Source: an uncultured Verrucomicrobiae bacterium
GTDB taxonomy: Bacteria; Verrucomicrobiota; Verrucomicrobiia; Opitutales; JABDGR01
Reading direction: 5' to 3'
Assembly: GCA_963765205.1 (NCBI GenBank)
Contig: CAVXVB010000009.1
Location: 1,435,936 to 1,499,935 of the forward strand
DNA length: 64,000 nt
The translations under genes were made by a program, and so were the position numbers. Positions 1-64,000 of the stretch are shown one piece after another. The notes beneath the pieces were generated by a model. It worked only from the letters and a program-made list of their open reading frames with translations. It was not told the origin of the DNA and ran no database searches. Position 1 is the first letter of the stretch, and each line of letters opens with the position of its first letter.

Positions 1-870
1 AGCATCCTGCGGCGGCGCGGGTGGGCGGGGCGGCTGGTGATTTTGCCGGCCAAGGTGCAGGGGCGCGAGGCCGCCGGCGAAATGGCCGCGCAACTGGCGG
101 CGGCGGCGCGACTGGGCATTTTTGATTTGCTGGTAATTGGGCGCGGCGGCGGGAGCCTCGAGGACTTGTGGGCGTTCAACGAGGAGCCGCTGGTGCGCGC
201 GGTCGCGGCCTGCCCGATTCCGGTGATTTCCGCCGTGGGCCACGAGACGGATTTCACGCTGTGCGATTTCGCCGCCGACCGGCGCGCCGAGACGCCGTCC
301 GCCGCGGCCGAATTGATTTCGAGCGCGTATCTGGAGCAGGTCGAGTCTGTCAGCGCCCTCGGGCGGACGCTGCGCGATTACGCGGCGCAGGACCTCGAAC
401 GCCGCCGGGCGCGGCTGGAGCTGCTGGCGCACCGCCGCGCGGCGGCGTCGCCCCGCGAGTTGGTCGAGCAACAATTTTTGCGGCTGGATGACCTGGCCGG
501 CCGCGCGCAGGCGGCCTGGCGCGAGGCCCTGCACACGCGCCGGCACGCGCTGCAACTGGCGGCGGCGGGATTGGCCGCGCAGGCGCCGGGCCCGCGTTTG
601 CGGGTCGATCGGGCGCGCTGGCAGGCGCTGCGGCAGCGGCTGGGCCGGCTCGGCGCGACCGCGCTGGAACCACGCGAAGCCACGTTGACACATTTGAAAC
701 GCCGCCTGAAGGAGACCGATGTCGCGCGCGTGCTGGCGCGGGGTTTTGTCATTTTAGCGGACAGCGCCGGCGCGCCGGTGACGCGCCGGGCCAATCTGCA
801 TGCAGGCCAGCGCGTGCGCGCGCGTTTCCGCGACGGGGAGGCGGGATTGACAGCGGATGATGAAGGGTGA
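1..870 (+). CDS. xseA: Exodeoxyribonuclease VII large subunit, 5' truncated by the window edge
   Basis: VQG...GRGGGSLEDLWAFNEE...SAVGHETDFTLCDFAADRRAETPSAAAE and C-terminal LARGF motifs. Confidence 0.95.
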   Translation, partial: SILRRRGWAGRLVILPAKVQGREAAGEMAAQLAAAARLGIFDLLVIGRGGGSLEDLWAFNEEPLVRAVAACPIPVISAVGHETDFTLCDFAADRRAETPSAAAELISSAYLEQVESVSALGRTLRDYAAQDLERRRARLELLAHRRAAASPRELVEQQFLRLDDLAGRAQAAWREALHTRRHALQLAAAGLAAQAPGPRLRVDRARWQALRQRLGRLGATALEPREATLTHLKRRLKETDVARVLARGFVILADSAGAPVTRRANLHAGQRVRARFRDGEAGLTADDEG

Positions 871-900
871 TGCCACTTCGCAAAAGAATAGGGAGCTGGC

Positions 901-1037
901 TTAGGTCGTGTCTTCAAACTCAGGAAATTACGGACGAAAGAAGGCGCAGCAAGACTGCGCCCCTACAAGAGCGCGCCGGTTCCAATGTAGGGGCGCAGTC
1001 TTGCTGCGCCCTTCAGGGGTTTGAAGACAGAACCTAA
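901..1037. repeat. Nested inverted-repeat (REP/REPIN- or MITE-like) element
   Basis: Perfect 25-bp inner IR 943-967 / 986-1010 containing a GTAGGGGCG REP-like end; outer imperfect IR ttaggtcgtgtcttcaaac / gtttgaagacagaacctaa. Confidence 0.75.
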
Positions 1038-1160
1038 CGCTCAACTTTTAACGTTTAACGCTCAACGCTTAAGTTTAGAGAAAACAAAGATTGTTGCCCA
1101 GTGGTAAGACGGCAGTGGCTCTTATAATTGAGCGTTTAAAGTTAAGCGTTTAATGCGTTA
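1036..1160. repeat. Degenerate heptamer tandem repeats in inverted blocks
   Basis: aacgctc/aactttt/aacgttt run followed by the reverse-orientation ttgagcg/ttaagcg run. Confidence 0.6.
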
Positions 1161-1162
1161 GC

Positions 1163-1705
1163 CTAAATCGAAGCGGCCTTACTTCTGCCCTTCACCTTGC
1201 GGCTGGGCGGTTTGGCGCGGGGTTGATCGAGCAGGCGCGCGGCGAGGCGGGTGACGAGGGCGTCAATCGCGGCGAAGGTGGCAGCGGGCGAGCCGGCGTC
1301 AAGGTCGTGGACTTGCCAGTATTCCACTTGGCCGGCGTGCCGGGGAAAGCGGGCGGTGAGGATGGGGCGATGCTCGGCTTCCTTGAGGGCGACGACATGC
1401 GCGGCGGCGGCGAGGTCGCCGCGGGTCAGCGCGCGGGGTGCGGGCGCGGTGTGGGCGAGGGCAATGCCGCGCTGGAGCAGGATTTGGCGGGTAAACCGGG
1501 AGATATCATCGTCCACCAAATGGGTGGACAGGCCGCGGGAGAAGGCGCGCCAGGGCCAGGCGGCGGCGCGGGCGCGGTGGTTGAAGAGGGCTTCGGCGTA
1601 GCGACTGCGGTAATAGTTGCCCGAGCACAAAAACAGGACACGGCGCGGCGGCGCGGCGGTGGACACGCGGGGGGCGGCGGGCCGGCGGGGGGAAGACTTT
1701 TTCAC
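1163..1705 (-). CDS. Low-molecular-weight protein-tyrosine-phosphatase-like protein
   Basis: VLFLCSGNYYRSRYAE P-loop (CxxNxxRS). Confidence 0.85.
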   Translation of the reverse strand: MKKSSPRRPAAPRVSTAAPPRRVLFLCSGNYYRSRYAEALFNHRARAAAWPWRAFSRGLSTHLVDDDISRFTRQILLQRGIALAHTAPAPRALTRGDLAAAAHVVALKEAEHRPILTARFPRHAGQVEYWQVHDLDAGSPAATFAAIDALVTRLAARLLDQPRAKPPSRKVKGRSKAASI

Positions 1706-1710
1706 GGATT

Positions 1711-2334
1711 TTAGTCCTCGAGATCCTCAGGCGGCGGTGCTTCGCCCGATGCGTCATTCAGTTCCGCCGCGTGCTCTCTGGCATCCGAGGCGGGGTTCCC
1801 GTGTAATTTTTTCGCCTTGGCCAGTTCCTCCATCAAGACGTTGGCGACCGGGAGCGAACGGCGGCTGCGGCCGCGCGAGGGGCCGCCGCGCACGATTTCG
1901 GATTTCTTGGGCTGGCGGCTCAATTGCGCCCAGCGGACGAGTAAAAACAGGAGCATCATGCCGCCAAAAGACAGGGGAACGATGTAATCGAGACGGCCGC
2001 GCTGAAAGAAGCGGTCCGCCACGGTCCACCCCAGGCCGGTGGTCAGCAGCACAAGCAGGACGGCGCCGGGCCAGATGAACCGGGCCTCCTCGTAATAGAG
2101 GACGATGTGATTGCGTTGAATGGTCCACCAGCCCATGAACGCCAGGCCGATAAAAACCCCCGCGCCGGCGGCATATTCCATCCGCTCCATCTGCGGGACT
2201 TCGGCACGCGAGTTCAACACCGCCCAGGAAACAAAGGGCACCGCCATGATGGCAAAAAACAAGGTGAGGATATGCAGGGTGCGCCGGCGGACCGGCATCC
2301 CGCAAAATTTCAATTTGGTTGTTTTCCAAGGCAT
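1711..2334 (-). CDS. Membrane protein of unknown function (~4 TM)
   Basis: Four hydrophobic segments and a charged C-terminal tail. Confidence 0.7.
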   Translation of the reverse strand: MPWKTTKLKFCGMPVRRRTLHILTLFFAIMAVPFVSWAVLNSRAEVPQMERMEYAAGAGVFIGLAFMGWWTIQRNHIVLYYEEARFIWPGAVLLVLLTTGLGWTVADRFFQRGRLDYIVPLSFGGMMLLFLLVRWAQLSRQPKKSEIVRGGPSRGRSRRSLPVANVLMEELAKAKKLHGNPASDAREHAAELNDASGEAPPPEDLED

Positions 2335-2614
2335 GGGACACCCCGGCTATGCGCCGGGCCAGGAGCGGACCACAACGCGGGGATGAATAATTGAAACAAA
2401 AATCGCAGATTTGCCGAGACAATAAAAGGAGGGCCGCGCGGAGAGGTCGCACACCGAGGTGAAAACATCGCCTAAGTTGTTGTTTAAAAATACCTTGTGC
2501 GTCCATCGGCCAGTTCCTGCAAATCATGCTCGATGGATATTGCCTGGCCGGGAGGACGAGAAAGAGAAAGAATGGGCTTGGCCAACGCAACTCGTTGCCG
2601 AGAATGGTGTTTAT

Positions 2615-3250
2615 ATGTTTGATATGTTCAACGCTTCTGCTGCATCGCTCCCCGGATGGCTGGCGGCCCATGCCGAACAGACCGTGCCGGCTGGCGACCA
2701 AACCCCCGCGCGCGATGAGGATGCGGAGTTGATGATGGCAGTGGCCCAGGGCGATGAATCGGCGCTGGCCCAGCTCATCCGCAAGTGGCAGGGGCCGCTG
2801 ATCAATTTCTTTTACCGCTCGCTGGGCTCGGTTGAGCAGGCGGAGGATCTTACGCAGTTAGTATTCGTGCGCATTTACCGGGCGGCCGACAAATACCAGC
2901 CGGTGGCCCGGTTCTCGACTTACCTTTTCCATATCGCCCGGCGCTTGCTCATCAACGAGTTCCGCCGACGCCAGCGGAAACCCCTCGAAACGATGGATCC
3001 GGCCGAGTTGCGGGCGGTGGATACGTCATCGGGGCGCGACCAGCAGCGGATGTTCGAGCTGGAAGAGGCCTTCCAGCAGGCGTTGACCAAGCTGACCGAG
3101 GACCAGCGCACCGCCATCCTCCTGTTGAAGCAGCAGGAGTTGAGTTACGAGGAAATCGCCGAAACCATGAACCAATCGGTGGCCGCCGTGAAGACTCATA
3201 TTTTCCGCGGCCGCCAGAAGTTGAAGGAAGTTTTACGAAAGATCATGTAA
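2615..3250 (+). CDS. ECF RNA polymerase sigma factor (start uncertain)
   Basis: AEDLTQLVF, FSTYLFHIARR, LSYEEIAE...VKTHIFRGR (regions 2 and 4). Confidence 0.9.
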   Translation: MFDMFNASAASLPGWLAAHAEQTVPAGDQTPARDEDAELMMAVAQGDESALAQLIRKWQGPLINFFYRSLGSVEQAEDLTQLVFVRIYRAADKYQPVARFSTYLFHIARRLLINEFRRRQRKPLETMDPAELRAVDTSSGRDQQRMFELEEAFQQALTKLTEDQRTAILLLKQQELSYEEIAETMNQSVAAVKTHIFRGRQKLKEVLRKIM

Positions 3251-3335
3251 ACTTTTTCGCCCAATCCGGGGTTAAACAGTCATCTTGGCATAATCTTGGC
3301 TTCACAAGCCCCCATAACCTATTTATACTTTCGTC

Positions 3336-3974
3336 ATGAATCCACCCACCAACCACTCCCACTCCGATATGGAGGAGCATTTTGAGGCTTGGCTGGCCAG
3401 CCAGCCGCTGACGCCCGCACCGGACTTCGTCGCCCGCACTCTTGCGCGCATCCGGGCCAAGACGGCCTTGGTTGCCTCCGCCAAAGCAGGCGATGACGCG
3501 GCCTTGGATTCCCTGTTGGATCGCTGGCTGGGTGAATCACCGCTGGAGCCGGACTTTGAGCCCGCCCAATTGGCGACCTTGACGCGCCGCACCGCCCTCC
3601 ACGACGAAGAAGAGGAAGCCGACGTGCAAGAGGCCCCGCGGCGCTGGGCGATTCCGTTCCCCGCGTGGGCGCGTTCCGCCGTCGCGCTGGCGGCGGCGGC
3701 TTCGGTGGCGCTGTTGGCCTACTTTAGCACAACGGGCACGCCCGTCGGCAATGTGGCAGCGACTGCGGAGCAACCATCCAGCCCGAAAGTGGCCCAAGTG
3801 AACATGGATGCCACCGACGATTCTTCCCTGCCTGTTCCCGGGTCGGAAGCCTACGATCCGAGCACCCTTTCGAAACTTAACGATGTCGTCAAGGACGGCA
3901 CCGTGCTGTTGAATCCCGATGTGGCGGGGCAACTGCCCGGCGCCGACCCGAGCGACAGTGATTCGGCCCTCTAA
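3336..3974 (+). CDS. Probable single-TM anti-sigma factor
   Basis: Directly downstream of the ECF sigma; P.PDFVARTL motif; one TM segment. Confidence 0.65.
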   Translation: MNPPTNHSHSDMEEHFEAWLASQPLTPAPDFVARTLARIRAKTALVASAKAGDDAALDSLLDRWLGESPLEPDFEPAQLATLTRRTALHDEEEEADVQEAPRRWAIPFPAWARSAVALAAAASVALLAYFSTTGTPVGNVAATAEQPSSPKVAQVNMDATDDSSLPVPGSEAYDPSTLSKLNDVVKDGTVLLNPDVAGQLPGADPSDSDSAL

Positions 3975-4704
3975 GCAAGGTTTTGTGTTTTTTCTTCTTC
4001 ACCATGGCCGCAGGCGCGGGAGCGCCGGGGCCGCCGTTCTGATTTTAGCGGCGGCAGGATGGGTGACAGCGATGGCTGCGGATGATTCGTCCAGCGCGCC
4101 GGCGGCAAGTTCCGCGAACGCGGCGGTTGGCAGTGACACCGCTAATGGCGCGACGCCAGCCCCCGCCGCAAACTCGGCGGCCAACACGGATCTGGCCCCG
4201 AATGAACTGGCGGATCTCGAAGGCTTTCTGCGCCTGCCCTCGGATCGCATCACCCAATTGCGCAAGGCGCTGGATTATCTTGATAGCATGACCCAACTCC
4301 AACGCGACGCGTTGTTGCGCGACGTGCAAGCCCGCCAAAACAGCATCCGGCAGTTGCGCCAGGAAATCACCGGGGATTTGCAACAGCTTTCCCCGTCTGA
4401 TCGCAGCATTCTCGATCGTTACGAGGTGACGATGCTGTTTCCCGTGGCCATCCAAAATCTGATCAAACGCTTTCAAGACGCCGGCCCGGATGCGAAAACG
4501 CGTCAGGCCATCATTCAAGAAATGCTGAAAGACGCGGCGGACAACGGCATCAAAGCCGCGCCACCGACCCGGCTAGGCAACGGTGCGCGCAGCAATTCCA
4601 CCAACCCAAACCGAGAACGAGCCTCCCCGGATAATGGACGGGCCGGACATTCGCCGCCGTCAGCCAACAGCTCCGCGCCGGCGAGCACGACCGCCAGCCC
4701 CTAA
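3919..4704 (+). CDS. Exported helical protein of the ECF locus (DUF3106-like; true start probably downstream)
   Basis: Signal/TM-like segment, Ala/Ser linker, LSPSDR-type helical repeats; third gene of the sigma locus. Confidence 0.5.
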   Translation: MWRGNCPAPTRATVIRPSKQGFVFFLLHHGRRRGSAGAAVLILAAAGWVTAMAADDSSSAPAASSANAAVGSDTANGATPAPAANSAANTDLAPNELADLEGFLRLPSDRITQLRKALDYLDSMTQLQRDALLRDVQARQNSIRQLRQEITGDLQQLSPSDRSILDRYEVTMLFPVAIQNLIKRFQDAGPDAKTRQAIIQEMLKDAADNGIKAAPPTRLGNGARSNSTNPNRERASPDNGRAGHSPPSANSSAPASTTASP

Positions 4705-4721
4705 ACCACCGGACGAGCAGG

Positions 4722-4991
4722 TTACTTTTTCCCTGGGCTGGGTGTGAGGACTTTGGCCATGTCGCTCTTGGCGTGGGCGGCTTTGTTGGCGTGAATCACG
4801 CCGGTCTTGGCCGCCTTGTCCATGGCTGACACATAGGCGCGGGCGATGTCGCGCGCGGCGGTGGGGTCATTCGCAACGGCGGCGCGCGCCTGCCTGGCGA
4901 GCGATTTTAGACGCGTGACCACCGCCTGGTTGCGCGCGGTGCGCCGGGTGGTTTTGCGGATGTTTTTCTTGGCGGACTTGGTATTAGCCAT
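4722..4991 (-). CDS. rpsT: 30S ribosomal protein S20
   Basis: MANTKSAKKNIRKT...DKAAKTGVIHANKAA. Confidence 0.97.
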   Translation of the reverse strand: MANTKSAKKNIRKTTRRTARNQAVVTRLKSLARQARAAVANDPTAARDIARAYVSAMDKAAKTGVIHANKAAHAKSDMAKVLTPSPGKK

Positions 4992-5072
4992 GCGGAAAGT
5001 ATCGTTGGTAAACGAGCCATCGTGTTCACCCGCGCTCGCTTGTCAACGGCAATTACCCGTAGGGTGGACGGT

Positions 5073-8000
5073 TCACGCCTCGCCCCAGCCGCCACCGCCG
5101 GGAGTTTCAATAGTGAGTATGTCTCCGGGGCGGGCCTCGAAATGGGCGAGAGCGGCCAGTGTTTCCTTGCGGCCATCGGCATGGTGCAGAATTTGCCGGC
5201 CCGGTGCTCCGGGCAAGCCACCCGCCACGCCATCCGGCCCGCTGGCGCGGCGCTGGGTGAGCAGGGAAACACTCTGTGGAGCGAGAAATTCCAGTTCGCG
5301 CACCAAGCCGTCGCCACCGCACCACTTCCCCACCCCGCCCGAACCGCGCCGCACGGCGAACCGGCGCAACCGCACGGGATATCGCCGTTCCAGAATTTCC
5401 GGGTCGGTGATGGCCGTGTTGGTCATGTGGACATGCACCGCCGATGCTCCGGCAAACCTCGGCCCTGCGCCAGCGCCACCGCCGATGGTTTCATAATAGC
5501 CGCGCGTGGCATCGCCAAAGACGAGATTGTTCATCGTGCCCTGGCTGCACGCCACGCGCCCAAAGGCAAGCAACAAGGCATCCACCACGCGCTGGCTCGT
5601 CTCGACATTGCCGCCGGCCACGGCGGGGTCGCGCGCAGCCTCACCGGTGAAAGACGGATTGAGCAGACCCAGCGGCAAAATCATTTCGACGGGTTCGAGC
5701 AAGCCTTCGTTGAGCGGCAAATCGCCCCCGGCCAGGAGGCGCAGCACATATAACACGGCGGCGCGCGCAATTGCCGGCGGCGCATTCAGGCCGTGCGGAT
5801 GCACGCCGCCCGTGCCGGAAAAATCCACGCGCAAATGACCATCGTCTATTGTGAGGGAAACGCGGATGGGGGTGCGGTCGTCGAAAAATTGTTCGGCCAG
5901 TCGCGGCCCGGTCGGCTCCGCGCGCAAGCATTCCGTGAGCAAGGCCGCAGCGTGCGCACGTAAATCGTCCATCGCCTGCGCCACGCGTGCCGCACCGTGC
6001 CGGGCGGCCAGTTGCCGCAGAAGGCGAGCGCCGAGGACGTTGGCCGCGACTTGCGCGCGCGTATCGGCCAAATTGTCTTCGAGCCGCCGCGTAGGCCAGG
6101 GCGCGTCGCACAAACGACGCGCGAGTTCGGAAAAATTTTCCCGCCCGGCGGCAAACAAAAGAAATGGTTCGAGCACGACGCCCTCCTCGGCCAAGTGGCG
6201 CGCGCCCGGCGGCATTGAGCCGGGCCGCGTGCCGCCAATTTCCGCGTGGTGCGCGCGGCTGGCGGCGTAGCCGAGGCGCCGGCCTTGGTCATCGAAGATT
6301 GGTGTAATGACGGTCACGTCGGGCAAATGCGAACCGCCGAAGGCTGGGTGGTTCGTGATCGCCACGTCGCCGGGGCGCAGGGGCAGTCGCTGCTCGACCA
6401 GGCGCACACACAAACCGAGCGCACCCAAATGCACCGGAATGTTCGGAGCATTGGCGACGAGACGGCCCGCGACGTCGAGCAAGCCGCAGGAAAAATCAAG
6501 CCGTTCTTTGACGTTGGTCGAGAGCGCCGTGCGCTGCAATTGCGTGCCCATGGCCTCGACGAGCGCGCGAAAGCGCTGCGTGAAAAGCTCGCGTTCAACC
6601 ACGACGGGCGCGGCGGCGCGGGATATTTTCGGCGCGGTAGTGTGTTCGAGCAAAATCGAACCGTGCGTGCCGACGCGGCCCGACCAGCCGGGCTCGATGA
6701 CCAGCGTGCAGGACGAATCGGCAACCAGCGCGGGGCCGAAAAGTTTTTCTCCCGGCTGCAGTTCCACGCGGTCGAAAACGGGTGTGTCTTGCCACACGCC
6801 GTCGTGCCAGAGCGGTTGAGAATTTTGGGCGAGGGCAGCGGCTCCCCCGGAAAAAATTTCCTTCAGCGGCGCAACCGGCGTTGAGCCGACCACCACGCGC
6901 AATACGGTCACTTCGAGATCGCCGTGGGGCGGGTAGCCAAAAACTTCCGCAAAGCGCTCGGTGAACGCAGCGCGCAGATTGACACCTGGTGGCGCCTCGA
7001 TGGTCAGCGCGGCTTCCTGCCCGGCGAAGCGCAGGGCGGCCTGGCGGCGCGGCGGGATGGTGGGTGATAAATTTTCCTCGTCGCGTAATCGCTCGATGGC
7101 TTCGTGTTCCAGTTCGCGCCAAAGCGGCTCAAGCGCTGCGCCGTCGCCGTCCAACAAAGTCATGATTTGGCGCGTGGCGATGCGCTCAATGGCGGCGTGG
7201 CCCAGCCCACGCGCGCTCAAATGGCCGGCTTCGGTGGGAAACAAAATCCGCGTCACGCCAAGATGTTCCGCGACCGCGCAAGCGTGCTGCCCGCCCGCGC
7301 CACCGAAGGCCGCCAGCGCATATTCCGCAGGCGCGTAGCCCTCACGCACGCTGATGCGCCGGATGGCGTCGGCCATGCGCTCGTTGGTGATGTCGAGAAA
7401 GCCTTGCAGCAATGATTCGGCGGACGGCGCCTGGCCATCGGCTGCGGACGCGAGTTGGGCGCGCAATTCCTCCAGCCGCGCGCGGGCGGCCTCCGGCCGG
7501 ACGGGCAGGCCGAAATGCCGGGAATCGAGCCGGCCCAGGAGTAAGTTCACGTCCGTAATGGTCAGCGGGCCGCCCGCACCATAGCAAGCCGGACCAGGCT
7601 GCGCGCCCGCGCTGTCCGGCCCGACAAAAAGCGCACCCGCGCGCGAACCGCAAATCGAGCCACCGCCCGCGGCAACCGACTCAATTTTTAAGGCTGGCGC
7701 GAGCAGCACGGCACTGCCCACGGTGTGCGTGGACTGGTATTCCAGCTCGCCGTCCCAGCGGGCGACATCGGTGCTCGTACCGCCCATGTCAAATGTCAGC
7801 ACGCGCGCCAGGCCTGCGGTGCGCGCCGCGGTGACCGCGCCGACCAAGCCGCCCGCCGGGCCGCTCAATAATGTGTCGCACGGGCGGCAGGCGGCGCGCG
7901 CGACCAACCCGCCCGCGCTGGTCATCACCCGCAGGCGGCTGCCGCCGAGGCTGCGTGCCACGCCATCGAAGTAGGCGTCCAACACCGGCGCAAGCGCGGC

Positions 8001-8885
8001 GTTGATGACGGCGGTTTGCGCGCGGGGCAAAATTTTGACGAAGGGCGCGAGTTGCGCCGATTGGCTGACGTGCGCAAAACCGGCGGCTTGCAATAATTTG
8101 GCCACTTGTTGCTCAGGCACGGGGTTGAGGTCGGCGTGCAATAACGCCACGGCGGCCACAGCGCCGGGCGGCCAGTTTTTTCTGGCGGCGGCGAGGCGCG
8201 CGCGCAATTCGTTTTCGTCGAGCGCCCGCACGACCGCGCCGTGGGCGTCCAGGCGCTCGGGGACTTCGACCACCCAGCGCGCAAGGGACGGCGGCTTGAC
8301 AATGTGGAGCGCGAACAAATCAGGCCGGCGCTGGTCGCCGATTTCGAGCAAATCGCCGAAGCCTTCGGTGACGAAAAAAAACACGGGTGCGCCACGGTCT
8401 TCGAGCAGGGCGTTGGTGCCGCGGGTGGTGGCGAGTCGCATGGTCAGCGGCGGCAGCGGCGCGCGGCGGGGCGTGCGGGTAAGCACGCGCGCGCCGAGCA
8501 CGGGCGCCTCCTCGCCGGAATCGAGGGTGAGCAGCGTGCCGGGAGCCCAATCGGCGGGCGCGGGCAAAGCAAGGTGGATGGTGCGGGTGCGGGCGTTAAA
8601 GCCGGTAATTTCCAACGTAGGATTTTTCGCCCGCGCGGCGGCCACGGTAAAGCCCGCGAAAAAGTCCTCCGGCCAATCGCCGGGCGGTAGTTCGAGGCGA
8701 AGCTCTTGTGCGCCGGGGCGCGCGGCGACCGTGGCGCGGATGGTGCCGGTCGAAAGCACCTTCGCCCGATGCCAGCGGCCCGCCGGGTCGCGCCCGAGGC
8801 AGTCGGTAAACGTTCCACCCGTGTCAGCGAGGATTTCCCACATCGCGGAGGAAAGGGCTGGGCGCTGGCTGGAGTTTGCGTTCAC
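5073..8885 (-). CDS. Fused hydantoinase A/B / 5-oxoprolinase family protein
   Basis: DTGGTFTD, LSGPAGG, DMGGTSTDV, AAGGGSI, STNVKERLDFSC, SQGTMNN, HMTNT, TPGGGGWG. Confidence 0.95.
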   Translation of the reverse strand: MNANSSQRPALSSAMWEILADTGGTFTDCLGRDPAGRWHRAKVLSTGTIRATVAARPGAQELRLELPPGDWPEDFFAGFTVAAARAKNPTLEITGFNARTRTIHLALPAPADWAPGTLLTLDSGEEAPVLGARVLTRTPRRAPLPPLTMRLATTRGTNALLEDRGAPVFFFVTEGFGDLLEIGDQRRPDLFALHIVKPPSLARWVVEVPERLDAHGAVVRALDENELRARLAAARKNWPPGAVAAVALLHADLNPVPEQQVAKLLQAAGFAHVSQSAQLAPFVKILPRAQTAVINAALAPVLDAYFDGVARSLGGSRLRVMTSAGGLVARAACRPCDTLLSGPAGGLVGAVTAARTAGLARVLTFDMGGTSTDVARWDGELEYQSTHTVGSAVLLAPALKIESVAAGGGSICGSRAGALFVGPDSAGAQPGPACYGAGGPLTITDVNLLLGRLDSRHFGLPVRPEAARARLEELRAQLASAADGQAPSAESLLQGFLDITNERMADAIRRISVREGYAPAEYALAAFGGAGGQHACAVAEHLGVTRILFPTEAGHLSARGLGHAAIERIATRQIMTLLDGDGAALEPLWRELEHEAIERLRDEENLSPTIPPRRQAALRFAGQEAALTIEAPPGVNLRAAFTERFAEVFGYPPHGDLEVTVLRVVVGSTPVAPLKEIFSGGAAALAQNSQPLWHDGVWQDTPVFDRVELQPGEKLFGPALVADSSCTLVIEPGWSGRVGTHGSILLEHTTAPKISRAAAPVVVERELFTQRFRALVEAMGTQLQRTALSTNVKERLDFSCGLLDVAGRLVANAPNIPVHLGALGLCVRLVEQRLPLRPGDVAITNHPAFGGSHLPDVTVITPIFDDQGRRLGYAASRAHHAEIGGTRPGSMPPGARHLAEEGVVLEPFLLFAAGRENFSELARRLCDAPWPTRRLEDNLADTRAQVAANVLGARLLRQLAARHGAARVAQAMDDLRAHAAALLTECLRAEPTGPRLAEQFFDDRTPIRVSLTIDDGHLRVDFSGTGGVHPHGLNAPPAIARAAVLYVLRLLAGGDLPLNEGLLEPVEMILPLGLLNPSFTGEAARDPAVAGGNVETSQRVVDALLLAFGRVACSQGTMNNLVFGDATRGYYETIGGGAGAGPRFAGASAVHVHMTNTAITDPEILERRYPVRLRRFAVRRGSGGVGKWCGGDGLVRELEFLAPQSVSLLTQRRASGPDGVAGGLPGAPGRQILHHADGRKETLAALAHFEARPGDILTIETPGGGGWGEA

Positions 8886-9565
8886 ATTCCCGAATACGCG
8901 ATGACTTCCAGAACTGCCTGCTGGATTTCGGCGATGGCGCGGGCCAGTGCCTGCACGATGAAATCCAGGCGGGAAATTTGCTTGATGCGCTCGGCATACT
9001 GGTCAACTTCCGCCGGCGTGAAGACGACGGTGTCGAGGTCGCAGGCGTCCATGAGGCCGATGAGCACGACGTCCTGCGGATCGGGGATTTCGCCGGGCGT
9101 GAGGACGATCTGGCGGATGCGGGCGCGCACCTCGGTCTCTTCGGTGGCGTCCACCACGGGGTAGCGGCGCTCGCGCAGCGCCCAGAAAAAGCTTTTCTCC
9201 TGCTGCTGGAGGATGCCCTTGCGCACGAGATCAGCGAAAAGGAGTTCCTTGATCGGGCCGGTCTTGAGGGCGATGCGGGCGAGCGCCTTTTGGATGGTCA
9301 TCTCCGGCTCACCCTGCGGCAGGCTGGCCAGCGCCAGGTCGAGAACGGCGTCGCCGGTGGGGCTGGCGTTCTGGATTTGCAACTGGGTGGCGTCGGTGTC
9401 GAGCCGGTCCAGCAAGGCGAGTTCGGCGAGGAGGGCGCCGGCGAGGGCGAACTCAAGGGCGCGCTCGGGCAGCGCGTGCAGCCGCCCGGTTTTTTCATCG
9501 AGCGCGAGCAGGAGGATTTCTTCGGAAATGCGGAGCACGGCGACATTGTGGAAGCGCGCACGCAA
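8882..9565 (-). CDS. GOLPH3/GPP34 family protein (start uncertain)
   Basis: ISEEILLLALDE, LAGALLAELAL, RRYP motifs. Confidence 0.85.
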   Translation of the reverse strand: MRARFHNVAVLRISEEILLLALDEKTGRLHALPERALEFALAGALLAELALLDRLDTDATQLQIQNASPTGDAVLDLALASLPQGEPEMTIQKALARIALKTGPIKELLFADLVRKGILQQQEKSFFWALRERRYPVVDATEETEVRARIRQIVLTPGEIPDPQDVVLIGLMDACDLDTVVFTPAEVDQYAERIKQISRLDFIVQALARAIAEIQQAVLEVIAYSGM

Positions 9566-9592
9566 AAGGCAAACCGCATTTCCAAATAGTAT

Positions 9593-11545
9593 TCAGCGTA
9601 ATGCCGGACGAGGCGCGGAGCGCGGATCCTGTCCCCGCGGGACAATCCAGACGACCCAAGTCAAGGTGGTCGGAGCGTTGACCACAGCCGTGCAAGAAGC
9701 GCAGGTCGCCGCCACGCGTTCGTTGAAAATTGGGCTATACCAACCTTGGGGCGTGGGCGTTTCGCGGCCGCGAATTAAATCCACCTGCCACCCGCCGGGC
9801 GGAGTGGTGAGGGCCAGCAGGCCGAGGTTGGCCTGGCCGGGGTCGGCGGTGTAAATCAAATTGCCCTCGTGTTTGACGGTGCAATCGGGATGGAAATGCC
9901 AGAGGGCCTCCAACGTATGCGGTCCGGCACAAAGCACTTGATCAGTAACAAGCCAATATTGGCCCGGAAGATAGCTCACAGAGCGGGTAACGTAGGCTGG
10001 CCCTTGGCCGCAGAGCGCGTTGCCAACGAACGGCGCGGTGGCCGCGAAAAAATCGCCATCCGCGTTGATGTCATGGCGGACCTTCGCGGGCGTTGTAATC
10101 ATGTCCGGCGGTGGCAGCGTGCCCTGGCCGTCGAGCAGGAGGACGTTGTGGCCGCGCGGGCCGGTGAAATAATCGCGCCAGGGGCCGGGCTGGTAATTAT
10201 AGCGGCCATCGTCCACCAAAAATTCGCGGCCGCCGCCGCCAATGCTCAGATGCAGGCGCTCGGCGTGCTGGTGGTCGGAACCGCGCGGTCCTATTTCGAA
10301 ATACGCCCACTGGGCATCCGCCCCCCAGCCACTGCGCATAACGGCGAGGCCGGCATCGGGAAAATAATCCGTCGGCGGCCCGGAGGGCACGGCGCCCTCG
10401 CGACCCTGGGTGGCGATATACAGCCAGTCTGGCCGATGGTAAACAGCGGCCATCTGCCGCACGAGCGCGGCGTCGTCATCCACGCTCGAGTCGTTGTTGA
10501 GCGGGCCGTGGCCGCGGGGATCGAGCGTGTGGGCGAAGTAATTCCAGGCGCTTTCCAGCCGCGGACGCAAAGCAGCGAGTTCTTGATCGCGGCCAGCGGC
10601 AGCCAGCAAGTCAGCCAGGCGCTGCAATTCCAGCAGGACGACGCGTTGGTATAAATTGGAGAGTTCCGATTCCGCGCCGTCGGGGTAAATCTCGCGCGCG
10701 GCTTCAGCCTGGGCCTGGGCAATGGCATAGTCCAGCCAGCGCGGCGCGTCTTTGAATTCGGGAAAAGCGAGCGCGAGGGCGGCGAGGCCGGTCATTTCGG
10801 TGATGAGGTGGTTGCCGGAAAACGAATGGGTGTAGCGCAGCGCGGCGGCGTGGTCGGGCACGTCGGCGAGCAGGCCGAGCAGCACGTCGTCGTCGAGCGC
10901 GGCACTAGCGTCCGGCGAAAACAGCACGGGCATCCAGGCGTCCTCGAGGCGACGCGCCACTTCGAGCGCACGCCAAGCGGGGGAGATACTGTAATACGCC
11001 GGACGAGGGCTTTGCCGGAGCCAGTCGCGCAGTTGGGCGTTGAGGGCCGAGCGGTAGCGGGCGTCCTTGGTTTTGCGCCAGGCAACAAAAAGCGCGGGAA
11101 TCTGGTGCTGGCGGTTGAGGAACCAAGCGAATTCGGGGTCGTCGTTGGGCCCGCGCCATGTCCAATCGAAGCCGCCATCGGCCCTGCGCGGGACAGTGCC
11201 AGTGACACCCTGCATCGTGAAAACGCCTGACAGTGCGGCGTCAGCCTCCTGGCGCGTGGCGGCGTCCCACGGGGGTAAAGCAACTAGAAACGCGGAAAGG
11301 GAGGAGTTGAGCCGGTCTTGAAAAATTTTCAGCAATCCGCGCGCGTCAGCACTGGCAGTGTCTTTTGACCGGGCGGTGAGGAACTGCTCGATTTGCGGGT
11401 CGGCTGGGTTGAGCGCGGAATATAATTTTCCGGCGGGGTTCGCAGACACGGCTGGGCTGAAGGCGTGCGCCGCCAGCGCCAGCAACGCCCCGGCCACGAT
11501 GGCTGCCAGCGCCCAAACCGCTTGTTTGAGGCCAAGCTTAGGCAT
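9593..11545 (-). CDS. Heparinase II/III family exported polysaccharide lyase
   Basis: WFLNR, WRALEVARR, NHLITE, YPDGAESE, VMRSGW, HQHAE, HNVLLLDG; N-terminal signal; ATG at 11545. Confidence 0.85.
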   Translation of the reverse strand: MPKLGLKQAVWALAAIVAGALLALAAHAFSPAVSANPAGKLYSALNPADPQIEQFLTARSKDTASADARGLLKIFQDRLNSSLSAFLVALPPWDAATRQEADAALSGVFTMQGVTGTVPRRADGGFDWTWRGPNDDPEFAWFLNRQHQIPALFVAWRKTKDARYRSALNAQLRDWLRQSPRPAYYSISPAWRALEVARRLEDAWMPVLFSPDASAALDDDVLLGLLADVPDHAAALRYTHSFSGNHLITEMTGLAALALAFPEFKDAPRWLDYAIAQAQAEAAREIYPDGAESELSNLYQRVVLLELQRLADLLAAAGRDQELAALRPRLESAWNYFAHTLDPRGHGPLNNDSSVDDDAALVRQMAAVYHRPDWLYIATQGREGAVPSGPPTDYFPDAGLAVMRSGWGADAQWAYFEIGPRGSDHQHAERLHLSIGGGGREFLVDDGRYNYQPGPWRDYFTGPRGHNVLLLDGQGTLPPPDMITTPAKVRHDINADGDFFAATAPFVGNALCGQGPAYVTRSVSYLPGQYWLVTDQVLCAGPHTLEALWHFHPDCTVKHEGNLIYTADPGQANLGLLALTTPPGGWQVDLIRGRETPTPQGWYSPIFNERVAATCASCTAVVNAPTTLTWVVWIVPRGQDPRSAPRPALR

Positions 11546-11795
11546 CGTTTTTAGGATCGAGACCACGCGCGAGCCAGCGCCCGAGCGGGCGCGCGAAAAA
11601 CAGCAGGCCCACGCCAAGGCCGATGGCCAGAAGGGGCCGCACGGCTTGGGATTGCAGGTAATATCCGGCAAAGGACGGGTTGAATTCCGTAGCCGACTCG
11701 ACGACGTTGACCGCGAGCATCCACAGCCCGGCCACCAGCCAAACCAGTCCCAGCAAGCGCACCGCAAGCACCGCGGCAGAGGTATATTTGCCCAT
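11538..11795 (-). CDS. Small 2-TM membrane protein
   Basis: MGKYTSAAVLAV...; two hydrophobic segments; overlaps the start of the lyase gene. Confidence 0.65.
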   Translation of the reverse strand: MGKYTSAAVLAVRLLGLVWLVAGLWMLAVNVVESATEFNPSFAGYYLQSQAVRPLLAIGLGVGLLFFARPLGRWLARGLDPKNDA

Positions 11796-11849
11796 GCAGG
11801 GAGTTTGCACCCGCCGGGCGGAAACGCAAGGTTGGGTTGTGGGAGAGGG

Positions 11850-11946
11850 TTGCAAGTTGCAAGCTTTTGGGGCGCGGGTTTAGGTTTGCGGAAAGCCAAA
11901 CTTGTGGTTTTGTATAACTTGCAACTTTCAACCCGCAACCTTCAAC
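11850..11946. repeat. Inverted heptamer repeat blocks
   Basis: ttgcaag x2 versus cttgcaa/ctttcaa/cccgcaa/ccttcaa. Confidence 0.55.
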
Positions 11947-11953
11947 CCGTTTT

Positions 11954-12295
11954 ATGGCCTTCATCGTCACCGCCGCCTGCGTGGATTGCAAATACACCTC
12001 CTGCGTGCCCGTCTGCCCGGTCGAGGCGTTCCACGAGGCGCCCGACCGGGTGTATATCAACCCAGAGACGTGCATTGACTGCAATGCCTGCGTCTCGGAA
12101 TGCCCGGTGAACGCGATTTACGCCGAGCGCGAGGTGCCGGATAATATGCAGGAATGGATCAAGCTCAACGCCGACGAGGCCGCCAAGCACCCCCTCATCA
12201 CCGGCACGCACGAGCCGCTGAAAGGACCGAAGTGCGTGGACCGAATGCGGGGTGAGAGAAAGAGGGACAAAGGGACTGAGGCACCAAGGCACTGA
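11954..12295 (+). CDS. fdxA: Dicluster (7Fe/8Fe) ferredoxin
   Basis: CVDCKYTSCVPVCPV and CIDCNACVSECPV. Confidence 0.9.
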   Translation: MAFIVTAACVDCKYTSCVPVCPVEAFHEAPDRVYINPETCIDCNACVSECPVNAIYAEREVPDNMQEWIKLNADEAAKHPLITGTHEPLKGPKCVDRMRGERKRDKGTEAPRH

Positions 12296-12392
12296 GAAAA
12301 TGTTTGCGCCGGGCACCCTTCTGTATCCACATTCATTAAGCAACGCGGTGGATTTACTCCTTTGTTCCTTTGTGCCTCAGTCACTTTGTCCC
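12263..12392. repeat. Inverted octamer repeat blocks
   Basis: gggacaaa/gggactga/ggcaccaa/ggcactga versus ctttgttc/ctttgtgc/ctcagtca/ctttgtcc. Confidence 0.6.
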
Positions 12393-12406
12393 TTGCCCCC
12401 CTCCCC

Positions 12407-13467
12407 ATGCTCGCCGTCGCCTCCTCTGGAACCTTGCTGGGCATCCATGCCCATGCGGTGCAAGTCGAGGTTAACACCGGCGAGGAAGGCAAGCCGGAGA
12501 CGGTGCTCGTCGGCTTACCGGACGCGGCGGTGAAGGAATCGGTGAACCGCGTGTGGTCGGCGCTGCACAACTGCGGGTTTCGCGCGCCGGCGACCAAGAC
12601 GACCATCAACCTCGCGCCCGGCGATTTGCGCAAGGAGGGGCCGCTGTTTGACTTGCCGATGGCGCTGTCGGTGCTCGCCGCGACGGGGCAACTGGCGCCG
12701 GAGAGTTTGCAGCCCTACCTCATCGCCGGGGAACTGAGCCTGTCGGGCGGAACGCGGCCGGTGGTGGGCGGGCTGGCGCTGGCGCTGCTTGCGCGGCAAC
12801 TGGGCAAAGCGGGTGTGCTGCTGCCCGCCGCCACCGCCGAGGAGGCCGCGCTGGTGGACAAGGTGCCCGTCCACGCCGTTGCGTCGCTCGACGAAGCGGT
12901 GCGGTTTTTGAACGGTGAAAAATTCTTGCCGCGGCTCGACCCCGCCGCCAGCCCGTTTCGCCGCCCGCCGGACACGCGGCACTCGGTGGATTTCTCGGAA
13001 GTCAAAGGCCAACACGCCCTGCGCCGGGCCGTCGAAGTGGCCGTCGCCGGCGGACACAATTTGCTGATGGTCGGCAGCCCCGGCTCGGGCAAAAGCATGA
13101 TCGCGAAACGCATCCCCACCATCATGCCGGAGCCGACGCTCGACGAATACTTGGAACTGCTCGCCATCCAGTCGGCGGCGGGCGCGTCGCTCGCGCCGGA
13201 GAACCGGTGCTTCCAGCGGCCGTTCCGCGCGCCGCACCACACCATCAGCGATGTCGGGCTGCTCGGCGGCGGGGCGATTCCCGGCCCCGGCGAAATTTCC
13301 CTCGCCCACAACGGCGTGCTGTTCATGGACGAGTTGCCCGAGTTCAAACGCTCGACCCTCGAAGTGCTGCGCCAGCCACTCGAAGACGGCGAAGTGAGCA
13401 TCTCGCGCGCGGCGGGCAAAATCACCCTCCCCTGCGCCTTCATGCTCGTCGCGGCGATGAACCCCTG
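12407..13467 (+). pseudogene. comM: ComM/YifB Mg-chelatase-like ATPase, N-terminal 353 codons, interrupted by the integrated element
   Basis: [54 protein letters not shown]; stops at LVAAMNP. Confidence 0.97.
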
Positions 13468-14957
13468 AGGTTGCGTTGACCTTTTGTCAGTTCTTCAAAG
13501 GAAGGTAAGTGCTTGAGGTTCACCGTGATCTCGTCGGTGCCGACAACGATGTTGTCGGTAATGCTTTCAACAATACGGCGTTTAACTTCTCTCTCCAATT
13601 GAGGCCAACGGGTATAGACGTTTGTCGCTTCTTGGAGCACTTCATCGGCAGACAGGTTGTTGACCTTGTGGTGGGTAATCTCGGCTTCCAGTTTAAGCAC
13701 CTCGTCCTCTTGTTGCTTTTTCCTTTCGGCAAGGGGTTTGTGGAATTCCCCGAATTGGTCACTGGTGAGCTTTTCCTCAACATAGAGGCGGTATACCCGG
13801 TCGATTTCCTTTTGGGTATTTTGCTTCTCTTGAAGCTTGCCTTGGAGGGTGTCCTCTAGCCTTGAAAGCGATTCATTTGCATGGGCAAGGGCTTGCTCGA
13901 CACGCTCGCGGGAGGTGAAGAGTCCTTTGAGTTCGCCTACATAGACCGACTCAAGATCGTCAGCCGGGATTTTGTTCCGGCATTTTTGGCAGGTGTATTT
14001 GACGGTGTCCCCAGGAATATACATCTTCTGGCCGCAGGCGCAGAACACTAGACCCCCAAAGATTTGCACAGCCTTTCTTGTCGGACGTTTCCGCTTGCCT
14101 TCCCCATACCCCAAGAGGTCGTTGCACTGTTGCCAAAGTTCAGGGGAAATAATCGGCTCCACATCGGCATATTCCCATTCACTTTCGGGCTTGAAGTCCC
14201 ACCCCATTTTGACGCCACGCGACTTTGAATAATTGAGCCGATGCTTGCCCTTTGCCGTCGGGTCAGCAAGGAGTCGGCCTACGGTGGTATCGGAAAACTT
14301 TGAGCCGTTGCGAGTGCGAAACCCGGCAGTGTTCAAAAGTTTCGCTACCGTCAACTTTCGCTTGTGTTCAAGAAAAAGCTCATACATGCGCTTACGCACG
14401 CGGGCTTCATCAGGATGTAAGACGAGTTTTTTATTTTTAAGCTCGTAGCCAAAGGGCGCTTGCCCGCCGAGGTGCTTGCCCATCTTGGCGCGGACAACGA
14501 CGGAGACGGCAACACGATCAGCGATTTCCTCTCTCTCCCACGTCGCCGTCGCCGCGATCATGGTATAGAAAAGGCGACCGGATGGAGTTGAGGTATCAAT
14601 GGATTCTTGAAGTGAAATGAGGTCAGCGTTGGCATCGCGGAAGTAGTCCGCGAAGTTGAGCAGTTGCCGGGTATCGCGGGCAAGCCGGGCGAGCTTGGAG
14701 AAAATGAGGCCGGTAATATGCCCCCGCTTAACGTCGGCAAGCATCCGCTTTGTTTCCGGGTGGTCAGTGACAGAAGCACCGCTCACACCTTCCAAGTGAT
14801 AGACCTCTTTTATATTCCAGCCCTTGGCCTCAGCGTAATAGCGGGCACGCTGTTCATGGTGTTCTGGGCTTTCGCCCTTGGCTTGATCATCGGTTGAAAC
14901 CCGAATCCAAACCCCTACCGCTTTCGTGCCGTTTCCTTCATGGATGATTTTTTTCAT
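13440..14957 (-). CDS. Large serine recombinase; ORF runs through attL, last 8 aa (RGSSPRRA) read from antisense comM
   Basis: WIRVST catalytic Ser, [13 protein letters not shown], zinc ribbon CACG...CQKC, coiled coil. Confidence 0.95.
13466..13485. other. attL: crossover TG (13466-67) + AGGTTG + arm CGTTGACCTTTT
   Basis: comM homology ends at TG; the arm is the exact reverse complement of 52657-52668. Confidence 0.9.
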
Positions 14958-15199
14958 TCCCTGAAAAAAGGGTTTTTTACCCCGGCAGTCAACACATCAT
15001 TTCATTATGTTGCGTTGCTAACTTTAGAACACTGCTTGCCTTTTCCTGCGACGAGCTTTGTGTGCCCATTCTCGGAAAAGGCCCCAGACGGGTCAAGCTA
15101 TGTAGCCAATCACTACGCCTGGCATAATTGATTGTGCTTGCAAGCTCACCCGCCGCTCACTTGAAGTAATCCTATTGGCGGGTTAAAATTAAACGAAAT

Positions 15200-16123
15200 A
15201 TGAAAAGTTTCTACCGCGTCATGTTGGGGCAACAAAGTGTTCATGCCGCAGAGTGTTTCGCCGGCAACTTCATTGGAACCGATTTCGGCATCATCCAAGA
15301 TCTCTCTCCCAAGCTGCCAGAGGACTGGCGGGCGTTTAACAAGGAGTTCATTCCTATTTACCTGTCCTCGCATCCCGATAAAACTAGGATCGGTGCGGGA
15401 CTGGCCTGCGGCGCTTTGTGGACGGTTTCCAAAGGGATTCAGAAAGGCGACATTGTTCTGTGTCCCGACGGGTCGGGCAAGTATCGAGTAGGTGAAGTTA
15501 CAGGTGATTACTACTTTGAACCGGGCAAGATTTTATTCCATCGGCGGCCTGTTACTTGGCTAAATATGACCATAGACAGGGCCAGCATGAGCGAAGCATT
15601 GCAAAACTCTACTGGGGCAATCGGCACGGTCAGCAACATCACAAAATATCGCGATGAAATTGAGAAGTTAATCGGAGGCGTTTCTGCCCCAAAACTCATT
15701 TCCACAGATGCAACCATTGAAGACCCATCCGCCTTTGCTTTGGAGGAACATTTGGAGGATTTTTTGGTAAAAAACTGGCCACATACCGAACTAGGTAAAG
15801 ATTATGACATTTACGAAGAGGACGGCGAAAAAGCCCAACAATACAAAACCGATACCGGCCCCCTAGATATTCTGGCCATCAGCAAAGACAAAAAACGCCT
15901 GCTCGTAGTGGAGTTGAAGAAAGGCCGGGCAAGCGATACCGTAGTTGGTCAGACACTCCGATACATGAGTTATGTTCAAGAAGAACTGGCCGAAGAGGGC
16001 CAGACAGTTATGGGTATAATCATTGCCTATGAGGATGACAAAAAAATCCGACGCGCCCTAACAATGACGCCCAATATTGTCTATTATCGCTACCAAGTCA
16101 GTTTCAAATTAACAAAGGGCTGA
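15200..16123 (+). CDS. NucS/DUF91-like PD-(D/E)XK endonuclease domain protein
   Basis: LEEHLEDFLVKNW, GPLDILA...VVELKKG...VGQTLRYM. Confidence 0.8.
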   Translation: MKSFYRVMLGQQSVHAAECFAGNFIGTDFGIIQDLSPKLPEDWRAFNKEFIPIYLSSHPDKTRIGAGLACGALWTVSKGIQKGDIVLCPDGSGKYRVGEVTGDYYFEPGKILFHRRPVTWLNMTIDRASMSEALQNSTGAIGTVSNITKYRDEIEKLIGGVSAPKLISTDATIEDPSAFALEEHLEDFLVKNWPHTELGKDYDIYEEDGEKAQQYKTDTGPLDILAISKDKKRLLVVELKKGRASDTVVGQTLRYMSYVQEELAEEGQTVMGIIIAYEDDKKIRRALTMTPNIVYYRYQVSFKLTKG

Positions 16124-16224
16124 ATTGAATGGCATCGGCAAAAGTAAACACTCGGTAGCCCGGCAACCCTAAAAAAAATTGTGATTGCATCTAAAACATC
16201 AAGTTCCATAGCGTTTAGCTTGTT

Positions 16225-16413
16225 ATGCCAAAGAAAACAAAAAAAGCTGACGCCACAGGTCGAGACGACGAAATGTCGCAGATTTCCATCTCGTTGCCTA
16301 AATACCTTATTGACCAAATTGACACCATGGCAAATGCCGAGAATCGAAATCGTTCCAACTTTATATCGAACGAAATGAGAAAGCTTGTGGCAAGTTCCAC
16401 CTATTTTTTTTGA
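16225..16413 (+). CDS. Ribbon-helix-helix (CopG-like) protein
   Basis: QISISLPKYLIDQIDTMANAENRNRSNFI. Confidence 0.7.
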   Translation: MPKKTKKADATGRDDEMSQISISLPKYLIDQIDTMANAENRNRSNFISNEMRKLVASSTYFF

Positions 16414-19400
16414 GCTTTGCTCTGGGCTGATTTTACAATGGCTTGAGCGATTGTCCGCTCCGCTTCTTCGCGCTCGGAAACGCTCAGTGCCCGATAGTTT
16501 ACCTTCACTTTGTAACCCTTGGAAGACCGCTCTCCGCTCGCTTCCTTTGCTTCGATTTCTTGCACAAAGGTAAAGAGTTCTTCCGGGGTGCAGAAACGGG
16601 TCCGGTCTTGTTCCTCACGCGAAAGCCCCTTTGAAACGGCACGCTTCATTTTCTCGACTCGTTCCGTTTCAGAGCAGATGAGAAATACATATTGAAACCC
16701 GGCGCTGACGCATTTCTTGACGTTGCCGATTTCTTGATCGGCTGGCGTCGTTATTGAAATCTCACACGCAATTGTCCGCGCACCTTTTTCTAAAGCGACA
16801 TCAATGCTCCCCGAACCATTAAGCACCTGTTTTTCGATTGTTGCACGGTATCCCATCCCCTCGGCCCATTGCTTGATAAGCGACTGAATTTGTTTGTGCA
16901 CTTGGCCACCCCGCCCAGGTGATGCCGGTTCCTGTTTTACGACGGGTGGTTCAACCACAGGCGCAGGCGCAACTTTTGTTTCAATTTCAGGCGACGCAAG
17001 CGGTGTAAAAACTGGTTTTGGCGGAGGCGGAATAGGTTTTACCGGAGCAACGGGAGGCGGAGGCGCCTTCTCCGTATGAACTTTTTGCCCATCATTCAGC
17101 ATGGCCTCAATTTGTGCTCGTGGCGTGGCATACTTTGCCCGTGAAGCCGCGATCACTTCCCGCCGCCGTGTTGCTGCTTCCGTGTCAATCGGATAGACCG
17201 CATTCGGAACCGAGAGGTTGAAATCAAAATCGCTTCGTTCGACTCGACAGATAGCAGAACCTGTCCCGAGGTTTTGCAGATCGCGTGCCTCAAAAGAGGT
17301 GAAGCCGTTTTCCAAAGCCCGTGCATCTTGATCGCCAACGCGGAAGCATACACGGGTATAACTATTGGAAACGACGGCGCTGGCGACCTCACGATCACGC
17401 TCTAACTGCCTCAAATCCTGATGCGCGAGAACAAGGCCCAGCCGGTATTTTCTCGCGCCGGAAAGAATTTCCGCCATTGAGGGCGTGATAAAATTATGGA
17501 ATTCGTCAATATAGAGGTAGAAGTCGCGCCGTTGCGCTTCTTCTTGCGCCTGGCGACTCATTGCCAGTTGTTGTAGTTTGGAGACCAGAAGCGTGCCGAG
17601 GAGATACGAGTTTTCCTTGCCAATGGCTCCTTGAGAAAGCTTTGCCAAAAATATTTTCCCGCCATCAAGTATTTGAGCGAAATCCAGTTTGTTTTCTGTT
17701 TGCGACACCATGTAGCGGATAGATTTTGGCGTGAGAAAAGTTTCCAGCCGGGTAAGAACCGGGCCGATTGATTTGTTTCCCGACAAAACCGGGAACCCCT
17801 TGCGCCAGTAATACACGACCCCAGGGTCACGGACAGTTGCGAGGAATGATTCACGAAATGCCGGTTCCAAAAGAAAACGCCGAAGGTCAGAAAGCGAACC
17901 GCCCTTATCGCTTTCAAGAAATGCGAGTATGGCATTACTCAATACCGACCCCATTTGATCCCCCCATGACTTTGAGAGCCGTTCAAAAACCGAGACCAAG
18001 TCCGAAGCCAACAGCGTCTTTTCCAATTCAGAGTGCGCGTGGAGGATATTGAACCCGACCGGAAACTCTAAGTCCGAAGGATCGAGCAACACCACATCGT
18101 CAATCCTTTCCGGCGGAATAATGCCAAGAATGCGGTCAACCAAGTCACCGTGCGGATCAAGCAGCGCGACTCCCCTTCCACTTTCAATGTCCTGACGTAT
18201 GCAGTTGAAAAATAGCGTGCTTTTTCCGGTGCCACTTGCGCCTATGATATGCACATGGCGCATCCTTTGTTCAGGAGTGAGAACAACCTTCTTTTCAACT
18301 TCCAAGTGAACGTTGCTCCCGAGGACAAGACCTTGATCGTGAAGCACCACAGGGGGGGCCGCTTTGCTCTTTGATGTCTGTCCGCGAAGCTTTGTTGAAT
18401 GCACATCGGCTGACGGCAAATGCACGAGGCTGATAAGCTCATCGGAATTGAGGAGCATTCCCGAACGGTGCGACTCCCGACGCAGCATATCTCCCTCATG
18501 GTCGAGTGAAACGTAACCATCATTTTTTAACGGGATAATATGGTTTCCTTCTGGATTTTCAAACACCCCCAAGGCCCCAATTATGTTCCGGGCGATGTCA
18601 GTCACCCTATCTGGCCTTGAGCTTTTTGCCGCTACTCGCAAAACAGCCGCGTAGAGCAGGCGCGATATTTTCTGTTTGGCCCCGGAAAAGAGCGCAGGCG
18701 CATTCACAAAAAATGCGTCACCGGCCCCATCAGTCACCGATTGAAAAATGCTCTCTGACCACGGATGACGCACTGGCCCAAAGATCACTTGAAATACCCC
18801 CACTTCGCTTTCCCCCAATTCACCGAGCGCCCCAACCAACGGAACAAGCGGGTCCACCTTCCCAAGTGCAAGCGGAAGCATGAATTCCTTTGCCAGTCCG
18901 CACTCGACAATAACCGCTTGAGCTTTGCCAGGCTTTGCCCACGTCTCGCGCAAATGGTTTTCCTTGGGTAAAGTGGCAACGTCAGGAAAGAACGTCGCAA
19001 GTTGTTCGCGCACCAGGGCCACATCAGCCGGATGGACAACCAACTGTGCTGTTATGCGATTGGCATTCCCCACCAATTCAAATGTCACCGGCTCGCGGCA
19101 GGCCGAAACACTTGCCAGAAAATATGAGTAGGCTTCCCGGCTAAACGCCTGGGTTGCAGGCACGAATGTTTGCAGTTCGATCAATCCACCACGCGAAAGG
19201 AAGCGCGGCTCCGATTCATCCTCATTATTTTCTTCGATTGACGCGGGCTGTTTCTCGCCAGTAAGCCGGTCACTTATCCCGCGCAAAAAGGAACCCAACG
19301 CCGACGGCTTTCGACTGTCATCAATAATTTGCGGGGCACCGGCATAATGTCCGGTGAAAGGACGAAAGGCCGGTTCAGGAAAGACCGGCTCACTCCACAA

Positions 19401-19487
19401 CTGCCAGCCCCGCCCGCGCAGTTCCCAGCGCAGGAATTGCTCGGTAAGCTTTTCTTCGATAGACGACATGCGTGCAAGGTAGGCCAC
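16401..19487 (-). CDS. VirD4/TraD-like (HerA-FtsK superfamily) ATPase with a C-terminal PD-(D/E)XK-like domain
   Basis: GASGTGKST, DPHGDL, YIDEFHNF, ARKYRL; Pro-rich linker followed by IDVALE...ACEIS. Confidence 0.85.
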   Translation of the reverse strand: MAYLARMSSIEEKLTEQFLRWELRGRGWQLWSEPVFPEPAFRPFTGHYAGAPQIIDDSRKPSALGSFLRGISDRLTGEKQPASIEENNEDESEPRFLSRGGLIELQTFVPATQAFSREAYSYFLASVSACREPVTFELVGNANRITAQLVVHPADVALVREQLATFFPDVATLPKENHLRETWAKPGKAQAVIVECGLAKEFMLPLALGKVDPLVPLVGALGELGESEVGVFQVIFGPVRHPWSESIFQSVTDGAGDAFFVNAPALFSGAKQKISRLLYAAVLRVAAKSSRPDRVTDIARNIIGALGVFENPEGNHIIPLKNDGYVSLDHEGDMLRRESHRSGMLLNSDELISLVHLPSADVHSTKLRGQTSKSKAAPPVVLHDQGLVLGSNVHLEVEKKVVLTPEQRMRHVHIIGASGTGKSTLFFNCIRQDIESGRGVALLDPHGDLVDRILGIIPPERIDDVVLLDPSDLEFPVGFNILHAHSELEKTLLASDLVSVFERLSKSWGDQMGSVLSNAILAFLESDKGGSLSDLRRFLLEPAFRESFLATVRDPGVVYYWRKGFPVLSGNKSIGPVLTRLETFLTPKSIRYMVSQTENKLDFAQILDGGKIFLAKLSQGAIGKENSYLLGTLLVSKLQQLAMSRQAQEEAQRRDFYLYIDEFHNFITPSMAEILSGARKYRLGLVLAHQDLRQLERDREVASAVVSNSYTRVCFRVGDQDARALENGFTSFEARDLQNLGTGSAICRVERSDFDFNLSVPNAVYPIDTEAATRRREVIAASRAKYATPRAQIEAMLNDGQKVHTEKAPPPPVAPVKPIPPPPKPVFTPLASPEIETKVAPAPVVEPPVVKQEPASPGRGGQVHKQIQSLIKQWAEGMGYRATIEKQVLNGSGSIDVALEKGARTIACEISITTPADQEIGNVKKCVSAGFQYVFLICSETERVEKMKRAVSKGLSREEQDRTRFCTPEELFTFVQEIEAKEASGERSSKGYKVKVNYRALSVSEREEAERTIAQAIVKSAQSKAQKK

Positions 19488-19549
19488 ACCGGCAAAAAAG
19501 GCGCACTTTATCCACGGCTGGATTACGCCTAAATTGTCAGCAGCTACTT

Positions 19550-20239
19550 TTAAGGTTTGTCTTTGCCGTCAGCAGTTACGCCGCCATACCTGAACTGCCC
19601 GAATGCTGCCAGTGCCAGAAAAATAACCGCAAGCCAAAATCCTTCCTTTAAGTCCATTGTGATCATTCCGCCAGCTTGTTGAGCCATCTCGTTCTCCATT
19701 GCGCTTTTGGTAACGAACAATGCCACGACCCCACCAATGCCGAACCCTCCACTGACTAAGCTCGTCGAGCGCCTGCGATTCAGTGCAAGCAGTAAACCGG
19801 CCGTCGTCAGACCGAATGCTACAATCGCCGCCGGGTAATGATATGGCGCAATGTTTAGAGCTTTATCGCCCAAAATCAATTGCTGCCCCGTAAGGCTAAT
19901 GCTCCCAAATGAAGAAAATTCAAAGAAAGGCAGCGTAAAGCTTAGCCCCGCAAGAATAAAGAATACCCAAAACAGCCCTCCAATCTTTTGCATATCCGCC
20001 CCCGAAAGTTTTTCTTTGCCAAGTGACGCGTCAACAACCGGCACGCTTGATGTAGGGGCTGATGTTCCGGCAATTGCAACGACAGTTTTGCACGTCACCC
20101 ACTCGACTGTGTTATCCAAACGCACCGGCGTTTCGTCAGTCAAAATGCCCGCTTGACGCAGTTGTGCAATGGCGGACATCGGGAGTGGGCCGATCTCGCG
20201 ATTTTCGGCGTCCCGATAAAAATAGTTTGGGGTGCTCAT
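19550..20239 (-). CDS. GYF_2/DUF4339-like N-terminal domain membrane protein
   Basis: YFY....EIGPL...LRQAGILTDETPV...EW followed by 4 TM segments. Confidence 0.7.
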   Translation of the reverse strand: MSTPNYFYRDAENREIGPLPMSAIAQLRQAGILTDETPVRLDNTVEWVTCKTVVAIAGTSAPTSSVPVVDASLGKEKLSGADMQKIGGLFWVFFILAGLSFTLPFFEFSSFGSISLTGQQLILGDKALNIAPYHYPAAIVAFGLTTAGLLLALNRRRSTSLVSGGFGIGGVVALFVTKSAMENEMAQQAGGMITMDLKEGFWLAVIFLALAAFGQFRYGGVTADGKDKP

Positions 20240-20272
20240 AGTTTTGGGGTATTTGCATTGCGTTTTTCGACA

Positions 20273-21103
20273 TCAGATAGGCGGAGGCACCGCCTTTAAT
20301 GCGACGCTGCCGGTTTTATAGAGTTCTCCAAAAATTGGACTGTATTCTTGCGTTTTGAGGAGCTTAATTCCCTTTGCAGATGTTACGTCCTCGATTTTCT
20401 TTTTCACCACATCAGCGACTACGCTTTGATACATAATTCGCGTGTCTTGGCGATAATAGGTGTCTTTCCGAAAATATTTTCCATACAAGGCACCGATCAC
20501 CGGTGAGTTGAGCAACGTGGCGTCCAAATCGCGTAGGCCAACACCAACCGCATTGCGTAAGAGCACCACCGCAACGACGAGCGCCAGCAGAAGTAACACC
20601 GGTCCGGCATAGTATCCGAACCATTGTTGACTGAATCTAAAAGCAATTCCGACGCCGAAAAGCACGATAAGATACTGCCAAAATGGCACAAAAGCTGGCG
20701 TTTCTACAAATCGGTAGGAGAAAAAATAGTTGGTTCCGAACGGAGCCGCGCACACGTCAAAGATCAAGCGTTCGCGCTTCATCCGCAGATATTCCCGCTT
20801 GTCAGACAAAAGCCCACCTTCCGACAGATCAACGCGGGTGATTTCAAGTCCAGGGACTTGCTGTGCTTTAAGAATATTTTCAACTTCCGCGTAGAAATCT
20901 TTGGAGGAAAGCTGGCAGTCAGGAATAAGCGTGCACCAGTGATCAATGACTTCCGGCCCAATGAGTTTTGCCGCCCTCTCCCAGCCGCTTTCAACGCTCT
21001 GCGTAAGAAATCCGGGAAGGATGTTTTGGAGAAAGCCCATGGGGTTAAGGGTGTTATGTAATTTCTTGGCAATCAAGGGTCTTTTCCCCTTCTCTGTCAA
21101 CAC
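20273..21103 (-). CDS. Hypothetical membrane protein (start probably 21040)
   Basis: Long ORF with two TM segments, co-oriented with its neighbours. Confidence 0.65.
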   Translation of the reverse strand: MLTEKGKRPLIAKKLHNTLNPMGFLQNILPGFLTQSVESGWERAAKLIGPEVIDHWCTLIPDCQLSSKDFYAEVENILKAQQVPGLEITRVDLSEGGLLSDKREYLRMKRERLIFDVCAAPFGTNYFFSYRFVETPAFVPFWQYLIVLFGVGIAFRFSQQWFGYYAGPVLLLLALVVAVVLLRNAVGVGLRDLDATLLNSPVIGALYGKYFRKDTYYRQDTRIMYQSVVADVVKKKIEDVTSAKGIKLLKTQEYSPIFGELYKTGSVALKAVPPPI

Positions 21104-21131
21104 TGATTGATACGGCCATTAAAAGCGTTCC

Positions 21132-21286
21132 TGTGGACAACCCTTAACGTTGTCCACACTTTCCCCTATCCATCGCCTATAAGGCGGACATTAAGATTTT
21201 GTTATATTAGATTAAGATTAAGATGCGATGGCCTACCTATACCCTATCCGTAGGGTATGGATTCTCCATCCATCAGTTTATCCACA
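21132..21286. promoter_or_regulatory. Origin-like region: DnaA-box-like 9-mers, AT-rich tract and palindrome
   Basis: TGTGGACAA 21132-40, TTGTCCACA 21150-58, TTATCCACA 21278-86, ttaagat repeats, ATACCCTA-tccg-TAGGGTAT. Confidence 0.45.
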
Positions 21287-21355
21287 CCCCCTCCCTTTGA
21301 CACGATTTGCGGAAAGTGTATATTTAATTCACTCATGGCTTCGGCCTCCGAGATT

Positions 21356-21382
21356 CCCCTCCGCAAGGAGGGGTTTCGTTTT
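21356..21382 (+). terminator. Intrinsic terminator-like hairpin on the + strand
   Basis: CCCCTCC-GCAA-GGAGGGG followed by TTTCGTTTT. Confidence 0.65.
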
Positions 21383-21764
21383 ATAGGAGTCGAATCAATT
21401 GATTTCGCAATCTTGCAAAATCGTCCTCAGACATAACGCCCACTTTTCTTCCGAGACGTTTTGGAGAAAGAATTCTCATTTGTGAAAGGATGGCTTCGTT
21501 ATCCTTGTCGGCATGTTTGAAGCGGAAGTAGGATTTGCCAGTGTGACTCTTTGACGTAATCGGAATTCCCCAAAACATATTTTCGTTGAAGGCTTTGAAT
21601 ATCAGCACTGGCCGAGCAAAGTTTTCATTTTTACCGTCCTCTTCCGAGCCTACATTTGCTCCGATTGAACAAATCCAAATCTCGCGCGGATGCCAAAATA
21701 CCTTCTGCTTATTATCGTTGAGTTTGATCTTGAGAGCGTTCCAATTCGGAAAATCTTTTTGCAT
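21381..21764 (-). CDS. PemK/MazF family toxin
   Basis: REIWICSIGANVGSEEDGK...RPVLI...GIPITSK...LSQMRILS.KRL. Confidence 0.85.
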   Translation of the reverse strand: MQKDFPNWNALKIKLNDNKQKVFWHPREIWICSIGANVGSEEDGKNENFARPVLIFKAFNENMFWGIPITSKSHTGKSYFRFKHADKDNEAILSQMRILSPKRLGRKVGVMSEDDFARLRNQLIRLL

Positions 21765-21776
21765 CGGATTATTTTA

Positions 21777-22269
21777 TCACCGTCCTTTAATCGAATCCAA
21801 TGTCGGCAGTATTTCACGGATACTCCGCAGCCCATTTGACCGGGGCGAATCCTGCATTCGTTTTTCCCCCGATGCTGACATCCCTGTGCCCATGTCATAA
21901 AGCAACTCAGGTTCTACGGAAAGTTTTGCCACTATCGCGCGCGGAGCTTTTTTGAGTTCCGAGGCAATCCCTTGTCTTACTTTTGGATTTTGAATAGCCT
22001 GGTATTTGATGAAGTTGACGACGGCAACCCATCCGTCAGCGTAGATAACCTTTCCGTCTGCTATAAACTTGTCTATTATTTCTTGAATTTCCCCTTCTGG
22101 TATCCCAACGTCAAAAGCTACCCGCCGTAGGGGTAGCTCGTAGACGCCGGAAATATTCGTGAGAGGGTTCGTTAAGAAATACAGGAAGACAAGCTTTGTT
22201 GTTGGAGAGAGTCGTACTGATGTACGAGTCATCCCAAAATTTCGTATTTACGATTCTTTGCTTTGCCAC
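21777..22269 (-). pseudogene. Frameshifted phage-type replication-initiator-like (HTH) gene
   Basis: VAKQRIVNTKFWDDSYI continues as RLSPTTKLVFLYFLTNPLTNISGVYE in another frame; one extra base near 22216. Confidence 0.6.
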
Positions 22270-22559
22270 TGTTTTTCGATTAACTAATAATCTGTGCGCG
22301 GTCGGTAAACGCCCAGCGAAGCCAGGCCGACCCGCCGGGGTCACGGCGCACTTGTTAGAACGGAATAATCTTTTCTCTCGATTGAGAGTCAATGATTATT
22401 CCGTCACCTTCTGATATAATGCCTTCGCGAAGAAGGAGTTTTTGCACCCTTCGCAATGCCCGAAGTTGTTTTCGCAACATCAGGCAACGGTTTTCTCTTT
22501 TTATAGGCACATACCGAAATCTCACTCGTTCCGACATAGATCATTTGATTTTAACGAAT

Positions 22560-22592
22560 AAAAAAACGACCAGATTTCTCTGGTTCGTTTTT
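22560..22592. terminator. Bidirectional terminator-like hairpin
   Basis: aaaaaacgaccaga-tttc-tctggttcgtttttt. Confidence 0.55.
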
Positions 22593-22689
22593 TGACTTCG
22601 TGAAAGCCATATTGTGCGACACCAGAGATAGACCAATAATAAAGGAACCGAGATTGTTGTGCAACCCTCTCCCCTGTGGAAAACTCCGC

Positions 22690-23652
22690 TTACGCAGCCG
22701 TCGCAAGTATCTGCCTGAATGGACTTTCACATCCAGAAAAACTTCGCCGGAAAGCTTCCTCGTATTCTGTGCGGCTCAATTTTGTGTAGTGCGCAATTGT
22801 GTGCGGCGTGGTATGTCCCACCAAGACCGCAATGATCGCATCCGGGACACCTAGTTTTGCAACCCGGTGAATGAATGCGTGCCTGAATGAGTGCGGAGTG
22901 ACGTTGTTAGCAATTTTTGCCGATTGAGCTACATAGGCAACAATCCTTTGCATTGATCGGTTTGTAAGCCGCAGTGAAGAATTTCTTGATGCACCGAGGA
23001 AAAGTGCATCGCTATCAATTTTATTTTTGATCCGCCCATGCAGATAATTTTGAAGGTCTTGCTCAGTGTCAGGATTCCAGAACACACGGCGGGAATGAAT
23101 CGTTTTTTCGGTTCGTATGGTTGCGGACATATCATCGTGAATGTCGTCGAGGTCGAGGGAGCAAAGCTCGCCCACTCGCAACCCTGTATCGTGGAGCATT
23201 CTGATAATGAGGCGATCTCGTAAAGCGTCAGGATGCTTTAGCTTTAGCGTTTGAATCATCGCAGCATATTCATCCTCTCGGATCGAATAGTGAGAATTTG
23301 AGTATGCACTTGGCACACGGACGAGGTGGAGTGGCAGGGTTATTCTCCCCTGCTCTTTGAAGTAACGGAGATAATTGCGAATGATCGTCATCGCATACCA
23401 GATGGTTTTTTCCGAGTGAAGGCCAGAAATGGAGTGCAAAAAATTCGTGACATCCGTAAGCGCAATATGCTCAGGCGGTTTGTTTACAAATTCTTGGAAT
23501 CGCTTGATCCATATCCTGTATGCTTTGCTCGCAGATTTTGTGTAGCTTGCTTTCCATGTGAGATATTCTTCTGCCAAGGTCATATTCTGATTATTTTGGA
23601 CAAAAGAATAGCTGCCTAAGAACTCACGGGCCGGTGACGTGATAGTGTTCAT
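22690..23652 (-). CDS. Tyrosine recombinase (XerC/D-like; start uncertain)
   Basis: TGLRVGEL, TPHSFRH, LVGH, AHYTK catalytic set. Confidence 0.9.
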   Translation of the reverse strand: MNTITSPAREFLGSYSFVQNNQNMTLAEEYLTWKASYTKSASKAYRIWIKRFQEFVNKPPEHIALTDVTNFLHSISGLHSEKTIWYAMTIIRNYLRYFKEQGRITLPLHLVRVPSAYSNSHYSIREDEYAAMIQTLKLKHPDALRDRLIIRMLHDTGLRVGELCSLDLDDIHDDMSATIRTEKTIHSRRVFWNPDTEQDLQNYLHGRIKNKIDSDALFLGASRNSSLRLTNRSMQRIVAYVAQSAKIANNVTPHSFRHAFIHRVAKLGVPDAIIAVLVGHTTPHTIAHYTKLSRTEYEEAFRRSFSGCESPFRQILATAA

Positions 23653-24199
23653 TTTTTTGGTTTGATTATACGAGTAAAGAAAGTCGCCATTTTTAGAAGA
23701 ACTGATGTCGCAACAAAAATTCCATGCCAAGAGGGCATCCATGTTGCGGTTGTATGGCGACTGAAAATCTGACAATGAGCATCGAGTAAAACGAAGCTGC
23801 ATTGTATCAGACCCATTGGCACTCATCAGAAAAGTTTTGGTTTACCGGCCTCGCTTTCCTTTTTTTGCCAAATCGAAACCACCCACCTGCTACGGCTTTC
23901 CGGCCTCGCAAAGTGGGTGGTCACATAAAGTTTACCACACACGTTCATTGCAGCCGGAAAGCTCTTGTGGAAAATCCCCAAGACGCTCCTAATGGAGCGC
24001 ATCGCAATGTGTGTTTCGATACTGTCTATGCTACTCCACACCCCCGCACCTTGTCAAAGTTCGCCAAGGTGCGATAATGGAAGCACGGTTTTCTCTAGCT
24101 GCGATTTGCAGCCCTACAAAAGGGTATACAAAACTGCTATGTATACCCTCTGCCCTATCGGGCACCCGAAATACGTTATCACGTATGGGTTTACTGGCT

Positions 24200-24338
24200 C
24201 CCCACGTTGGTCGGTCTGCGCCCGACTTAGCGCGTGTTCCTATGGCTATCGGGGTCGGTCCGGTTTAACCAACCGGCTGCGACCCAACCCGCGCTAAGTC
24301 GGCCGCAACCGGCTACCGCCTGACCGACCAACGTGGGG
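24200..24338. other. Long nested hairpin (candidate oriT, sso or structured RNA)
   Basis: 17-bp, 13-bp and two 6-bp nested perfect inverted repeats. Confidence 0.6.
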
Positions 24339-24542
24339 GCACGACGGGTTTTACTACGGGCGCTAAGACGGGTTCCGCTTACGCGGGTTAGCACCTCCCT
24401 ATCACTTACGCGCCTTTGACGACGGGTTTTCAGGGCCAGTCCCCGATTACCTTCCCGGCTCGATCACCATGCGCATGTCGGAGACACGGCGCGACGACAC
24501 GCAGCGCCGTGAAGGAGTGGAGGCTGGCCCTGGCAACTTTAT

Positions 24543-25829
24543 ATGGACAACGACACAATTATCATTGGCACACGAACATACTACGGTGGCGACGAGCGGC
24601 AGTTTGGCATGAAGCCCGCTGACGCCCGACACCACCTTTACGTCATCGGCAAAACAGGTTCAGGGAAAACGACCCTGCTTCGCAACCTGCTTATTCAGCA
24701 TGCCGGCGCGGGGCGCGGCTTTGCCCTGATTGACCCGCACGGCGACCTTGCCGAGGAAATCTTGCAGCACATCCCCATGCACCGGGCCGATGATCTCGTG
24801 TATTTCAATCCTGCCGACCTTGAATACCCCATTGGGATCAATCTCATCGGTCAGGTGCCACCCGACGACCGGCACTTGGTTGCCTCGGGCATCGTCTCCG
24901 CATTCAAAAGTATATGGGATTCCTGGGGGCCAAGGATGGAATACATCCTCTACAATGCCGTCGCAGCGTTGCTCGACTGCGAAAACACGACGCTGCTTGG
25001 ACTTCCCCGCCTGCTTACCGACCCCGCCTACCGCGAATGGGTTGTCCGGCAGGTCAAAGACCCGGTGATCCGTGCATTTTGGGTAACAGAGTTTGCGGGT
25101 TACGATGACAGATTCATGCGCGAGGCCATCGCACCCATCCAGAACAAAATCGGCCAATTCCTCGCCAGCCCACCAGTACGGAACATCCTCGGCCAAGTCA
25201 AAAGCAAGGTCGATTTCCGCTTTATGATGGATACCGGACGCATCTTCATCGCCAACTTGAGCAAAGGGAGACTTGGCGAAGACAAGGCCAACCTTTTGGG
25301 GTCGCTTGTGGTAACGCAGTTCCAGCTTGCCGCCATGAGCCGCGCGACCAAGGCCGAAGAGTCGCGCCGGGATTTTTTCCTTCTCATTGACGAGTTCCAG
25401 AATTTCACAACCGATGCCTTCGCCTCAGTTCTCTCGGAGGCTCGCAAATATCATCTCTGCCTTACCCTCTCCCACCAATACATTGACCAGTTGACGCCAA
25501 AAGTGCGCAGTGCCGTCCTGGGTAATGTCGGCGGCGTGATCTCGTTCCGAATCGGCAGCACAGACGCGGAAATTCTTACGCGGGAGTTTGGAGGCGATTA
25601 CGCCGCCAGCCAATTTGTCGAGCTTGAGCGATTTGAGGTCTTGGCCCGCATTCTTAATGATGGCGAAAGCGTCGGGCCCTTCCGGGCACGGACGCTTCCG
25701 CCGATTTCAAATGCTCACACCAAGCGCGACGCGCTTATCGCCCATTCACGCGAAAAATACGGCAGTCGGAGGAGCATCGTTGAAGGGAAAATAGCCCGTT
25801 GGTTTAGCTCGCAAAAATACGATGCGTGA
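24543..25829 (+). CDS. Second VirD4/TraD-like ATPase (no TM anchor)
   Basis: GKTGSGKTT, DPHGDLAE, LIDEFQNF, EARKY. Confidence 0.85.
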   Translation: MDNDTIIIGTRTYYGGDERQFGMKPADARHHLYVIGKTGSGKTTLLRNLLIQHAGAGRGFALIDPHGDLAEEILQHIPMHRADDLVYFNPADLEYPIGINLIGQVPPDDRHLVASGIVSAFKSIWDSWGPRMEYILYNAVAALLDCENTTLLGLPRLLTDPAYREWVVRQVKDPVIRAFWVTEFAGYDDRFMREAIAPIQNKIGQFLASPPVRNILGQVKSKVDFRFMMDTGRIFIANLSKGRLGEDKANLLGSLVVTQFQLAAMSRATKAEESRRDFFLLIDEFQNFTTDAFASVLSEARKYHLCLTLSHQYIDQLTPKVRSAVLGNVGGVISFRIGSTDAEILTREFGGDYAASQFVELERFEVLARILNDGESVGPFRARTLPPISNAHTKRDALIAHSREKYGSRRSIVEGKIARWFSSQKYDA

Positions 25830-26700
25830 GCCCCACCCCCGAAAACCTCGATTCAAACGCGCGCCCGATGCCCCGAATTTCCGCCCGACGCCACGGGATG
25901 TTGAAATTATCCGGCATGTCACCCGCTACCGTTTTCTCCGGTCAACGCATCTTGCGGCCCTGACTGGTGCAAGTCAGCAAGTTATTTCTCGACGCCTGAA
26001 CTTGCTTTTTCACCACGGCTATCTTGCTCGGCCATCCGAACAACTCTCCCTAAACCGCTTACATGGCAATCAGCCCATGGTCTACAGCCCCAAAGGGCTA
26101 TCCGCTGGCAGTCGTTTCATTGAACACGCCTTGGCGGTCTCGGATTTCATGATCGCACTTGAAAGTGCGTGCGCAATGCATCCAGGCACCCGCTTCATTG
26201 ATCAGGATGAAATTATTTCTCTTGCGCCGCACTCGACTAAAGCAAACCGCCATCCTCTTTACTGGTCCGTTACACTTTATGCCCACGGTAAAAAGCACCG
26301 CCTTGGAGTCATTCCCGACAGACTCTTTGGAATTGAAATCAAAGGAGAAAACAGTCCTTCAAGAATTGGCTACTTCTTTTTGGAGGCTGACCGCGGTACG
26401 ATGCCCATCACTCGCCAATCGTTCAATCAAACTTCAATTTCAAAAAAGCTTATCGCCTACACGGAAACATGGAGGCAAAAAGACCACCAAAGACAATTGG
26501 GCATTCCACGCTTCCGAGTTGTGATCGTAACAACCGACGCAGCACGGGCAGGAAGTATTATGGAAGCGTGCCGCATGGCATCCGGTGGCAGCCTTTTCCT
26601 TGTAATGGACAAGTCAAAGCTTACGGTACGGACTTCCCCACTCGACGTATTGTTTCAAACTACATCGGGGACGCCCGTGCGACTCATGGATGGAATCTGA
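25822..26700 (+). CDS. Replication-relaxation (Replic_Relax) family protein
   Basis: TPRDVEII..V.RYRFL, EHALAVSD, IPDRLF, FLEADRGTM; overlaps the ATPase stop. Confidence 0.85.
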   Translation: MREPHPRKPRFKRAPDAPNFRPTPRDVEIIRHVTRYRFLRSTHLAALTGASQQVISRRLNLLFHHGYLARPSEQLSLNRLHGNQPMVYSPKGLSAGSRFIEHALAVSDFMIALESACAMHPGTRFIDQDEIISLAPHSTKANRHPLYWSVTLYAHGKKHRLGVIPDRLFGIEIKGENSPSRIGYFFLEADRGTMPITRQSFNQTSISKKLIAYTETWRQKDHQRQLGIPRFRVVIVTTDAARAGSIMEACRMASGGSLFLVMDKSKLTVRTSPLDVLFQTTSGTPVRLMDGI

Positions 26701-26709
26701 AACTGATTC

Positions 26710-26871
26710 CCCACCCGCCGACCGGTGAACGTGCGGGCGACGTTCCGCGTTCGCTCCACTTCCCGTCCGTTAATTCTCCGGACGGCCCCTTCCTTATTTT
26801 GAAAAAAGAACCAAAAGCCCGAACAGTCGCAGACCCATGCGAAAGCGTCACGCCTTGTCCGGTGACTTTGG
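26710..26871 (+). repeat. Diverged ~165-bp direct repeat, copy 1
   Basis: Shares ordered blocks CGCTCCACTT, CCGGAC, AAAAAAGAACCAAAA, CAGAC, CCGG.GACT with 29187-29360. Confidence 0.7.
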
Positions 26872-26924
26872 CCACAAGTCGCTTAAAGATTTAGTGTTGC
26901 ATCCATCTCGAGAAGCTCTAAATT

Positions 26925-27512
26925 TTGGCTTTTTCTGCCATGAGTAAACCAACGAGCCATGCCATGGGTCAACAAGTGCATCTCTTGACTCGGATTCGCA
27001 ACAGTAAATTCAGAGCTTGGTTTTTCTGGCAAGTCACCCTACCCGCACTAGCGATTTTCTTTTGCTGGCCATTTGCCTATGGGCTGCATGTCCAGTATTC
27101 ATTTCAGAGAAGCTTCATCGGCGGGGACTTATTCTTGCTCGGCGTCCTTCTTTGTATTGGTATCCTGATTGAAATTCGCGAGGAGGAAAAATACAGGGCA
27201 ACGTTTGTTGATGTTGATCCCAAAGATACGCTTGATAAGCTTTTCCATCTAAATCTTTTATTCGCACTTTTGTATATTCTCGCATACCTGGGAGCTAGAA
27301 AGATTGATATGCAATTTGATTTTCCGGTGACATTTACCCCCGATCCAAGCCATCCCTTTGTTATGCCTTCAGCTGTAAATGGCATGGCTTTTTGTTCACT
27401 TTTTGGAGGCGTTTGCGCGATTGCATGGAGTTATTTTGTTTATAGAAAGGCCTCCAATATATTTCTTAAAGCGCAAGTTCATGAACTTAAAGCCGCAAAT
27501 GGTAAATCATAA
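26925..27512 (+). CDS. Hypothetical 4-TM membrane protein
   Basis: Four hydrophobic segments; AT-rich. Confidence 0.7.
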   Translation: MAFSAMSKPTSHAMGQQVHLLTRIRNSKFRAWFFWQVTLPALAIFFCWPFAYGLHVQYSFQRSFIGGDLFLLGVLLCIGILIEIREEEKYRATFVDVDPKDTLDKLFHLNLLFALLYILAYLGARKIDMQFDFPVTFTPDPSHPFVMPSAVNGMAFCSLFGGVCAIAWSYFVYRKASNIFLKAQVHELKAANGKS

Positions 27513-27523
27513 AATCAGCAACC

Positions 27524-28288
27524 ATGGACTTCGATTCTATATTTACTATGGTGATTGCTGCAATTTTTGCTATTAGCATAATTTGCATTTGTGTGGCAAT
27601 TGTTAAGGAACGAAAAGTTCGCATTGCTTACGAAGCCGAACTCAAGAAATTATTGGCAACACCTTCGGAGGACTGCAATGAATTTGACGCCGACAACGCA
27701 CCTAGTTCTTCCACTCCACTTGTTCTAAATCATGAAAATTGGGCCAACTTTGAGCTATCTTTGAAAAACTTGGTTGAAGTGATAATTTTGTCTAGTGTCG
27801 TTGAGATACCAAGAAATGGGTTGCTTAAGGCTGTTATGGGCAATTTTACCAGGGGAGTTCAATACCGGTTCATCGTTTCTGGCGACAGAGTTGAAACCGA
27901 AGTTAATGGCTACTATAAAATATTTGAAGTGATCGCAACAACCATTGCGGCCAAAAATAATTTGAAAATCCCTATTAAGAACCTAATTAGCATTTCGCGT
28001 TTACCTGACAATTGGAATAATGTACCCTGTGTATTTTATCGCTTTCGGGAGAGCGAAAACCCAAATTCCAGGATTCGCACAATTGCCTTTCGCGGTGACA
28101 GAGCAGGAGTTGGAATTGCAGATAGTTACATTGCAATTGAACATGAGCTTGCAGAGGCTCTTTTCACGCTTCTAATTGGACAACCTCCTGAAAAAATTGG
28201 ACATTTGATTCAGGGCCGAAGTGCAGATACCTTTCCCAACCCGGTCGCTGTGGTTTCGCAGACACAAACCGCGACAATGTTAAATTGA
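27524..28288 (+). CDS. Hypothetical protein with N-terminal TM anchor
   Basis: 254-aa ORF between co-oriented genes. Confidence 0.7.
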   Translation: MDFDSIFTMVIAAIFAISIICICVAIVKERKVRIAYEAELKKLLATPSEDCNEFDADNAPSSSTPLVLNHENWANFELSLKNLVEVIILSSVVEIPRNGLLKAVMGNFTRGVQYRFIVSGDRVETEVNGYYKIFEVIATTIAAKNNLKIPIKNLISISRLPDNWNNVPCVFYRFRESENPNSRIRTIAFRGDRAGVGIADSYIAIEHELAEALFTLLIGQPPEKIGHLIQGRSADTFPNPVAVVSQTQTATMLN

Positions 28289-28329
28289 TGTGTGTTGCAC
28301 ACCTTATTGAACCATGATTTAATACCTAT

Positions 28330-29001
28330 ATGAAACAATATCGCTTTCTCAGTATTATTACAATATTATACATCACTTTTCAGCTAGTTTCTGACGTAAC
28401 GGCTGGAAAACTGATTAGCTTCTTTGGCTTTCCGGTTTCGGTAACGGTCTTGTATTTTCCCGTTACATATATTATCGGCGATATTCTCACGGAGGTTTAT
28501 GGCTACTCCCGGGCGAGGAAAGTCGTATGGGAGGTGCTACTTGCGTCTGTGCTCGCAGGTTTAGTTTATCAGCTTGTTGTTTACTTACCCGCAGCCAATG
28601 GGTTCAATGCGAACGATGCATATGTAACAGTGTTTGGTTCCGTGCCGAGAATTTTGCTTGGCGGTTGGATCGCAGTCTGGGTTGGCGGGATTCTAAATGA
28701 TTATGTTTTGGCCAAAATGAAAGTATGGACAAATGGGAAATATCTTTGGACACGGACCATTGGTTCTACAATTGTAAGTGAATTTGCAAATACAGCCCTT
28801 TTCTACACAATCGCGCTGTCTGGCATTTTGCCAAGCAACATCTTGGTTCAGGCAATACTTACAGGGTGGATGATCAAGGTTGCTGTTGAAGTTATTTTTA
28901 CTCCGTGGACTTATTGGGTTGTCGCCAAACTTAAACGCCTTGAAAACGAAGACTACTACGACCGTACAACTAATTTTAATCCGTTTATATTTAAATCCTG
29001 A
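28330..29001 (+). CDS. VUT/YhhQ family queuosine-precursor transporter
   Basis: FPVTYIIGDILTEVYGY..ARKVVW, LWTRTIGSTIV, TNFNPF. Confidence 0.9.
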   Translation: MKQYRFLSIITILYITFQLVSDVTAGKLISFFGFPVSVTVLYFPVTYIIGDILTEVYGYSRARKVVWEVLLASVLAGLVYQLVVYLPAANGFNANDAYVTVFGSVPRILLGGWIAVWVGGILNDYVLAKMKVWTNGKYLWTRTIGSTIVSEFANTALFYTIALSGILPSNILVQAILTGWMIKVAVEVIFTPWTYWVVAKLKRLENEDYYDRTTNFNPFIFKS

Positions 29002-29186
29002 AATCTCACGCTGATTTTGGCAGCATTCTTACACCATCGGGCCAATAAACTGCTGACTTCTGCTCAGTGAGTCCTTTCGGTGTCGTTACGTTTATGGCTT
29101 TGATTTCTCCTGTGTGTACTTTTGCTATCCCACTATTTTGTGTCTGAAGTTTTGTGCTATTAGATAACGTCCGTCTAAACTTAGTG

Positions 29187-29360
29187 CCCACCCCGCATAC
29201 CGGCGAGACTACCGGGCAGTCGTTCGCGAAGCGCTCCACTTGCTGCCCGTTCGTTCGCCGGACTGCGTCCACCCTTCTTTTTTGAGAAAAAAAGAACCAA
29301 AAAAATGCGGGTCGTCACAGACTCCGGTGCAAACTGCTGTTTGACCGGAGACTGCTTTGG
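29187..29360 (+). repeat. Diverged ~165-bp direct repeat, copy 2
   Basis: See copy 1; offset about 2480 bp. Confidence 0.7.
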
Positions 29361-29482
29361 ACCCGACAACGGGTTAGGAGAAAACTGGCTGACTTTGGCT
29401 AACTGATGGGGCGTGCTACGATGTTGTCCGAACATGGTCCACAACGGGCCATGCGTTCTTTCCCAACCACCAAGGAGTTCCC

Positions 29483-30547
29483 ATGTCCAAAAAATCCACC
29501 CGATTTATTGACTTCAAAGCCTTGAAGACGGCCGTGAAGATGGAGCAGGTCTTGGCCCATTACAGGTTGACCGAGCAATTCAAACCCGGCAACGACAGCT
29601 TGAGCGGGCCGTGCCCGATTCACAAGGGCACGCACCCTACGCAGTTTCGAGTCAGCATTTCCAAAAATTGCTGGCACTGTTTCTCGGATTGCCATTGTGG
29701 CGGAAACGTCCTCGATTTTGTCGCCAAAATGGAGAATGTTGACGCCAACGAAGCGGCAAACCGGATGGTCGAATGGTTCAATCTCGACATAAAGAAGTTG
29801 AATGCTGACTCCGAAGGGGCAGAACGAAAGTCAGGCCCCAGGGAAGCCGCAGGAGGCAGACCGCCACCAGCCAGCCGTGCCAAAGAGACTCAGTCTCCCC
29901 CGCCACCCTCGAAAGAGAATGAAACGAAGGAGCCGGCAGTAAACAAGCCGCTGGGTTTTGCCCTAAAGTTGGAACCCGGTCACCTGTATCTCACCGAACG
30001 CGGTTTGACGCCGGAGACCGTGGCGGAATTTGGCCTCGGCTTTTGCGCCAAGGGCGTCATGTCGGGGCGCATTGCCATCCCTATTGACAACATGAAGGGT
30101 GAGCTTGTCGGCTATGCCGGACGCTGGCCGGGCGAGCCACCGGAAGAGCGCCCGAAGTATCGGCTACCGGACGGGTTCAAAAAGTCATCGGAGGTCTATC
30201 GCCTTCCACACGCATTGCGGGAGCCGGAGGCGTATCCTCTTATCATCGTCGAAGGATTCTTTGACGTGATGAAACTCTGGCAGCTAGGCATCCGCAAGGC
30301 AGTGGCCTTGATGGGCAGTTCGATGTCAGTGGCACAGGAACAACTCATCATCCGCGTCATCAAAGCAAACAGCACGATCATCGTGATGTTTGATGAGGAC
30401 GACGCAGGGCGCACCGGACGCGCGGACGTGTTGCAACGCCTGGCGACCAAAGTATTCGTGCGTGTAGTGAAGTTTGCCGAGGAAGATTATCAGCCCGAAA
30501 AACTAACTGCGGAGGAGGCCAGGAAACTTGGCCTAATCCAACCATGA
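29483..30547 (+). CDS. CHC2 zinc-finger/Toprim DNA primase-like protein
   Basis: CPIH...WHCFSDC..GGNVLDF, YL.ERGL, VEGFFD, FDEDDAG. Confidence 0.9.
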   Translation: MSKKSTRFIDFKALKTAVKMEQVLAHYRLTEQFKPGNDSLSGPCPIHKGTHPTQFRVSISKNCWHCFSDCHCGGNVLDFVAKMENVDANEAANRMVEWFNLDIKKLNADSEGAERKSGPREAAGGRPPPASRAKETQSPPPPSKENETKEPAVNKPLGFALKLEPGHLYLTERGLTPETVAEFGLGFCAKGVMSGRIAIPIDNMKGELVGYAGRWPGEPPEERPKYRLPDGFKKSSEVYRLPHALREPEAYPLIIVEGFFDVMKLWQLGIRKAVALMGSSMSVAQEQLIIRVIKANSTIIVMFDEDDAGRTGRADVLQRLATKVFVRVVKFAEEDYQPEKLTAEEARKLGLIQP

Positions 30548-30783
30548 ATACCGCAAAGTTTGCTCTGGGCCAGACCGCTCGGCGACAACGATCCTACTCC
30601 CGGAAGACTATTGAAGTCTTCCCCACCCCCTTTCGAAAGAAAGGGGGTTTTATTTAGCCTCCACAAACGCCACGAAATCCTCTTAACAAAATTGCTTCAT
30701 GTCTTTCCAGACGGCTTGTGGTATGGAACTGTCGCGGGCAAAAAAAGACCCGCCGATGATGGCGGGTCTTGCTACTGTGATCG

Positions 30784-31560
30784 CTAATTCACACCGACGG
30801 CGGCAACCTCAGCGTCAATCACTCCGGCGTTTAACAAGCCGACGTGACCGTCAAACAATCCGTGCAGGGCTTCCGTGCGTTTGGGCAGGAGCATCAGATT
30901 TTCGCCTTTCAACGTTTCCGTGAAGGCGTTAAAGAAACTCCAGGCCGTGCGCGGAGCAAATGCCTCATGCGCCGGTTTGCGCCATTGGCTTAACACCGGG
31001 AGCACCGTGCGCGAACCAATGACCCCAATGTCGAGAGCGCGAACCACAAGATCATGCGCATCCCGGTCGTCAATCGCGTGCTCTTTGTAGGCCGCAATGC
31101 GCCGTTCTTGCGTGTGCCATTTTTCGGCCACGCGCGCCACGGCCCGCTCGGCAATCAAGGGCAAATCGCGGAGGATGAAACGAGTGTGCTTGCGCGCAAA
31201 CTTGACTTCGCCCCCGAAGGCGAGGTTGTCGCAGACAAACACTTGGGTTCCGGCGACAATGCCCGCCGGGAAGGTTTTGTCATGCGAGTTGCGCAAACCT
31301 AGCACCCAGGCGTAATCGGTTTCCTCGCGCCCGTTGCGAATGTGCATCAGTCCGAAATAGCGCAGTCCGTCTTGCGCCAAGCAGTGCGCTTGATTGATGA
31401 TTTTAAGTCGGCTGGCCGTGAGCGCCAGTTCGACTTGTTCGACCAGCCGCAGGTGCGGAATCGGTTGCCACGATGAAGTGGCGACCGGAGTGACAACGGA
31501 GTCGAGAGCCGTGCGTTCCACGGCCCGCGCTCCGCAATGGAGAACGAGGTTACAGTTCAT
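30784..31560 (-). CDS. DUF932 family protein
   Basis: LRNSHDK, VFVCDNL, RKHT, TAWSFFNAFTE. Confidence 0.75.
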   Translation of the reverse strand: MNCNLVLHCGARAVERTALDSVVTPVATSSWQPIPHLRLVEQVELALTASRLKIINQAHCLAQDGLRYFGLMHIRNGREETDYAWVLGLRNSHDKTFPAGIVAGTQVFVCDNLAFGGEVKFARKHTRFILRDLPLIAERAVARVAEKWHTQERRIAAYKEHAIDDRDAHDLVVRALDIGVIGSRTVLPVLSQWRKPAHEAFAPRTAWSFFNAFTETLKGENLMLLPKRTEALHGLFDGHVGLLNAGVIDAEVAAVGVN

Positions 31561-31674
31561 ATTGGTATGGAGTTAAAAGGAACAGAGAGTTCCAGTCCCA
31601 TTTAACCATGCCCCATTTCCCCGCACAAATATCAGTGCCCGCTTAATCGGCGTCGAAAGCCCCCAGTGCCGAAA

Positions 31675-32259
31675 TTATTTTGGTGAGTGTTCTACCGCCC
31701 ACGCTTGATGTTCATGGAAATATTGAATGAACCGAATCGCCCAATCTTTCGAAGTAAAGAGGCGTGCGGAATTTCCCTCGTTCCATCCGGAGGCTGTGAA
31801 GTTGACACTGCCCTCCCAACAAACTACCGAACCGTCCTTATGTAGCACTACGAACGCTTTCCAGTGAAAAATCGCCGACGGCTCCTTGCTGTGCACACCT
31901 GCGGTGGTCAGGGTAAGATCACTGGAAGGGAGAACAGCGGCCAGCTCGGTCAGGGCTGTATGCTCAGCAGGGGTCATAGACTCGGAACGGTCAAGTAGAA
32001 GGTGAACTTTCGCACCTGTGGCTTCGTCCTTTTGCAATGCCGCAACGATTGGCTGCCAGGTAAAGCTGTATGCAGCGATATAAACTTCGTCGCCATTGCC
32101 CAGACCATCGAGCGACGCAAGTAGCGCCTTTTGTGCTGCGACAGTATCCTCGGGGATGAAGTAGTCGACCTCTGAGGAGGGAGTCAAAGTCAGTCCAGAA
32201 GGTTGAATGGCTACGACGACGCCAGCCGCAACGAGTAAAACGCAAGAAAAGAGTTTCAT
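31675..32259 (-). CDS. Exported phospholipase D/Nuc-like protein
   Basis: Signal peptide, IAAYSFT, HWK...EGSVNFT. Confidence 0.75.
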   Translation of the reverse strand: MKLFSCVLLVAAGVVVAIQPSGLTLTPSSEVDYFIPEDTVAAQKALLASLDGLGNGDEVYIAAYSFTWQPIVAALQKDEATGAKVHLLLDRSESMTPAEHTALTELAAVLPSSDLTLTTAGVHSKEPSAIFHWKAFVVLHKDGSVVCWEGSVNFTASGWNEGNSARLFTSKDWAIRFIQYFHEHQAWAVEHSPK

Positions 32260-32455
32260 ACTTAATGAAACCCCACCAGTATGAAGGTTTCAACATAAAG
32301 TTTTGCAATGCCCCTCCTAGCCGGGAGCAGCTTAGTAAAGGCGCCATCGCCTTCCAACGACGTAGAACTCATTGAATGACTCTTTGATAACGATGTAAAA
32401 GCCTTTACCTTTTTGACTTTGGCAATCTACCCACTCTTGGGAACGAGAATGGGTT

Positions 32456-32932
32456 TTATTTAGCCTCCACAAAAGCCACGAAATTTGTATCGCAAAATTG
32501 CTTGATGCCTTTCCAGACGACTTGCGGTATCGGGAGTGCGAAGAAGGTTTTGGTGTCGGCTCTTAATCCCGACGGCTCATCCAGGACTCCCGACTTGATC
32601 GCCTGATACGAAGCGTTGAGGTGAAAAATAAGAAAACGGACAAAGCGTTCCTCTTTGTCCGTTAGGGGTTCCTTGGCAAGATCGGCGTCAGCCCGAAGGA
32701 CGCGGAAAAGTTCCGGTTGCGTGAACAATTCCATCCAAAGCTCTCGATGTTGCTGCGTTACATTCAGTAGATTTGTCGCGCGCTTTGCCTTTGCATCGGC
32801 ATTGAGCGCAAAGCCCGTAAACAGCAAACCACCGACGACGCCGAGCGTCTGAATCAAATCAAACCAATGTTCAACGAGCCAGATTTGCCAAACCATCCAT
32901 GAAGTATAACCCCTCCCCCGCGGGTGCGTCAA
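32456..32932 (-). CDS. Hypothetical protein with N-terminal TM segment
   Basis: Coupled to the upstream small ORF. Confidence 0.6.
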   Translation of the reverse strand: MTHPRGRGYTSWMVWQIWLVEHWFDLIQTLGVVGGLLFTGFALNADAKAKRATNLLNVTQQHRELWMELFTQPELFRVLRADADLAKEPLTDKEERFVRFLIFHLNASYQAIKSGVLDEPSGLRADTKTFFALPIPQVVWKGIKQFCDTNFVAFVEAK

Positions 32933-33174
32933 AGCGCGGCGGGAATGTCTGGCTTGGCGAGGACGAGGGTCTTGCGGGGTATCCAGACAATGCGCTCATC
33001 GGGACCACAACCCACCGTCGGAGGGAGCTTTGAAGCAGCTTCTGCCGTAATGTCCTTGCCGATGACAGCAAAGTCTCCGGTGTCCAGTTCCAGGATGTCA
33101 GGACAGCTATTCAGACACGGTGTGCGCTGTCCGTTGGCGTGAGGGTCGGGGCCGAGACGACGTAGAAAGTTCAT
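32929..33174 (-). CDS. Small hypothetical protein
   Basis: CPDILEL..GDFAVIG.DIT; divergent from the XRE gene. Confidence 0.6.
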   Translation of the reverse strand: MNFLRRLGPDPHANGQRTPCLNSCPDILELDTGDFAVIGKDITAEAASKLPPTVGCGPDERIVWIPRKTLVLAKPDIPAAL

Positions 33175-33233
33175 GCCCTACCCATAACAAAACGTGCATC
33201 CCTGTCAAGCGACAATCTTCCTATGCTGACTGC

Positions 33234-33485
33234 ATGAACCGAAAGACCGCCATCGCCATATGTTCAGAAGTGGCTAAGCTATTGAAAGAGGAAAGGTTAC
33301 GGCAAAAGTTGTCCATGAATGCCGTAGCCATCCGCGCCGGCCTGGCCTACCAGATGATCAGCTACGTCGAGCGGGAAATGCGCATTCCAAGGCTGGACAC
33401 CTTGCTCCGTATCGGAAACGCTCTCGGCTTGAATACTGGCGATTTGATCAGCCGAGCTGAAAAATCTATAGAACCGAAACGGTGA
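33234..33485 (+). CDS. XRE-family HTH regulator
   Basis: LKEERLRQKLS...ISYVERE.RIPRLDTL. Confidence 0.8.
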   Translation: MNRKTAIAICSEVAKLLKEERLRQKLSMNAVAIRAGLAYQMISYVEREMRIPRLDTLLRIGNALGLNTGDLISRAEKSIEPKR

Positions 33486-33491
33486 TTAAAA

Positions 33492-34583
33492 TTATGTGCC
33501 TTCAATTACGGCCTTTTCATGTCGACTTAATAGTGAGTTGAATTCTGCTTGGATTTTCAGCTTTTCGATCAAGAAATCCACCCAGGCTTGCGTATATCCG
33601 TAGTCGTTGTGACGCTTGTCATATATGCAATATTTCGAGTTGGTTTGATAGGGGTCGGAACTACCGCTCTTTGGCCTGACTTTGTACTTGTTCCAACATA
33701 GATAATGCGTGTATGTAGTGAATTTGCTCTTAGACCGCATATCTGTTATTTGCACTCGCGGGTTCCCGAGTCCTTGTTGAACTTTGCTTACCACCTCGCT
33801 AATCTTTAACACCTCAAAATTGGAGACAGGCACTTCTTTGAATTTAACCATCGCAATTAGTGGAGCAATCCGTTCCTTTTGTTCATTCGTAAGTTTGTCA
33901 TAATGCACAAATTGAATTGCTAGGGCATTTTGGCTCTCGTGATTTGCAACTTGTATCAAAAATGCCTTGAAGGAAAATTTTCCGCTCGCAGCAAGTTCAG
34001 GGGAAATGGTTGACCGAAATTGCTGAATAAAATCCATTGCCGCTTTGGTTTCAGGACTTCTTTTAACTGCGTCAGCAAGGTTTTTTAAATCAGGAAATAT
34101 TTGTAATGAGAACGACAAACTTTCCCTAATACGGTATTTAGGTCCGAACTCCTTTTCCAAAAAATCATCGAAGTTTAGCAACATAGCTTGGCACTCGCCA
34201 AAAATCGTCGCGTCGAGTTCAGGCATAGATCGGTGTTCGATTTTGTTACGAAGAGGAATAAAAAATTCCAAATTCTTGCGCACTGGGTTCATAGTGTCGT
34301 TTACATAGTACTGCTTTAGGCATTCATCTAATTCCCAGTAGCGGTAATCGCCCTCAATTTTTTCATATCGTCCATTTTGCTTTTTGTAAAACGGTTTTCG
34401 TGAACGTCGGAAATAAGTTGCATGAAACAAAGCTGTCCAGGCGATTACCATCAATGTAATGTACCCGCCTGACTTAAATTTTATAGCTGGCTTATTGTAA
34501 ATTTCTACCGCAAGCAACGCTGAATCCCTCGCTTTTTCGAGCGCGCCCTTAACTTGCTTAGGTAGTCCTCTCATTCGACGCAT
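33492..34583 (-). CDS. DUF3644 domain protein
   Basis: KARDSALLAVEIYNKP, IAWTALFHA, LRNKIEHR (RxxxxH). Confidence 0.8.
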   Translation of the reverse strand: MRRMRGLPKQVKGALEKARDSALLAVEIYNKPAIKFKSGGYITLMVIAWTALFHATYFRRSRKPFYKKQNGRYEKIEGDYRYWELDECLKQYYVNDTMNPVRKNLEFFIPLRNKIEHRSMPELDATIFGECQAMLLNFDDFLEKEFGPKYRIRESLSFSLQIFPDLKNLADAVKRSPETKAAMDFIQQFRSTISPELAASGKFSFKAFLIQVANHESQNALAIQFVHYDKLTNEQKERIAPLIAMVKFKEVPVSNFEVLKISEVVSKVQQGLGNPRVQITDMRSKSKFTTYTHYLCWNKYKVRPKSGSSDPYQTNSKYCIYDKRHNDYGYTQAWVDFLIEKLKIQAEFNSLLSRHEKAVIEGT

Positions 34584-34625
34584 TTGTTAAAGTTTATCCT
34601 GAAAACGCCGTTGGCGCACGAAGCA

Positions 34626-35513
34626 TTAGAGCGCAAATCGTGAATAGACAACACCTTTCGTTGCTGCACATTCGATGAGAAAACTTAAACCCTCTTGAAG
34701 ACCCATCCTACCTTCAAAAACATGTGTCAAATGTTCTCCATCCATGAGAATGATGCGTGAGCCTGGTTCGTTAAAGTGTGCAATAACTTCTGGGCTGAAG
34801 CCGGCCACCGACACAAACAGCCCGCGTGTGCTTTGTAGCTTGCGGGAAACATCATCTTTGAATCCTCCAATCTCTTTTTGGGTTGGAGGCTCATTTCGCC
34901 ATCGAGCCTCGACAAGATAATCGAATCCTTCAAAGCGAAAATGCCCGTCTATTTGTGCCGTGTCAGTTCGATATGACGGCGTGTATTCAATTTCGGAGAG
35001 AAGAAATAGCTCCTTAAGAATCGCCTCTAATTCGTAGCCAGCTTTTTGTCGGTTAACTTCTGCAAATGTTTGACCAAACCGCACCCTTAATGTCTGTAGT
35101 TTTTGGCTGCGTTCCTGCGTTAACTTTACACGTGCTTCGCCCTGCTTACGCCTCTGCATTTCATCTTCTTGGACACGCTGCTTTACTAAATGGCGATCAA
35201 GGGCTGATTGCTTAAGATCACGAAGCGCAGCAACTGCTGCATCGCGGTCTTTGACATCCTTATCGGAAATGTCTCGTAGATTGCAAAGCGCAGTCAGAAT
35301 CTTCCGTTGAAGCACACAGCCCTCCTTTGTTCCGGCTAGTTCCAGCAATAACTGGCGTCCCCAAACAAACTTCGCCAAGTGAGAATGTCTTTCAGCTAAA
35401 GTGCGGTCAAGGCCAGCAGAAACAAGAAATGCGATGACACCATCCTTATAGTGGAAGCATCGTCCGAAGCACTGCACTATTTTTTCGGATATGTCGTGTG
35501 GTAGCGGTTCCAT
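34626..35513 (-). CDS. Mrr_cat-like restriction endonuclease
   Basis: GYELE, QIDG...YLVEARW, GLFVS..GFS. Confidence 0.75.
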   Translation of the reverse strand: MEPLPHDISEKIVQCFGRCFHYKDGVIAFLVSAGLDRTLAERHSHLAKFVWGRQLLLELAGTKEGCVLQRKILTALCNLRDISDKDVKDRDAAVAALRDLKQSALDRHLVKQRVQEDEMQRRKQGEARVKLTQERSQKLQTLRVRFGQTFAEVNRQKAGYELEAILKELFLLSEIEYTPSYRTDTAQIDGHFRFEGFDYLVEARWRNEPPTQKEIGGFKDDVSRKLQSTRGLFVSVAGFSPEVIAHFNEPGSRIILMDGEHLTHVFEGRMGLQEGLSFLIECAATKGVVYSRFAL

Positions 35514-35521
35514 TTTGAAAT

Positions 35522-36697
35522 TTATAGTTCCTCATTAAAGGCGCGGTGGAGGAGGGATTGGAAAAGATTGTCCAGCCGGTTCCGGCTGGCAGATTGCGTG
35601 GATTCCAGTTCACGGATTTCTTTCACGCGGTCGGCAAACTCCTTTTGTAGAGCGAGTGGCGGAAGCGGAATCTTTACGCTGCCGACATTTGATGGACTCA
35701 CATTGGGTTGTGCGCTACCTGCCGCTTCACCGATTAGCGTGCGCATAACGTTTGGCAAATTTAATGCTGCAAAAAGAAACTGTGCATCAAGTTGGTTTTT
35801 GTCTCGAATGAAAAACTTGCCGACGCGCTGATTCAGTAAACTTGGAGTGTCGGCAGTTCGAACCATCCCTAGTTTTCCAGTTGTAGCTCCTGACATAGCA
35901 ATCAAGATGTCATTGGGTGCCAGTTGATATGCTGGATATTTATTGAAATGAGTTTCGGGTAAATAAGCAGTCCCTGCTTCGAACACTAAATTTTGGCCAT
36001 CAAAGTTTGAAATTCTAACCAAGCGCACACCCGAAGCAGTATATTCGCTACTTTTGAAAGCGTAACCGCTTTTGAGCGGTGCAATATCTCCGAGTTGTAT
36101 AAGCGGCCATCCTTTTGAGTTCGTTTCAGGGTCGCCAAACATTTTGTTAAACAAGGCAGCGGTGAGACTAGCGGTGCGTTGATCGGCTCGAGCGCGGAGT
36201 TTGCGCAGGGCGTCCGCCTCATCAAGCAGTGTGACGATGCGTTCTTGCTCTTCAAGTGACGGCAAAGCTATTTCCAGCTTTTGATAATCTAAAAGAGTAA
36301 GTCCCTTTACAGTCGCACCGACCCCTATGCTTTCAAAGTATTCAGCTTTCGAAAGAAGATATAGAAGAAGATAGCGAGGTGATAATCTTTTTGTTTTTGG
36401 TGTCAGTGCTTTCAGGTCTTGATTAATGGCTACCGGCTTTTCGTTTATTGCTACCTTGCCCAAGCCCACGCGAGAAGCAATGATAACCGTGTCTTTAGGA
36501 ATTATATTTGATGCAGAATTAGCTAGTCCTTCAGGAGTAATGGATTCAATTGTCGTTTCCAAAGTTTGGCTTGTTAAGTCTTTTACTGAAGCCCAAGGAA
36601 TCTTACCACCCCAATAGTCGGCACGGTCTCGGCGGGGGGTGCCACCCCCGACAAAATCAACCAAATCACCCAGCTTTATTTTTTCAACACGATTCAT
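35522..36697 (-). CDS. hsdS: Type I RM specificity subunit
   Basis: Two TRDs (GGGTP, SGYAFKS), LPSLEEQ/LPPLALQ, SLLHRAF. Confidence 0.95.
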   Translation of the reverse strand: MNRVEKIKLGDLVDFVGGGTPRRDRADYWGGKIPWASVKDLTSQTLETTIESITPEGLANSASNIIPKDTVIIASRVGLGKVAINEKPVAINQDLKALTPKTKRLSPRYLLLYLLSKAEYFESIGVGATVKGLTLLDYQKLEIALPSLEEQERIVTLLDEADALRKLRARADQRTASLTAALFNKMFGDPETNSKGWPLIQLGDIAPLKSGYAFKSSEYTASGVRLVRISNFDGQNLVFEAGTAYLPETHFNKYPAYQLAPNDILIAMSGATTGKLGMVRTADTPSLLNQRVGKFFIRDKNQLDAQFLFAALNLPNVMRTLIGEAAGSAQPNVSPSNVGSVKIPLPPLALQKEFADRVKEIRELESTQSASRNRLDNLFQSLLHRAFNEEL

Positions 36698-38247
36698 TAG
36701 TTGAGTTTGATTACCGAGAGAAGTTTTTTGCCGCGCTGGAGAATTACATCCTCTAGTTTGAGGACTTCATCAAGAATATCGGCTGGGTCATCGTGGTTGG
36801 CCGCGTTGACAGAAACGGGTTTGTAGCGTCCAGCCGCCAAGCTCCATTCGTTCTCTTTGATTTTGGTGATAGGCACTCGGTAACTGTTTGGGCCTTCCTC
36901 GCGTGCGGGCCATTTCGCCAGAATGTCAGGAATGTCATTGGCTTCAATCGGTGTGCGCTTATCGTCCAATGAAAACCCATCAGCAGTTAGATTGTAGAAC
37001 CATACACTTTCGGTTGATTTTCCTTTTTGGAAAATGAGTGCGGCAGTCCCGACACCAGAATAAGGTTTGAAAACACCACTAGGAAAACTTACGACGGCTT
37101 GCAATTCACATTCAGTTAGAAGCAATTCGCGTAAGCCAGTAGCGGCTTTATTTGAGCCAAAAAGGACACCACTAGGAACAATTACACCCGCCCGCCCGTT
37201 GGGTGAGAGGTGATCAATAAACCATTTGAGGAAAAGCAATTCCGTCGAGCGGGTGTCGAGCTTGTAGTTCAAATCCGAAAGGATGCTTTCGTCTTGAACC
37301 TTTCCGGCGAAAGGCGGATTGGCGAGGATAACGTCAAACCGTTGGCCCGGATAGACACCACTGTAGCCGGTAGTGAGCGGATTCATCACCTCGATATGCG
37401 CCTTTTCCAACTGATGCAGGTAGAGATTGAGAATGGCGATTTTCACCATGTTGGCATCATTGTCGTAGCCAGTGAAAGCTTGCTCATCCATGAAACGCCA
37501 CTGCGCGGACTTGAGCATACTTCCGTCCACAATACCCCGCGCTAGGTCAGCGGCCTTGGTGTTCTGCCGGAGGATATGGTTGTAGGCGGAGATTAAAAAT
37601 CCGGCAGTGCCGCAAGCGGGGTCGCAAATACGCCGACTCGGTTGCGGGTCCACCAAGCCAACAATGAGGTCAATGATATGGCGCGGGGTGCGGAATTGTC
37701 CGTTGGTTCCCGACTGCGAAAGTTTACTCAAAAGGTATTCATACATGTCCCCCTTGAGGTCGTGACCGTTTTGGGGCGACAAGTCCATGGCCGCTATGCC
37801 TTGGACAACGGCGCGGAGAGTCGGACGCTCGTAGATTTTGAGCGTGGCGTTTCGGAAAAGAAGCTGTCCCGTGGAGGAAAGCCCCGGAAGCTCATGAAGC
37901 TTTTCAATCGCGGAGCGGAGGGTATCAAATAGCTCGTTGCCAGTGAGCGTGACGAAATTGTCCCACGCAAAGCGTGTCCAAGTGCCAGAGAAAACCCGCT
38001 TGTAGGTCTTGTCAGTGAGTGCAATTTCATCGTCGCGCTCGGAGAGCATCCGCAGAAAGATAAGATAGGAAAGCTGCTCAATGGAATCCATCGGGTTGTT
38101 CACCCCACCCGACCAGAGAATATCCATCAGGTTATCTACCTTCTGGCGAAGTCCAGAAGAAATAAAATTTGAGCCGTTGTTTGTGACAGCCATAGAAGCA
38201 GGTCGGGTTCTTTTTATGAATTTAGATTTTGGGGCGGACTTTGGCAT
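36697..38247 (-). CDS. hsdM: Type I RM N6-adenine methyltransferase
   Basis: GQFRTPR, DPACGTAGFL, ANPPF. Confidence 0.95.
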   Translation of the reverse strand: MPKSAPKSKFIKRTRPASMAVTNNGSNFISSGLRQKVDNLMDILWSGGVNNPMDSIEQLSYLIFLRMLSERDDEIALTDKTYKRVFSGTWTRFAWDNFVTLTGNELFDTLRSAIEKLHELPGLSSTGQLLFRNATLKIYERPTLRAVVQGIAAMDLSPQNGHDLKGDMYEYLLSKLSQSGTNGQFRTPRHIIDLIVGLVDPQPSRRICDPACGTAGFLISAYNHILRQNTKAADLARGIVDGSMLKSAQWRFMDEQAFTGYDNDANMVKIAILNLYLHQLEKAHIEVMNPLTTGYSGVYPGQRFDVILANPPFAGKVQDESILSDLNYKLDTRSTELLFLKWFIDHLSPNGRAGVIVPSGVLFGSNKAATGLRELLLTECELQAVVSFPSGVFKPYSGVGTAALIFQKGKSTESVWFYNLTADGFSLDDKRTPIEANDIPDILAKWPAREEGPNSYRVPITKIKENEWSLAAGRYKPVSVNAANHDDPADILDEVLKLEDVILQRGKKLLSVIKLN

Positions 38248-38251
38248 TTAT

Positions 38252-40663
38252 TTATGAAGATTGAGCCGAGACAAGACGAGAGCATTCAACAAGCGTGGAC
38301 TGCCGAAGGGCGTCAAAAACTTGCTCGCGTTCCGTAAATCCGGCGAGTGCATGGAAGCCGCCGAGGGTGCGGAACTGACTGCGTTCAAAAAGTTTTTGGA
38401 GGCGGCCTGCCATGAAATCGTCCAGAGCGGCAGGATCGTCAGCGACAAGCTCGGCCGTGGCGTTGAGCCACTTGTTGTCATGGTAGCGGAGATTGAAACG
38501 CGCAGCAATGGAGTCCACGGTGTCGCCGATCACCTTGTCTTTCGTCGGCAACTCGCGCTTGCCGAGGGCATGGTAAACGAAAGCCGGTGTCGGTGCCGGC
38601 ACGCCATAGGAGACCATGAGCTTGTCGGGCGAGTAATACATCGTCGGGCGGTGATAAAACTTTTCTTGGAGGATACTCTCAATGGCATCGTCATCCTCGC
38701 TTTCCACCGCCTTGCTCAACGCGGGGTTGGACTTGGCAAAGTCCTTGAGGTCGCGCTCGAATGAGCCGCGGAACGTCATCACGTCCACCTTCTCCCCATT
38801 GGGGCCGACGATACGGATTTCCTTGCTGACGATGCGATCAATACCTTCCCAGACGGGAATCGTGCGCGGCGGCGTGCCGCCAAGAGGAGGCGGCTCGTTG
38901 AGAACTGGGTTGCCATCCGCTGGCGATTCTGGATACGGATCACCGCCCGGTCCAGTCGGGCGGGGTTGTTTCGGCTTGGAAAGTTTTAGGGGCAGAGTGT
39001 AGTCGTATTTTTCCTCAAAAAATTCCGCGACGGCGCAAAAATCCAATAGGAAGAATTCCTTTTTCTCGTATTCAGTGTTGCCAATCACAAACTTAAACAG
39101 GCGCGTGCCGCGACCTTTGATCTGGATGTATTCTGTCGGGGAGAAAACCGGGCGCATCAGCACGACATTGAGCAGGTCTTGGCAGTTGTAGCCCGTCGAA
39201 AGCATGTCCACCGAAACAGCCACGCGCTCCGGGCGATTGCCGTCTCGAAAGTCTTTCGCGAAAACCGAGGCGTCTTGAACGCGCGAAGTAATGGTAAGCG
39301 CAATCCCCGGTTCAAGTTCATTGAGAAGCTTAGTGAGCGCGGTGGCGTGCGTTTGGTTGACGGCAAATATAATAGACTTGCCGATTTTGTCCGTCGGGTC
39401 GCGTTGGGCTTCCCTTAGAAAGGTCTCGCACATTACCCGGTTGCGGTGAGGCGTGAAAATTTTGCGTTCCAAATCCTGAATTTTGAAGTTTTCATCTTGT
39501 TCGTTTACGTTCACCGCCCAGCCCGCATCTTGCAAGGCCTGTGTAGTAATGTCCGAGCGGCAGTCTATGATTTTGGGCAGGCAGAGGAACGGCCCTTCCG
39601 GGTCTTGCACGGCGTCAAGAATGTCGTATCGGAAGGTCGGCTGACCTGGCTCACAGCCAAAATACGTATAGGTGTCGCGGAGCACGCGGGCTTCCAAAGC
39701 TTTCGGGTTTTCCGCGCCAAGTTTTTCCACGTTGATATTCTTGAGATAGGCTTTTGGCGTTGCCGTAAGCCCGATGCGTGTAGCTTGGAAAAACTGGACG
39801 ACCTCACGCGCATCACCATATATGGAGCGATGCGCCTCATCGTTCACCACCAGGTCAAAGTAGAACGGCGTGAATTCTTGGCGGTAACGGCCATCCATCA
39901 TCAGGGATTGGATGGTTGCCACGACGACATTTGAGCCAAGAAGTTTACCCGTGCGACGGGCGGACTTATATGTGACGGGATTGTATTCTGGAAGAAGCGC
40001 CTCGAAATCCTCCATCGTTTGCTTTGCCAACTCTATTCTGTCCACGATGAAAAGAACGCGCTCCGCGTTGCGCGTGAGCAGGAACCGACGGATCAGCGCG
40101 GCGCAGAGGCGGGTCTTGCCTGTGCCGGTCGCCATTTCCAAAAGAAATTTTTTGCGGCCTTTATCAAAGCCCTTGGCAACGCTTTCCATCGCCCGAATCT
40201 GATAACCGCGAAGCATCAAATCGGGCTTCACTACGCGCAGGTAGTCCGGGCGGACGATTTCCGATTGTAATGGACGCGGCGGTTGGAGATTTTTTTGGCG
40301 AAGCCTTTCGAGGTCTTCGCGCGAAGGCAAACGCTCAATGCGGTAAGCATCGCGCTGATCGGCGCGTTCGTAATTCCAAAACCAGTGCTCACGCCCGTTG
40401 GAAAGGAGGACGAACGGCGATGTCAAATTTTCCGCGTAGCCTCGCGCTTGCTCCTTCGCGTCGTAGGGGTCAACGTCTTCCCGCTTGGCTTCCAGGACAC
40501 AGAGGACGCGACCGAGGCTGTCTTTCAACAGATAATCGGCACGACCGTTGGCAGTATGGGATTCAAACTGGACTTGTTTAGGGTCCAGCAAGTCCCAACC
40601 GCTATCGCCGAGCGCCCTGTCAATGAGCACGCGGGAAAAAGCTTCGTTTTGACCTTTAGACAT
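38252..40663 (-). CDS. hsdR: Type I RM restriction subunit
   Basis: ADY...LEAK, MATGTGKT, DEAHRS, LTATP, MLSTG, QIKGRGTR. Confidence 0.92.
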   Translation of the reverse strand: MSKGQNEAFSRVLIDRALGDSGWDLLDPKQVQFESHTANGRADYLLKDSLGRVLCVLEAKREDVDPYDAKEQARGYAENLTSPFVLLSNGREHWFWNYERADQRDAYRIERLPSREDLERLRQKNLQPPRPLQSEIVRPDYLRVVKPDLMLRGYQIRAMESVAKGFDKGRKKFLLEMATGTGKTRLCAALIRRFLLTRNAERVLFIVDRIELAKQTMEDFEALLPEYNPVTYKSARRTGKLLGSNVVVATIQSLMMDGRYRQEFTPFYFDLVVNDEAHRSIYGDAREVVQFFQATRIGLTATPKAYLKNINVEKLGAENPKALEARVLRDTYTYFGCEPGQPTFRYDILDAVQDPEGPFLCLPKIIDCRSDITTQALQDAGWAVNVNEQDENFKIQDLERKIFTPHRNRVMCETFLREAQRDPTDKIGKSIIFAVNQTHATALTKLLNELEPGIALTITSRVQDASVFAKDFRDGNRPERVAVSVDMLSTGYNCQDLLNVVLMRPVFSPTEYIQIKGRGTRLFKFVIGNTEYEKKEFFLLDFCAVAEFFEEKYDYTLPLKLSKPKQPRPTGPGGDPYPESPADGNPVLNEPPPLGGTPPRTIPVWEGIDRIVSKEIRIVGPNGEKVDVMTFRGSFERDLKDFAKSNPALSKAVESEDDDAIESILQEKFYHRPTMYYSPDKLMVSYGVPAPTPAFVYHALGKRELPTKDKVIGDTVDSIAARFNLRYHDNKWLNATAELVADDPAALDDFMAGRLQKLFERSQFRTLGGFHALAGFTEREQVFDALRQSTLVECSRLVSAQSS

Positions 40664-40834
40664 GGCGAAGGGTTTTCCTAATCATCGTTCTACGAATTTA
40701 CCATATAACCACTTTTCTATGAAGGGGATGCGGCGTCAAGAGAGTAACTTTCACAGGCTGGACACTATGTTCAGTACCGCTTATAGTAGTTTTAGATCGA
40801 GGCGACACAATAATTCTAATTGAGGTAAATTGAA

Positions 40835-42238
40835 ATGACCTTGTGCATTGCATGGAAATACGAGGAGGCTAATAGGGCAAAAATTTGTTTTGCTGCCGAT
40901 ACTTGTGTGACGGTCGGAGGCGAAACTATGCCTTTTGGCGGTATCAAGATTTTGGAAGTTCCGGTCGTCTACTCAACCCCAACCGCTACTAACGGACACC
41001 CTTCACGAATCTGGAAAACGACCTACGGGCTTGCCTTCGCAGGAGATTTCCTACCAGCATTTCTATTAAAGGAATCGGTGGCCGACGTATTAACTCACTT
41101 GCAGGGGATCATTGAACCAAATGAGGTGTCGTTTGAAATGATTTGTTCGCTTGTAGCAAAGCTACATCAGCATTTTCACGAACAAATGCGTAGAACTTTG
41201 CCATGTGGCTACGAGTTGAATTTCTTTTTCGCTGGATTTTGTCCAAGAAGCCAATGTGTTCGTGTGGCCAAATTTTTTGTCAACGAGAATGGATCTCCAC
41301 TGTGGCACGAAATCTTGCAAGGGGGCGGAGTTTCATATGAGACGATTGGGATTGAAACTGCTTGCTCACGATTTCGCGTATTACTGGAGCTGAATCTTGC
41401 CGGACCACCTTGTCGGATTCATTTTGCCGTCCTGCATCGCTTACGCGACGTGATTCTTGACCCGCAAATCGATTGGGTCGATGGTGCCATCCAATATGGT
41501 GATTTTCACCAACAAGGTGAATTTAGGTTATTCGGTGCGTGTATGTTAGAAATGAGTGACGAACAACTACTTCTAAAGAACTACGTTCGAGGTACCGATC
41601 TCGAAAGTGTTCATCACCCTACAGATTACAATGACATTTATGTTAGCTACAGCTATTTGGTGCCGTTTGCTGAAGAAATTGATGCATTTGAATCTGCGTC
41701 CTACACAGCTGATGATAATCGTCGGTTCCCTTTGGATGAAATAATCACTGTATTGCCTTATGAAGAGAACTGGATGAACCATTATTCAAGTGAAGCTGAA
41801 TTTCTTAAGCTTAGCTTCCCGACTGCCCATGGCATTGAGCATATCGGAAGTACAGCCGTTCCAGGCCTTCCTGCTGTGCCTGTCATCGACATAATGATCG
41901 GCCTAAACTCACTATGGCTTGAAAACCAGCCCGCAACCAGGTTGGAAGTTTTGGGTTACGCCTATGTAGGTTGCGATGGAATCCCCACACGCCGGCTCTT
42001 CCGCAAACGAACTCACATCGGGTTCAATGTCCATATTGTGGAATACGGTGGCTCATTTTGGAATTCGGCAATCAACCTTCGTAACTACCTACGCAACAAT
42101 TCTGTTGCATGCGCAGGTTACTGGCAAAAAAAACTCCAAATTTTGAACTGTGGAGCATGGATGCTTCGGCGTTACAACAGGAAAAAAGTCGAAATCCTGA
42201 GGGATCTAGCAACAAAGGCGGGAAGCCCTCTATCCTGA
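40835..42238 (+). CDS. Ntn-hydrolase (proteasome-beta-like) domain fused to a GrpB-family domain
   Basis: MTLCIAW...AADT...GIKI...AFAG...VDGAIQ; C-terminal IEHIGSTAVPGL...IDIM...RNYLR. Confidence 0.65.
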   Translation: MTLCIAWKYEEANRAKICFAADTCVTVGGETMPFGGIKILEVPVVYSTPTATNGHPSRIWKTTYGLAFAGDFLPAFLLKESVADVLTHLQGIIEPNEVSFEMICSLVAKLHQHFHEQMRRTLPCGYELNFFFAGFCPRSQCVRVAKFFVNENGSPLWHEILQGGGVSYETIGIETACSRFRVLLELNLAGPPCRIHFAVLHRLRDVILDPQIDWVDGAIQYGDFHQQGEFRLFGACMLEMSDEQLLLKNYVRGTDLESVHHPTDYNDIYVSYSYLVPFAEEIDAFESASYTADDNRRFPLDEIITVLPYEENWMNHYSSEAEFLKLSFPTAHGIEHIGSTAVPGLPAVPVIDIMIGLNSLWLENQPATRLEVLGYAYVGCDGIPTRRLFRKRTHIGFNVHIVEYGGSFWNSAINLRNYLRNNSVACAGYWQKKLQILNCGAWMLRRYNRKKVEILRDLATKAGSPLS

Positions 42239-42308
42239 ACAAATTAATTCAGAAATAAAGCGGCATAGACCAGACTAACAACCAAAGAATCTCCGCAGCG
42301 ATTGATAA

Positions 42309-43676
42309 TCATAAAGAGGAATAACCCATGCTTGCTATTTGGGATGCCTTTAATTCAGAAGCAGCGACTATGAATCTCCAGTTCTCCCGGCTTCTTGCGT
42401 CAAATGTTATGTCATCAAAGCGGATTCCTCGATTAAAGGTCCGAAGTAATTCCGCAACTGAAAGTGCGCCAGCCATCGCACCAACAAAACTGGTAGAAAC
42501 GGATTTACCCGCTATATCAAATGCTAATGCTCCACAAACTTCATTTTCTGCACCAAAGAGTTTTGCTACCCCATCATCAACATTCGGAACACGATCGTTT
42601 AGTTTTCCCCAGAGTCTTGCTGCTGTGTGTCGTTCGCTTGGAAATACATATATATCAGCTTGATCAAAGTCAGCCAGAGTTGCACCTAGACCGCATTCTA
42701 TTACCAAACCGAATTTTGCCGTGTCGATATGCAGTCGCGGCGCTGCGCGATCAAAACCGCAAAAGGCAATGTGTGGTTCGTTTTCGCCGCACCTATCTGC
42801 GCTGCTAAAGTGTCTTTCTGTTAAAACTGTTTTGAACCCGAGGCATTCAAGCCAAGCTGCGGTATGACGTGTCTTTTTTGTCCCAACAGATTCCGCACCG
42901 CACAAAAGCCCGGAACCATGATTTGAGGTATCAATTACGTCAAAGTCGTGCAATAAAAATTCCACTTCTTGCGGGCGCGGGTGTGGCATGAGTGCGAGGT
43001 TCCAAATAAAGGCTTGTCCTAAATGGCCCAACCCAAGCATCCAAAATCGATTTGGAAGGTTCTGTAATCTCCGACCAATTACAGGCTGACGCCAATCTTC
43101 GCATGGATTCCACAGAGATATTCCTGATTCTAGCTCAAGCCGATTGGCTGGAAGTTGAGCCGCGCGAACAAAACAACGGTGAACCCCCATTGCTCCGGCC
43201 ATAATCCCACCCAAGGCGAAATCATCATGATCGGCCACATTAAAATCTACTGGCAAAGCAAAGTCACTTACACCGCCACGCCAACTATCGCAGTACACAC
43301 AGACATCGTCTTCTTTTGCAAACGCAGGAGCGGGGCCAATGTATAAAGTGTGCGTTGGCTCTTGGAGGTGGACTTGTGAATGACCGGTTATTGCTAAGGC
43401 CTGATTGAGCGTTGTCATCCCTGCCAAGGGAATCCGCAATGGGATTCCATCCGGAATCTGAACTTCAACGCCACCCAAGAACGCTCTATGCGCTGTATTT
43501 AGTGAAGTAAGAAGCGCCGCCTGAGCCGCAGCACGGAGACAGACCCCTTCCGCTAAGACAATGCGTAAGGTCAAGGTTCCTAAAAATTGCTTGGCCTGCT
43601 CGTAAGTAATACGGCGACTTTTCGCCAAGCCAATTGCTAGACGATTCGCGCAACCTGCTGTGATGCCTTGTTTCAT
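42309..43676 (-). CDS. ThiF/E1-like ubiquitin-activating enzyme (BilD-like)
   Basis: LGLGHLGQA, DFD.....N, CGFD, conserved CG; ATGA overlap with the JAB stop. Confidence 0.85.
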   Translation of the reverse strand: MKQGITAGCANRLAIGLAKSRRITYEQAKQFLGTLTLRIVLAEGVCLRAAAQAALLTSLNTAHRAFLGGVEVQIPDGIPLRIPLAGMTTLNQALAITGHSQVHLQEPTHTLYIGPAPAFAKEDDVCVYCDSWRGGVSDFALPVDFNVADHDDFALGGIMAGAMGVHRCFVRAAQLPANRLELESGISLWNPCEDWRQPVIGRRLQNLPNRFWMLGLGHLGQAFIWNLALMPHPRPQEVEFLLHDFDVIDTSNHGSGLLCGAESVGTKKTRHTAAWLECLGFKTVLTERHFSSADRCGENEPHIAFCGFDRAAPRLHIDTAKFGLVIECGLGATLADFDQADIYVFPSERHTAARLWGKLNDRVPNVDDGVAKLFGAENEVCGALAFDIAGKSVSTSFVGAMAGALSVAELLRTFNRGIRFDDITFDARSRENWRFIVAASELKASQIASMGYSSL

Positions 43677-44134
43677 AGTAAGGCAAGTCGAACATGCTTC
43701 TTCCAATTCTCCCATTGGCCGTCGCCACGGTAGACAAATGCACTTACTCCATTAAGATTTAATTTATTCCCCTTTGCGTAATTCGGGACGATTAAGCCAA
43801 CATGGTCTATTCTTGGCATCATCGGATGCTCCTTGTCAGACTCGCTTTGGCCAGTCCATTAACCGGGATGTGTATGCACGTCAGCAATTACTCGCAAGCC
43901 GGCATCCTGGCAAATTTTTGCTAATGGAACATATCCCGATCCGTCGAATCGAATGTACCCTTCATCCAGACAGTGAGCATCAAGATCATCGTAATACACG
44001 ACTCGACAAACACGACGTTCACCACCCCGAGCCAATAAAAATGCTCCGCTTTCACGGCGGCCATATCCCCGCCGACGGAGTCCACTGATCAGTGTAAGCC
44101 AAAGAGATCGTCCAATAATGATTTCAGCAGCCAT
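43673..44134 (-). pseudogene. JAB/MPN+ deubiquitinase (BilC-like) with in-frame TAA at 43859-43861
   Basis: RESGAFLL...DVHTHPG*WTGQSESD.EHPM; frame stays open to the TGA overlapping the E1 start. Confidence 0.85.
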
Positions 44135-44597
44135 GATATTCCTCCGATGCCAGAAGTTCATGCGTAAGCCGTAAATAGTGGACAATGGTTCGGGTTCGCT
44201 TCCAACCTAGACCAGGATGTTTCGTCGCCCAATCCGCATGAGCCGCCATGGCAACTCTGTCCCATGGCACATATAGCGCCACAGCATTATTCCAATCGAT
44301 GCGAAATGCCATTCTTACATCAGCAATTCCTTTGGGCCATTTCGCTAAATCCAGTCGTTCATTCCGTTCTGGATTCCATACGGTAGCCGTCGGGCCCATC
44401 TCTGGGTAGTCCTTCAGAAAGAATCGAAAATGATAGCGGTCAGGAGCATTAGGCCGGATTGGCGCAGCAATCCATAGAACAACGTGTGGCCACACGACTG
44501 CATCGCTAGCCACCACGTCCCACCAACCGCGCTCGACTCCATATTGAAAGTCTGGCGTAGTCATGTGTTCCTGAAAACATTCTTGGTCGAGAGTCAT
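44124..44597 (-). CDS. Prokaryotic E2-like protein (BilB-like)
   Basis: YPEMGPTA..W...WP...ALYVPWDR...H..W; position in the Ubl-E2-JAB-E1 operon. Confidence 0.7.
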   Translation of the reverse strand: MTLDQECFQEHMTTPDFQYGVERGWWDVVASDAVVWPHVVLWIAAPIRPNAPDRYHFRFFLKDYPEMGPTATVWNPERNERLDLAKWPKGIADVRMAFRIDWNNAVALYVPWDRVAMAAHADWATKHPGLGWKRTRTIVHYLRLTHELLASEEYHGC

Positions 44598-45085
44598 CCT
44601 TGAATGCGGGATGCTGGGGTGAAGTAAAGGGTTAATTCACAGGGATGCCCATGGACAAGCGATCCTATATGCACAGCGTGCGCGAGAGGGTCGCCCTCCG
44701 CAGTAAGGCGTAGCGTGTACTTCCCACCCTTATCAACAGAAAAGTGCTCTATAACCCAGCGTAACAGTTTCCCGATTGTCGCGCCCGGACGAAAAATATG
44801 TTCTCTTTTTTCATCAACGTGGATGAATGTCACCTTGATTTGACGACACCGGTGAGCATGATAGCGCTTTCCGTGACGCTCGTGGGTCAGGTAGCGTTCG
44901 CGCGGAAGCTCTTCATCCGAATCTTCTTCAAAGATGAAGATTTCTTCTGCCTTAACATCACCAAATTTTCCAGTGGCAATTAGAATCAAAGCTAGTGCTT
45001 CGATGGTTTTGGGCTCATCCAATTCAAACGAATGGGTTTGTTCAAGTCCACCAAGGTGGACAAGGATGCGTTTTGAGGGAGTCAT
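44594..45085 (-). CDS. Tandem ubiquitin-like protein (ISG15-like, BilA-like) ending in Gly
   Basis: 163 aa, two beta-grasp-sized units, C-terminus SRIQG; first gene of the operon. Confidence 0.8.
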   Translation of the reverse strand: MTPSKRILVHLGGLEQTHSFELDEPKTIEALALILIATGKFGDVKAEEIFIFEEDSDEELPRERYLTHERHGKRYHAHRCRQIKVTFIHVDEKREHIFRPGATIGKLLRWVIEHFSVDKGGKYTLRLTAEGDPLAHAVHIGSLVHGHPCELTLYFTPASRIQG

Positions 45086-45127
45086 GATGTGTTTTTCGTT
45101 TATGGTTAAACAGTGCGACTGTCGCCT

Positions 45128-45156
45128 AATGTAAGCCTACATCGGCTTACACGCAA
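45128..45156 (-). promoter_or_regulatory. Sigma70-like promoter of the Ubl operon with overlapping operator palindrome
   Basis: TTGCGT-17-TACATT; TGTAAGCC-n6-GGCTTACA at 45130-45151. Confidence 0.6.
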
Positions 45157-45233
45157 GCAAAAAAACACTTTTTTAAAATTTTATTTGGTCGAAGCTAAAT
45201 GCCGAGTAGAGCATTCGATATAATGCTGAATTT

Positions 45234-45599
45234 TTATCGTGATCTATTCGCATAAAGTTCCTTCAGTTTTGAGGCGATTTCCTCCGGAGATAGTGAACCT
45301 GCGTTCACATGCTCAACTACTGACTGAAAAACTAATCCCAACCTTGGGCTCGACTCAGCGAGTCGTTTAAGATCACCCATTGCACTTCGCGTGTCCAAGT
45401 ATTTCAATTCTTCAGGACGTGTCCCGAGCTTCTTGGCGATCCGTGTCAATATCTCGTCTGAAGGGTAGCGGCGTCCTAACTCAACATCCGAGAGGAATGG
45501 GGCTGATATACTAACAGCTCGCGCAAGTTCACGTAACGAAATACCTGTCTTTTTGCGCAGTTCACGCAATTTTCCTCCTAAAGCGATTTCATTCGTCAT
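45234..45599 (-). CDS. XRE-family HTH regulator upstream of the Ubl operon
   Basis: LGGKLRELRKKTGISLRELA...FLSDVELGRRYPS. Confidence 0.85.
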   Translation of the reverse strand: MTNEIALGGKLRELRKKTGISLRELARAVSISAPFLSDVELGRRYPSDEILTRIAKKLGTRPEELKYLDTRSAMGDLKRLAESSPRLGLVFQSVVEHVNAGSLSPEEIASKLKELYANRSR

Positions 45600-45781
45600 G
45601 CAGTAGCTTATGACAGCTAACAGAGCAGCGTCAAGGTGTATTTTAAAAGAACGCTGACAGAAAGCAAAAATGGATTCGTTAGGTGTTGCATTGTCCACGA
45701 ACGTTTTGATATTGACTTGCTTGGCCTGTTTTATGCTTCAATGCTTGCGCCTTGATGAATTCTCACCCTCAAGCGTTTACT

Positions 45782-45970
45782 ATGGACCCCAAAGCGACAT
45801 CCATTTATGCAAGCCCAAAAGAAGTCGCTGGGAAAATCGCTGCCCGCACAGGGGGGAGCCCTTCGACTATTTCCGTCCAAATGGTAGGCTCTCGTGAAGT
45901 TGAGAAGTTCATCTCCCGAGTTTTGAAGGCAAAAAAGAATATCCGTAAAGTAAAATTGCAACTGGATTGA
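45782..45970 (+). CDS. Small basic hypothetical protein
   Basis: MDPKATSIY... 62 aa, directly upstream of the papain-like gene. Confidence 0.45.
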   Translation: MDPKATSIYASPKEVAGKIAARTGGSPSTISVQMVGSREVEKFISRVLKAKKNIRKVKLQLD

Positions 45971-46003
45971 CTTCGCCTCAAAAGTTTCTAGCCTTGATAT
46001 TCA

Positions 46004-47563
46004 ATGTCAAGACTGGTGGCACCAAACGGCATAGCGGAAATCGTTGCTCTTGAGCAGCCATTTTCAAATTTTTCCTACGCCGAAGAACACTTCCAGGGAA
46101 GTTTTCCAATCCGTCGGCTATTTTCTCAAGCACGCGGACGTAAGTGTAAAACCCTCGTTATTGAGGATGTTCCGCCGGCCGCAGCAGTTGAGGACGAAAA
46201 CACTGAAATTCGTGAACTTTTCCCGGATTACCAAATGGCGGGTCTAAAACGCCTATCATTTTGGCTCACTAAGTTTTCTGATTCCGATGCCCTCAGTACC
46301 ATCAGTGCCTCTGAATGTATTGGTTATGCGTTGTTGAAACACGATGTCTGTCCCATACGAAAGCTAGATTTATGGCACGTCTTCGAATCCGCCATTGCTA
46401 AATACGATCACCCTCACAACTACACTCCTTGTGCAAAGCCAATTTCATTTCGTGTTGGGCAAAGGGAATTTAGCGTCTCAGCGGTTTTTTATTGTCAACA
46501 AAATCGTCTAAACAAAGCTTGCGCGCAGGTAGCTTTGCGAAGCATATGTGCGACTTATCTGTCGGATTTCGATCTTTCATTTAAGCGCATCAACGACTTC
46601 GCATTTGTTCAGCCAGAGGCACGCACGCCTTGGGTAGGACTCCAAATTAATCAAATTGTTCGCGTATTGGATGGCCTTGGCATTCCATTTGATGAGACCT
46701 ATTACGACCCAAATAAGCGCGGCAGGAAAACATTCCGAGAATCCTTTCCCTACCAACGGATTTTGTATAGCGGTGTTGAATCCGGTATGGGGGGACTGTT
46801 AGCCTTTATGATGCGAGGGCGTGGAGCTACAAATGTTGGCCATATGATTCCTTTATTCGGCCATACTTTCAACGAAGATGCGTGGGCGCCACATGCTCAC
46901 GTCGAATATTTTAACGTTGGTGAAGAAATCCGCTTTATACCAAGTGATGCTTGGTTGAGCAGTTTTATTGTCCATGATGACAATTTCGGGTCAAACCTGT
47001 GTATCCCCAAGGCATACTTGCCGAAAGAAGCAGTTCGATACGTCATCGCATTACTACCCCCTGGGTTTGTCTACCCAGGTCTTTATGCCGAGCTTTCCGC
47101 TGCGGATTGTTTTTACTCCATGATTCCAAAGATTCCTAACCCAACGAATCCGTGGATTACACGTCTTCTAGGTTACTACGAAGACAAGAGACTTATTCTC
47201 CGCCATGTTCCAATTACGAAAGATGGGTACCTAACCCATCTGAGCACGATGAGTGATTGGGATGGAGGAAGTGAAAACAGCGAAATCCTACGGCATTTGC
47301 GTGAAACAAATTTTGCGGATAAAATGTGGATGATCGAACTATCTGTACCCGACCTCTTTTCTACGAACAAACGCAAAATCGGGGAACTACTTTTTGCTGC
47401 CGACAAATTCTACACAAATAAAACAGATTTCACTCTTTTCGTTTTGGCTAGATTTCCTGGCATTTATATGTTTTTTAACGAGTTTAACGCCCAAGGAGTG
47501 CCTGAATTTGTTATGAATGAAAGCTGGATTAAGTCGCATACGCCACTGTTTGGCACGCGTTAG
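46004..47563 (+). CDS. Hypothetical protein with a papain-like (C39-type) catalytic set
   Basis: QQNRLNKACAQVAL ... GHMIPLFGH ... VHDDNFG. Confidence 0.55.
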   Translation: MSRLVAPNGIAEIVALEQPFSNFSYAEEHFQGSFPIRRLFSQARGRKCKTLVIEDVPPAAAVEDENTEIRELFPDYQMAGLKRLSFWLTKFSDSDALSTISASECIGYALLKHDVCPIRKLDLWHVFESAIAKYDHPHNYTPCAKPISFRVGQREFSVSAVFYCQQNRLNKACAQVALRSICATYLSDFDLSFKRINDFAFVQPEARTPWVGLQINQIVRVLDGLGIPFDETYYDPNKRGRKTFRESFPYQRILYSGVESGMGGLLAFMMRGRGATNVGHMIPLFGHTFNEDAWAPHAHVEYFNVGEEIRFIPSDAWLSSFIVHDDNFGSNLCIPKAYLPKEAVRYVIALLPPGFVYPGLYAELSAADCFYSMIPKIPNPTNPWITRLLGYYEDKRLILRHVPITKDGYLTHLSTMSDWDGGSENSEILRHLRETNFADKMWMIELSVPDLFSTNKRKIGELLFAADKFYTNKTDFTLFVLARFPGIYMFFNEFNAQGVPEFVMNESWIKSHTPLFGTR

Positions 47564-47766
47564 CGGGGTTTAGGGCTCGCGCGTAGTGGGCCTTGTTTTG
47601 CTTTCGATGTTTTCGGGCCGCGCTGTACGCAGGGGTCTTCCCCCTGCACCCCGCATTGTAAAAGAACTTCGGTTGCAACACGTCCGCTGACGAAAATCTT
47701 AGTAGAGTCTTTTAGGAGCAATTGACTTTACAGTAATCGTGCAGAGGCACATGTTATTCTTATTGT

Positions 47767-50700
47767 ATGTATAAAGACACGACAGGTAAGTTGGTCTACT
47801 CCCCAACCGATTTGATTCGGTTCATGGAATCGCCTTTTGCTAGTTGGATGGAGCGCCTACACCTGGAGCATCCAGGACGGGCCGAACCTGACCCTGAAAA
47901 CGAAGAGCGGAAATTAATTGCGACAACTGGGGACATTCACGAGAAAAAGTTTCTTGAAAACTTGCAGGCACAACACAAAGACGTTTGCATTATTATTAAG
48001 AATGACTCTGCCATTCAAAGCACTCTTGCCGCAATTAAAGCCAATCGGGAAATTATCTATCAGGCGTGTTTGGAGTTAAAACCCTTTCGGGGTTACGCAG
48101 ATTTTCTGGTGCGCAGCATGGATACATCCGCCGGAACTCCCCATTACGAATTGCTGGACACCAAACTGGCACGGAAGACAAAGCCTTATTATTTGATTCA
48201 ACTATGTTGTTACGCAGAAATGTTAGCTGCGGTGCAAGGGCAATTGCCTGCAAAGTTGCAGGTAGCTTTGGGCGATAACTCAATTCAAGAATTTTGCACG
48301 GCAGATTTCTTCCATTATTATCTAATGCTCAAAGAGGCTTTTCTGCGGCAGATGAAGGATTTTAATCCCGAACAACAACCACTGCCAGAACCGCGAGCCG
48401 ACCATGGCCGCTGGGCCTCATATGCGGAAAAAATGCTTTTGGCGTCAGATCACTTAGTCCAAGTGGCAGGAATCACCGTAGGGCAAATCAAGAAATTGAA
48501 TGCCGCAGGCATCACAACCGTTGCAGAACTTGCGCAATCCACTGACATAGTTGTTCCAAAATTTCAAACCGACATTTTAACACGGTTGTGTGAGCAAGCT
48601 TCTCTTCAAGTTCAGACGCGGGAACTCAGAGCCAAGGCGAAACCTGATGAAACTATCACTCCGGTTTATCGTGTTATTTCGCCCTCAGCAGATCAACCCC
48701 GTGGAGGGCTTGCGCTACTCCCTCTTTCAAGTCCCCTCGATGTATATTTCGACATGGAGGGCTTCCCTTTGGTGGAAGGCGGTTTGGAATATCTTTTTGG
48801 TGCAACCTATCTTGAAAATGGAAAACCTATCTTTGTTGACTGGTGGGCGCATGACGCACTTGGAGAAAAATCTGCCTTGGAGGGCTTCATTGATTGGGCA
48901 TACGCGCGATGGAAGGCCGATCCTTCTATGCACATTTATCACTACGCGAGCTATGAAGTTAGTGCAGTCAGACGACTGATGGGAAAATACGCTACTCGGG
49001 AGGATGAAGTCGACGATCTGCTACGCCATGAAGTTTTCGTAGACCTTTTTCAAATAGTGCGCCAAGGATTGCGAGTAGGCGAACCAAATTACTCTATTAA
49101 GTCCATTGAGCACTTATACCGGCCAATGCGTAAAGGCGGAGTGGGAACCGCAGGAGAATCCATGGTCTACTACGCTTATTGGTTGGAAAGTGGAGAATCC
49201 CCAAAGTGGCAAGATTCACCGATTCTTAATAGCATTCGTGAATATAATCGGGACGACTGCGAATCTACCTGGCTACTTGCTGAATGGCTGCGAGCACGCC
49301 AGAAAGAAAACAGCATTCATTACCAACCTCCACATGCTAAGGAGGATGAACCGGCTGGCAACGACCCTGAAAAGGAAGCGCAAATCATTGCTTATGCCGA
49401 GTTAAACGCCCACCTCACCAAAAAAGCCAATGAAGACAGCGATGCGGAAAGCCGCCAAATCGCCGGACTATTGAAAGATATTTTGGAATTCCACCGACGG
49501 GAAGAAAAACCAACGTGGTGGCAGATGTTCGAGAGAGCTTCCCTTACCCACGAGGAATTAAAGGACGACTTGAATTGCATAGGCGATGCCACTCTAGTTT
49601 CTGGATCACCAGAGGCAGTGAAACAATCGTTCGTTTTTACCTACCGCTTTGACCCCTGGCAAGAAACCAAGATAAATGTCGGTGACCGGGTTATGTTCAA
49701 CCATAATATCAATGCAAAAGCAGAAGTGGTGGAATTAGACGGAGACAATGGTCAACTCAAAATTAAAATTGGGAAAAAAGCGTTAAGTGAAAAACTCGAT
49801 GGTCAGGCACCGTCACACACATCATTTTTACCGGTAGAACATGTCCCAGCCGTGGGAATCAAACAGGCGATTTTTGATACGGCAGCAGCATGGAACAGCC
49901 AACATCAATTACCGAATGCTTTGCGACGGTTTTTACTTCGTCAACCGCCTCATCTGCCTGACCAAAAGAAAGACGAACCCCTAGCCCGAGACGGAGAAGA
50001 AATGGTAGCAACCGCAGTTAGGATTGTTTCAGCAATGGAAGATTCTACGTTGTGCCTACAAGGGCCGCCAGGCACAGGAAAAACTTTTACCGCTGCCCGC
50101 ATGATAGCAGCGTTACTTTCCCATGGAAAAAAAGTGGGAATCACTTCCAACAGCCATAAGGCTATCACTAATTTATTGTCCGCGATCCAAGAGGTGCCGG
50201 ATTGTAACCTGCATGGAATTAAAGTCGGAGGAGATACCAATGACCCAGAGTTAGCAAAATGTCCCGGCATCGCCTACGTGCAATCGACGAGCGAAGCCCA
50301 TAGTGAATTCTCTGGAGGTGGTGTAGCTGGAACAGCTTGGCTCTTTGTGCGTCCAGAATGGGAAAAAGAATTGGATTACCTTTTTGTGGATGAAGCTGGG
50401 CAAGTTTCTTTAGCTAATCTGGTCGCGATGTCTCGTTGTGCGCGTAACTTGGTACTTCTTGGTGATCAAATGCAATTACAGCAACCGGTGCAAGGTTCTC
50501 ATCCCGGCGAAAGCGGCTTAGCAGCATTGGAATACTACCTGAACGGTCATGCAACAATTCCTTCGACTCTAGGACTTTTCCTCCCCGAGACCCGGCGCTT
50601 ACATCCCGCAATTTGCAAGTTCATTTCAGAACTCGTTTATGAAGGGCGCTTAAAATCTTGTGTAGGTAATGAAATGCGGAAGATTATTGTTCCCGGAACA

Positions 50701-51213
50701 AGTGGAGAGATAGAGGCATTCAGTCGAGAAGCGGGACTCTATTTTATCCCAGTGATACACGACGGAAATATTCAATCTAGCGACGAAGAAGCGGATAAAA
50801 TTGTGCGATTAGCAACCTCCTTGTTGGGCCGAAGCGTGACTAACGAAAAAGGCCAGCCCGCCGGTGCAATAGGATGGGCAGACATGCTTTTTGTTGCGCC
50901 TTACAACTTGCAAGTGCGCAAGTTGCGCGAACGTCTTCCAAGCGAGGCCCGCGTCGGAAGTGTGGACAAATTTCAGGGTCAAGAAGCGGAAATAGTATTC
51001 ATTTCACTTTGTTCAAGTTTTGGAGAATATGGCAGTCGCGGTATTGAGTTCATCCTCGACCAAAACCGTATGAATGTGGCTATCTCTCGCGCACGCGTCC
51101 TTGCAATAGTTGTTGGTGACTCTAGGATTGCCACAACTCCTTGCACGACCATCGATTCCATGCGTCGTCTCAATCTGCTTTGCCGGTTGGTGCTTGAACA
51201 CAGCTACAAATGA
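47767..51213 (+). CDS. TM0106-family RecB-like nuclease / RNase H-like / SF1 helicase fusion
   Basis: SPTDL, GYADFL...DTKLA...QL..Y, YFDMEG, YNRDDC, QGPPGTGKT, DEAGQ, VDKFQGQE, NVAISRA. Confidence 0.9.
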   Translation: MYKDTTGKLVYSPTDLIRFMESPFASWMERLHLEHPGRAEPDPENEERKLIATTGDIHEKKFLENLQAQHKDVCIIIKNDSAIQSTLAAIKANREIIYQACLELKPFRGYADFLVRSMDTSAGTPHYELLDTKLARKTKPYYLIQLCCYAEMLAAVQGQLPAKLQVALGDNSIQEFCTADFFHYYLMLKEAFLRQMKDFNPEQQPLPEPRADHGRWASYAEKMLLASDHLVQVAGITVGQIKKLNAAGITTVAELAQSTDIVVPKFQTDILTRLCEQASLQVQTRELRAKAKPDETITPVYRVISPSADQPRGGLALLPLSSPLDVYFDMEGFPLVEGGLEYLFGATYLENGKPIFVDWWAHDALGEKSALEGFIDWAYARWKADPSMHIYHYASYEVSAVRRLMGKYATREDEVDDLLRHEVFVDLFQIVRQGLRVGEPNYSIKSIEHLYRPMRKGGVGTAGESMVYYAYWLESGESPKWQDSPILNSIREYNRDDCESTWLLAEWLRARQKENSIHYQPPHAKEDEPAGNDPEKEAQIIAYAELNAHLTKKANEDSDAESRQIAGLLKDILEFHRREEKPTWWQMFERASLTHEELKDDLNCIGDATLVSGSPEAVKQSFVFTYRFDPWQETKINVGDRVMFNHNINAKAEVVELDGDNGQLKIKIGKKALSEKLDGQAPSHTSFLPVEHVPAVGIKQAIFDTAAAWNSQHQLPNALRRFLLRQPPHLPDQKKDEPLARDGEEMVATAVRIVSAMEDSTLCLQGPPGTGKTFTAARMIAALLSHGKKVGITSNSHKAITNLLSAIQEVPDCNLHGIKVGGDTNDPELAKCPGIAYVQSTSEAHSEFSGGGVAGTAWLFVRPEWEKELDYLFVDEAGQVSLANLVAMSRCARNLVLLGDQMQLQQPVQGSHPGESGLAALEYYLNGHATIPSTLGLFLPETRRLHPAICKFISELVYEGRLKSCVGNEMRKIIVPGTSGEIEAFSREAGLYFIPVIHDGNIQSSDEEADKIVRLATSLLGRSVTNEKGQPAGAIGWADMLFVAPYNLQVRKLRERLPSEARVGSVDKFQGQEAEIVFISLCSSFGEYGSRGIEFILDQNRMNVAISRARVLAIVVGDSRIATTPCTTIDSMRRLNLLCRLVLEHSYK

Positions 51214-51221
51214 AGCACTGA
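51149..51221 (+). repeat. 73-bp exact direct repeat, copy 1 (copy 2 at 52189-52261)
   Basis: ccatcgattcc...tgaagcactga identical at both sites. Confidence 0.95.
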
Positions 51222-51329
51222 ACCAACGTTTACAAGATAGCTGACCTCGCCGGCACCGAGCGCATTGAGCTTCCACACCTACTTGAGGCTATTCAATACC
51301 GTTCCCTTGACCGCGCTCTTTTTTGTTAG
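51204..51329. pseudogene. Relic junction: last 11 codons of the HTH gene (-) fused to the last 29 codons of comM (+)
   Basis: [11 protein letters not shown] on - (51204-39); [29 protein letters not shown] on + (51240-329). Confidence 0.85.
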
Positions 51330-51356
51330 TCCGATTCCCGATTCCACGCCTGCACA

Positions 51357-51965
51357 TTATGCGCGAAGATCGGAAAGAATGGTTTCGGGGCTTTCAACGT
51401 TTATTAAGAGAATATTTAGCATCAGGCGAATGGAAAAGCGAACGCCCTCGCGCTCGGTTAAAATCGAGTTTAGGGTAATTGGACGGTCTTGTGAGTAATC
51501 TTTAGGAAAATTGATTGTCACATAAATCATCTCCTTAGCAGCCGAATCGAAGAAGCGATACTTCACTTGAGGCTTGCCCTCATACTCGGTCAGAAATTTG
51601 TGGATTTTACCTTTGCGTTCCCACGTTGCCAATTGCTGGTCAATCGACACAGTGTCCCATGAATCGAAGAGCGGAAAGTGTGCGAATAAATGTCGCACAA
51701 AAGAAAATAGCCGCTCACCAAGATCGTGTTCGACGGGTCGTGATGCCTTCTTTTTGTCGAGAGTGTGCTTAAGCGCCTCATACTGGATTAGCTCTGCATA
51801 GACGGCAAAAATGTCGCGGATGCGATGAAATCGGTAAAGTGGGGTCTGCTCCCAAAACGGTTTGCTCTCAATCTCTTTGTAGAGGTCGAGAAAGCGATTG
51901 TAACCGCGAGTAAGAAAAACCTCCTCAGCGGGATTTGGCTTGAGATTGCACATGGCGCATTGCAA
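51357..51965 (-). CDS. Hypothetical protein (possibly HEPN-like)
   Basis: 202-aa ORF; VRHLFAH resembles RxxxxH. Confidence 0.6.
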   Translation of the reverse strand: MQCAMCNLKPNPAEEVFLTRGYNRFLDLYKEIESKPFWEQTPLYRFHRIRDIFAVYAELIQYEALKHTLDKKKASRPVEHDLGERLFSFVRHLFAHFPLFDSWDTVSIDQQLATWERKGKIHKFLTEYEGKPQVKYRFFDSAAKEMIYVTINFPKDYSQDRPITLNSILTEREGVRFSIRLMLNILLINVESPETILSDLRA

Positions 51966-52188
51966 AACCGAACGGTTTCATTCTATGAAATCATTTTCCT
52001 GTGTTTTTGCAAGGAGAGTGTGAATCCAATCGAAACCCAGAATTCAAGCATGGTCGTGCAAGGAGTTGTGGCAATCCTATGAGCAAGGTTTCTGTCGTTA
52101 TTGAATAGGCCCGTTTCAAGCTTTCGAGTGGCATCGCGCACCCTTGATGAGGCTGGGTAGCATCACCCGTGTCCACTACATTTGACGG

Positions 52189-52261
52189 CCATCGATTCCA
52201 TGCGTCGTCTCAATCTGCTTTGCCGGTTGGTGCTTGAACACAGCTACAAATGAAGCACTGA
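52189..52261 (+). repeat. 73-bp exact direct repeat, copy 2
   Basis: Identical to 51149-51221. Confidence 0.95.
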
Positions 52262-52666
52262 GCTAATGTTTACCAGATATGCGCCCCTTGGAGTCCGCTC
52301 CCCTCTCTCCCATCCGGCAAGAGTTGATTGGTCAATGCCGAGGACTTTTGCAAAGACCTTTTGAGTCCACCCTTTGCCCTGCCGATACCAGACCAACTGT
52401 GCCCGTAGAGCTTCCGGCTTTGGAGTGGGGTTATAACCCAGGAAGGCGATGATAGCCGGGATGAATTTGACCTCTGGCGACACCCTTCCATCCTCCCAAT
52501 TCCATACGCTTGCCTCCACAACACCGATGCGTTGACCCACTTCCCTTTGCAGGAGCTTGAGATCGAGGCGACGCTTCCGAAGGTGGTCACCCAGCGTTTT
52601 TAACTCCTTTGGATAATCACAACTCTTTGGTTTTGAGGCTGTTAGCTTGAAGCCTAAAAAGGTCAA
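52244..52666 (-). CDS. Tandem XRE-HTH protein; in frame with the serine recombinase across attP
   Basis: [21 protein letters not shown]...NWE and [12 protein letters not shown]...[12 protein letters not shown]; first start is a TTG inside the att arm. Confidence 0.85.
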
Positions 52667-52676
52667 CGAACGGATG
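52657..52676. other. attR: arm AAAAGGTCAACG + AACGGA + crossover TG (52675-76)
   Basis: comM homology resumes at TG-C CCC TGC GGG (CPCG). Confidence 0.9.
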
Positions 52677-53163
52677 CCCCTGCGGGTATCTGGGCGACAC
52701 GAAACGCGAGTGTCGCTGCACCGTGCCCAACATCCAGCGCTACCGCTCGCGCATCTCTGGGCCGTTGCTCGACCGCATTGACCTGCACGTCGAAGCGCCC
52801 TCGCTGCCTTTGACCGAAATGCAAAATGCCACCCCCGGCGAAACCTCCGCCGCCATGCGCGAACGCATCGTCGCCGCCCGCGTGCGCCAGGCGAAACGTT
52901 TCGCCGACGCCAAGACCCACCTCACCTCCTGCAACGCCCGCATGACGCACACGGAAATCCGCACGCACTGCGCGATTGACCAAGCCCAGGCCGAATTACT
53001 CGCGCAGGCGATGGAACAGCTTTCGCTCTCCGCCCGCGCGTATGACCGCATTTTAAAAGTTGCTCGCACAATTGCGGATTTGGCGGGCACGGAAAATATC
53101 GAAGCGCCTCACCTGCTCGAAGCCATCCAATACCGCTCACTTGACCGGGCATTGTTCTATTAG
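52675..53163 (+). pseudogene. comM: comM C-terminal 162 codons
   Basis: CPCGYLGD...[12 protein letters not shown]...[19 protein letters not shown]...[10 protein letters not shown]. Confidence 0.97.
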
Positions 53164-53461
53164 GTCGTAATCGCAAATTACGTGATTGCTAAAGCCCAGG
53201 TGAATTGGTCGCCCCAGTCAAAAACAATTTTCGCTCTCGACGTTCCTCAAAATTAAATTCTTTTGAGGATAATAATTCGGAGTGAATGAAACAAGTCGCC
53301 TCGAAAAGACTCTGTGCCGATGCGTTCAGGGGTTGTTTTATTGAGAGCATCAAGGCATGGACTAAATTCCCACCCCCGAACCTCCGGTGACCCCAAAAAA
53401 CAAATAAAAGCCAGTTCAGTTTTGCTTCTTAGGAGGACACGGCTAAACTAGCGGATGAACT

Positions 53462-53959
53462 ATGCCAGTCACCTCGCTTGAACAAATCATCCCGCAGCTC
53501 CGGGACGCCGTCGGCCCCGTCATTTTGATTTCCGGCGTCGGCCTGTTGCTGCTGACCTTGACCAACCGCCTCGGCCGCGCGATTGACCGCGCCCGGCAAA
53601 AAACGCATGAACTGGCCGCGCAAACCGGCCTTGACCGGGCACGGACGCGGGCACAGGTGGACATCATTTACCGCCGCGCCCGGCTTATCCGGCTGGCGAT
53701 TTTGTTTTCCGTGACGAGCGCGCTGTTGGCGGCGGTGCTTGTGGTGACGATGTTCGTCTCGGCCTGGCTGCAATGGCAACTAGGCTGGCCGCTGGGTGTG
53801 ATTTTTGTGGGTTGTCTGCTTTCGCTCTGCGCATCGCTCATCACATTCATGGGCGACATCAATCTTTCCTTGCATGCGTTGAAGCTGGAATTGAGCATGA
53901 ACAACGTCAATCGTTCGCTACAGGCGTTGGAGTCGGAAGAGAAAACAGCTAAAAAATAA
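53462..53959 (+). CDS. DUF2721 family membrane protein
   Basis: AVGPVILISGVGLLLLTLTNRLGRAIDRAR. Confidence 0.85.
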   Translation: MPVTSLEQIIPQLRDAVGPVILISGVGLLLLTLTNRLGRAIDRARQKTHELAAQTGLDRARTRAQVDIIYRRARLIRLAILFSVTSALLAAVLVVTMFVSAWLQWQLGWPLGVIFVGCLLSLCASLITFMGDINLSLHALKLELSMNNVNRSLQALESEEKTAKK

Positions 53960-54151
53960 TACCGACTGAAAAATCTTCAGGCGATTATGCCCACACCAAA
54001 TGTCAGACATAGCCTGCAGTATACCCATCCAATTTTCACTCAGCCCAGCTGGCTGGCCCTGTTCGTTGGGATTAAACGTATAATTAAGCGTTGTGTGGTG
54101 CTTGGGTCCTGCCCTGATTTCATTTTCAAATTGCATGGGCTGGATGCCATG

Positions 54152-57100
54152 CTATTCGCCGACCAGCCACGGGTCTGTCCCCAGTGTGCCAACCAGTGTC
54201 TCGACGTAGCCGGGGGCTTCGACTTGGGTCAGGGTCTCACGCACGGCGGCCAAGCGGGCGGCTAGATCGAGCGTCTGAGACACTTCGCCATGCGATGCCC
54301 GAGCCAGAAAGGTTTCGAGGCTGGCAATACCGCGGCGCAAATGGTCGGCCTCGACCTGCTGGCGGGTGCAGAGCCTTGCGTGATACCATTCGCTCGCCAG
54401 CAGCGACTCGCGCGTAAAGAGGCTGCGGATATCCGGATGGCTGAGGTCTTTGCCCTCGAATTGGCCGCGTGCCATGATGTGCAACAGGGCGTGCAAGGGT
54501 GGGCAGGCTCCGGCGATGGAGTCATCCTCGAAATACAATGCTGCCGCCACGCGGTGGGTTTCGACGATCACTTCCATGCTTTCGGCAAAAACATCGACGT
54601 CCTGCAATTCGGGACGCAGCATTTCCTCGGTAAAGACGCTGGAGGGATTCGCAAAAATGCGCGCGAAATATTCCCGCACGAATTTGCCGTTGATTCGGTA
54701 GCCCAGGCGGCTGGCTCGCACCAATTTTCCCTTATGCGTAAAATCTTGGCAGCGCTCCAGCGCGCTTTCGCAAAGGAGGTTTTGCGGGTCGCGTTCGTCT
54801 GGCCGCATGCGGCTCCAGACCTCGGGAATCAATAGCGTAACATCGTGGTCCACCCGGTATTTGGAACCAGGCAACCGGCAGAGGTGACCCAGCCGCTATA
54901 CCCGGAAACCAGATACGAAACCAGCGCGTTATTCAAATCGGTGATGGCGCACAAGGCATTGAAGGGACCCTTTGTCAGCGCGCCTTCTGAACCGGCACCG
55001 GTCGTCGAGGGCGACTTGCCGGTCATGCTAGCGATGAACTCCATGAACAGCTCGGGCAGATCGAAATAGTGAATGGGCACCGTAAACGCACAGCGGGCGC
55101 ACGCCCTCTTCAGGCGGGTTGTTGCGCCGCCCGGCCAGGACGGCATTGACGGGAAACCGCACTGGCTCGCGCAGGGGAATGCGCCGGAACAACCGCGCCC
55201 CCAACTGGGCCAGGTAATAATCGCGCGGGCGCACCAGGTCCTGCCGGTCCTGCAAAAAACGGGGATTCTTGCTTGGCTTGCCACCGACGAGCCGCGGGTT
55301 GGCCGACGACACTACATATGTCGGCTTACTGTCGCGCAAAAAGCCCTCCAACAAATCCCGCATCGGCGCGGTGAACCGGTGAAACTGAATCGTGTCCCCG
55401 GCCATTTCCTGCACTTTCAGTCGCGTGAGTGGCTCAAAGTTGGAGATGAAATTGCCCGGCTTGGCGAGGTCGGCCTCGGTGGCCTTGTCGTAGCCACGCA
55501 CAATGGCATCATCCGGTCGTTGAAACAGACGGTACTCACAGTTTTGCGCAAACTTGACCGACGGATTCCGGTAGAGGGGATTCAGGCCCTTGATCAGCTT
55601 GCGCGGCACGGTGACCGATGCAGTAATGTCGTCCTCCGTCTGCACCTTGCGCGCGGGGAAGAAGTCCTTGCGCAACCCAAAGATGCGCCAAGAGTCATCC
55701 TCGGTATAACCCACGCGCAGGTAGTGGGTTGTCATTTTCGCATTGTTATATTTCAACTCATTGCCCGGGGCGCCATTGATGAGGTCCACCCGAAATCGGT
55801 CGCGCCAGCCGACCTCACCCCATTCCGGCTTGTAGACGCGCTTGACGATGAATAACAGCTCCTTTATGTAGTAGGGAATTCCGGCGATCCACGCATTGTA
55901 CTCATCAGTGTATTCCGGGGAGGGCATCATCAGCTTGATGACAGAGCCCAGAGAGCGCTTGGGACTGAGCAGGGGGCGACCGTGCGGCTTGCAGCGGGCG
56001 GGGTCGCGGAAACGCATTCCGAATTCCCTGTGAATGATACCCTCCACCTGGTCGAGGTCGCGCGCGAAATCCGCCACTATCACGGGACCGTCGATGACGG
56101 CGTCAAACAGGCTTTTGGATATTTCCGATTTTCCGCCGCCGGAAACCGTGCAGGGCTTGTGGCAAAAAGTTCCCTCGGCGGTAGTGCCCACGAGCCGCCA
56201 GCGCCGCCCTTCCCGGGGCCGCAGCATTTCGATCTTGTAGCCACTTGGCATGATGTAAGTGACCCCGGGCTGCAGGCGTAGCGAATGCAGCGCCTCTTCT
56301 CTCTTCCATGTGATGGTTTGTTCGCGCAGTGAAAAATACGCCTCGCGCGGGATGAACACAATGTCCGGGTAATTTTTGTCCACCGCATAACCATCGGGGT
56401 GCACCTCGAGAAATTCGCCGTACGACTTCACCAGGCCGTCGAAGGAATGATTCAGCTCCGGGTCAAGTTCAGTCAGTTTGAAATCCTCGCCCAAATCGTA
56501 GCATGGGAAGGCGATGGCGCCGCCGGCGTGCTCTTCTTCGGCCTGGCCATGCAAGTTGGCCGCAAAACTGATCTGCGTTTTGACCTCCTTTTTGCAATAC
56601 CCGTAATAATTGTCGGCGATGATCGTCACGATCACCCCACGCCGGTCGCGGGCGGTAACCTTGAACGCCGAGCCGTTGTTGTAGCGCTCGTGCGGTTCCT
56701 TCCAGCACATCCCGGCCCTGCGCAGGTGATCCGGAGCGTCCTCATACGCCGGGAGACCCAGGGCGCGCTTGGTGCAATTGACCAGGTGAGGCGCCAGAAT
56801 CACGCAGCCAGTGTGGCCGGACCAGCCCTCGGGGTCCAACGCGGCGTCGTTTTCCGCCAAGTCGGGATGGCCCGCATTGCCAAAAATGGATTCGACGAAA
56901 TCGAGATTGCTGACCAGGTTGCCTGGCGCAAAAAAACGCACCTCCATAGTTTTAGCGCGCGCCAGCCCCGGCACTTCCGGCACCACCAGCGGTCGCAACA
57001 TCAACGAAACCCACAATCGCGCCTGGGCCTCTTGGCTACTCGTGAACGGCAGACGCAGTAATTCCTCGGGTGGGTTGAACGCTTCTTCCAATAAACGCGC

Positions 57101-57628
57101 AAAGACATTTTTCGGCACGGGCACCTTGTCCGCTGGAATCGGCAGCCCGCCCTCGCAGACGTGGAACACGCCCTGCGTAGTGCGACGGTCGTTGGTCGGA
57201 TTATGCAGCAACCCCTGGCGAACCCGATAGGTTTTTAAGATGCTCGACTCAAAAAGATCGCGGTCCGGGGGCAGTGACAACAACCGTGCCAACCCATGAC
57301 GGTCCAACACCAGCGTACCGTGCGGGAGCAGGGGCGCTCCGTTGGGGCGCTCCGTTACCAGATAAGCGTCCAGAAACGCCTGGATGCGTCCATCCACCGG
57401 ATTATGCCGATCAGCCAGCAATCTCGCCTGTTCCTGAAAATCGGCCAGCAAGGGCTGCGCCAGCTGTAGCAAAGGATAATCCTTTGCCGAGCCGAAGATC
57501 GGCGCGCCAACGCCGGCGAGCTTCAGGTTGGCGTATTCCAACAAACCGGCGTCGGTCTCCCCGCGCAGGGGCGCATCCGGGTCAAACCCAATGGCCGTTT
57601 TGAGATCAAAGGAGCAATTTGCGCTCAT
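54152..57628 (-). pseudogene. PPi-dependent PEP carboxykinase-like gene with two compensating frameshifts
   Basis: [72 protein letters not shown]; ~1159 codons over three ORF pieces. Confidence 0.8.
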
Positions 57629-57805
57629 AGGAGTAGAAAGTTAAGGAAACTGCGTGGGCACCCGCCCTAGCAAAGTAGAACCGCCGTGCCGCCCTGAGCG
57701 GTCGTCGGAAGCTTGCTTCGCAGAGCACATGGCGTTCCCAATTTTACCTGGATTACGCCGACAACTGGTTCTGGTTCTGTTTGCATACCCACGTCCCGCC
57801 CCGTA

Positions 57806-58135
57806 TCAGTGCGCGTCAGGGCTTACGAAGACTGTAATTTTGTTCATGTATTTGCCCGTTGGCTGCCGTTCTCCCCGCTCCCAACGAGCAAGGGTTGTCG
57901 GGTCAACGCCGAGGACTTTAGCATATTCATTTTGAGTCCAGCCCTTGCCCTTCCGATACCAGACCAACTGTTCTGGTATGCCTTCAGGCTTAGGCTTCGG
58001 GTTGTAACCAAGAAAGGCAATGATCGCCGGAATGAATTTGACCGCCGGGGTGACCCAATTATTCTCCCAATTCCATGCGTCAGAAACTGAACCCCCGATT
58101 CGTTGCCCCACTTCCTTTTGTAGGAGTTTCAGGTC
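57806..58135 (-). pseudogene. 5'-truncated paralog of the tandem HTH gene
   Basis: [14 protein letters not shown]...[14 protein letters not shown]...QLVWYRKGKGWTQ. Confidence 0.85.
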
Positions 58136-58396
58136 GCCGACGCCAAAACGCACCTCACCTCTTGCAACTCCCGCATGACGCACACGGAAATCCGCACGCA
58201 TTGCGCGATAGACAAAACCCAGGCCGAATTGCTTGCACAAGCGATGGAGCAACTCTCCCTTTCCGCCCGCGCGTATGACCGCATTCTCAAAGTCGCCCGC
58301 ACCATTGCCGACCTTGCAGGGACCGAAAACATCGAAGCCACGCATCTGCTCGAAGCCATTCAATATCGCAGTTTGGACCGGGCGTTATTTTATTAA
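58136..58396 (+). pseudogene. comM: Second comM 3' fragment
   Basis: [23 protein letters not shown]...[10 protein letters not shown]; near-identical protein with many synonymous changes versus 52903-53163. Confidence 0.9.
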
Positions 58397-59151
58397 AAAG
58401 CAACTACATAGGTCCGGCTGTGGAAATTGATCGCGGCGTGCGCGCCATCACAAAAGGGCTTGTTCTGCGACGCGCCGCAGCGACATAAGGTCACGCGGTT
58501 GCGCCGTTCGTATTTAAACCCATCGGCACTAATCACCTGGATGCCGCCACGTAGCCAGATCGGCCCGGAACAATCCTTGGCGGGGTCTTCTATCAAGGAG
58601 ATGGACGGTTCGTATTTCGGTTCGATGGGCTGGCCCGTCGCGTTGTCCCACGCCACCAGCCGTCCCGAAGGGCAGTCGCAAGCCTCCTGCACAAAATCTT
58701 TCCGCGCCTGCGGGGCGTCGGTTTGGTTCACCAGATTCCAAATCCGGCCCTTCGGATCGCAGAAACGCGCAAAGGCACACAGACTGTCCGCATCCGTCAA
58801 CGACATCGCGGGTCCTTTCATTACGTTGGCCTGTTTGAGATAATCCTCACGGCTCGCGTTTTCGGTGCCGTCAAAGGCGGCTTTCGCGTGCGCGCCATCG
58901 CAAAACGGCTTGTTCGCGCTCTGTCCGCAGCGACACAATGCGTATTTCTCCTGCGCCGGGAATTTTGCACCCTTTTCCCATTTGACGGAATCGCCTTCCT
59001 GGTTGGTGCCGATGATTTCTGTGGCCAGAGGCAGGTTCCCCGAAACCAAGTAGGGACCGTCTTTCGTGATCTCAACCGTGGGTGCTGCGGGTGTCGTTTT
59101 ATTCTTGGGAGACGGGTTGTTAATAGCAGGCCGGTTGAAAGCGTGCCGCAT
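58393..59151 (-). CDS. CDGSH iron-sulfur domain protein
   Basis: Two [15 protein letters not shown] motifs plus CAFARFC...CPSG. Confidence 0.9.
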
Positions 59152-59295
59152 CTGCCGAGTCTTTACAATTGGAAAAACGCGGCCAACAAAATTATGGCCA
59201 CCTTGGATCGGGCGTTGTTTTTATTGAAAGAGGCGTGGACACTCCCCCACCCAGCGCCCTGGCAGCCCCCAAAAAGCAAATTTCCATCAAGTCAA

Positions 59296-59886
59296 TTACT
59301 CATCGTTTAACCCCTTGCCCTTGAGAATTTGCGGCGTGCATTTTTCAATCCTTGTCTCCCGGGTCTTGGATTGTTTGGCCGCCGAAAAATAAAAAAGGTA
59401 GCCCCGCTGCCGTCCCGGCGTCAGCGCGGCAAAAGCGGTTTTCAAGGCCGGGCTTTCCTTGAATTTATTTTTCAATTCCTCGGGAACCTTGAACTCCGCG
59501 GTCGTTTTTAATTTCACCTTCAAGCCGGCTTTTTCCACCGCCACGGCTTCCTGGACATAGGCTTTCAAGACGGGCGCCAACTCCGCTATTTCCCGAACAT
59601 TGGCAAAGCGAATCTGCCGCGCCGACTGCACATGCTCCGTTTGCTGGATGAGAACTATATGCGTGTCCTTCAATAACGCGCCCTTGAAAAACAGCAGCGC
59701 GCAGTATTCCTTGAAACAATGGATTAAAACGATGTTGCTGCCCTGCGACGTGTAACAAGGCCAGCCCCATTTCAATTCTTCGGTCAGCCCGCAGCCCAGC
59801 ATGATCCGGCGTAATTGCTCCACTGCTTCCCGCCACTTTTCGGCTCGACTTAGGCATGCATCAACCTTTGGATTCGTTCGATTCAT
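59296..59886 (-). CDS. YdeI/OmpD-associated (DUF1801) family protein
   Basis: EELKWGWPCY, FFKGALLKD, LTPGRQRGY, AKQSKTR. Confidence 0.9.
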   Translation of the reverse strand: MNRTNPKVDACLSRAEKWREAVEQLRRIMLGCGLTEELKWGWPCYTSQGSNIVLIHCFKEYCALLFFKGALLKDTHIVLIQQTEHVQSARQIRFANVREIAELAPVLKAYVQEAVAVEKAGLKVKLKTTAEFKVPEELKNKFKESPALKTAFAALTPGRQRGYLFYFSAAKQSKTRETRIEKCTPQILKGKGLNDE

Positions 59887-59954
59887 TTATTGTTACTTTA
59901 ACCCCCGCCCGCTCAGCCAAGTCAACCCTCAAAAAGGCAATTTCCCCTCGGCTT

Positions 59955-60542
59955 ATGAAACCGGCCAAGCCGCCAGCAAACCCGCCCACGATTCGCTTCA
60001 GCGCCGAGTTGGTCCGGCCTGCGGCAACCGCCAAGAATGGGTCGGGGACCCTGCTCACCCTGCCCAAAAGCGCGAGTGCAAAGCTGCCGTCGCGCGGCCT
60101 GACGACGGTGGAGGGAACGATCAACGGCTTTCCGTTTCGAGCCGCCCTCGAGCCCGACGGCCAGGGCAGTCACTTTCTTAAGGTTAACCAAGCCCTGCAC
60201 GCTGCCGCCGACGCCGACGCGGGCGACCCGGTCACGGTGGAGATCACGCGCGCCGGAGATGAACCGGCGACCAGGATGCCCGAGGATTTGCGCCAAGCCC
60301 TGGCCGCCGCCCCGCGCGCGCAGGCCCTGTGGACGGATATCACACCCAACGCGCGCCAGAACTGGATTCTCTGGCTCAGCTCCGGCAAGCTCCCGGAAAC
60401 GCGCAAAATCCGGATCGAAAAAGCCTGCTCGATGCTCGCCGCGGGCAAACGGCGCGTCTGTTGTTTTGGCGGATTAAGCTGGCTGCGAAAAGACCACCCC
60501 ACCGCCGGTGAAAGCTGGGCGCATTTGCCGAACTCAAAGTAA
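59955..60542 (+). CDS. DUF1905 + YdeI/OmpD-associated protein
   Basis: VEGTINGFPF.AALEPDGQGSH, PEDL..AL, ETRKIRIEKACSML. Confidence 0.8.
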   Translation: MKPAKPPANPPTIRFSAELVRPAATAKNGSGTLLTLPKSASAKLPSRGLTTVEGTINGFPFRAALEPDGQGSHFLKVNQALHAAADADAGDPVTVEITRAGDEPATRMPEDLRQALAAAPRAQALWTDITPNARQNWILWLSSGKLPETRKIRIEKACSMLAAGKRRVCCFGGLSWLRKDHPTAGESWAHLPNSK

Positions 60543-60544
60543 GA

Positions 60545-60937
60545 TTATTCAGCAAAAGCATATTCCTTATACGCTTTCATGTCGTAGCGGAGCGCAGCTA
60601 GTATCACTGAGCGTTTTGTAAACATCTTTGCTTTTAATTCGGGCTTGGCCTTAAAAAGACCATCTATGTCGATAATTGAGGCAACTTGGTCAACCATTGC
60701 CCGCGCAAGTGCCGTTTCACTTGCATTTGTCGTAGCTTCTGGCTGTGACCGCGGTTTCGTCAATCCAGTGCAGTCCTCCCGCGATTTAGCAAGAGGCTCA
60801 AGAATGAAGGCCAGTGAGAGCATATCCCTTGCAGAATGTTTGACGCTGTAACTATAACTTGGCAGCATTCGAACTGAGACGGCATACGAATGTGCCATCA
60901 TATAGTGAAGCAGCCATTTTGCCAAATGCTCCCGCAA
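60545..60937 (-). CDS. Hypothetical protein or fragment (low GC)
   Basis: 130-aa ORF in an AT-richer patch; no recognised motif. Confidence 0.35.
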   Translation of the reverse strand: MREHLAKWLLHYMMAHSYAVSVRMLPSYSYSVKHSARDMLSLAFILEPLAKSREDCTGLTKPRSQPEATTNASETALARAMVDQVASIIDIDGLFKAKPELKAKMFTKRSVILAALRYDMKAYKEYAFAE

Positions 60938-61354
60938 AGATCGAGATTGATTACATCAAACGGCGCGAATTGAGACACATAATCTTCCCGATCAATCTTC
61001 GTCCTTTGGGACTCAATGATGCATCTCGCCTATGATCGTATTGAACCCCGCACGGGAAAATCCATGGTCAAGGCCGCCGCAGCCGCAAAATAAACTGATC
61101 ACTTCGAGAGACATAGATGTGGGGTATTCAAAATTTAAATTCCAAGGAAGGTGCCTCCTGCAGATCAAAAATACCGGGAGACTATTTGGGATGCAAGCAC
61201 AACGACAAAGCGCCGTTTACTTTATACCGGTGGATAGTACATGATTTCCTCGCGCACGAGAGGGGGTATGAGAATTCCGTTCTTGTTGGAATTAAGCAAC
61301 TTACACTATGATCGATGTTTGCCAAAAAATCATGCCTCCAGCTCCACCCTCGCC

Positions 61355-62596
61355 TCACGGCTTGGGCACACCCAGGCTGGCTTGCAGGATCGAAACCAGG
61401 TCGTCCGCGTCGTTCGGCTCGGGGTTGACCCAATGCGAGCCGAAAACGAGTTTGGGGACGGCGTCGCCGCCGGTGTCGCCGAAGAGCCGCACGGAGGTTT
61501 GCAGATACTGGGCGATCCAGGGGTCGGCCCGGGCGGCGGCAAACTTCGCCGAGCCGACTAATTCAACGGCTTTGGCCTGGGCGGCGTCGAGGCTGCGCGC
61601 GTGCCAGGGTTGGCCCGGCTCTGGCGAGAACATCCAGCGGTCGAAAGCCGGAAACGCCTCGCGGTCGGCCACCCAAACCGCCAGCGCAATTTTGGTCAGT
61701 TCGCAGGAGTCCTTGAACTCATCCACGTCGCGGGGGATATACGGGTTGCAGTGGGTGTTCAAGGGCGCCGGAAACACGGCAAACGCCAGCTTGCCGTCAT
61801 AGCGGCGAACCACCTCATCCAGCATAGAGTGCAATTTCTGGCAATGGGGGCATTCATAATCAAAGAGCAGGATGACGACGCGGGGGGCGTCCGGCGAACC
61901 GACCAGCGGCACGGTGTGGGGATCAAAAGCCGCCAGGTTATTTTCGTGCGACTCACCCCCGCGAAAAACGCCCGCAGGCGTGAAGACGACTTGGGCCGCC
62001 GCCAGAATGCCGGCCAGAAGCACGCCGTTAAGGGCCAGGCCGACTGCGGGCCAAGGGCCAATCACGCGCCGAGTGGAGACCGAGGAATCATCTCGGCTTG
62101 GCGCTGTGGAATTCGCAAGCGCGGCATCAGTGGCCTCGTCATCGGGTTGCCGGGGCGCCCGCCAGACCACCAACGCCGCCAACACCAGCCCGGTGATATG
62201 CGTGACCATGCAATAGGGGCAAAAGGCCCCGATGAACCATTTCTGCACGATAATGAACCACATGGCGCTGCCGGCGGCCGCCCCGACCAGCACCAACATC
62301 GCGCGCCACGCCAGCCGCCGGACCGGCGCCGCCGTGTCCGGCCCAATGGAAAGACTGGCGAACAGCATCGCCAGATACGCCCCCGCCGCCAGCCCGCTGA
62401 CCGGCAACACCCCCCCGACCGCCGACCACCGGCTGCCGAGCACTTGGTCGCACGGACTCCCGCCGCCGCAGCCGATCACCGACCCGCCCATCACATAATG
62501 CCAGCCCAGGTAGGAACTCAACGCCAGCGCCAGCGCGCTCAAACCCGTCAAGACCCAGCGCCACCAAGGCCAGGATTGGCGAAAAGGAGACCCCAT
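61355..62596 (-). CDS. VKOR family protein fused to a DsbA/thioredoxin domain
   Basis: CGGGSPCDQVLGSRWS, FCPYC, DYECPHC. Confidence 0.9.
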   Translation of the reverse strand: MGSPFRQSWPWWRWVLTGLSALALALSSYLGWHYVMGGSVIGCGGGSPCDQVLGSRWSAVGGVLPVSGLAAGAYLAMLFASLSIGPDTAAPVRRLAWRAMLVLVGAAAGSAMWFIIVQKWFIGAFCPYCMVTHITGLVLAALVVWRAPRQPDDEATDAALANSTAPSRDDSSVSTRRVIGPWPAVGLALNGVLLAGILAAAQVVFTPAGVFRGGESHENNLAAFDPHTVPLVGSPDAPRVVILLFDYECPHCQKLHSMLDEVVRRYDGKLAFAVFPAPLNTHCNPYIPRDVDEFKDSCELTKIALAVWVADREAFPAFDRWMFSPEPGQPWHARSLDAAQAKAVELVGSAKFAAARADPWIAQYLQTSVRLFGDTGGDAVPKLVFGSHWVNPEPNDADDLVSILQASLGVPKP

Positions 62597-62674
62597 GGGA
62601 GTTAGGGGAAGGATGGGAGTTAGGGGAGTTATGCGGGGCGTCGGCCAGCAACGCCCCTGCCGTTTGCGTCCACC

Positions 62675-64000
62675 CTAAACTCCTTGGTTTGGTGCACCGG
62701 GCGTGGCGGTTTGCAACTTGAAATCGGCGCAGTTGCTGTCGGTGTCGGCGCCGTCCGTGGTGCGGCTCGCGCTCCGGTTGGGCGCGCCGGCGGCTGGAGC
62801 CGTGCCCCCCCGCCGGCCACCCCGGCCACCCGCGGCGGGCGAAGCCACGAAGCAGCCGTTCTTCCCTGCTCCCGAGGCGGCCTGGTAACCCTTGGCGGCC
62901 CAAGGGTCAACGAGGCCGCCATAATTGAGACTGTCCACAACCAAGCCGGCGGCGTCGCGCAGCACCATGCTGCCGGCGTTGGCAAGGGCGGGGCCTCCGA
63001 ACCACTGGTTGGGCGCCGCCGCGCCTTGGTAGCCCTCGGTCGTGACCGCGGCGTCGCGCACAACCGCGTTGATCGCGTGGTCACCGGCCAAGGGGCTGTC
63101 GAGGGTGAGGCCGGCGCCGAGTGGCTGGATCGGCTCGTTGCTCGAATGGGCAAACGCCGTCGCCGGCTGGAAAGTGATCCCCGTTCCCCGGACGCTAAAG
63201 GGCAGGTTGTTCGCGTGGTTGAACTTCAGCGGCGCGGCCAGTTCGACCGTGCTCGGCGCGCCCCCACGGCCGCGGCCGCCGCCGACGGCCGGCGCGCTAA
63301 CGCCCGTGACCGTGACGGTCTCGATCCCGTGGCCAACGCTGTCAATATCCAACCGGATCGTGTCGCCCACCGAGATATTATTGGCGCTCATTACCCGGAT
63401 ACTGGTGTCGCCGGCGTTCGCGGCTGCCGCCAGCCTGGTTTGCGTGCCCGGCTTGCCGACTGCGGTCACCGTGACGACTTCGTATTGTTCCACCGTTCTG
63501 GCGACGGCGGGAGCAGCAGTGCCATAGCCGAGGCCGATTTTCTCGCCGACCTGAAAACCGGCCACACTCGTGACCGGCACGCTGGTCGAGCCAACAGGGA
63601 TTGTGATGGTCGGACCGTCGGGAAGCGGTTGCCACAGCGTCGTGCCGGCGGTGGCCGCCGTCCCGATATCGGTGATCTTGTGGGTTTCCACGCCGGAGCC
63701 GCTGTCAATTTCGATTGAATCGCCGACGTTCATGCCGTTCGTGCTGCGGACCTGGATGGTGGTGTCGCCCTTTTTCGAGGGGGCCGCCAGCCCGGAGTTG
63801 GCGAGGCCGAGCAGGTAGAAGCCGCTGGCCGCGAGCTTGGTCCCCGCCGGAATTTTCACGGAGGAAAAGATGGCCTGCTGGGTCGCGTGCTGGGTCAGCG
63901 TCCAGTTGGAGAGGTCAATCTCACTGGCCCCGGCGTTGTAAAGCTCGATGAACGAATTGGTCGCGTCGGCCGGGGTCGTGGAGCTGATGGCGAATTCATT
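62675..64000 (-). CDS. C-terminal part of a large protein with a lamin-tail domain, truncated by the window edge
   Basis: NEF...NSFIELYN...IDLSNWTL in frame to the window end; ends ATPGAPN. Confidence 0.75.
   Translation of the reverse strand, partial: NEFAISSTTPADATNSFIELYNAGASEIDLSNWTLTQHATQQAIFSSVKIPAGTKLAASGFYLLGLANSGLAAPSKKGDTTIQVRSTNGMNVGDSIEIDSGSGVETHKITDIGTAATAGTTLWQPLPDGPTITIPVGSTSVPVTSVAGFQVGEKIGLGYGTAAPAVARTVEQYEVVTVTAVGKPGTQTRLAAAANAGDTSIRVMSANNISVGDTIRLDIDSVGHGIETVTVTGVSAPAVGGGRGRGGAPSTVELAAPLKFNHANNLPFSVRGTGITFQPATAFAHSSNEPIQPLGAGLTLDSPLAGDHAINAVVRDAAVTTEGYQGAAAPNQWFGGPALANAGSMVLRDAAGLVVDSLNYGGLVDPWAAKGYQAASGAGKNGCFVASPAAGGRGGRRGGTAPAAGAPNRSASRTTDGADTDSNCADFKLQTATPGAPNQGV

Follow-up and report, generated by a model that had tools for sequence, protein, structure and literature searches.

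A bacterial large serine recombinase inserted in comM that probably carries attP in its own gene, between its core and a tandem HTH tail

Serine integrases are prized for their simple and controllable direction. For SPbeta SprA, A118/LI, TP901-1, phiC31 and Bxb1 the gene lies, to our knowledge, beside attP and is devoid of an XRE-HTH tail, and a separate RDF governs direction. An attachment site inside the reading frame of the integrase itself was described for the suicidal tyrosine integrases of SSV type from archaeal viruses and plasmids (SSV1, pTN3, pT26-2), where the integrase, its site and the control of directionality are combined in one compact module (PMC8371274, PMC7253208, both in excerpt); the excerpt of the former, a 2021 review, gives self-disrupting recombinases as found exclusively in archaea. 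In BPs, cluster P and related mycobacteriophages attP lies in a regulator gene, and integration alters the form of an XRE-like regulator (PMC4557955, in excerpt). With respect to the target, 12.4% of predicted site-specific large serine recombinases (LSRs) were assigned to the Mg-chelatase/ATP-dependent-protease gene (comM/yifB) in the sections of Durrant et al. consulted (PMC10083194), and the excerpt on the sr1WO prophages of Wolbachia places these inside the Mg chelatase gene, where the recombinase occupies one end and HTH_XRE genes lie at the 3' end (PMC9203015).

The window described here is a stretch of 64,000 nucleotides from an uncultured Verrucomicrobiae bacterium. It contains an island in comM, in which attP would appear, with good probability, to lie within the LSR coding sequence, namely in the linker between a complete core and a tandem XRE-HTH tail. 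The author of an earlier note on this DNA did not know of such a layout for large serine recombinases, and our literature search likewise found no description of an attP-split LSR-HTH arrangement for serine recombinases.

The 5' part of comM (12362–13467, + strand), recognized by its Mg_chelatase/ChlI domains in Pfam and by synteny and sequence comparison with intact comM of relatives, runs up to and includes the crossover TG, and the junction creates a TGA stop codon at 13466–13468. The island of 39.2 kb (13468–52676) interrupts comM at the TG of NPC|PCG. Intact comM of six relatives (L002, L003, L005, L006, L009, L010) encodes AAMNPCPCGY; in the window, the left side reads ...AAMNP followed by TG at 13466–13467 (attL; CA on the recombinase strand), and the right side reads TG at 52675–52676 (attR) followed by CCCCTGCGG. 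Because both junctions could be compared with intact comM of the six relatives, the crossover dinucleotide is TG, as had been proposed. A shared 6-bp core, CAGGGG, which would add two codons, was ruled out by the same six genes, since the repeat CCCCTG occurs twice in comM. The full 3' part of comM, copy 1 (52675–53166, +; Pfam, synteny), begins with the crossover codon. When contigs from public sequencing runs were compared with positions 12400–14600, one assembled contig of run X1, possibly the sample from which the window derives, spanned attL without any difference; run X4 held a related occupied site on a contig of 4,513 nt with 82 differences, and also a 307-nt contig of a relative which continues into uninterrupted comM. 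The attP joint, or circle junction, was absent from the contigs of the four runs over this interval; contigs drop rare forms, and therefore its absence says nothing about excision. The island is integrative and probably mobilisable.

The recombinase gene (13440–14957, − strand) encodes 505 amino acids, as described previously, and was identified with Pfam, by conservation among 42 homologues and by profile similarity to the integrases of SPbeta and A118. Residues 1–497 are encoded by the element; the frame crosses attL, and residues 498–505 (RGSSPRRA) together with the stop codon are antisense comM. The catalytic domain (PF00239, residues 17–161, E 1.8e-31) is of resolvase type with a nucleophilic serine, in which R19-V20-S21 is invariant in the 42 homologues, as are four cysteines (C306, C308, C323, C326). 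It is accompanied by a Recombinase domain (PF07508, E 6e-15); PF13408 was not reported by Pfam at E ≤ 0.001. The profile aligns with the SPbeta integrase over residues 54–473 and with the C-terminal domains of the A118 integrase over 267–480, which gives the layout of a serine integrase, i.e., a Recombinase domain followed by a zinc ribbon with an inserted coiled coil. Judged by these alignments, the core is complete within the short form, and the split costs no canonical domain. This bears on the notion that the integrated gene is dead, as in the SSV type, and that excision would need the complete enzyme of a related incoming or tandem element: in principle the layout is alike, and the comM locus often holds tandem or related elements, but the catalytic, recombinase and zinc-ribbon/coiled-coil parts all fall within residues 1–480 in the alignment to solved integrases, which makes such a suicidal enzyme very improbable here.

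At the opposite end of the island, 39 kb away, lies an open reading frame of 140 amino acids (52244–52666, −) with two stretches matching the five-helix HTH_3 domain of XRE/Cro-C1 type (PF01381, E 7.4e-18). Its first start codon is a TTG inside the right (P) arm of the attachment site, with AGGGG 10 nt before it, both as indicated in the earlier note. Profile matches in the PDB were P22 C2, the 434 repressor, SinR, HipB and Xre of ICEBs1. The detached HTH gene is under purifying selection (dN/dS 0.13–0.23 in 10 pairs at dS 0.7–1.5), and this extends to units without a recombinase. A crude scan of the upstream sequence, in which differing host promoters could be missed, gave no sigma-70-like promoter, and a search for short inverted repeats near the island ends, as operators of the HTH protein, yielded nothing notable. 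Neither the fused protein nor the HTH protein had a close relative among deposited phages and plasmids (all below 60% identity, the best listed at 31%). Prediction of a complex between the LSR core (residues 1–497) and the HTH pair, both entered as alignments, gave a score of 0.25 against a mark of 0.32 in a run without controls, which speaks neither for nor against such a complex.

The two ends carry inverted copies of one arm, as seen from an arm search and reconstruction of the site. The P' arm, AAAGGTCAACG (13474–13484, −), reads K-G-Q-R in the recombinase frame, and the P arm (52658–52668, +) reads S-L-T-F in the HTH frame; these are the only exact matches of the 11-nt word in the window, where 4 matches against 1.33 expected were found at up to one mismatch. 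The reconstructed attP is an imperfect palindrome of 40 nt, whose crossover dinucleotide straddles a codon boundary; this non-palindromic dinucleotide is all that it has in common with the otherwise unrelated attB. A scripted join of the island ends gave a single open frame of 640 amino acids (497 + 3 + 140), in agreement with the frame proposed before for the circle. Accessory sites were considered as well: the HTH gene of the window contains a further copy of the arm, but this was present at just 3 of 74 loci and is unsupported as an accessory half-site. An arm-like word near the recombinase start, CAACGCAAC (15009–15017; 3 matches in the window against 1.06 expected), has counterparts in genomes G371 (1 substitution) and G003 (2 substitutions); the six other regions of the nine examined, of which five lack the 5' end of the gene, do not contain such words, and a role as accessory sites is thus unsupported.

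An in-frame join in a single window is a 1-in-3 event. It had been suggested to reconstruct attP of homologous elements in silico; all five end pairs that could be resolved (the window, G253, G371, G003 and G099) joined in frame through palindromic sites centred on CA or TC, attB being taken from intact comM, and the pair of G099 did so at a different target with a TC core. As far as sequences can tell, the family data exceed chance, though the relatives are not independent. A database search for full-length LSR-HTH-HTH proteins, also suggested earlier, was successful: six of the 120 closest LSR homologues are natural fusions of 644–655 amino acids with HTH_3/HTH_31 domains, and four more with the same type of junction (P0122, P0123, P0126, P0148) came from a search for longer HTH proteins. 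In one metagenome-assembled genome (G418) an open frame of 654 amino acids contains an uncut palindromic attP with centre CA, together with an intact comM. The geometry of the junction is conserved: the 3' part of comM stands antisense 8–21 nt before the arm TTG at 52 of 80 HTH loci, which represent many phyla, in 47 of these 52 at exactly 9 nt, and an LSR is fused in phase at three of the 80. Natural fusions, junction geometry and in-frame joins together bear out the structural part of the earlier note, i.e., attP in the recombinase gene and products specific for each state.

It could be argued that recombinase and XRE-HTH regulator are independent genes with phases locked to the palindromic arms, so that the fused frame would be an unselected accident, the products of consequence being the short enzyme and the free regulator alone. 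Detached forms do dominate, since 128 of the best 150 HTH representatives are ≤260 amino acids long, and the tails of 98 of the 120 closest LSR homologues, which are short, agree with antisense comM read in one phase. The free HTH protein has start codons of its own (of the best 150 representatives, 31 begin at the arm TTG, and 16 use an ATG located at the crossover or close to it), and the selection acting on it includes units devoid of a recombinase; in G003, one LSR match stands against seven HTH matches. The recombinase frame has to traverse the left arm of the palindrome, and the HTH gene starts in its right arm, hence the phase may go back to a single fixation and have been passed on since; among dependent relatives, its conservation may be explicable without selection on the fusion. 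We nevertheless regard an accident as unlikely, because 104 of the 120 closest homologues have no recombinase stop codon of their own before the crossover, because the natural long frames possess a stop-free linker of conserved length, because the G099 pair joins in frame at another target, and because a separate LSR clade is permanently fused to the tail. The latter shares 35% identity with the window's enzyme, over the catalytic domain only, and bears an HTH pair which is roughly 50% identical; its best 120 matches are all 632–726 amino acids long, among them proteins encoded on contigs of 1.56 and 8.65 Mb. Since this distant clade keeps the pair attached, LSR-HTH is a real protein architecture. 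Decayed cases occur also: in P0112 the tail begins like attP and then diverges, and L058 has a 3' remnant of the LSR gene with two stops upstream of an intact HTH gene. The LSR relatives of G256 and G368 (49% identity) terminate at their own stop codon, and no HTH partner was found in those two genomes; therefore, the tail is not needed by all kin.

The region 13440–52676 had been taken for one simple element, which did not hold, since the island is composite. The first block of backbone and cargo (16401–31560; Pfam) comprises a T4CP-like ATPase of 1028 amino acids, two small open reading frames, a MazF-type toxin domain, a tyrosine integrase (22690–23826), a second T4CP-like ATPase, a Replic_Relax protein, a primase and a DUF932 protein. 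Further cargo (33492–51213; Pfam) consists of type I restriction-modification genes (HsdS, HsdM, HsdR), a GrpB-domain protein, DUF7665, an XRE HTH protein and a protein of 1148 amino acids with RNase_H_2 and AAA_11/12 helicase domains. No resistance genes were seen in the cargo with Pfam. At 51145–51323, sequence comparison revealed a decayed older junction unit, in which the 3' end of an HTH gene and the downstream 59 nt, together 95% identical to 52185–52279, are joined to the final 29 codons of a comM copy of foreign origin. The HTH gene at the present end of the island sits in a terminal unit of 1.35 kb. A second junction unit, partly deleted (57833–58396; homology, synteny), holds an HTH copy without its first 34 residues (57833–58135, −), which abuts the last 89 codons of comM (58130–58396, +); host synteny is back from about 59.2 kb. 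The locus is thus an array of three units of HTH gene and comM 3' part. From these comparisons, the terminal HTH gene is not the original partner of the window's recombinase. Such arrays suggest how the comM hotspot gains islands.

Since attP lies inside the gene of its own integrase, the circle should encode a long integrase, and the inserted copy a short one plus a separate regulator. The free circle, or a head-to-tail junction, would make the long enzyme, which would carry out integration between attP and attB; integration would then switch the output to the short enzyme and a free HTH protein, and the protein set of the island would thereby record its state of integration. In the earlier note, the isoforms were proposed to set directionality, autoregulation or stability, possibly in place of an RDF. 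For the HTH pair itself we tentatively favour a repressor-type DNA-binding module, which might be tethered to the integrase and made from the integrase promoter while the element is free, and might act as an independent regulator after integration; this would resemble integration-dependent immunity. A role in directionality, nearly as likely and likewise doubtful, would make the long form the sole integration-proficient enzyme, the short form with or without HTH being excision-proficient or inert; or the freed HTH protein could be the directionality factor of the short enzyme, and no separate RDF would be needed. None was recognized in the island with Pfam, as before, although such factors vary widely. 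A split that results from the recombination reaction would be the simplest possible sensor of state, and every recombinase-less unit of the arrays keeps an intact HTH gene beside a P arm. On the other hand, the domains resemble those of ordinary XRE repressors, the promoter scan gave no expression signal for the free protein, and a tail that is always attached, as in the sister clade, is ill-suited to an on/off factor. Engineered fusions of integrase and RDF favour excision, which is the opposite of what a circle in need of integration requires. Similar logic was argued for the self-splitting integrases of archaea, in the excerpt available (PMC8371274).

A wider proposal, which we consider rather improbable, is that comM serves this LSR family as a platform for cassettes, the tail, whether tethered or free, telling the enzyme its state and setting direction. 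All recombinases and all HTH/P-arm ends would share one phase, therefore any recombinase could be joined in frame to the HTH tail of any cassette, and that of the window would already have exchanged partners. Units without recombinase bear the 3' half of comM from precisely the crossover onwards, and could therefore restore comM and regenerate attB for a further incoming element.

If attP does divide the recombinase gene as proposed, an enzyme that rewrites its own C-terminus by its own reaction would be a new, self-contained link of direction or regulation to the state of integration. In that case, enzymes would enter catalogues compiled from integrated copies with a tail of host origin and lacking their native DNA-binding domain, which could matter when such entries are tested as tools for genome engineering.

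In its domain set, the short imperfectly palindromic attachment site and the 2-bp crossover, the window's enzyme agrees with the phage integrases named at the outset. In phages of the BPs type a tyrosine integrase acts, the repressor gene is cut, and a C-terminal part of the repressor, which includes a degradation tag, is removed on integration. Here, unlike in that type, the recombinase gene is cut and a regulator-like part is freed at its N-terminus, attP bordering the HTH part on its N-terminal side. The LSR elements in comM share the target gene and the position of the LSR at the element end with the island; the portions consulted of the published descriptions of these elements and of sr1WO contain neither a recombinase frame crossing attP nor an HTH fusion (PMC10083194, PMC9203015). 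With the SSV type, the island shares the attachment site inside the frame of the enzyme. The protein is, however, of serine type according to Pfam and does not have the tyrosine recombinase fold (Phage_integr_3). Where the archaeal enzyme falls into two inactive halves, the bacterial one would, from its sequence, keep its whole core and lose only an accessory HTH tail, which possesses a start codon of its own and evolves like a functional protein. Should the proposed arrangement be correct, it would represent a bacterial, serine-type counterpart of a layout which the literature, as excerpted, ascribes only to archaeal tyrosine integrases (PMC8371274).

The recombinase gene of the comM-inserted island (13468-52676) extends on the minus strand from 14957 to 13440 and encodes a large serine recombinase (LSR) of 505 amino acids with Resolvase and Recombinase domains. 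In the sequence of the window its final 8 residues, as the earlier note had claimed, and its stop codon are encoded by DNA antisense to comM. By domain search, Mg_chelatase, ChlI and Mg_chelatase_C domains were located in the flanks of a lower-GC block, which lies between two comM halves. The intact comM genes of six relatives encode the motif AAMNPCPCGY and contain the word CCCCTG twice; in the window, the first word gives way to element DNA at 13466-13467, and element DNA gives way to the second word at 52675-52676. Since each junction thus keeps one of the two words, the crossover is the dinucleotide TG, in agreement with the claim made from the sequence alone. A 6-bp core was also considered and is ruled out by the same six intact genes, with their two CCCCTG words.

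The 11-nt arm AAAGGTCAACG has exact matches in the window only at 13474-13484 (-; P' arm) and 52658-52668 (+; P arm). Scripted joining of the island ends produced an imperfect palindrome of 40 nt with the crossover at its centre, and the LSR gene was continued in a single frame of 640 amino acids into the tandem XRE-type HTH ORF of the far end (52244-52666, -), so that the proposed in-frame fusion was confirmed. This ORF contains two HTH_3 stretches; its start, likewise as described before, is a TTG within the arm, with AGGGG 10 nt upstream. The 9-nt P'-arm word CAACGCAAC was noted at 15009-15017 (-), 52 nt upstream of the LSR start; there are 3 matches to it in the window versus 1.06 expected, and it is not consistently common to relatives.

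For a single join, the chance of an in-frame outcome is 1 in 3. Among homologues, joins via palindromic sites were in frame in all five cases with both ends readable (the window and genomes G253, G371, G003 and G099), which are relatives of shared ancestry. Because of this ancestry, and because the palindrome may lock the phase, this result and the counts given below for LSR homologues and HTH loci are better described as a family trait than as repeated selection. The join in G099 has a TC core and a target other than comM; judging from the sequences, at least one further attB for the LSR family besides comM appears to exist. Within the phylum, a close LSR was present in 7 of the 401 genomes; G359 is decayed, and in two genomes (G256 and G368), where the search for an HTH partner found none, the LSRs have their own stop codon.

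Full-length LSR-HTH-HTH proteins, which the earlier note had suggested looking for in databases, do occur. Among the 120 closest LSR homologues, 98 possess tails compatible with antisense comM, in the same phase and right after a conserved Q-R-N motif, 6 are proteins of 644-655 amino acids with HTH domains, and 16 are other or cut. A search for longer proteins containing the HTH unit yielded 33, of which 4 have the same junction type, the others being fragments or members of a second clade (see below). In the natural fusions both arms are visible as conserved peptides flanking a short spacer, and the length of the linker is conserved.

Eighty HTH loci were compared, from Verrucomicrobiota, Acidobacteriota, Chloroflexota, Planctomycetota, Nitrospirota and others. 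The comM 3' part was antisense directly upstream in 52 loci (47 at exactly 9 nt from the arm TTG), an LSR was fused in phase in 3, and neither was found in 25, one of which (L058) retains the decayed 3' end of an LSR, containing two stop codons. In 54 of 74 loci the P arm has the sequence GCGTTGCC. A recurring non-comM reading was observed upstream of the HTH/P-arm ends in L038, L048, L059, L064, L090, L094 and L103. Among 150 HTH representatives, the start codon was the arm TTG in 31 and an ATG at or near the crossover in 16; dN/dS values of the detached HTH were 0.13-0.23 in 10 pairs, i.e., it is under purifying selection.

An uncut gene was found in genome G418, as a single open frame of 654 amino acids whose palindromic attP, centred on CA, is uncut; comM is whole in this genome and located on another contig. 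On the contig with the uncut gene (C6, loci L107-L109), one side is island-like, with a T4CP-like ATPase, TIR, ThsB-like (Thoeris-like), SLOG, Nmad2 and MazG_C, and the other is chromosomal-looking, with RHS and type IV pilus genes. The gene points away from the T4CP gene, an orientation different from that in the window, and a terminal overlap, which was sought on this contig, was not found. The copy may be free, integrated elsewhere or misassembled.

A new finding in the window is that the locus is an array of three junction units, each consisting of HTH gene, P arm and comM 3' part: a decayed remnant with a foreign comM piece inside the element (51145-51323), an intact unit (52244-53166) and a partly deleted one (57833-58396). 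Deletions spanning the junction have shortened the first and the third. Over 29 residues, the comM piece at 51237-51323 matches the full 3' part of the intact unit at 93%; at the comparison threshold used it matched neither of the other two copies at the DNA level, and hence was probably brought from an earlier host. Synteny of the host with relatives returns only after the third unit, near 59.2 kb. From this array it follows that the present HTH tail of the LSR belongs to the 1.35-kb terminal unit and is not the original partner.

The sister genome G003, of the same genus, has one LSR match versus seven HTH matches (loci L027-L030, L022-L025 and L004). Of its HTH genes, four are complete, and at a distance of 9 nt each has a comM 3' copy of full length; these copies are 89-92% identical to that of the window and begin exactly at the crossover codon. 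Two of the units share a contig, 7 kb from one another. Units carrying their own comM 3' half could restore comM and regenerate attB. In a public peat metagenome run (X4), a contig with uninterrupted comM, aligned on 13189-13464 of the window, extends past the crossover; beyond it, comM is the same AT-richer allele as that next to the cassette HTH genes in G003.

The cargo of the island includes two T4CP-like ATPases, a Replic_Relax protein, a primase, a type I restriction system, a MazF-type domain and a tyrosine integrase; resistance genes were not seen in it with Pfam. The island looks like an integrative mobilisable element. The tyrosine integrase is located mid-island (22690-23826), and the GC content forms blocks of 0.40 to 0.57, with shifts at about 24-32 kb; these blocks suggest nested insertions within the cargo.

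In a distantly related LSR clade (protein P0129 and its 119 best relatives, about 680 amino acids), the tandem HTH, with about 50% identity, is permanently fused as a tail. The catalytic domain of this clade has 35% identity to that of the window LSR, the remainder being unaligned, and its linker differs and is without the arm peptides. The best 120 hits were all 632-726 amino acids long, with HTH_3 listed for 119; the records are labelled Bryobacteraceae, Solibacter or Acidobacteria, and some come from contigs 1.56 and 8.65 Mb long. Since this second clade keeps the HTH pair permanently, an LSR with an HTH tail is a real, selected protein. That the fused frame in the window family is an unselected by-product, its phase perhaps locked by the palindrome, is considered unlikely. 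Proteins of 578 to 4162 amino acids with 6 to 22 matched stretches of the HTH unit were also encountered (P0154, P0168, P0183, P0200, P0230, P0236).

At the level of sequence, the geometry is established, as are two alternative coding outputs. The free circle would encode the long enzyme; integration would sever the gene, leaving a free HTH protein and a core enzyme whose tail is encoded by the host. Inactivation of the integrated enzyme would be the least likely purpose, because its core is complete: the short form contains the entire known domain set in profile alignments to the SPbeta integrase (positions 54-473) and to the A118 C-terminal domains (267-480), and the homologues share an invariant catalytic serine and four invariant cysteines. 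Each HTH domain resembled repressor-type XRE proteins in profile comparisons (P22 C2, 434, SinR, HipB and an ICEBs1 regulator). None of the possible purposes is more likely than not; foremost among them is a regulatory one, with a tethered repressor module which would be released on integration, a role of the HTH tail in directionality is nearly as probable, and a by-product is less so.

The self-splitting LSR-HTH layout is real and family-wide, and apparently unpublished for serine recombinases: a literature search, supplements aside, found no description, in agreement with the earlier note. The frame across attP is not mentioned in the relevant passages of two related studies. According to these passages, 12.4% of the LSRs predicted by Durrant et al. 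(PMC10083194) to be site-specific target the Mg-chelatase gene, and Bordenstein and Bordenstein (PMC9203015) describe sr1WO prophages that lie inside this gene and have HTH_XRE genes at their distal end.
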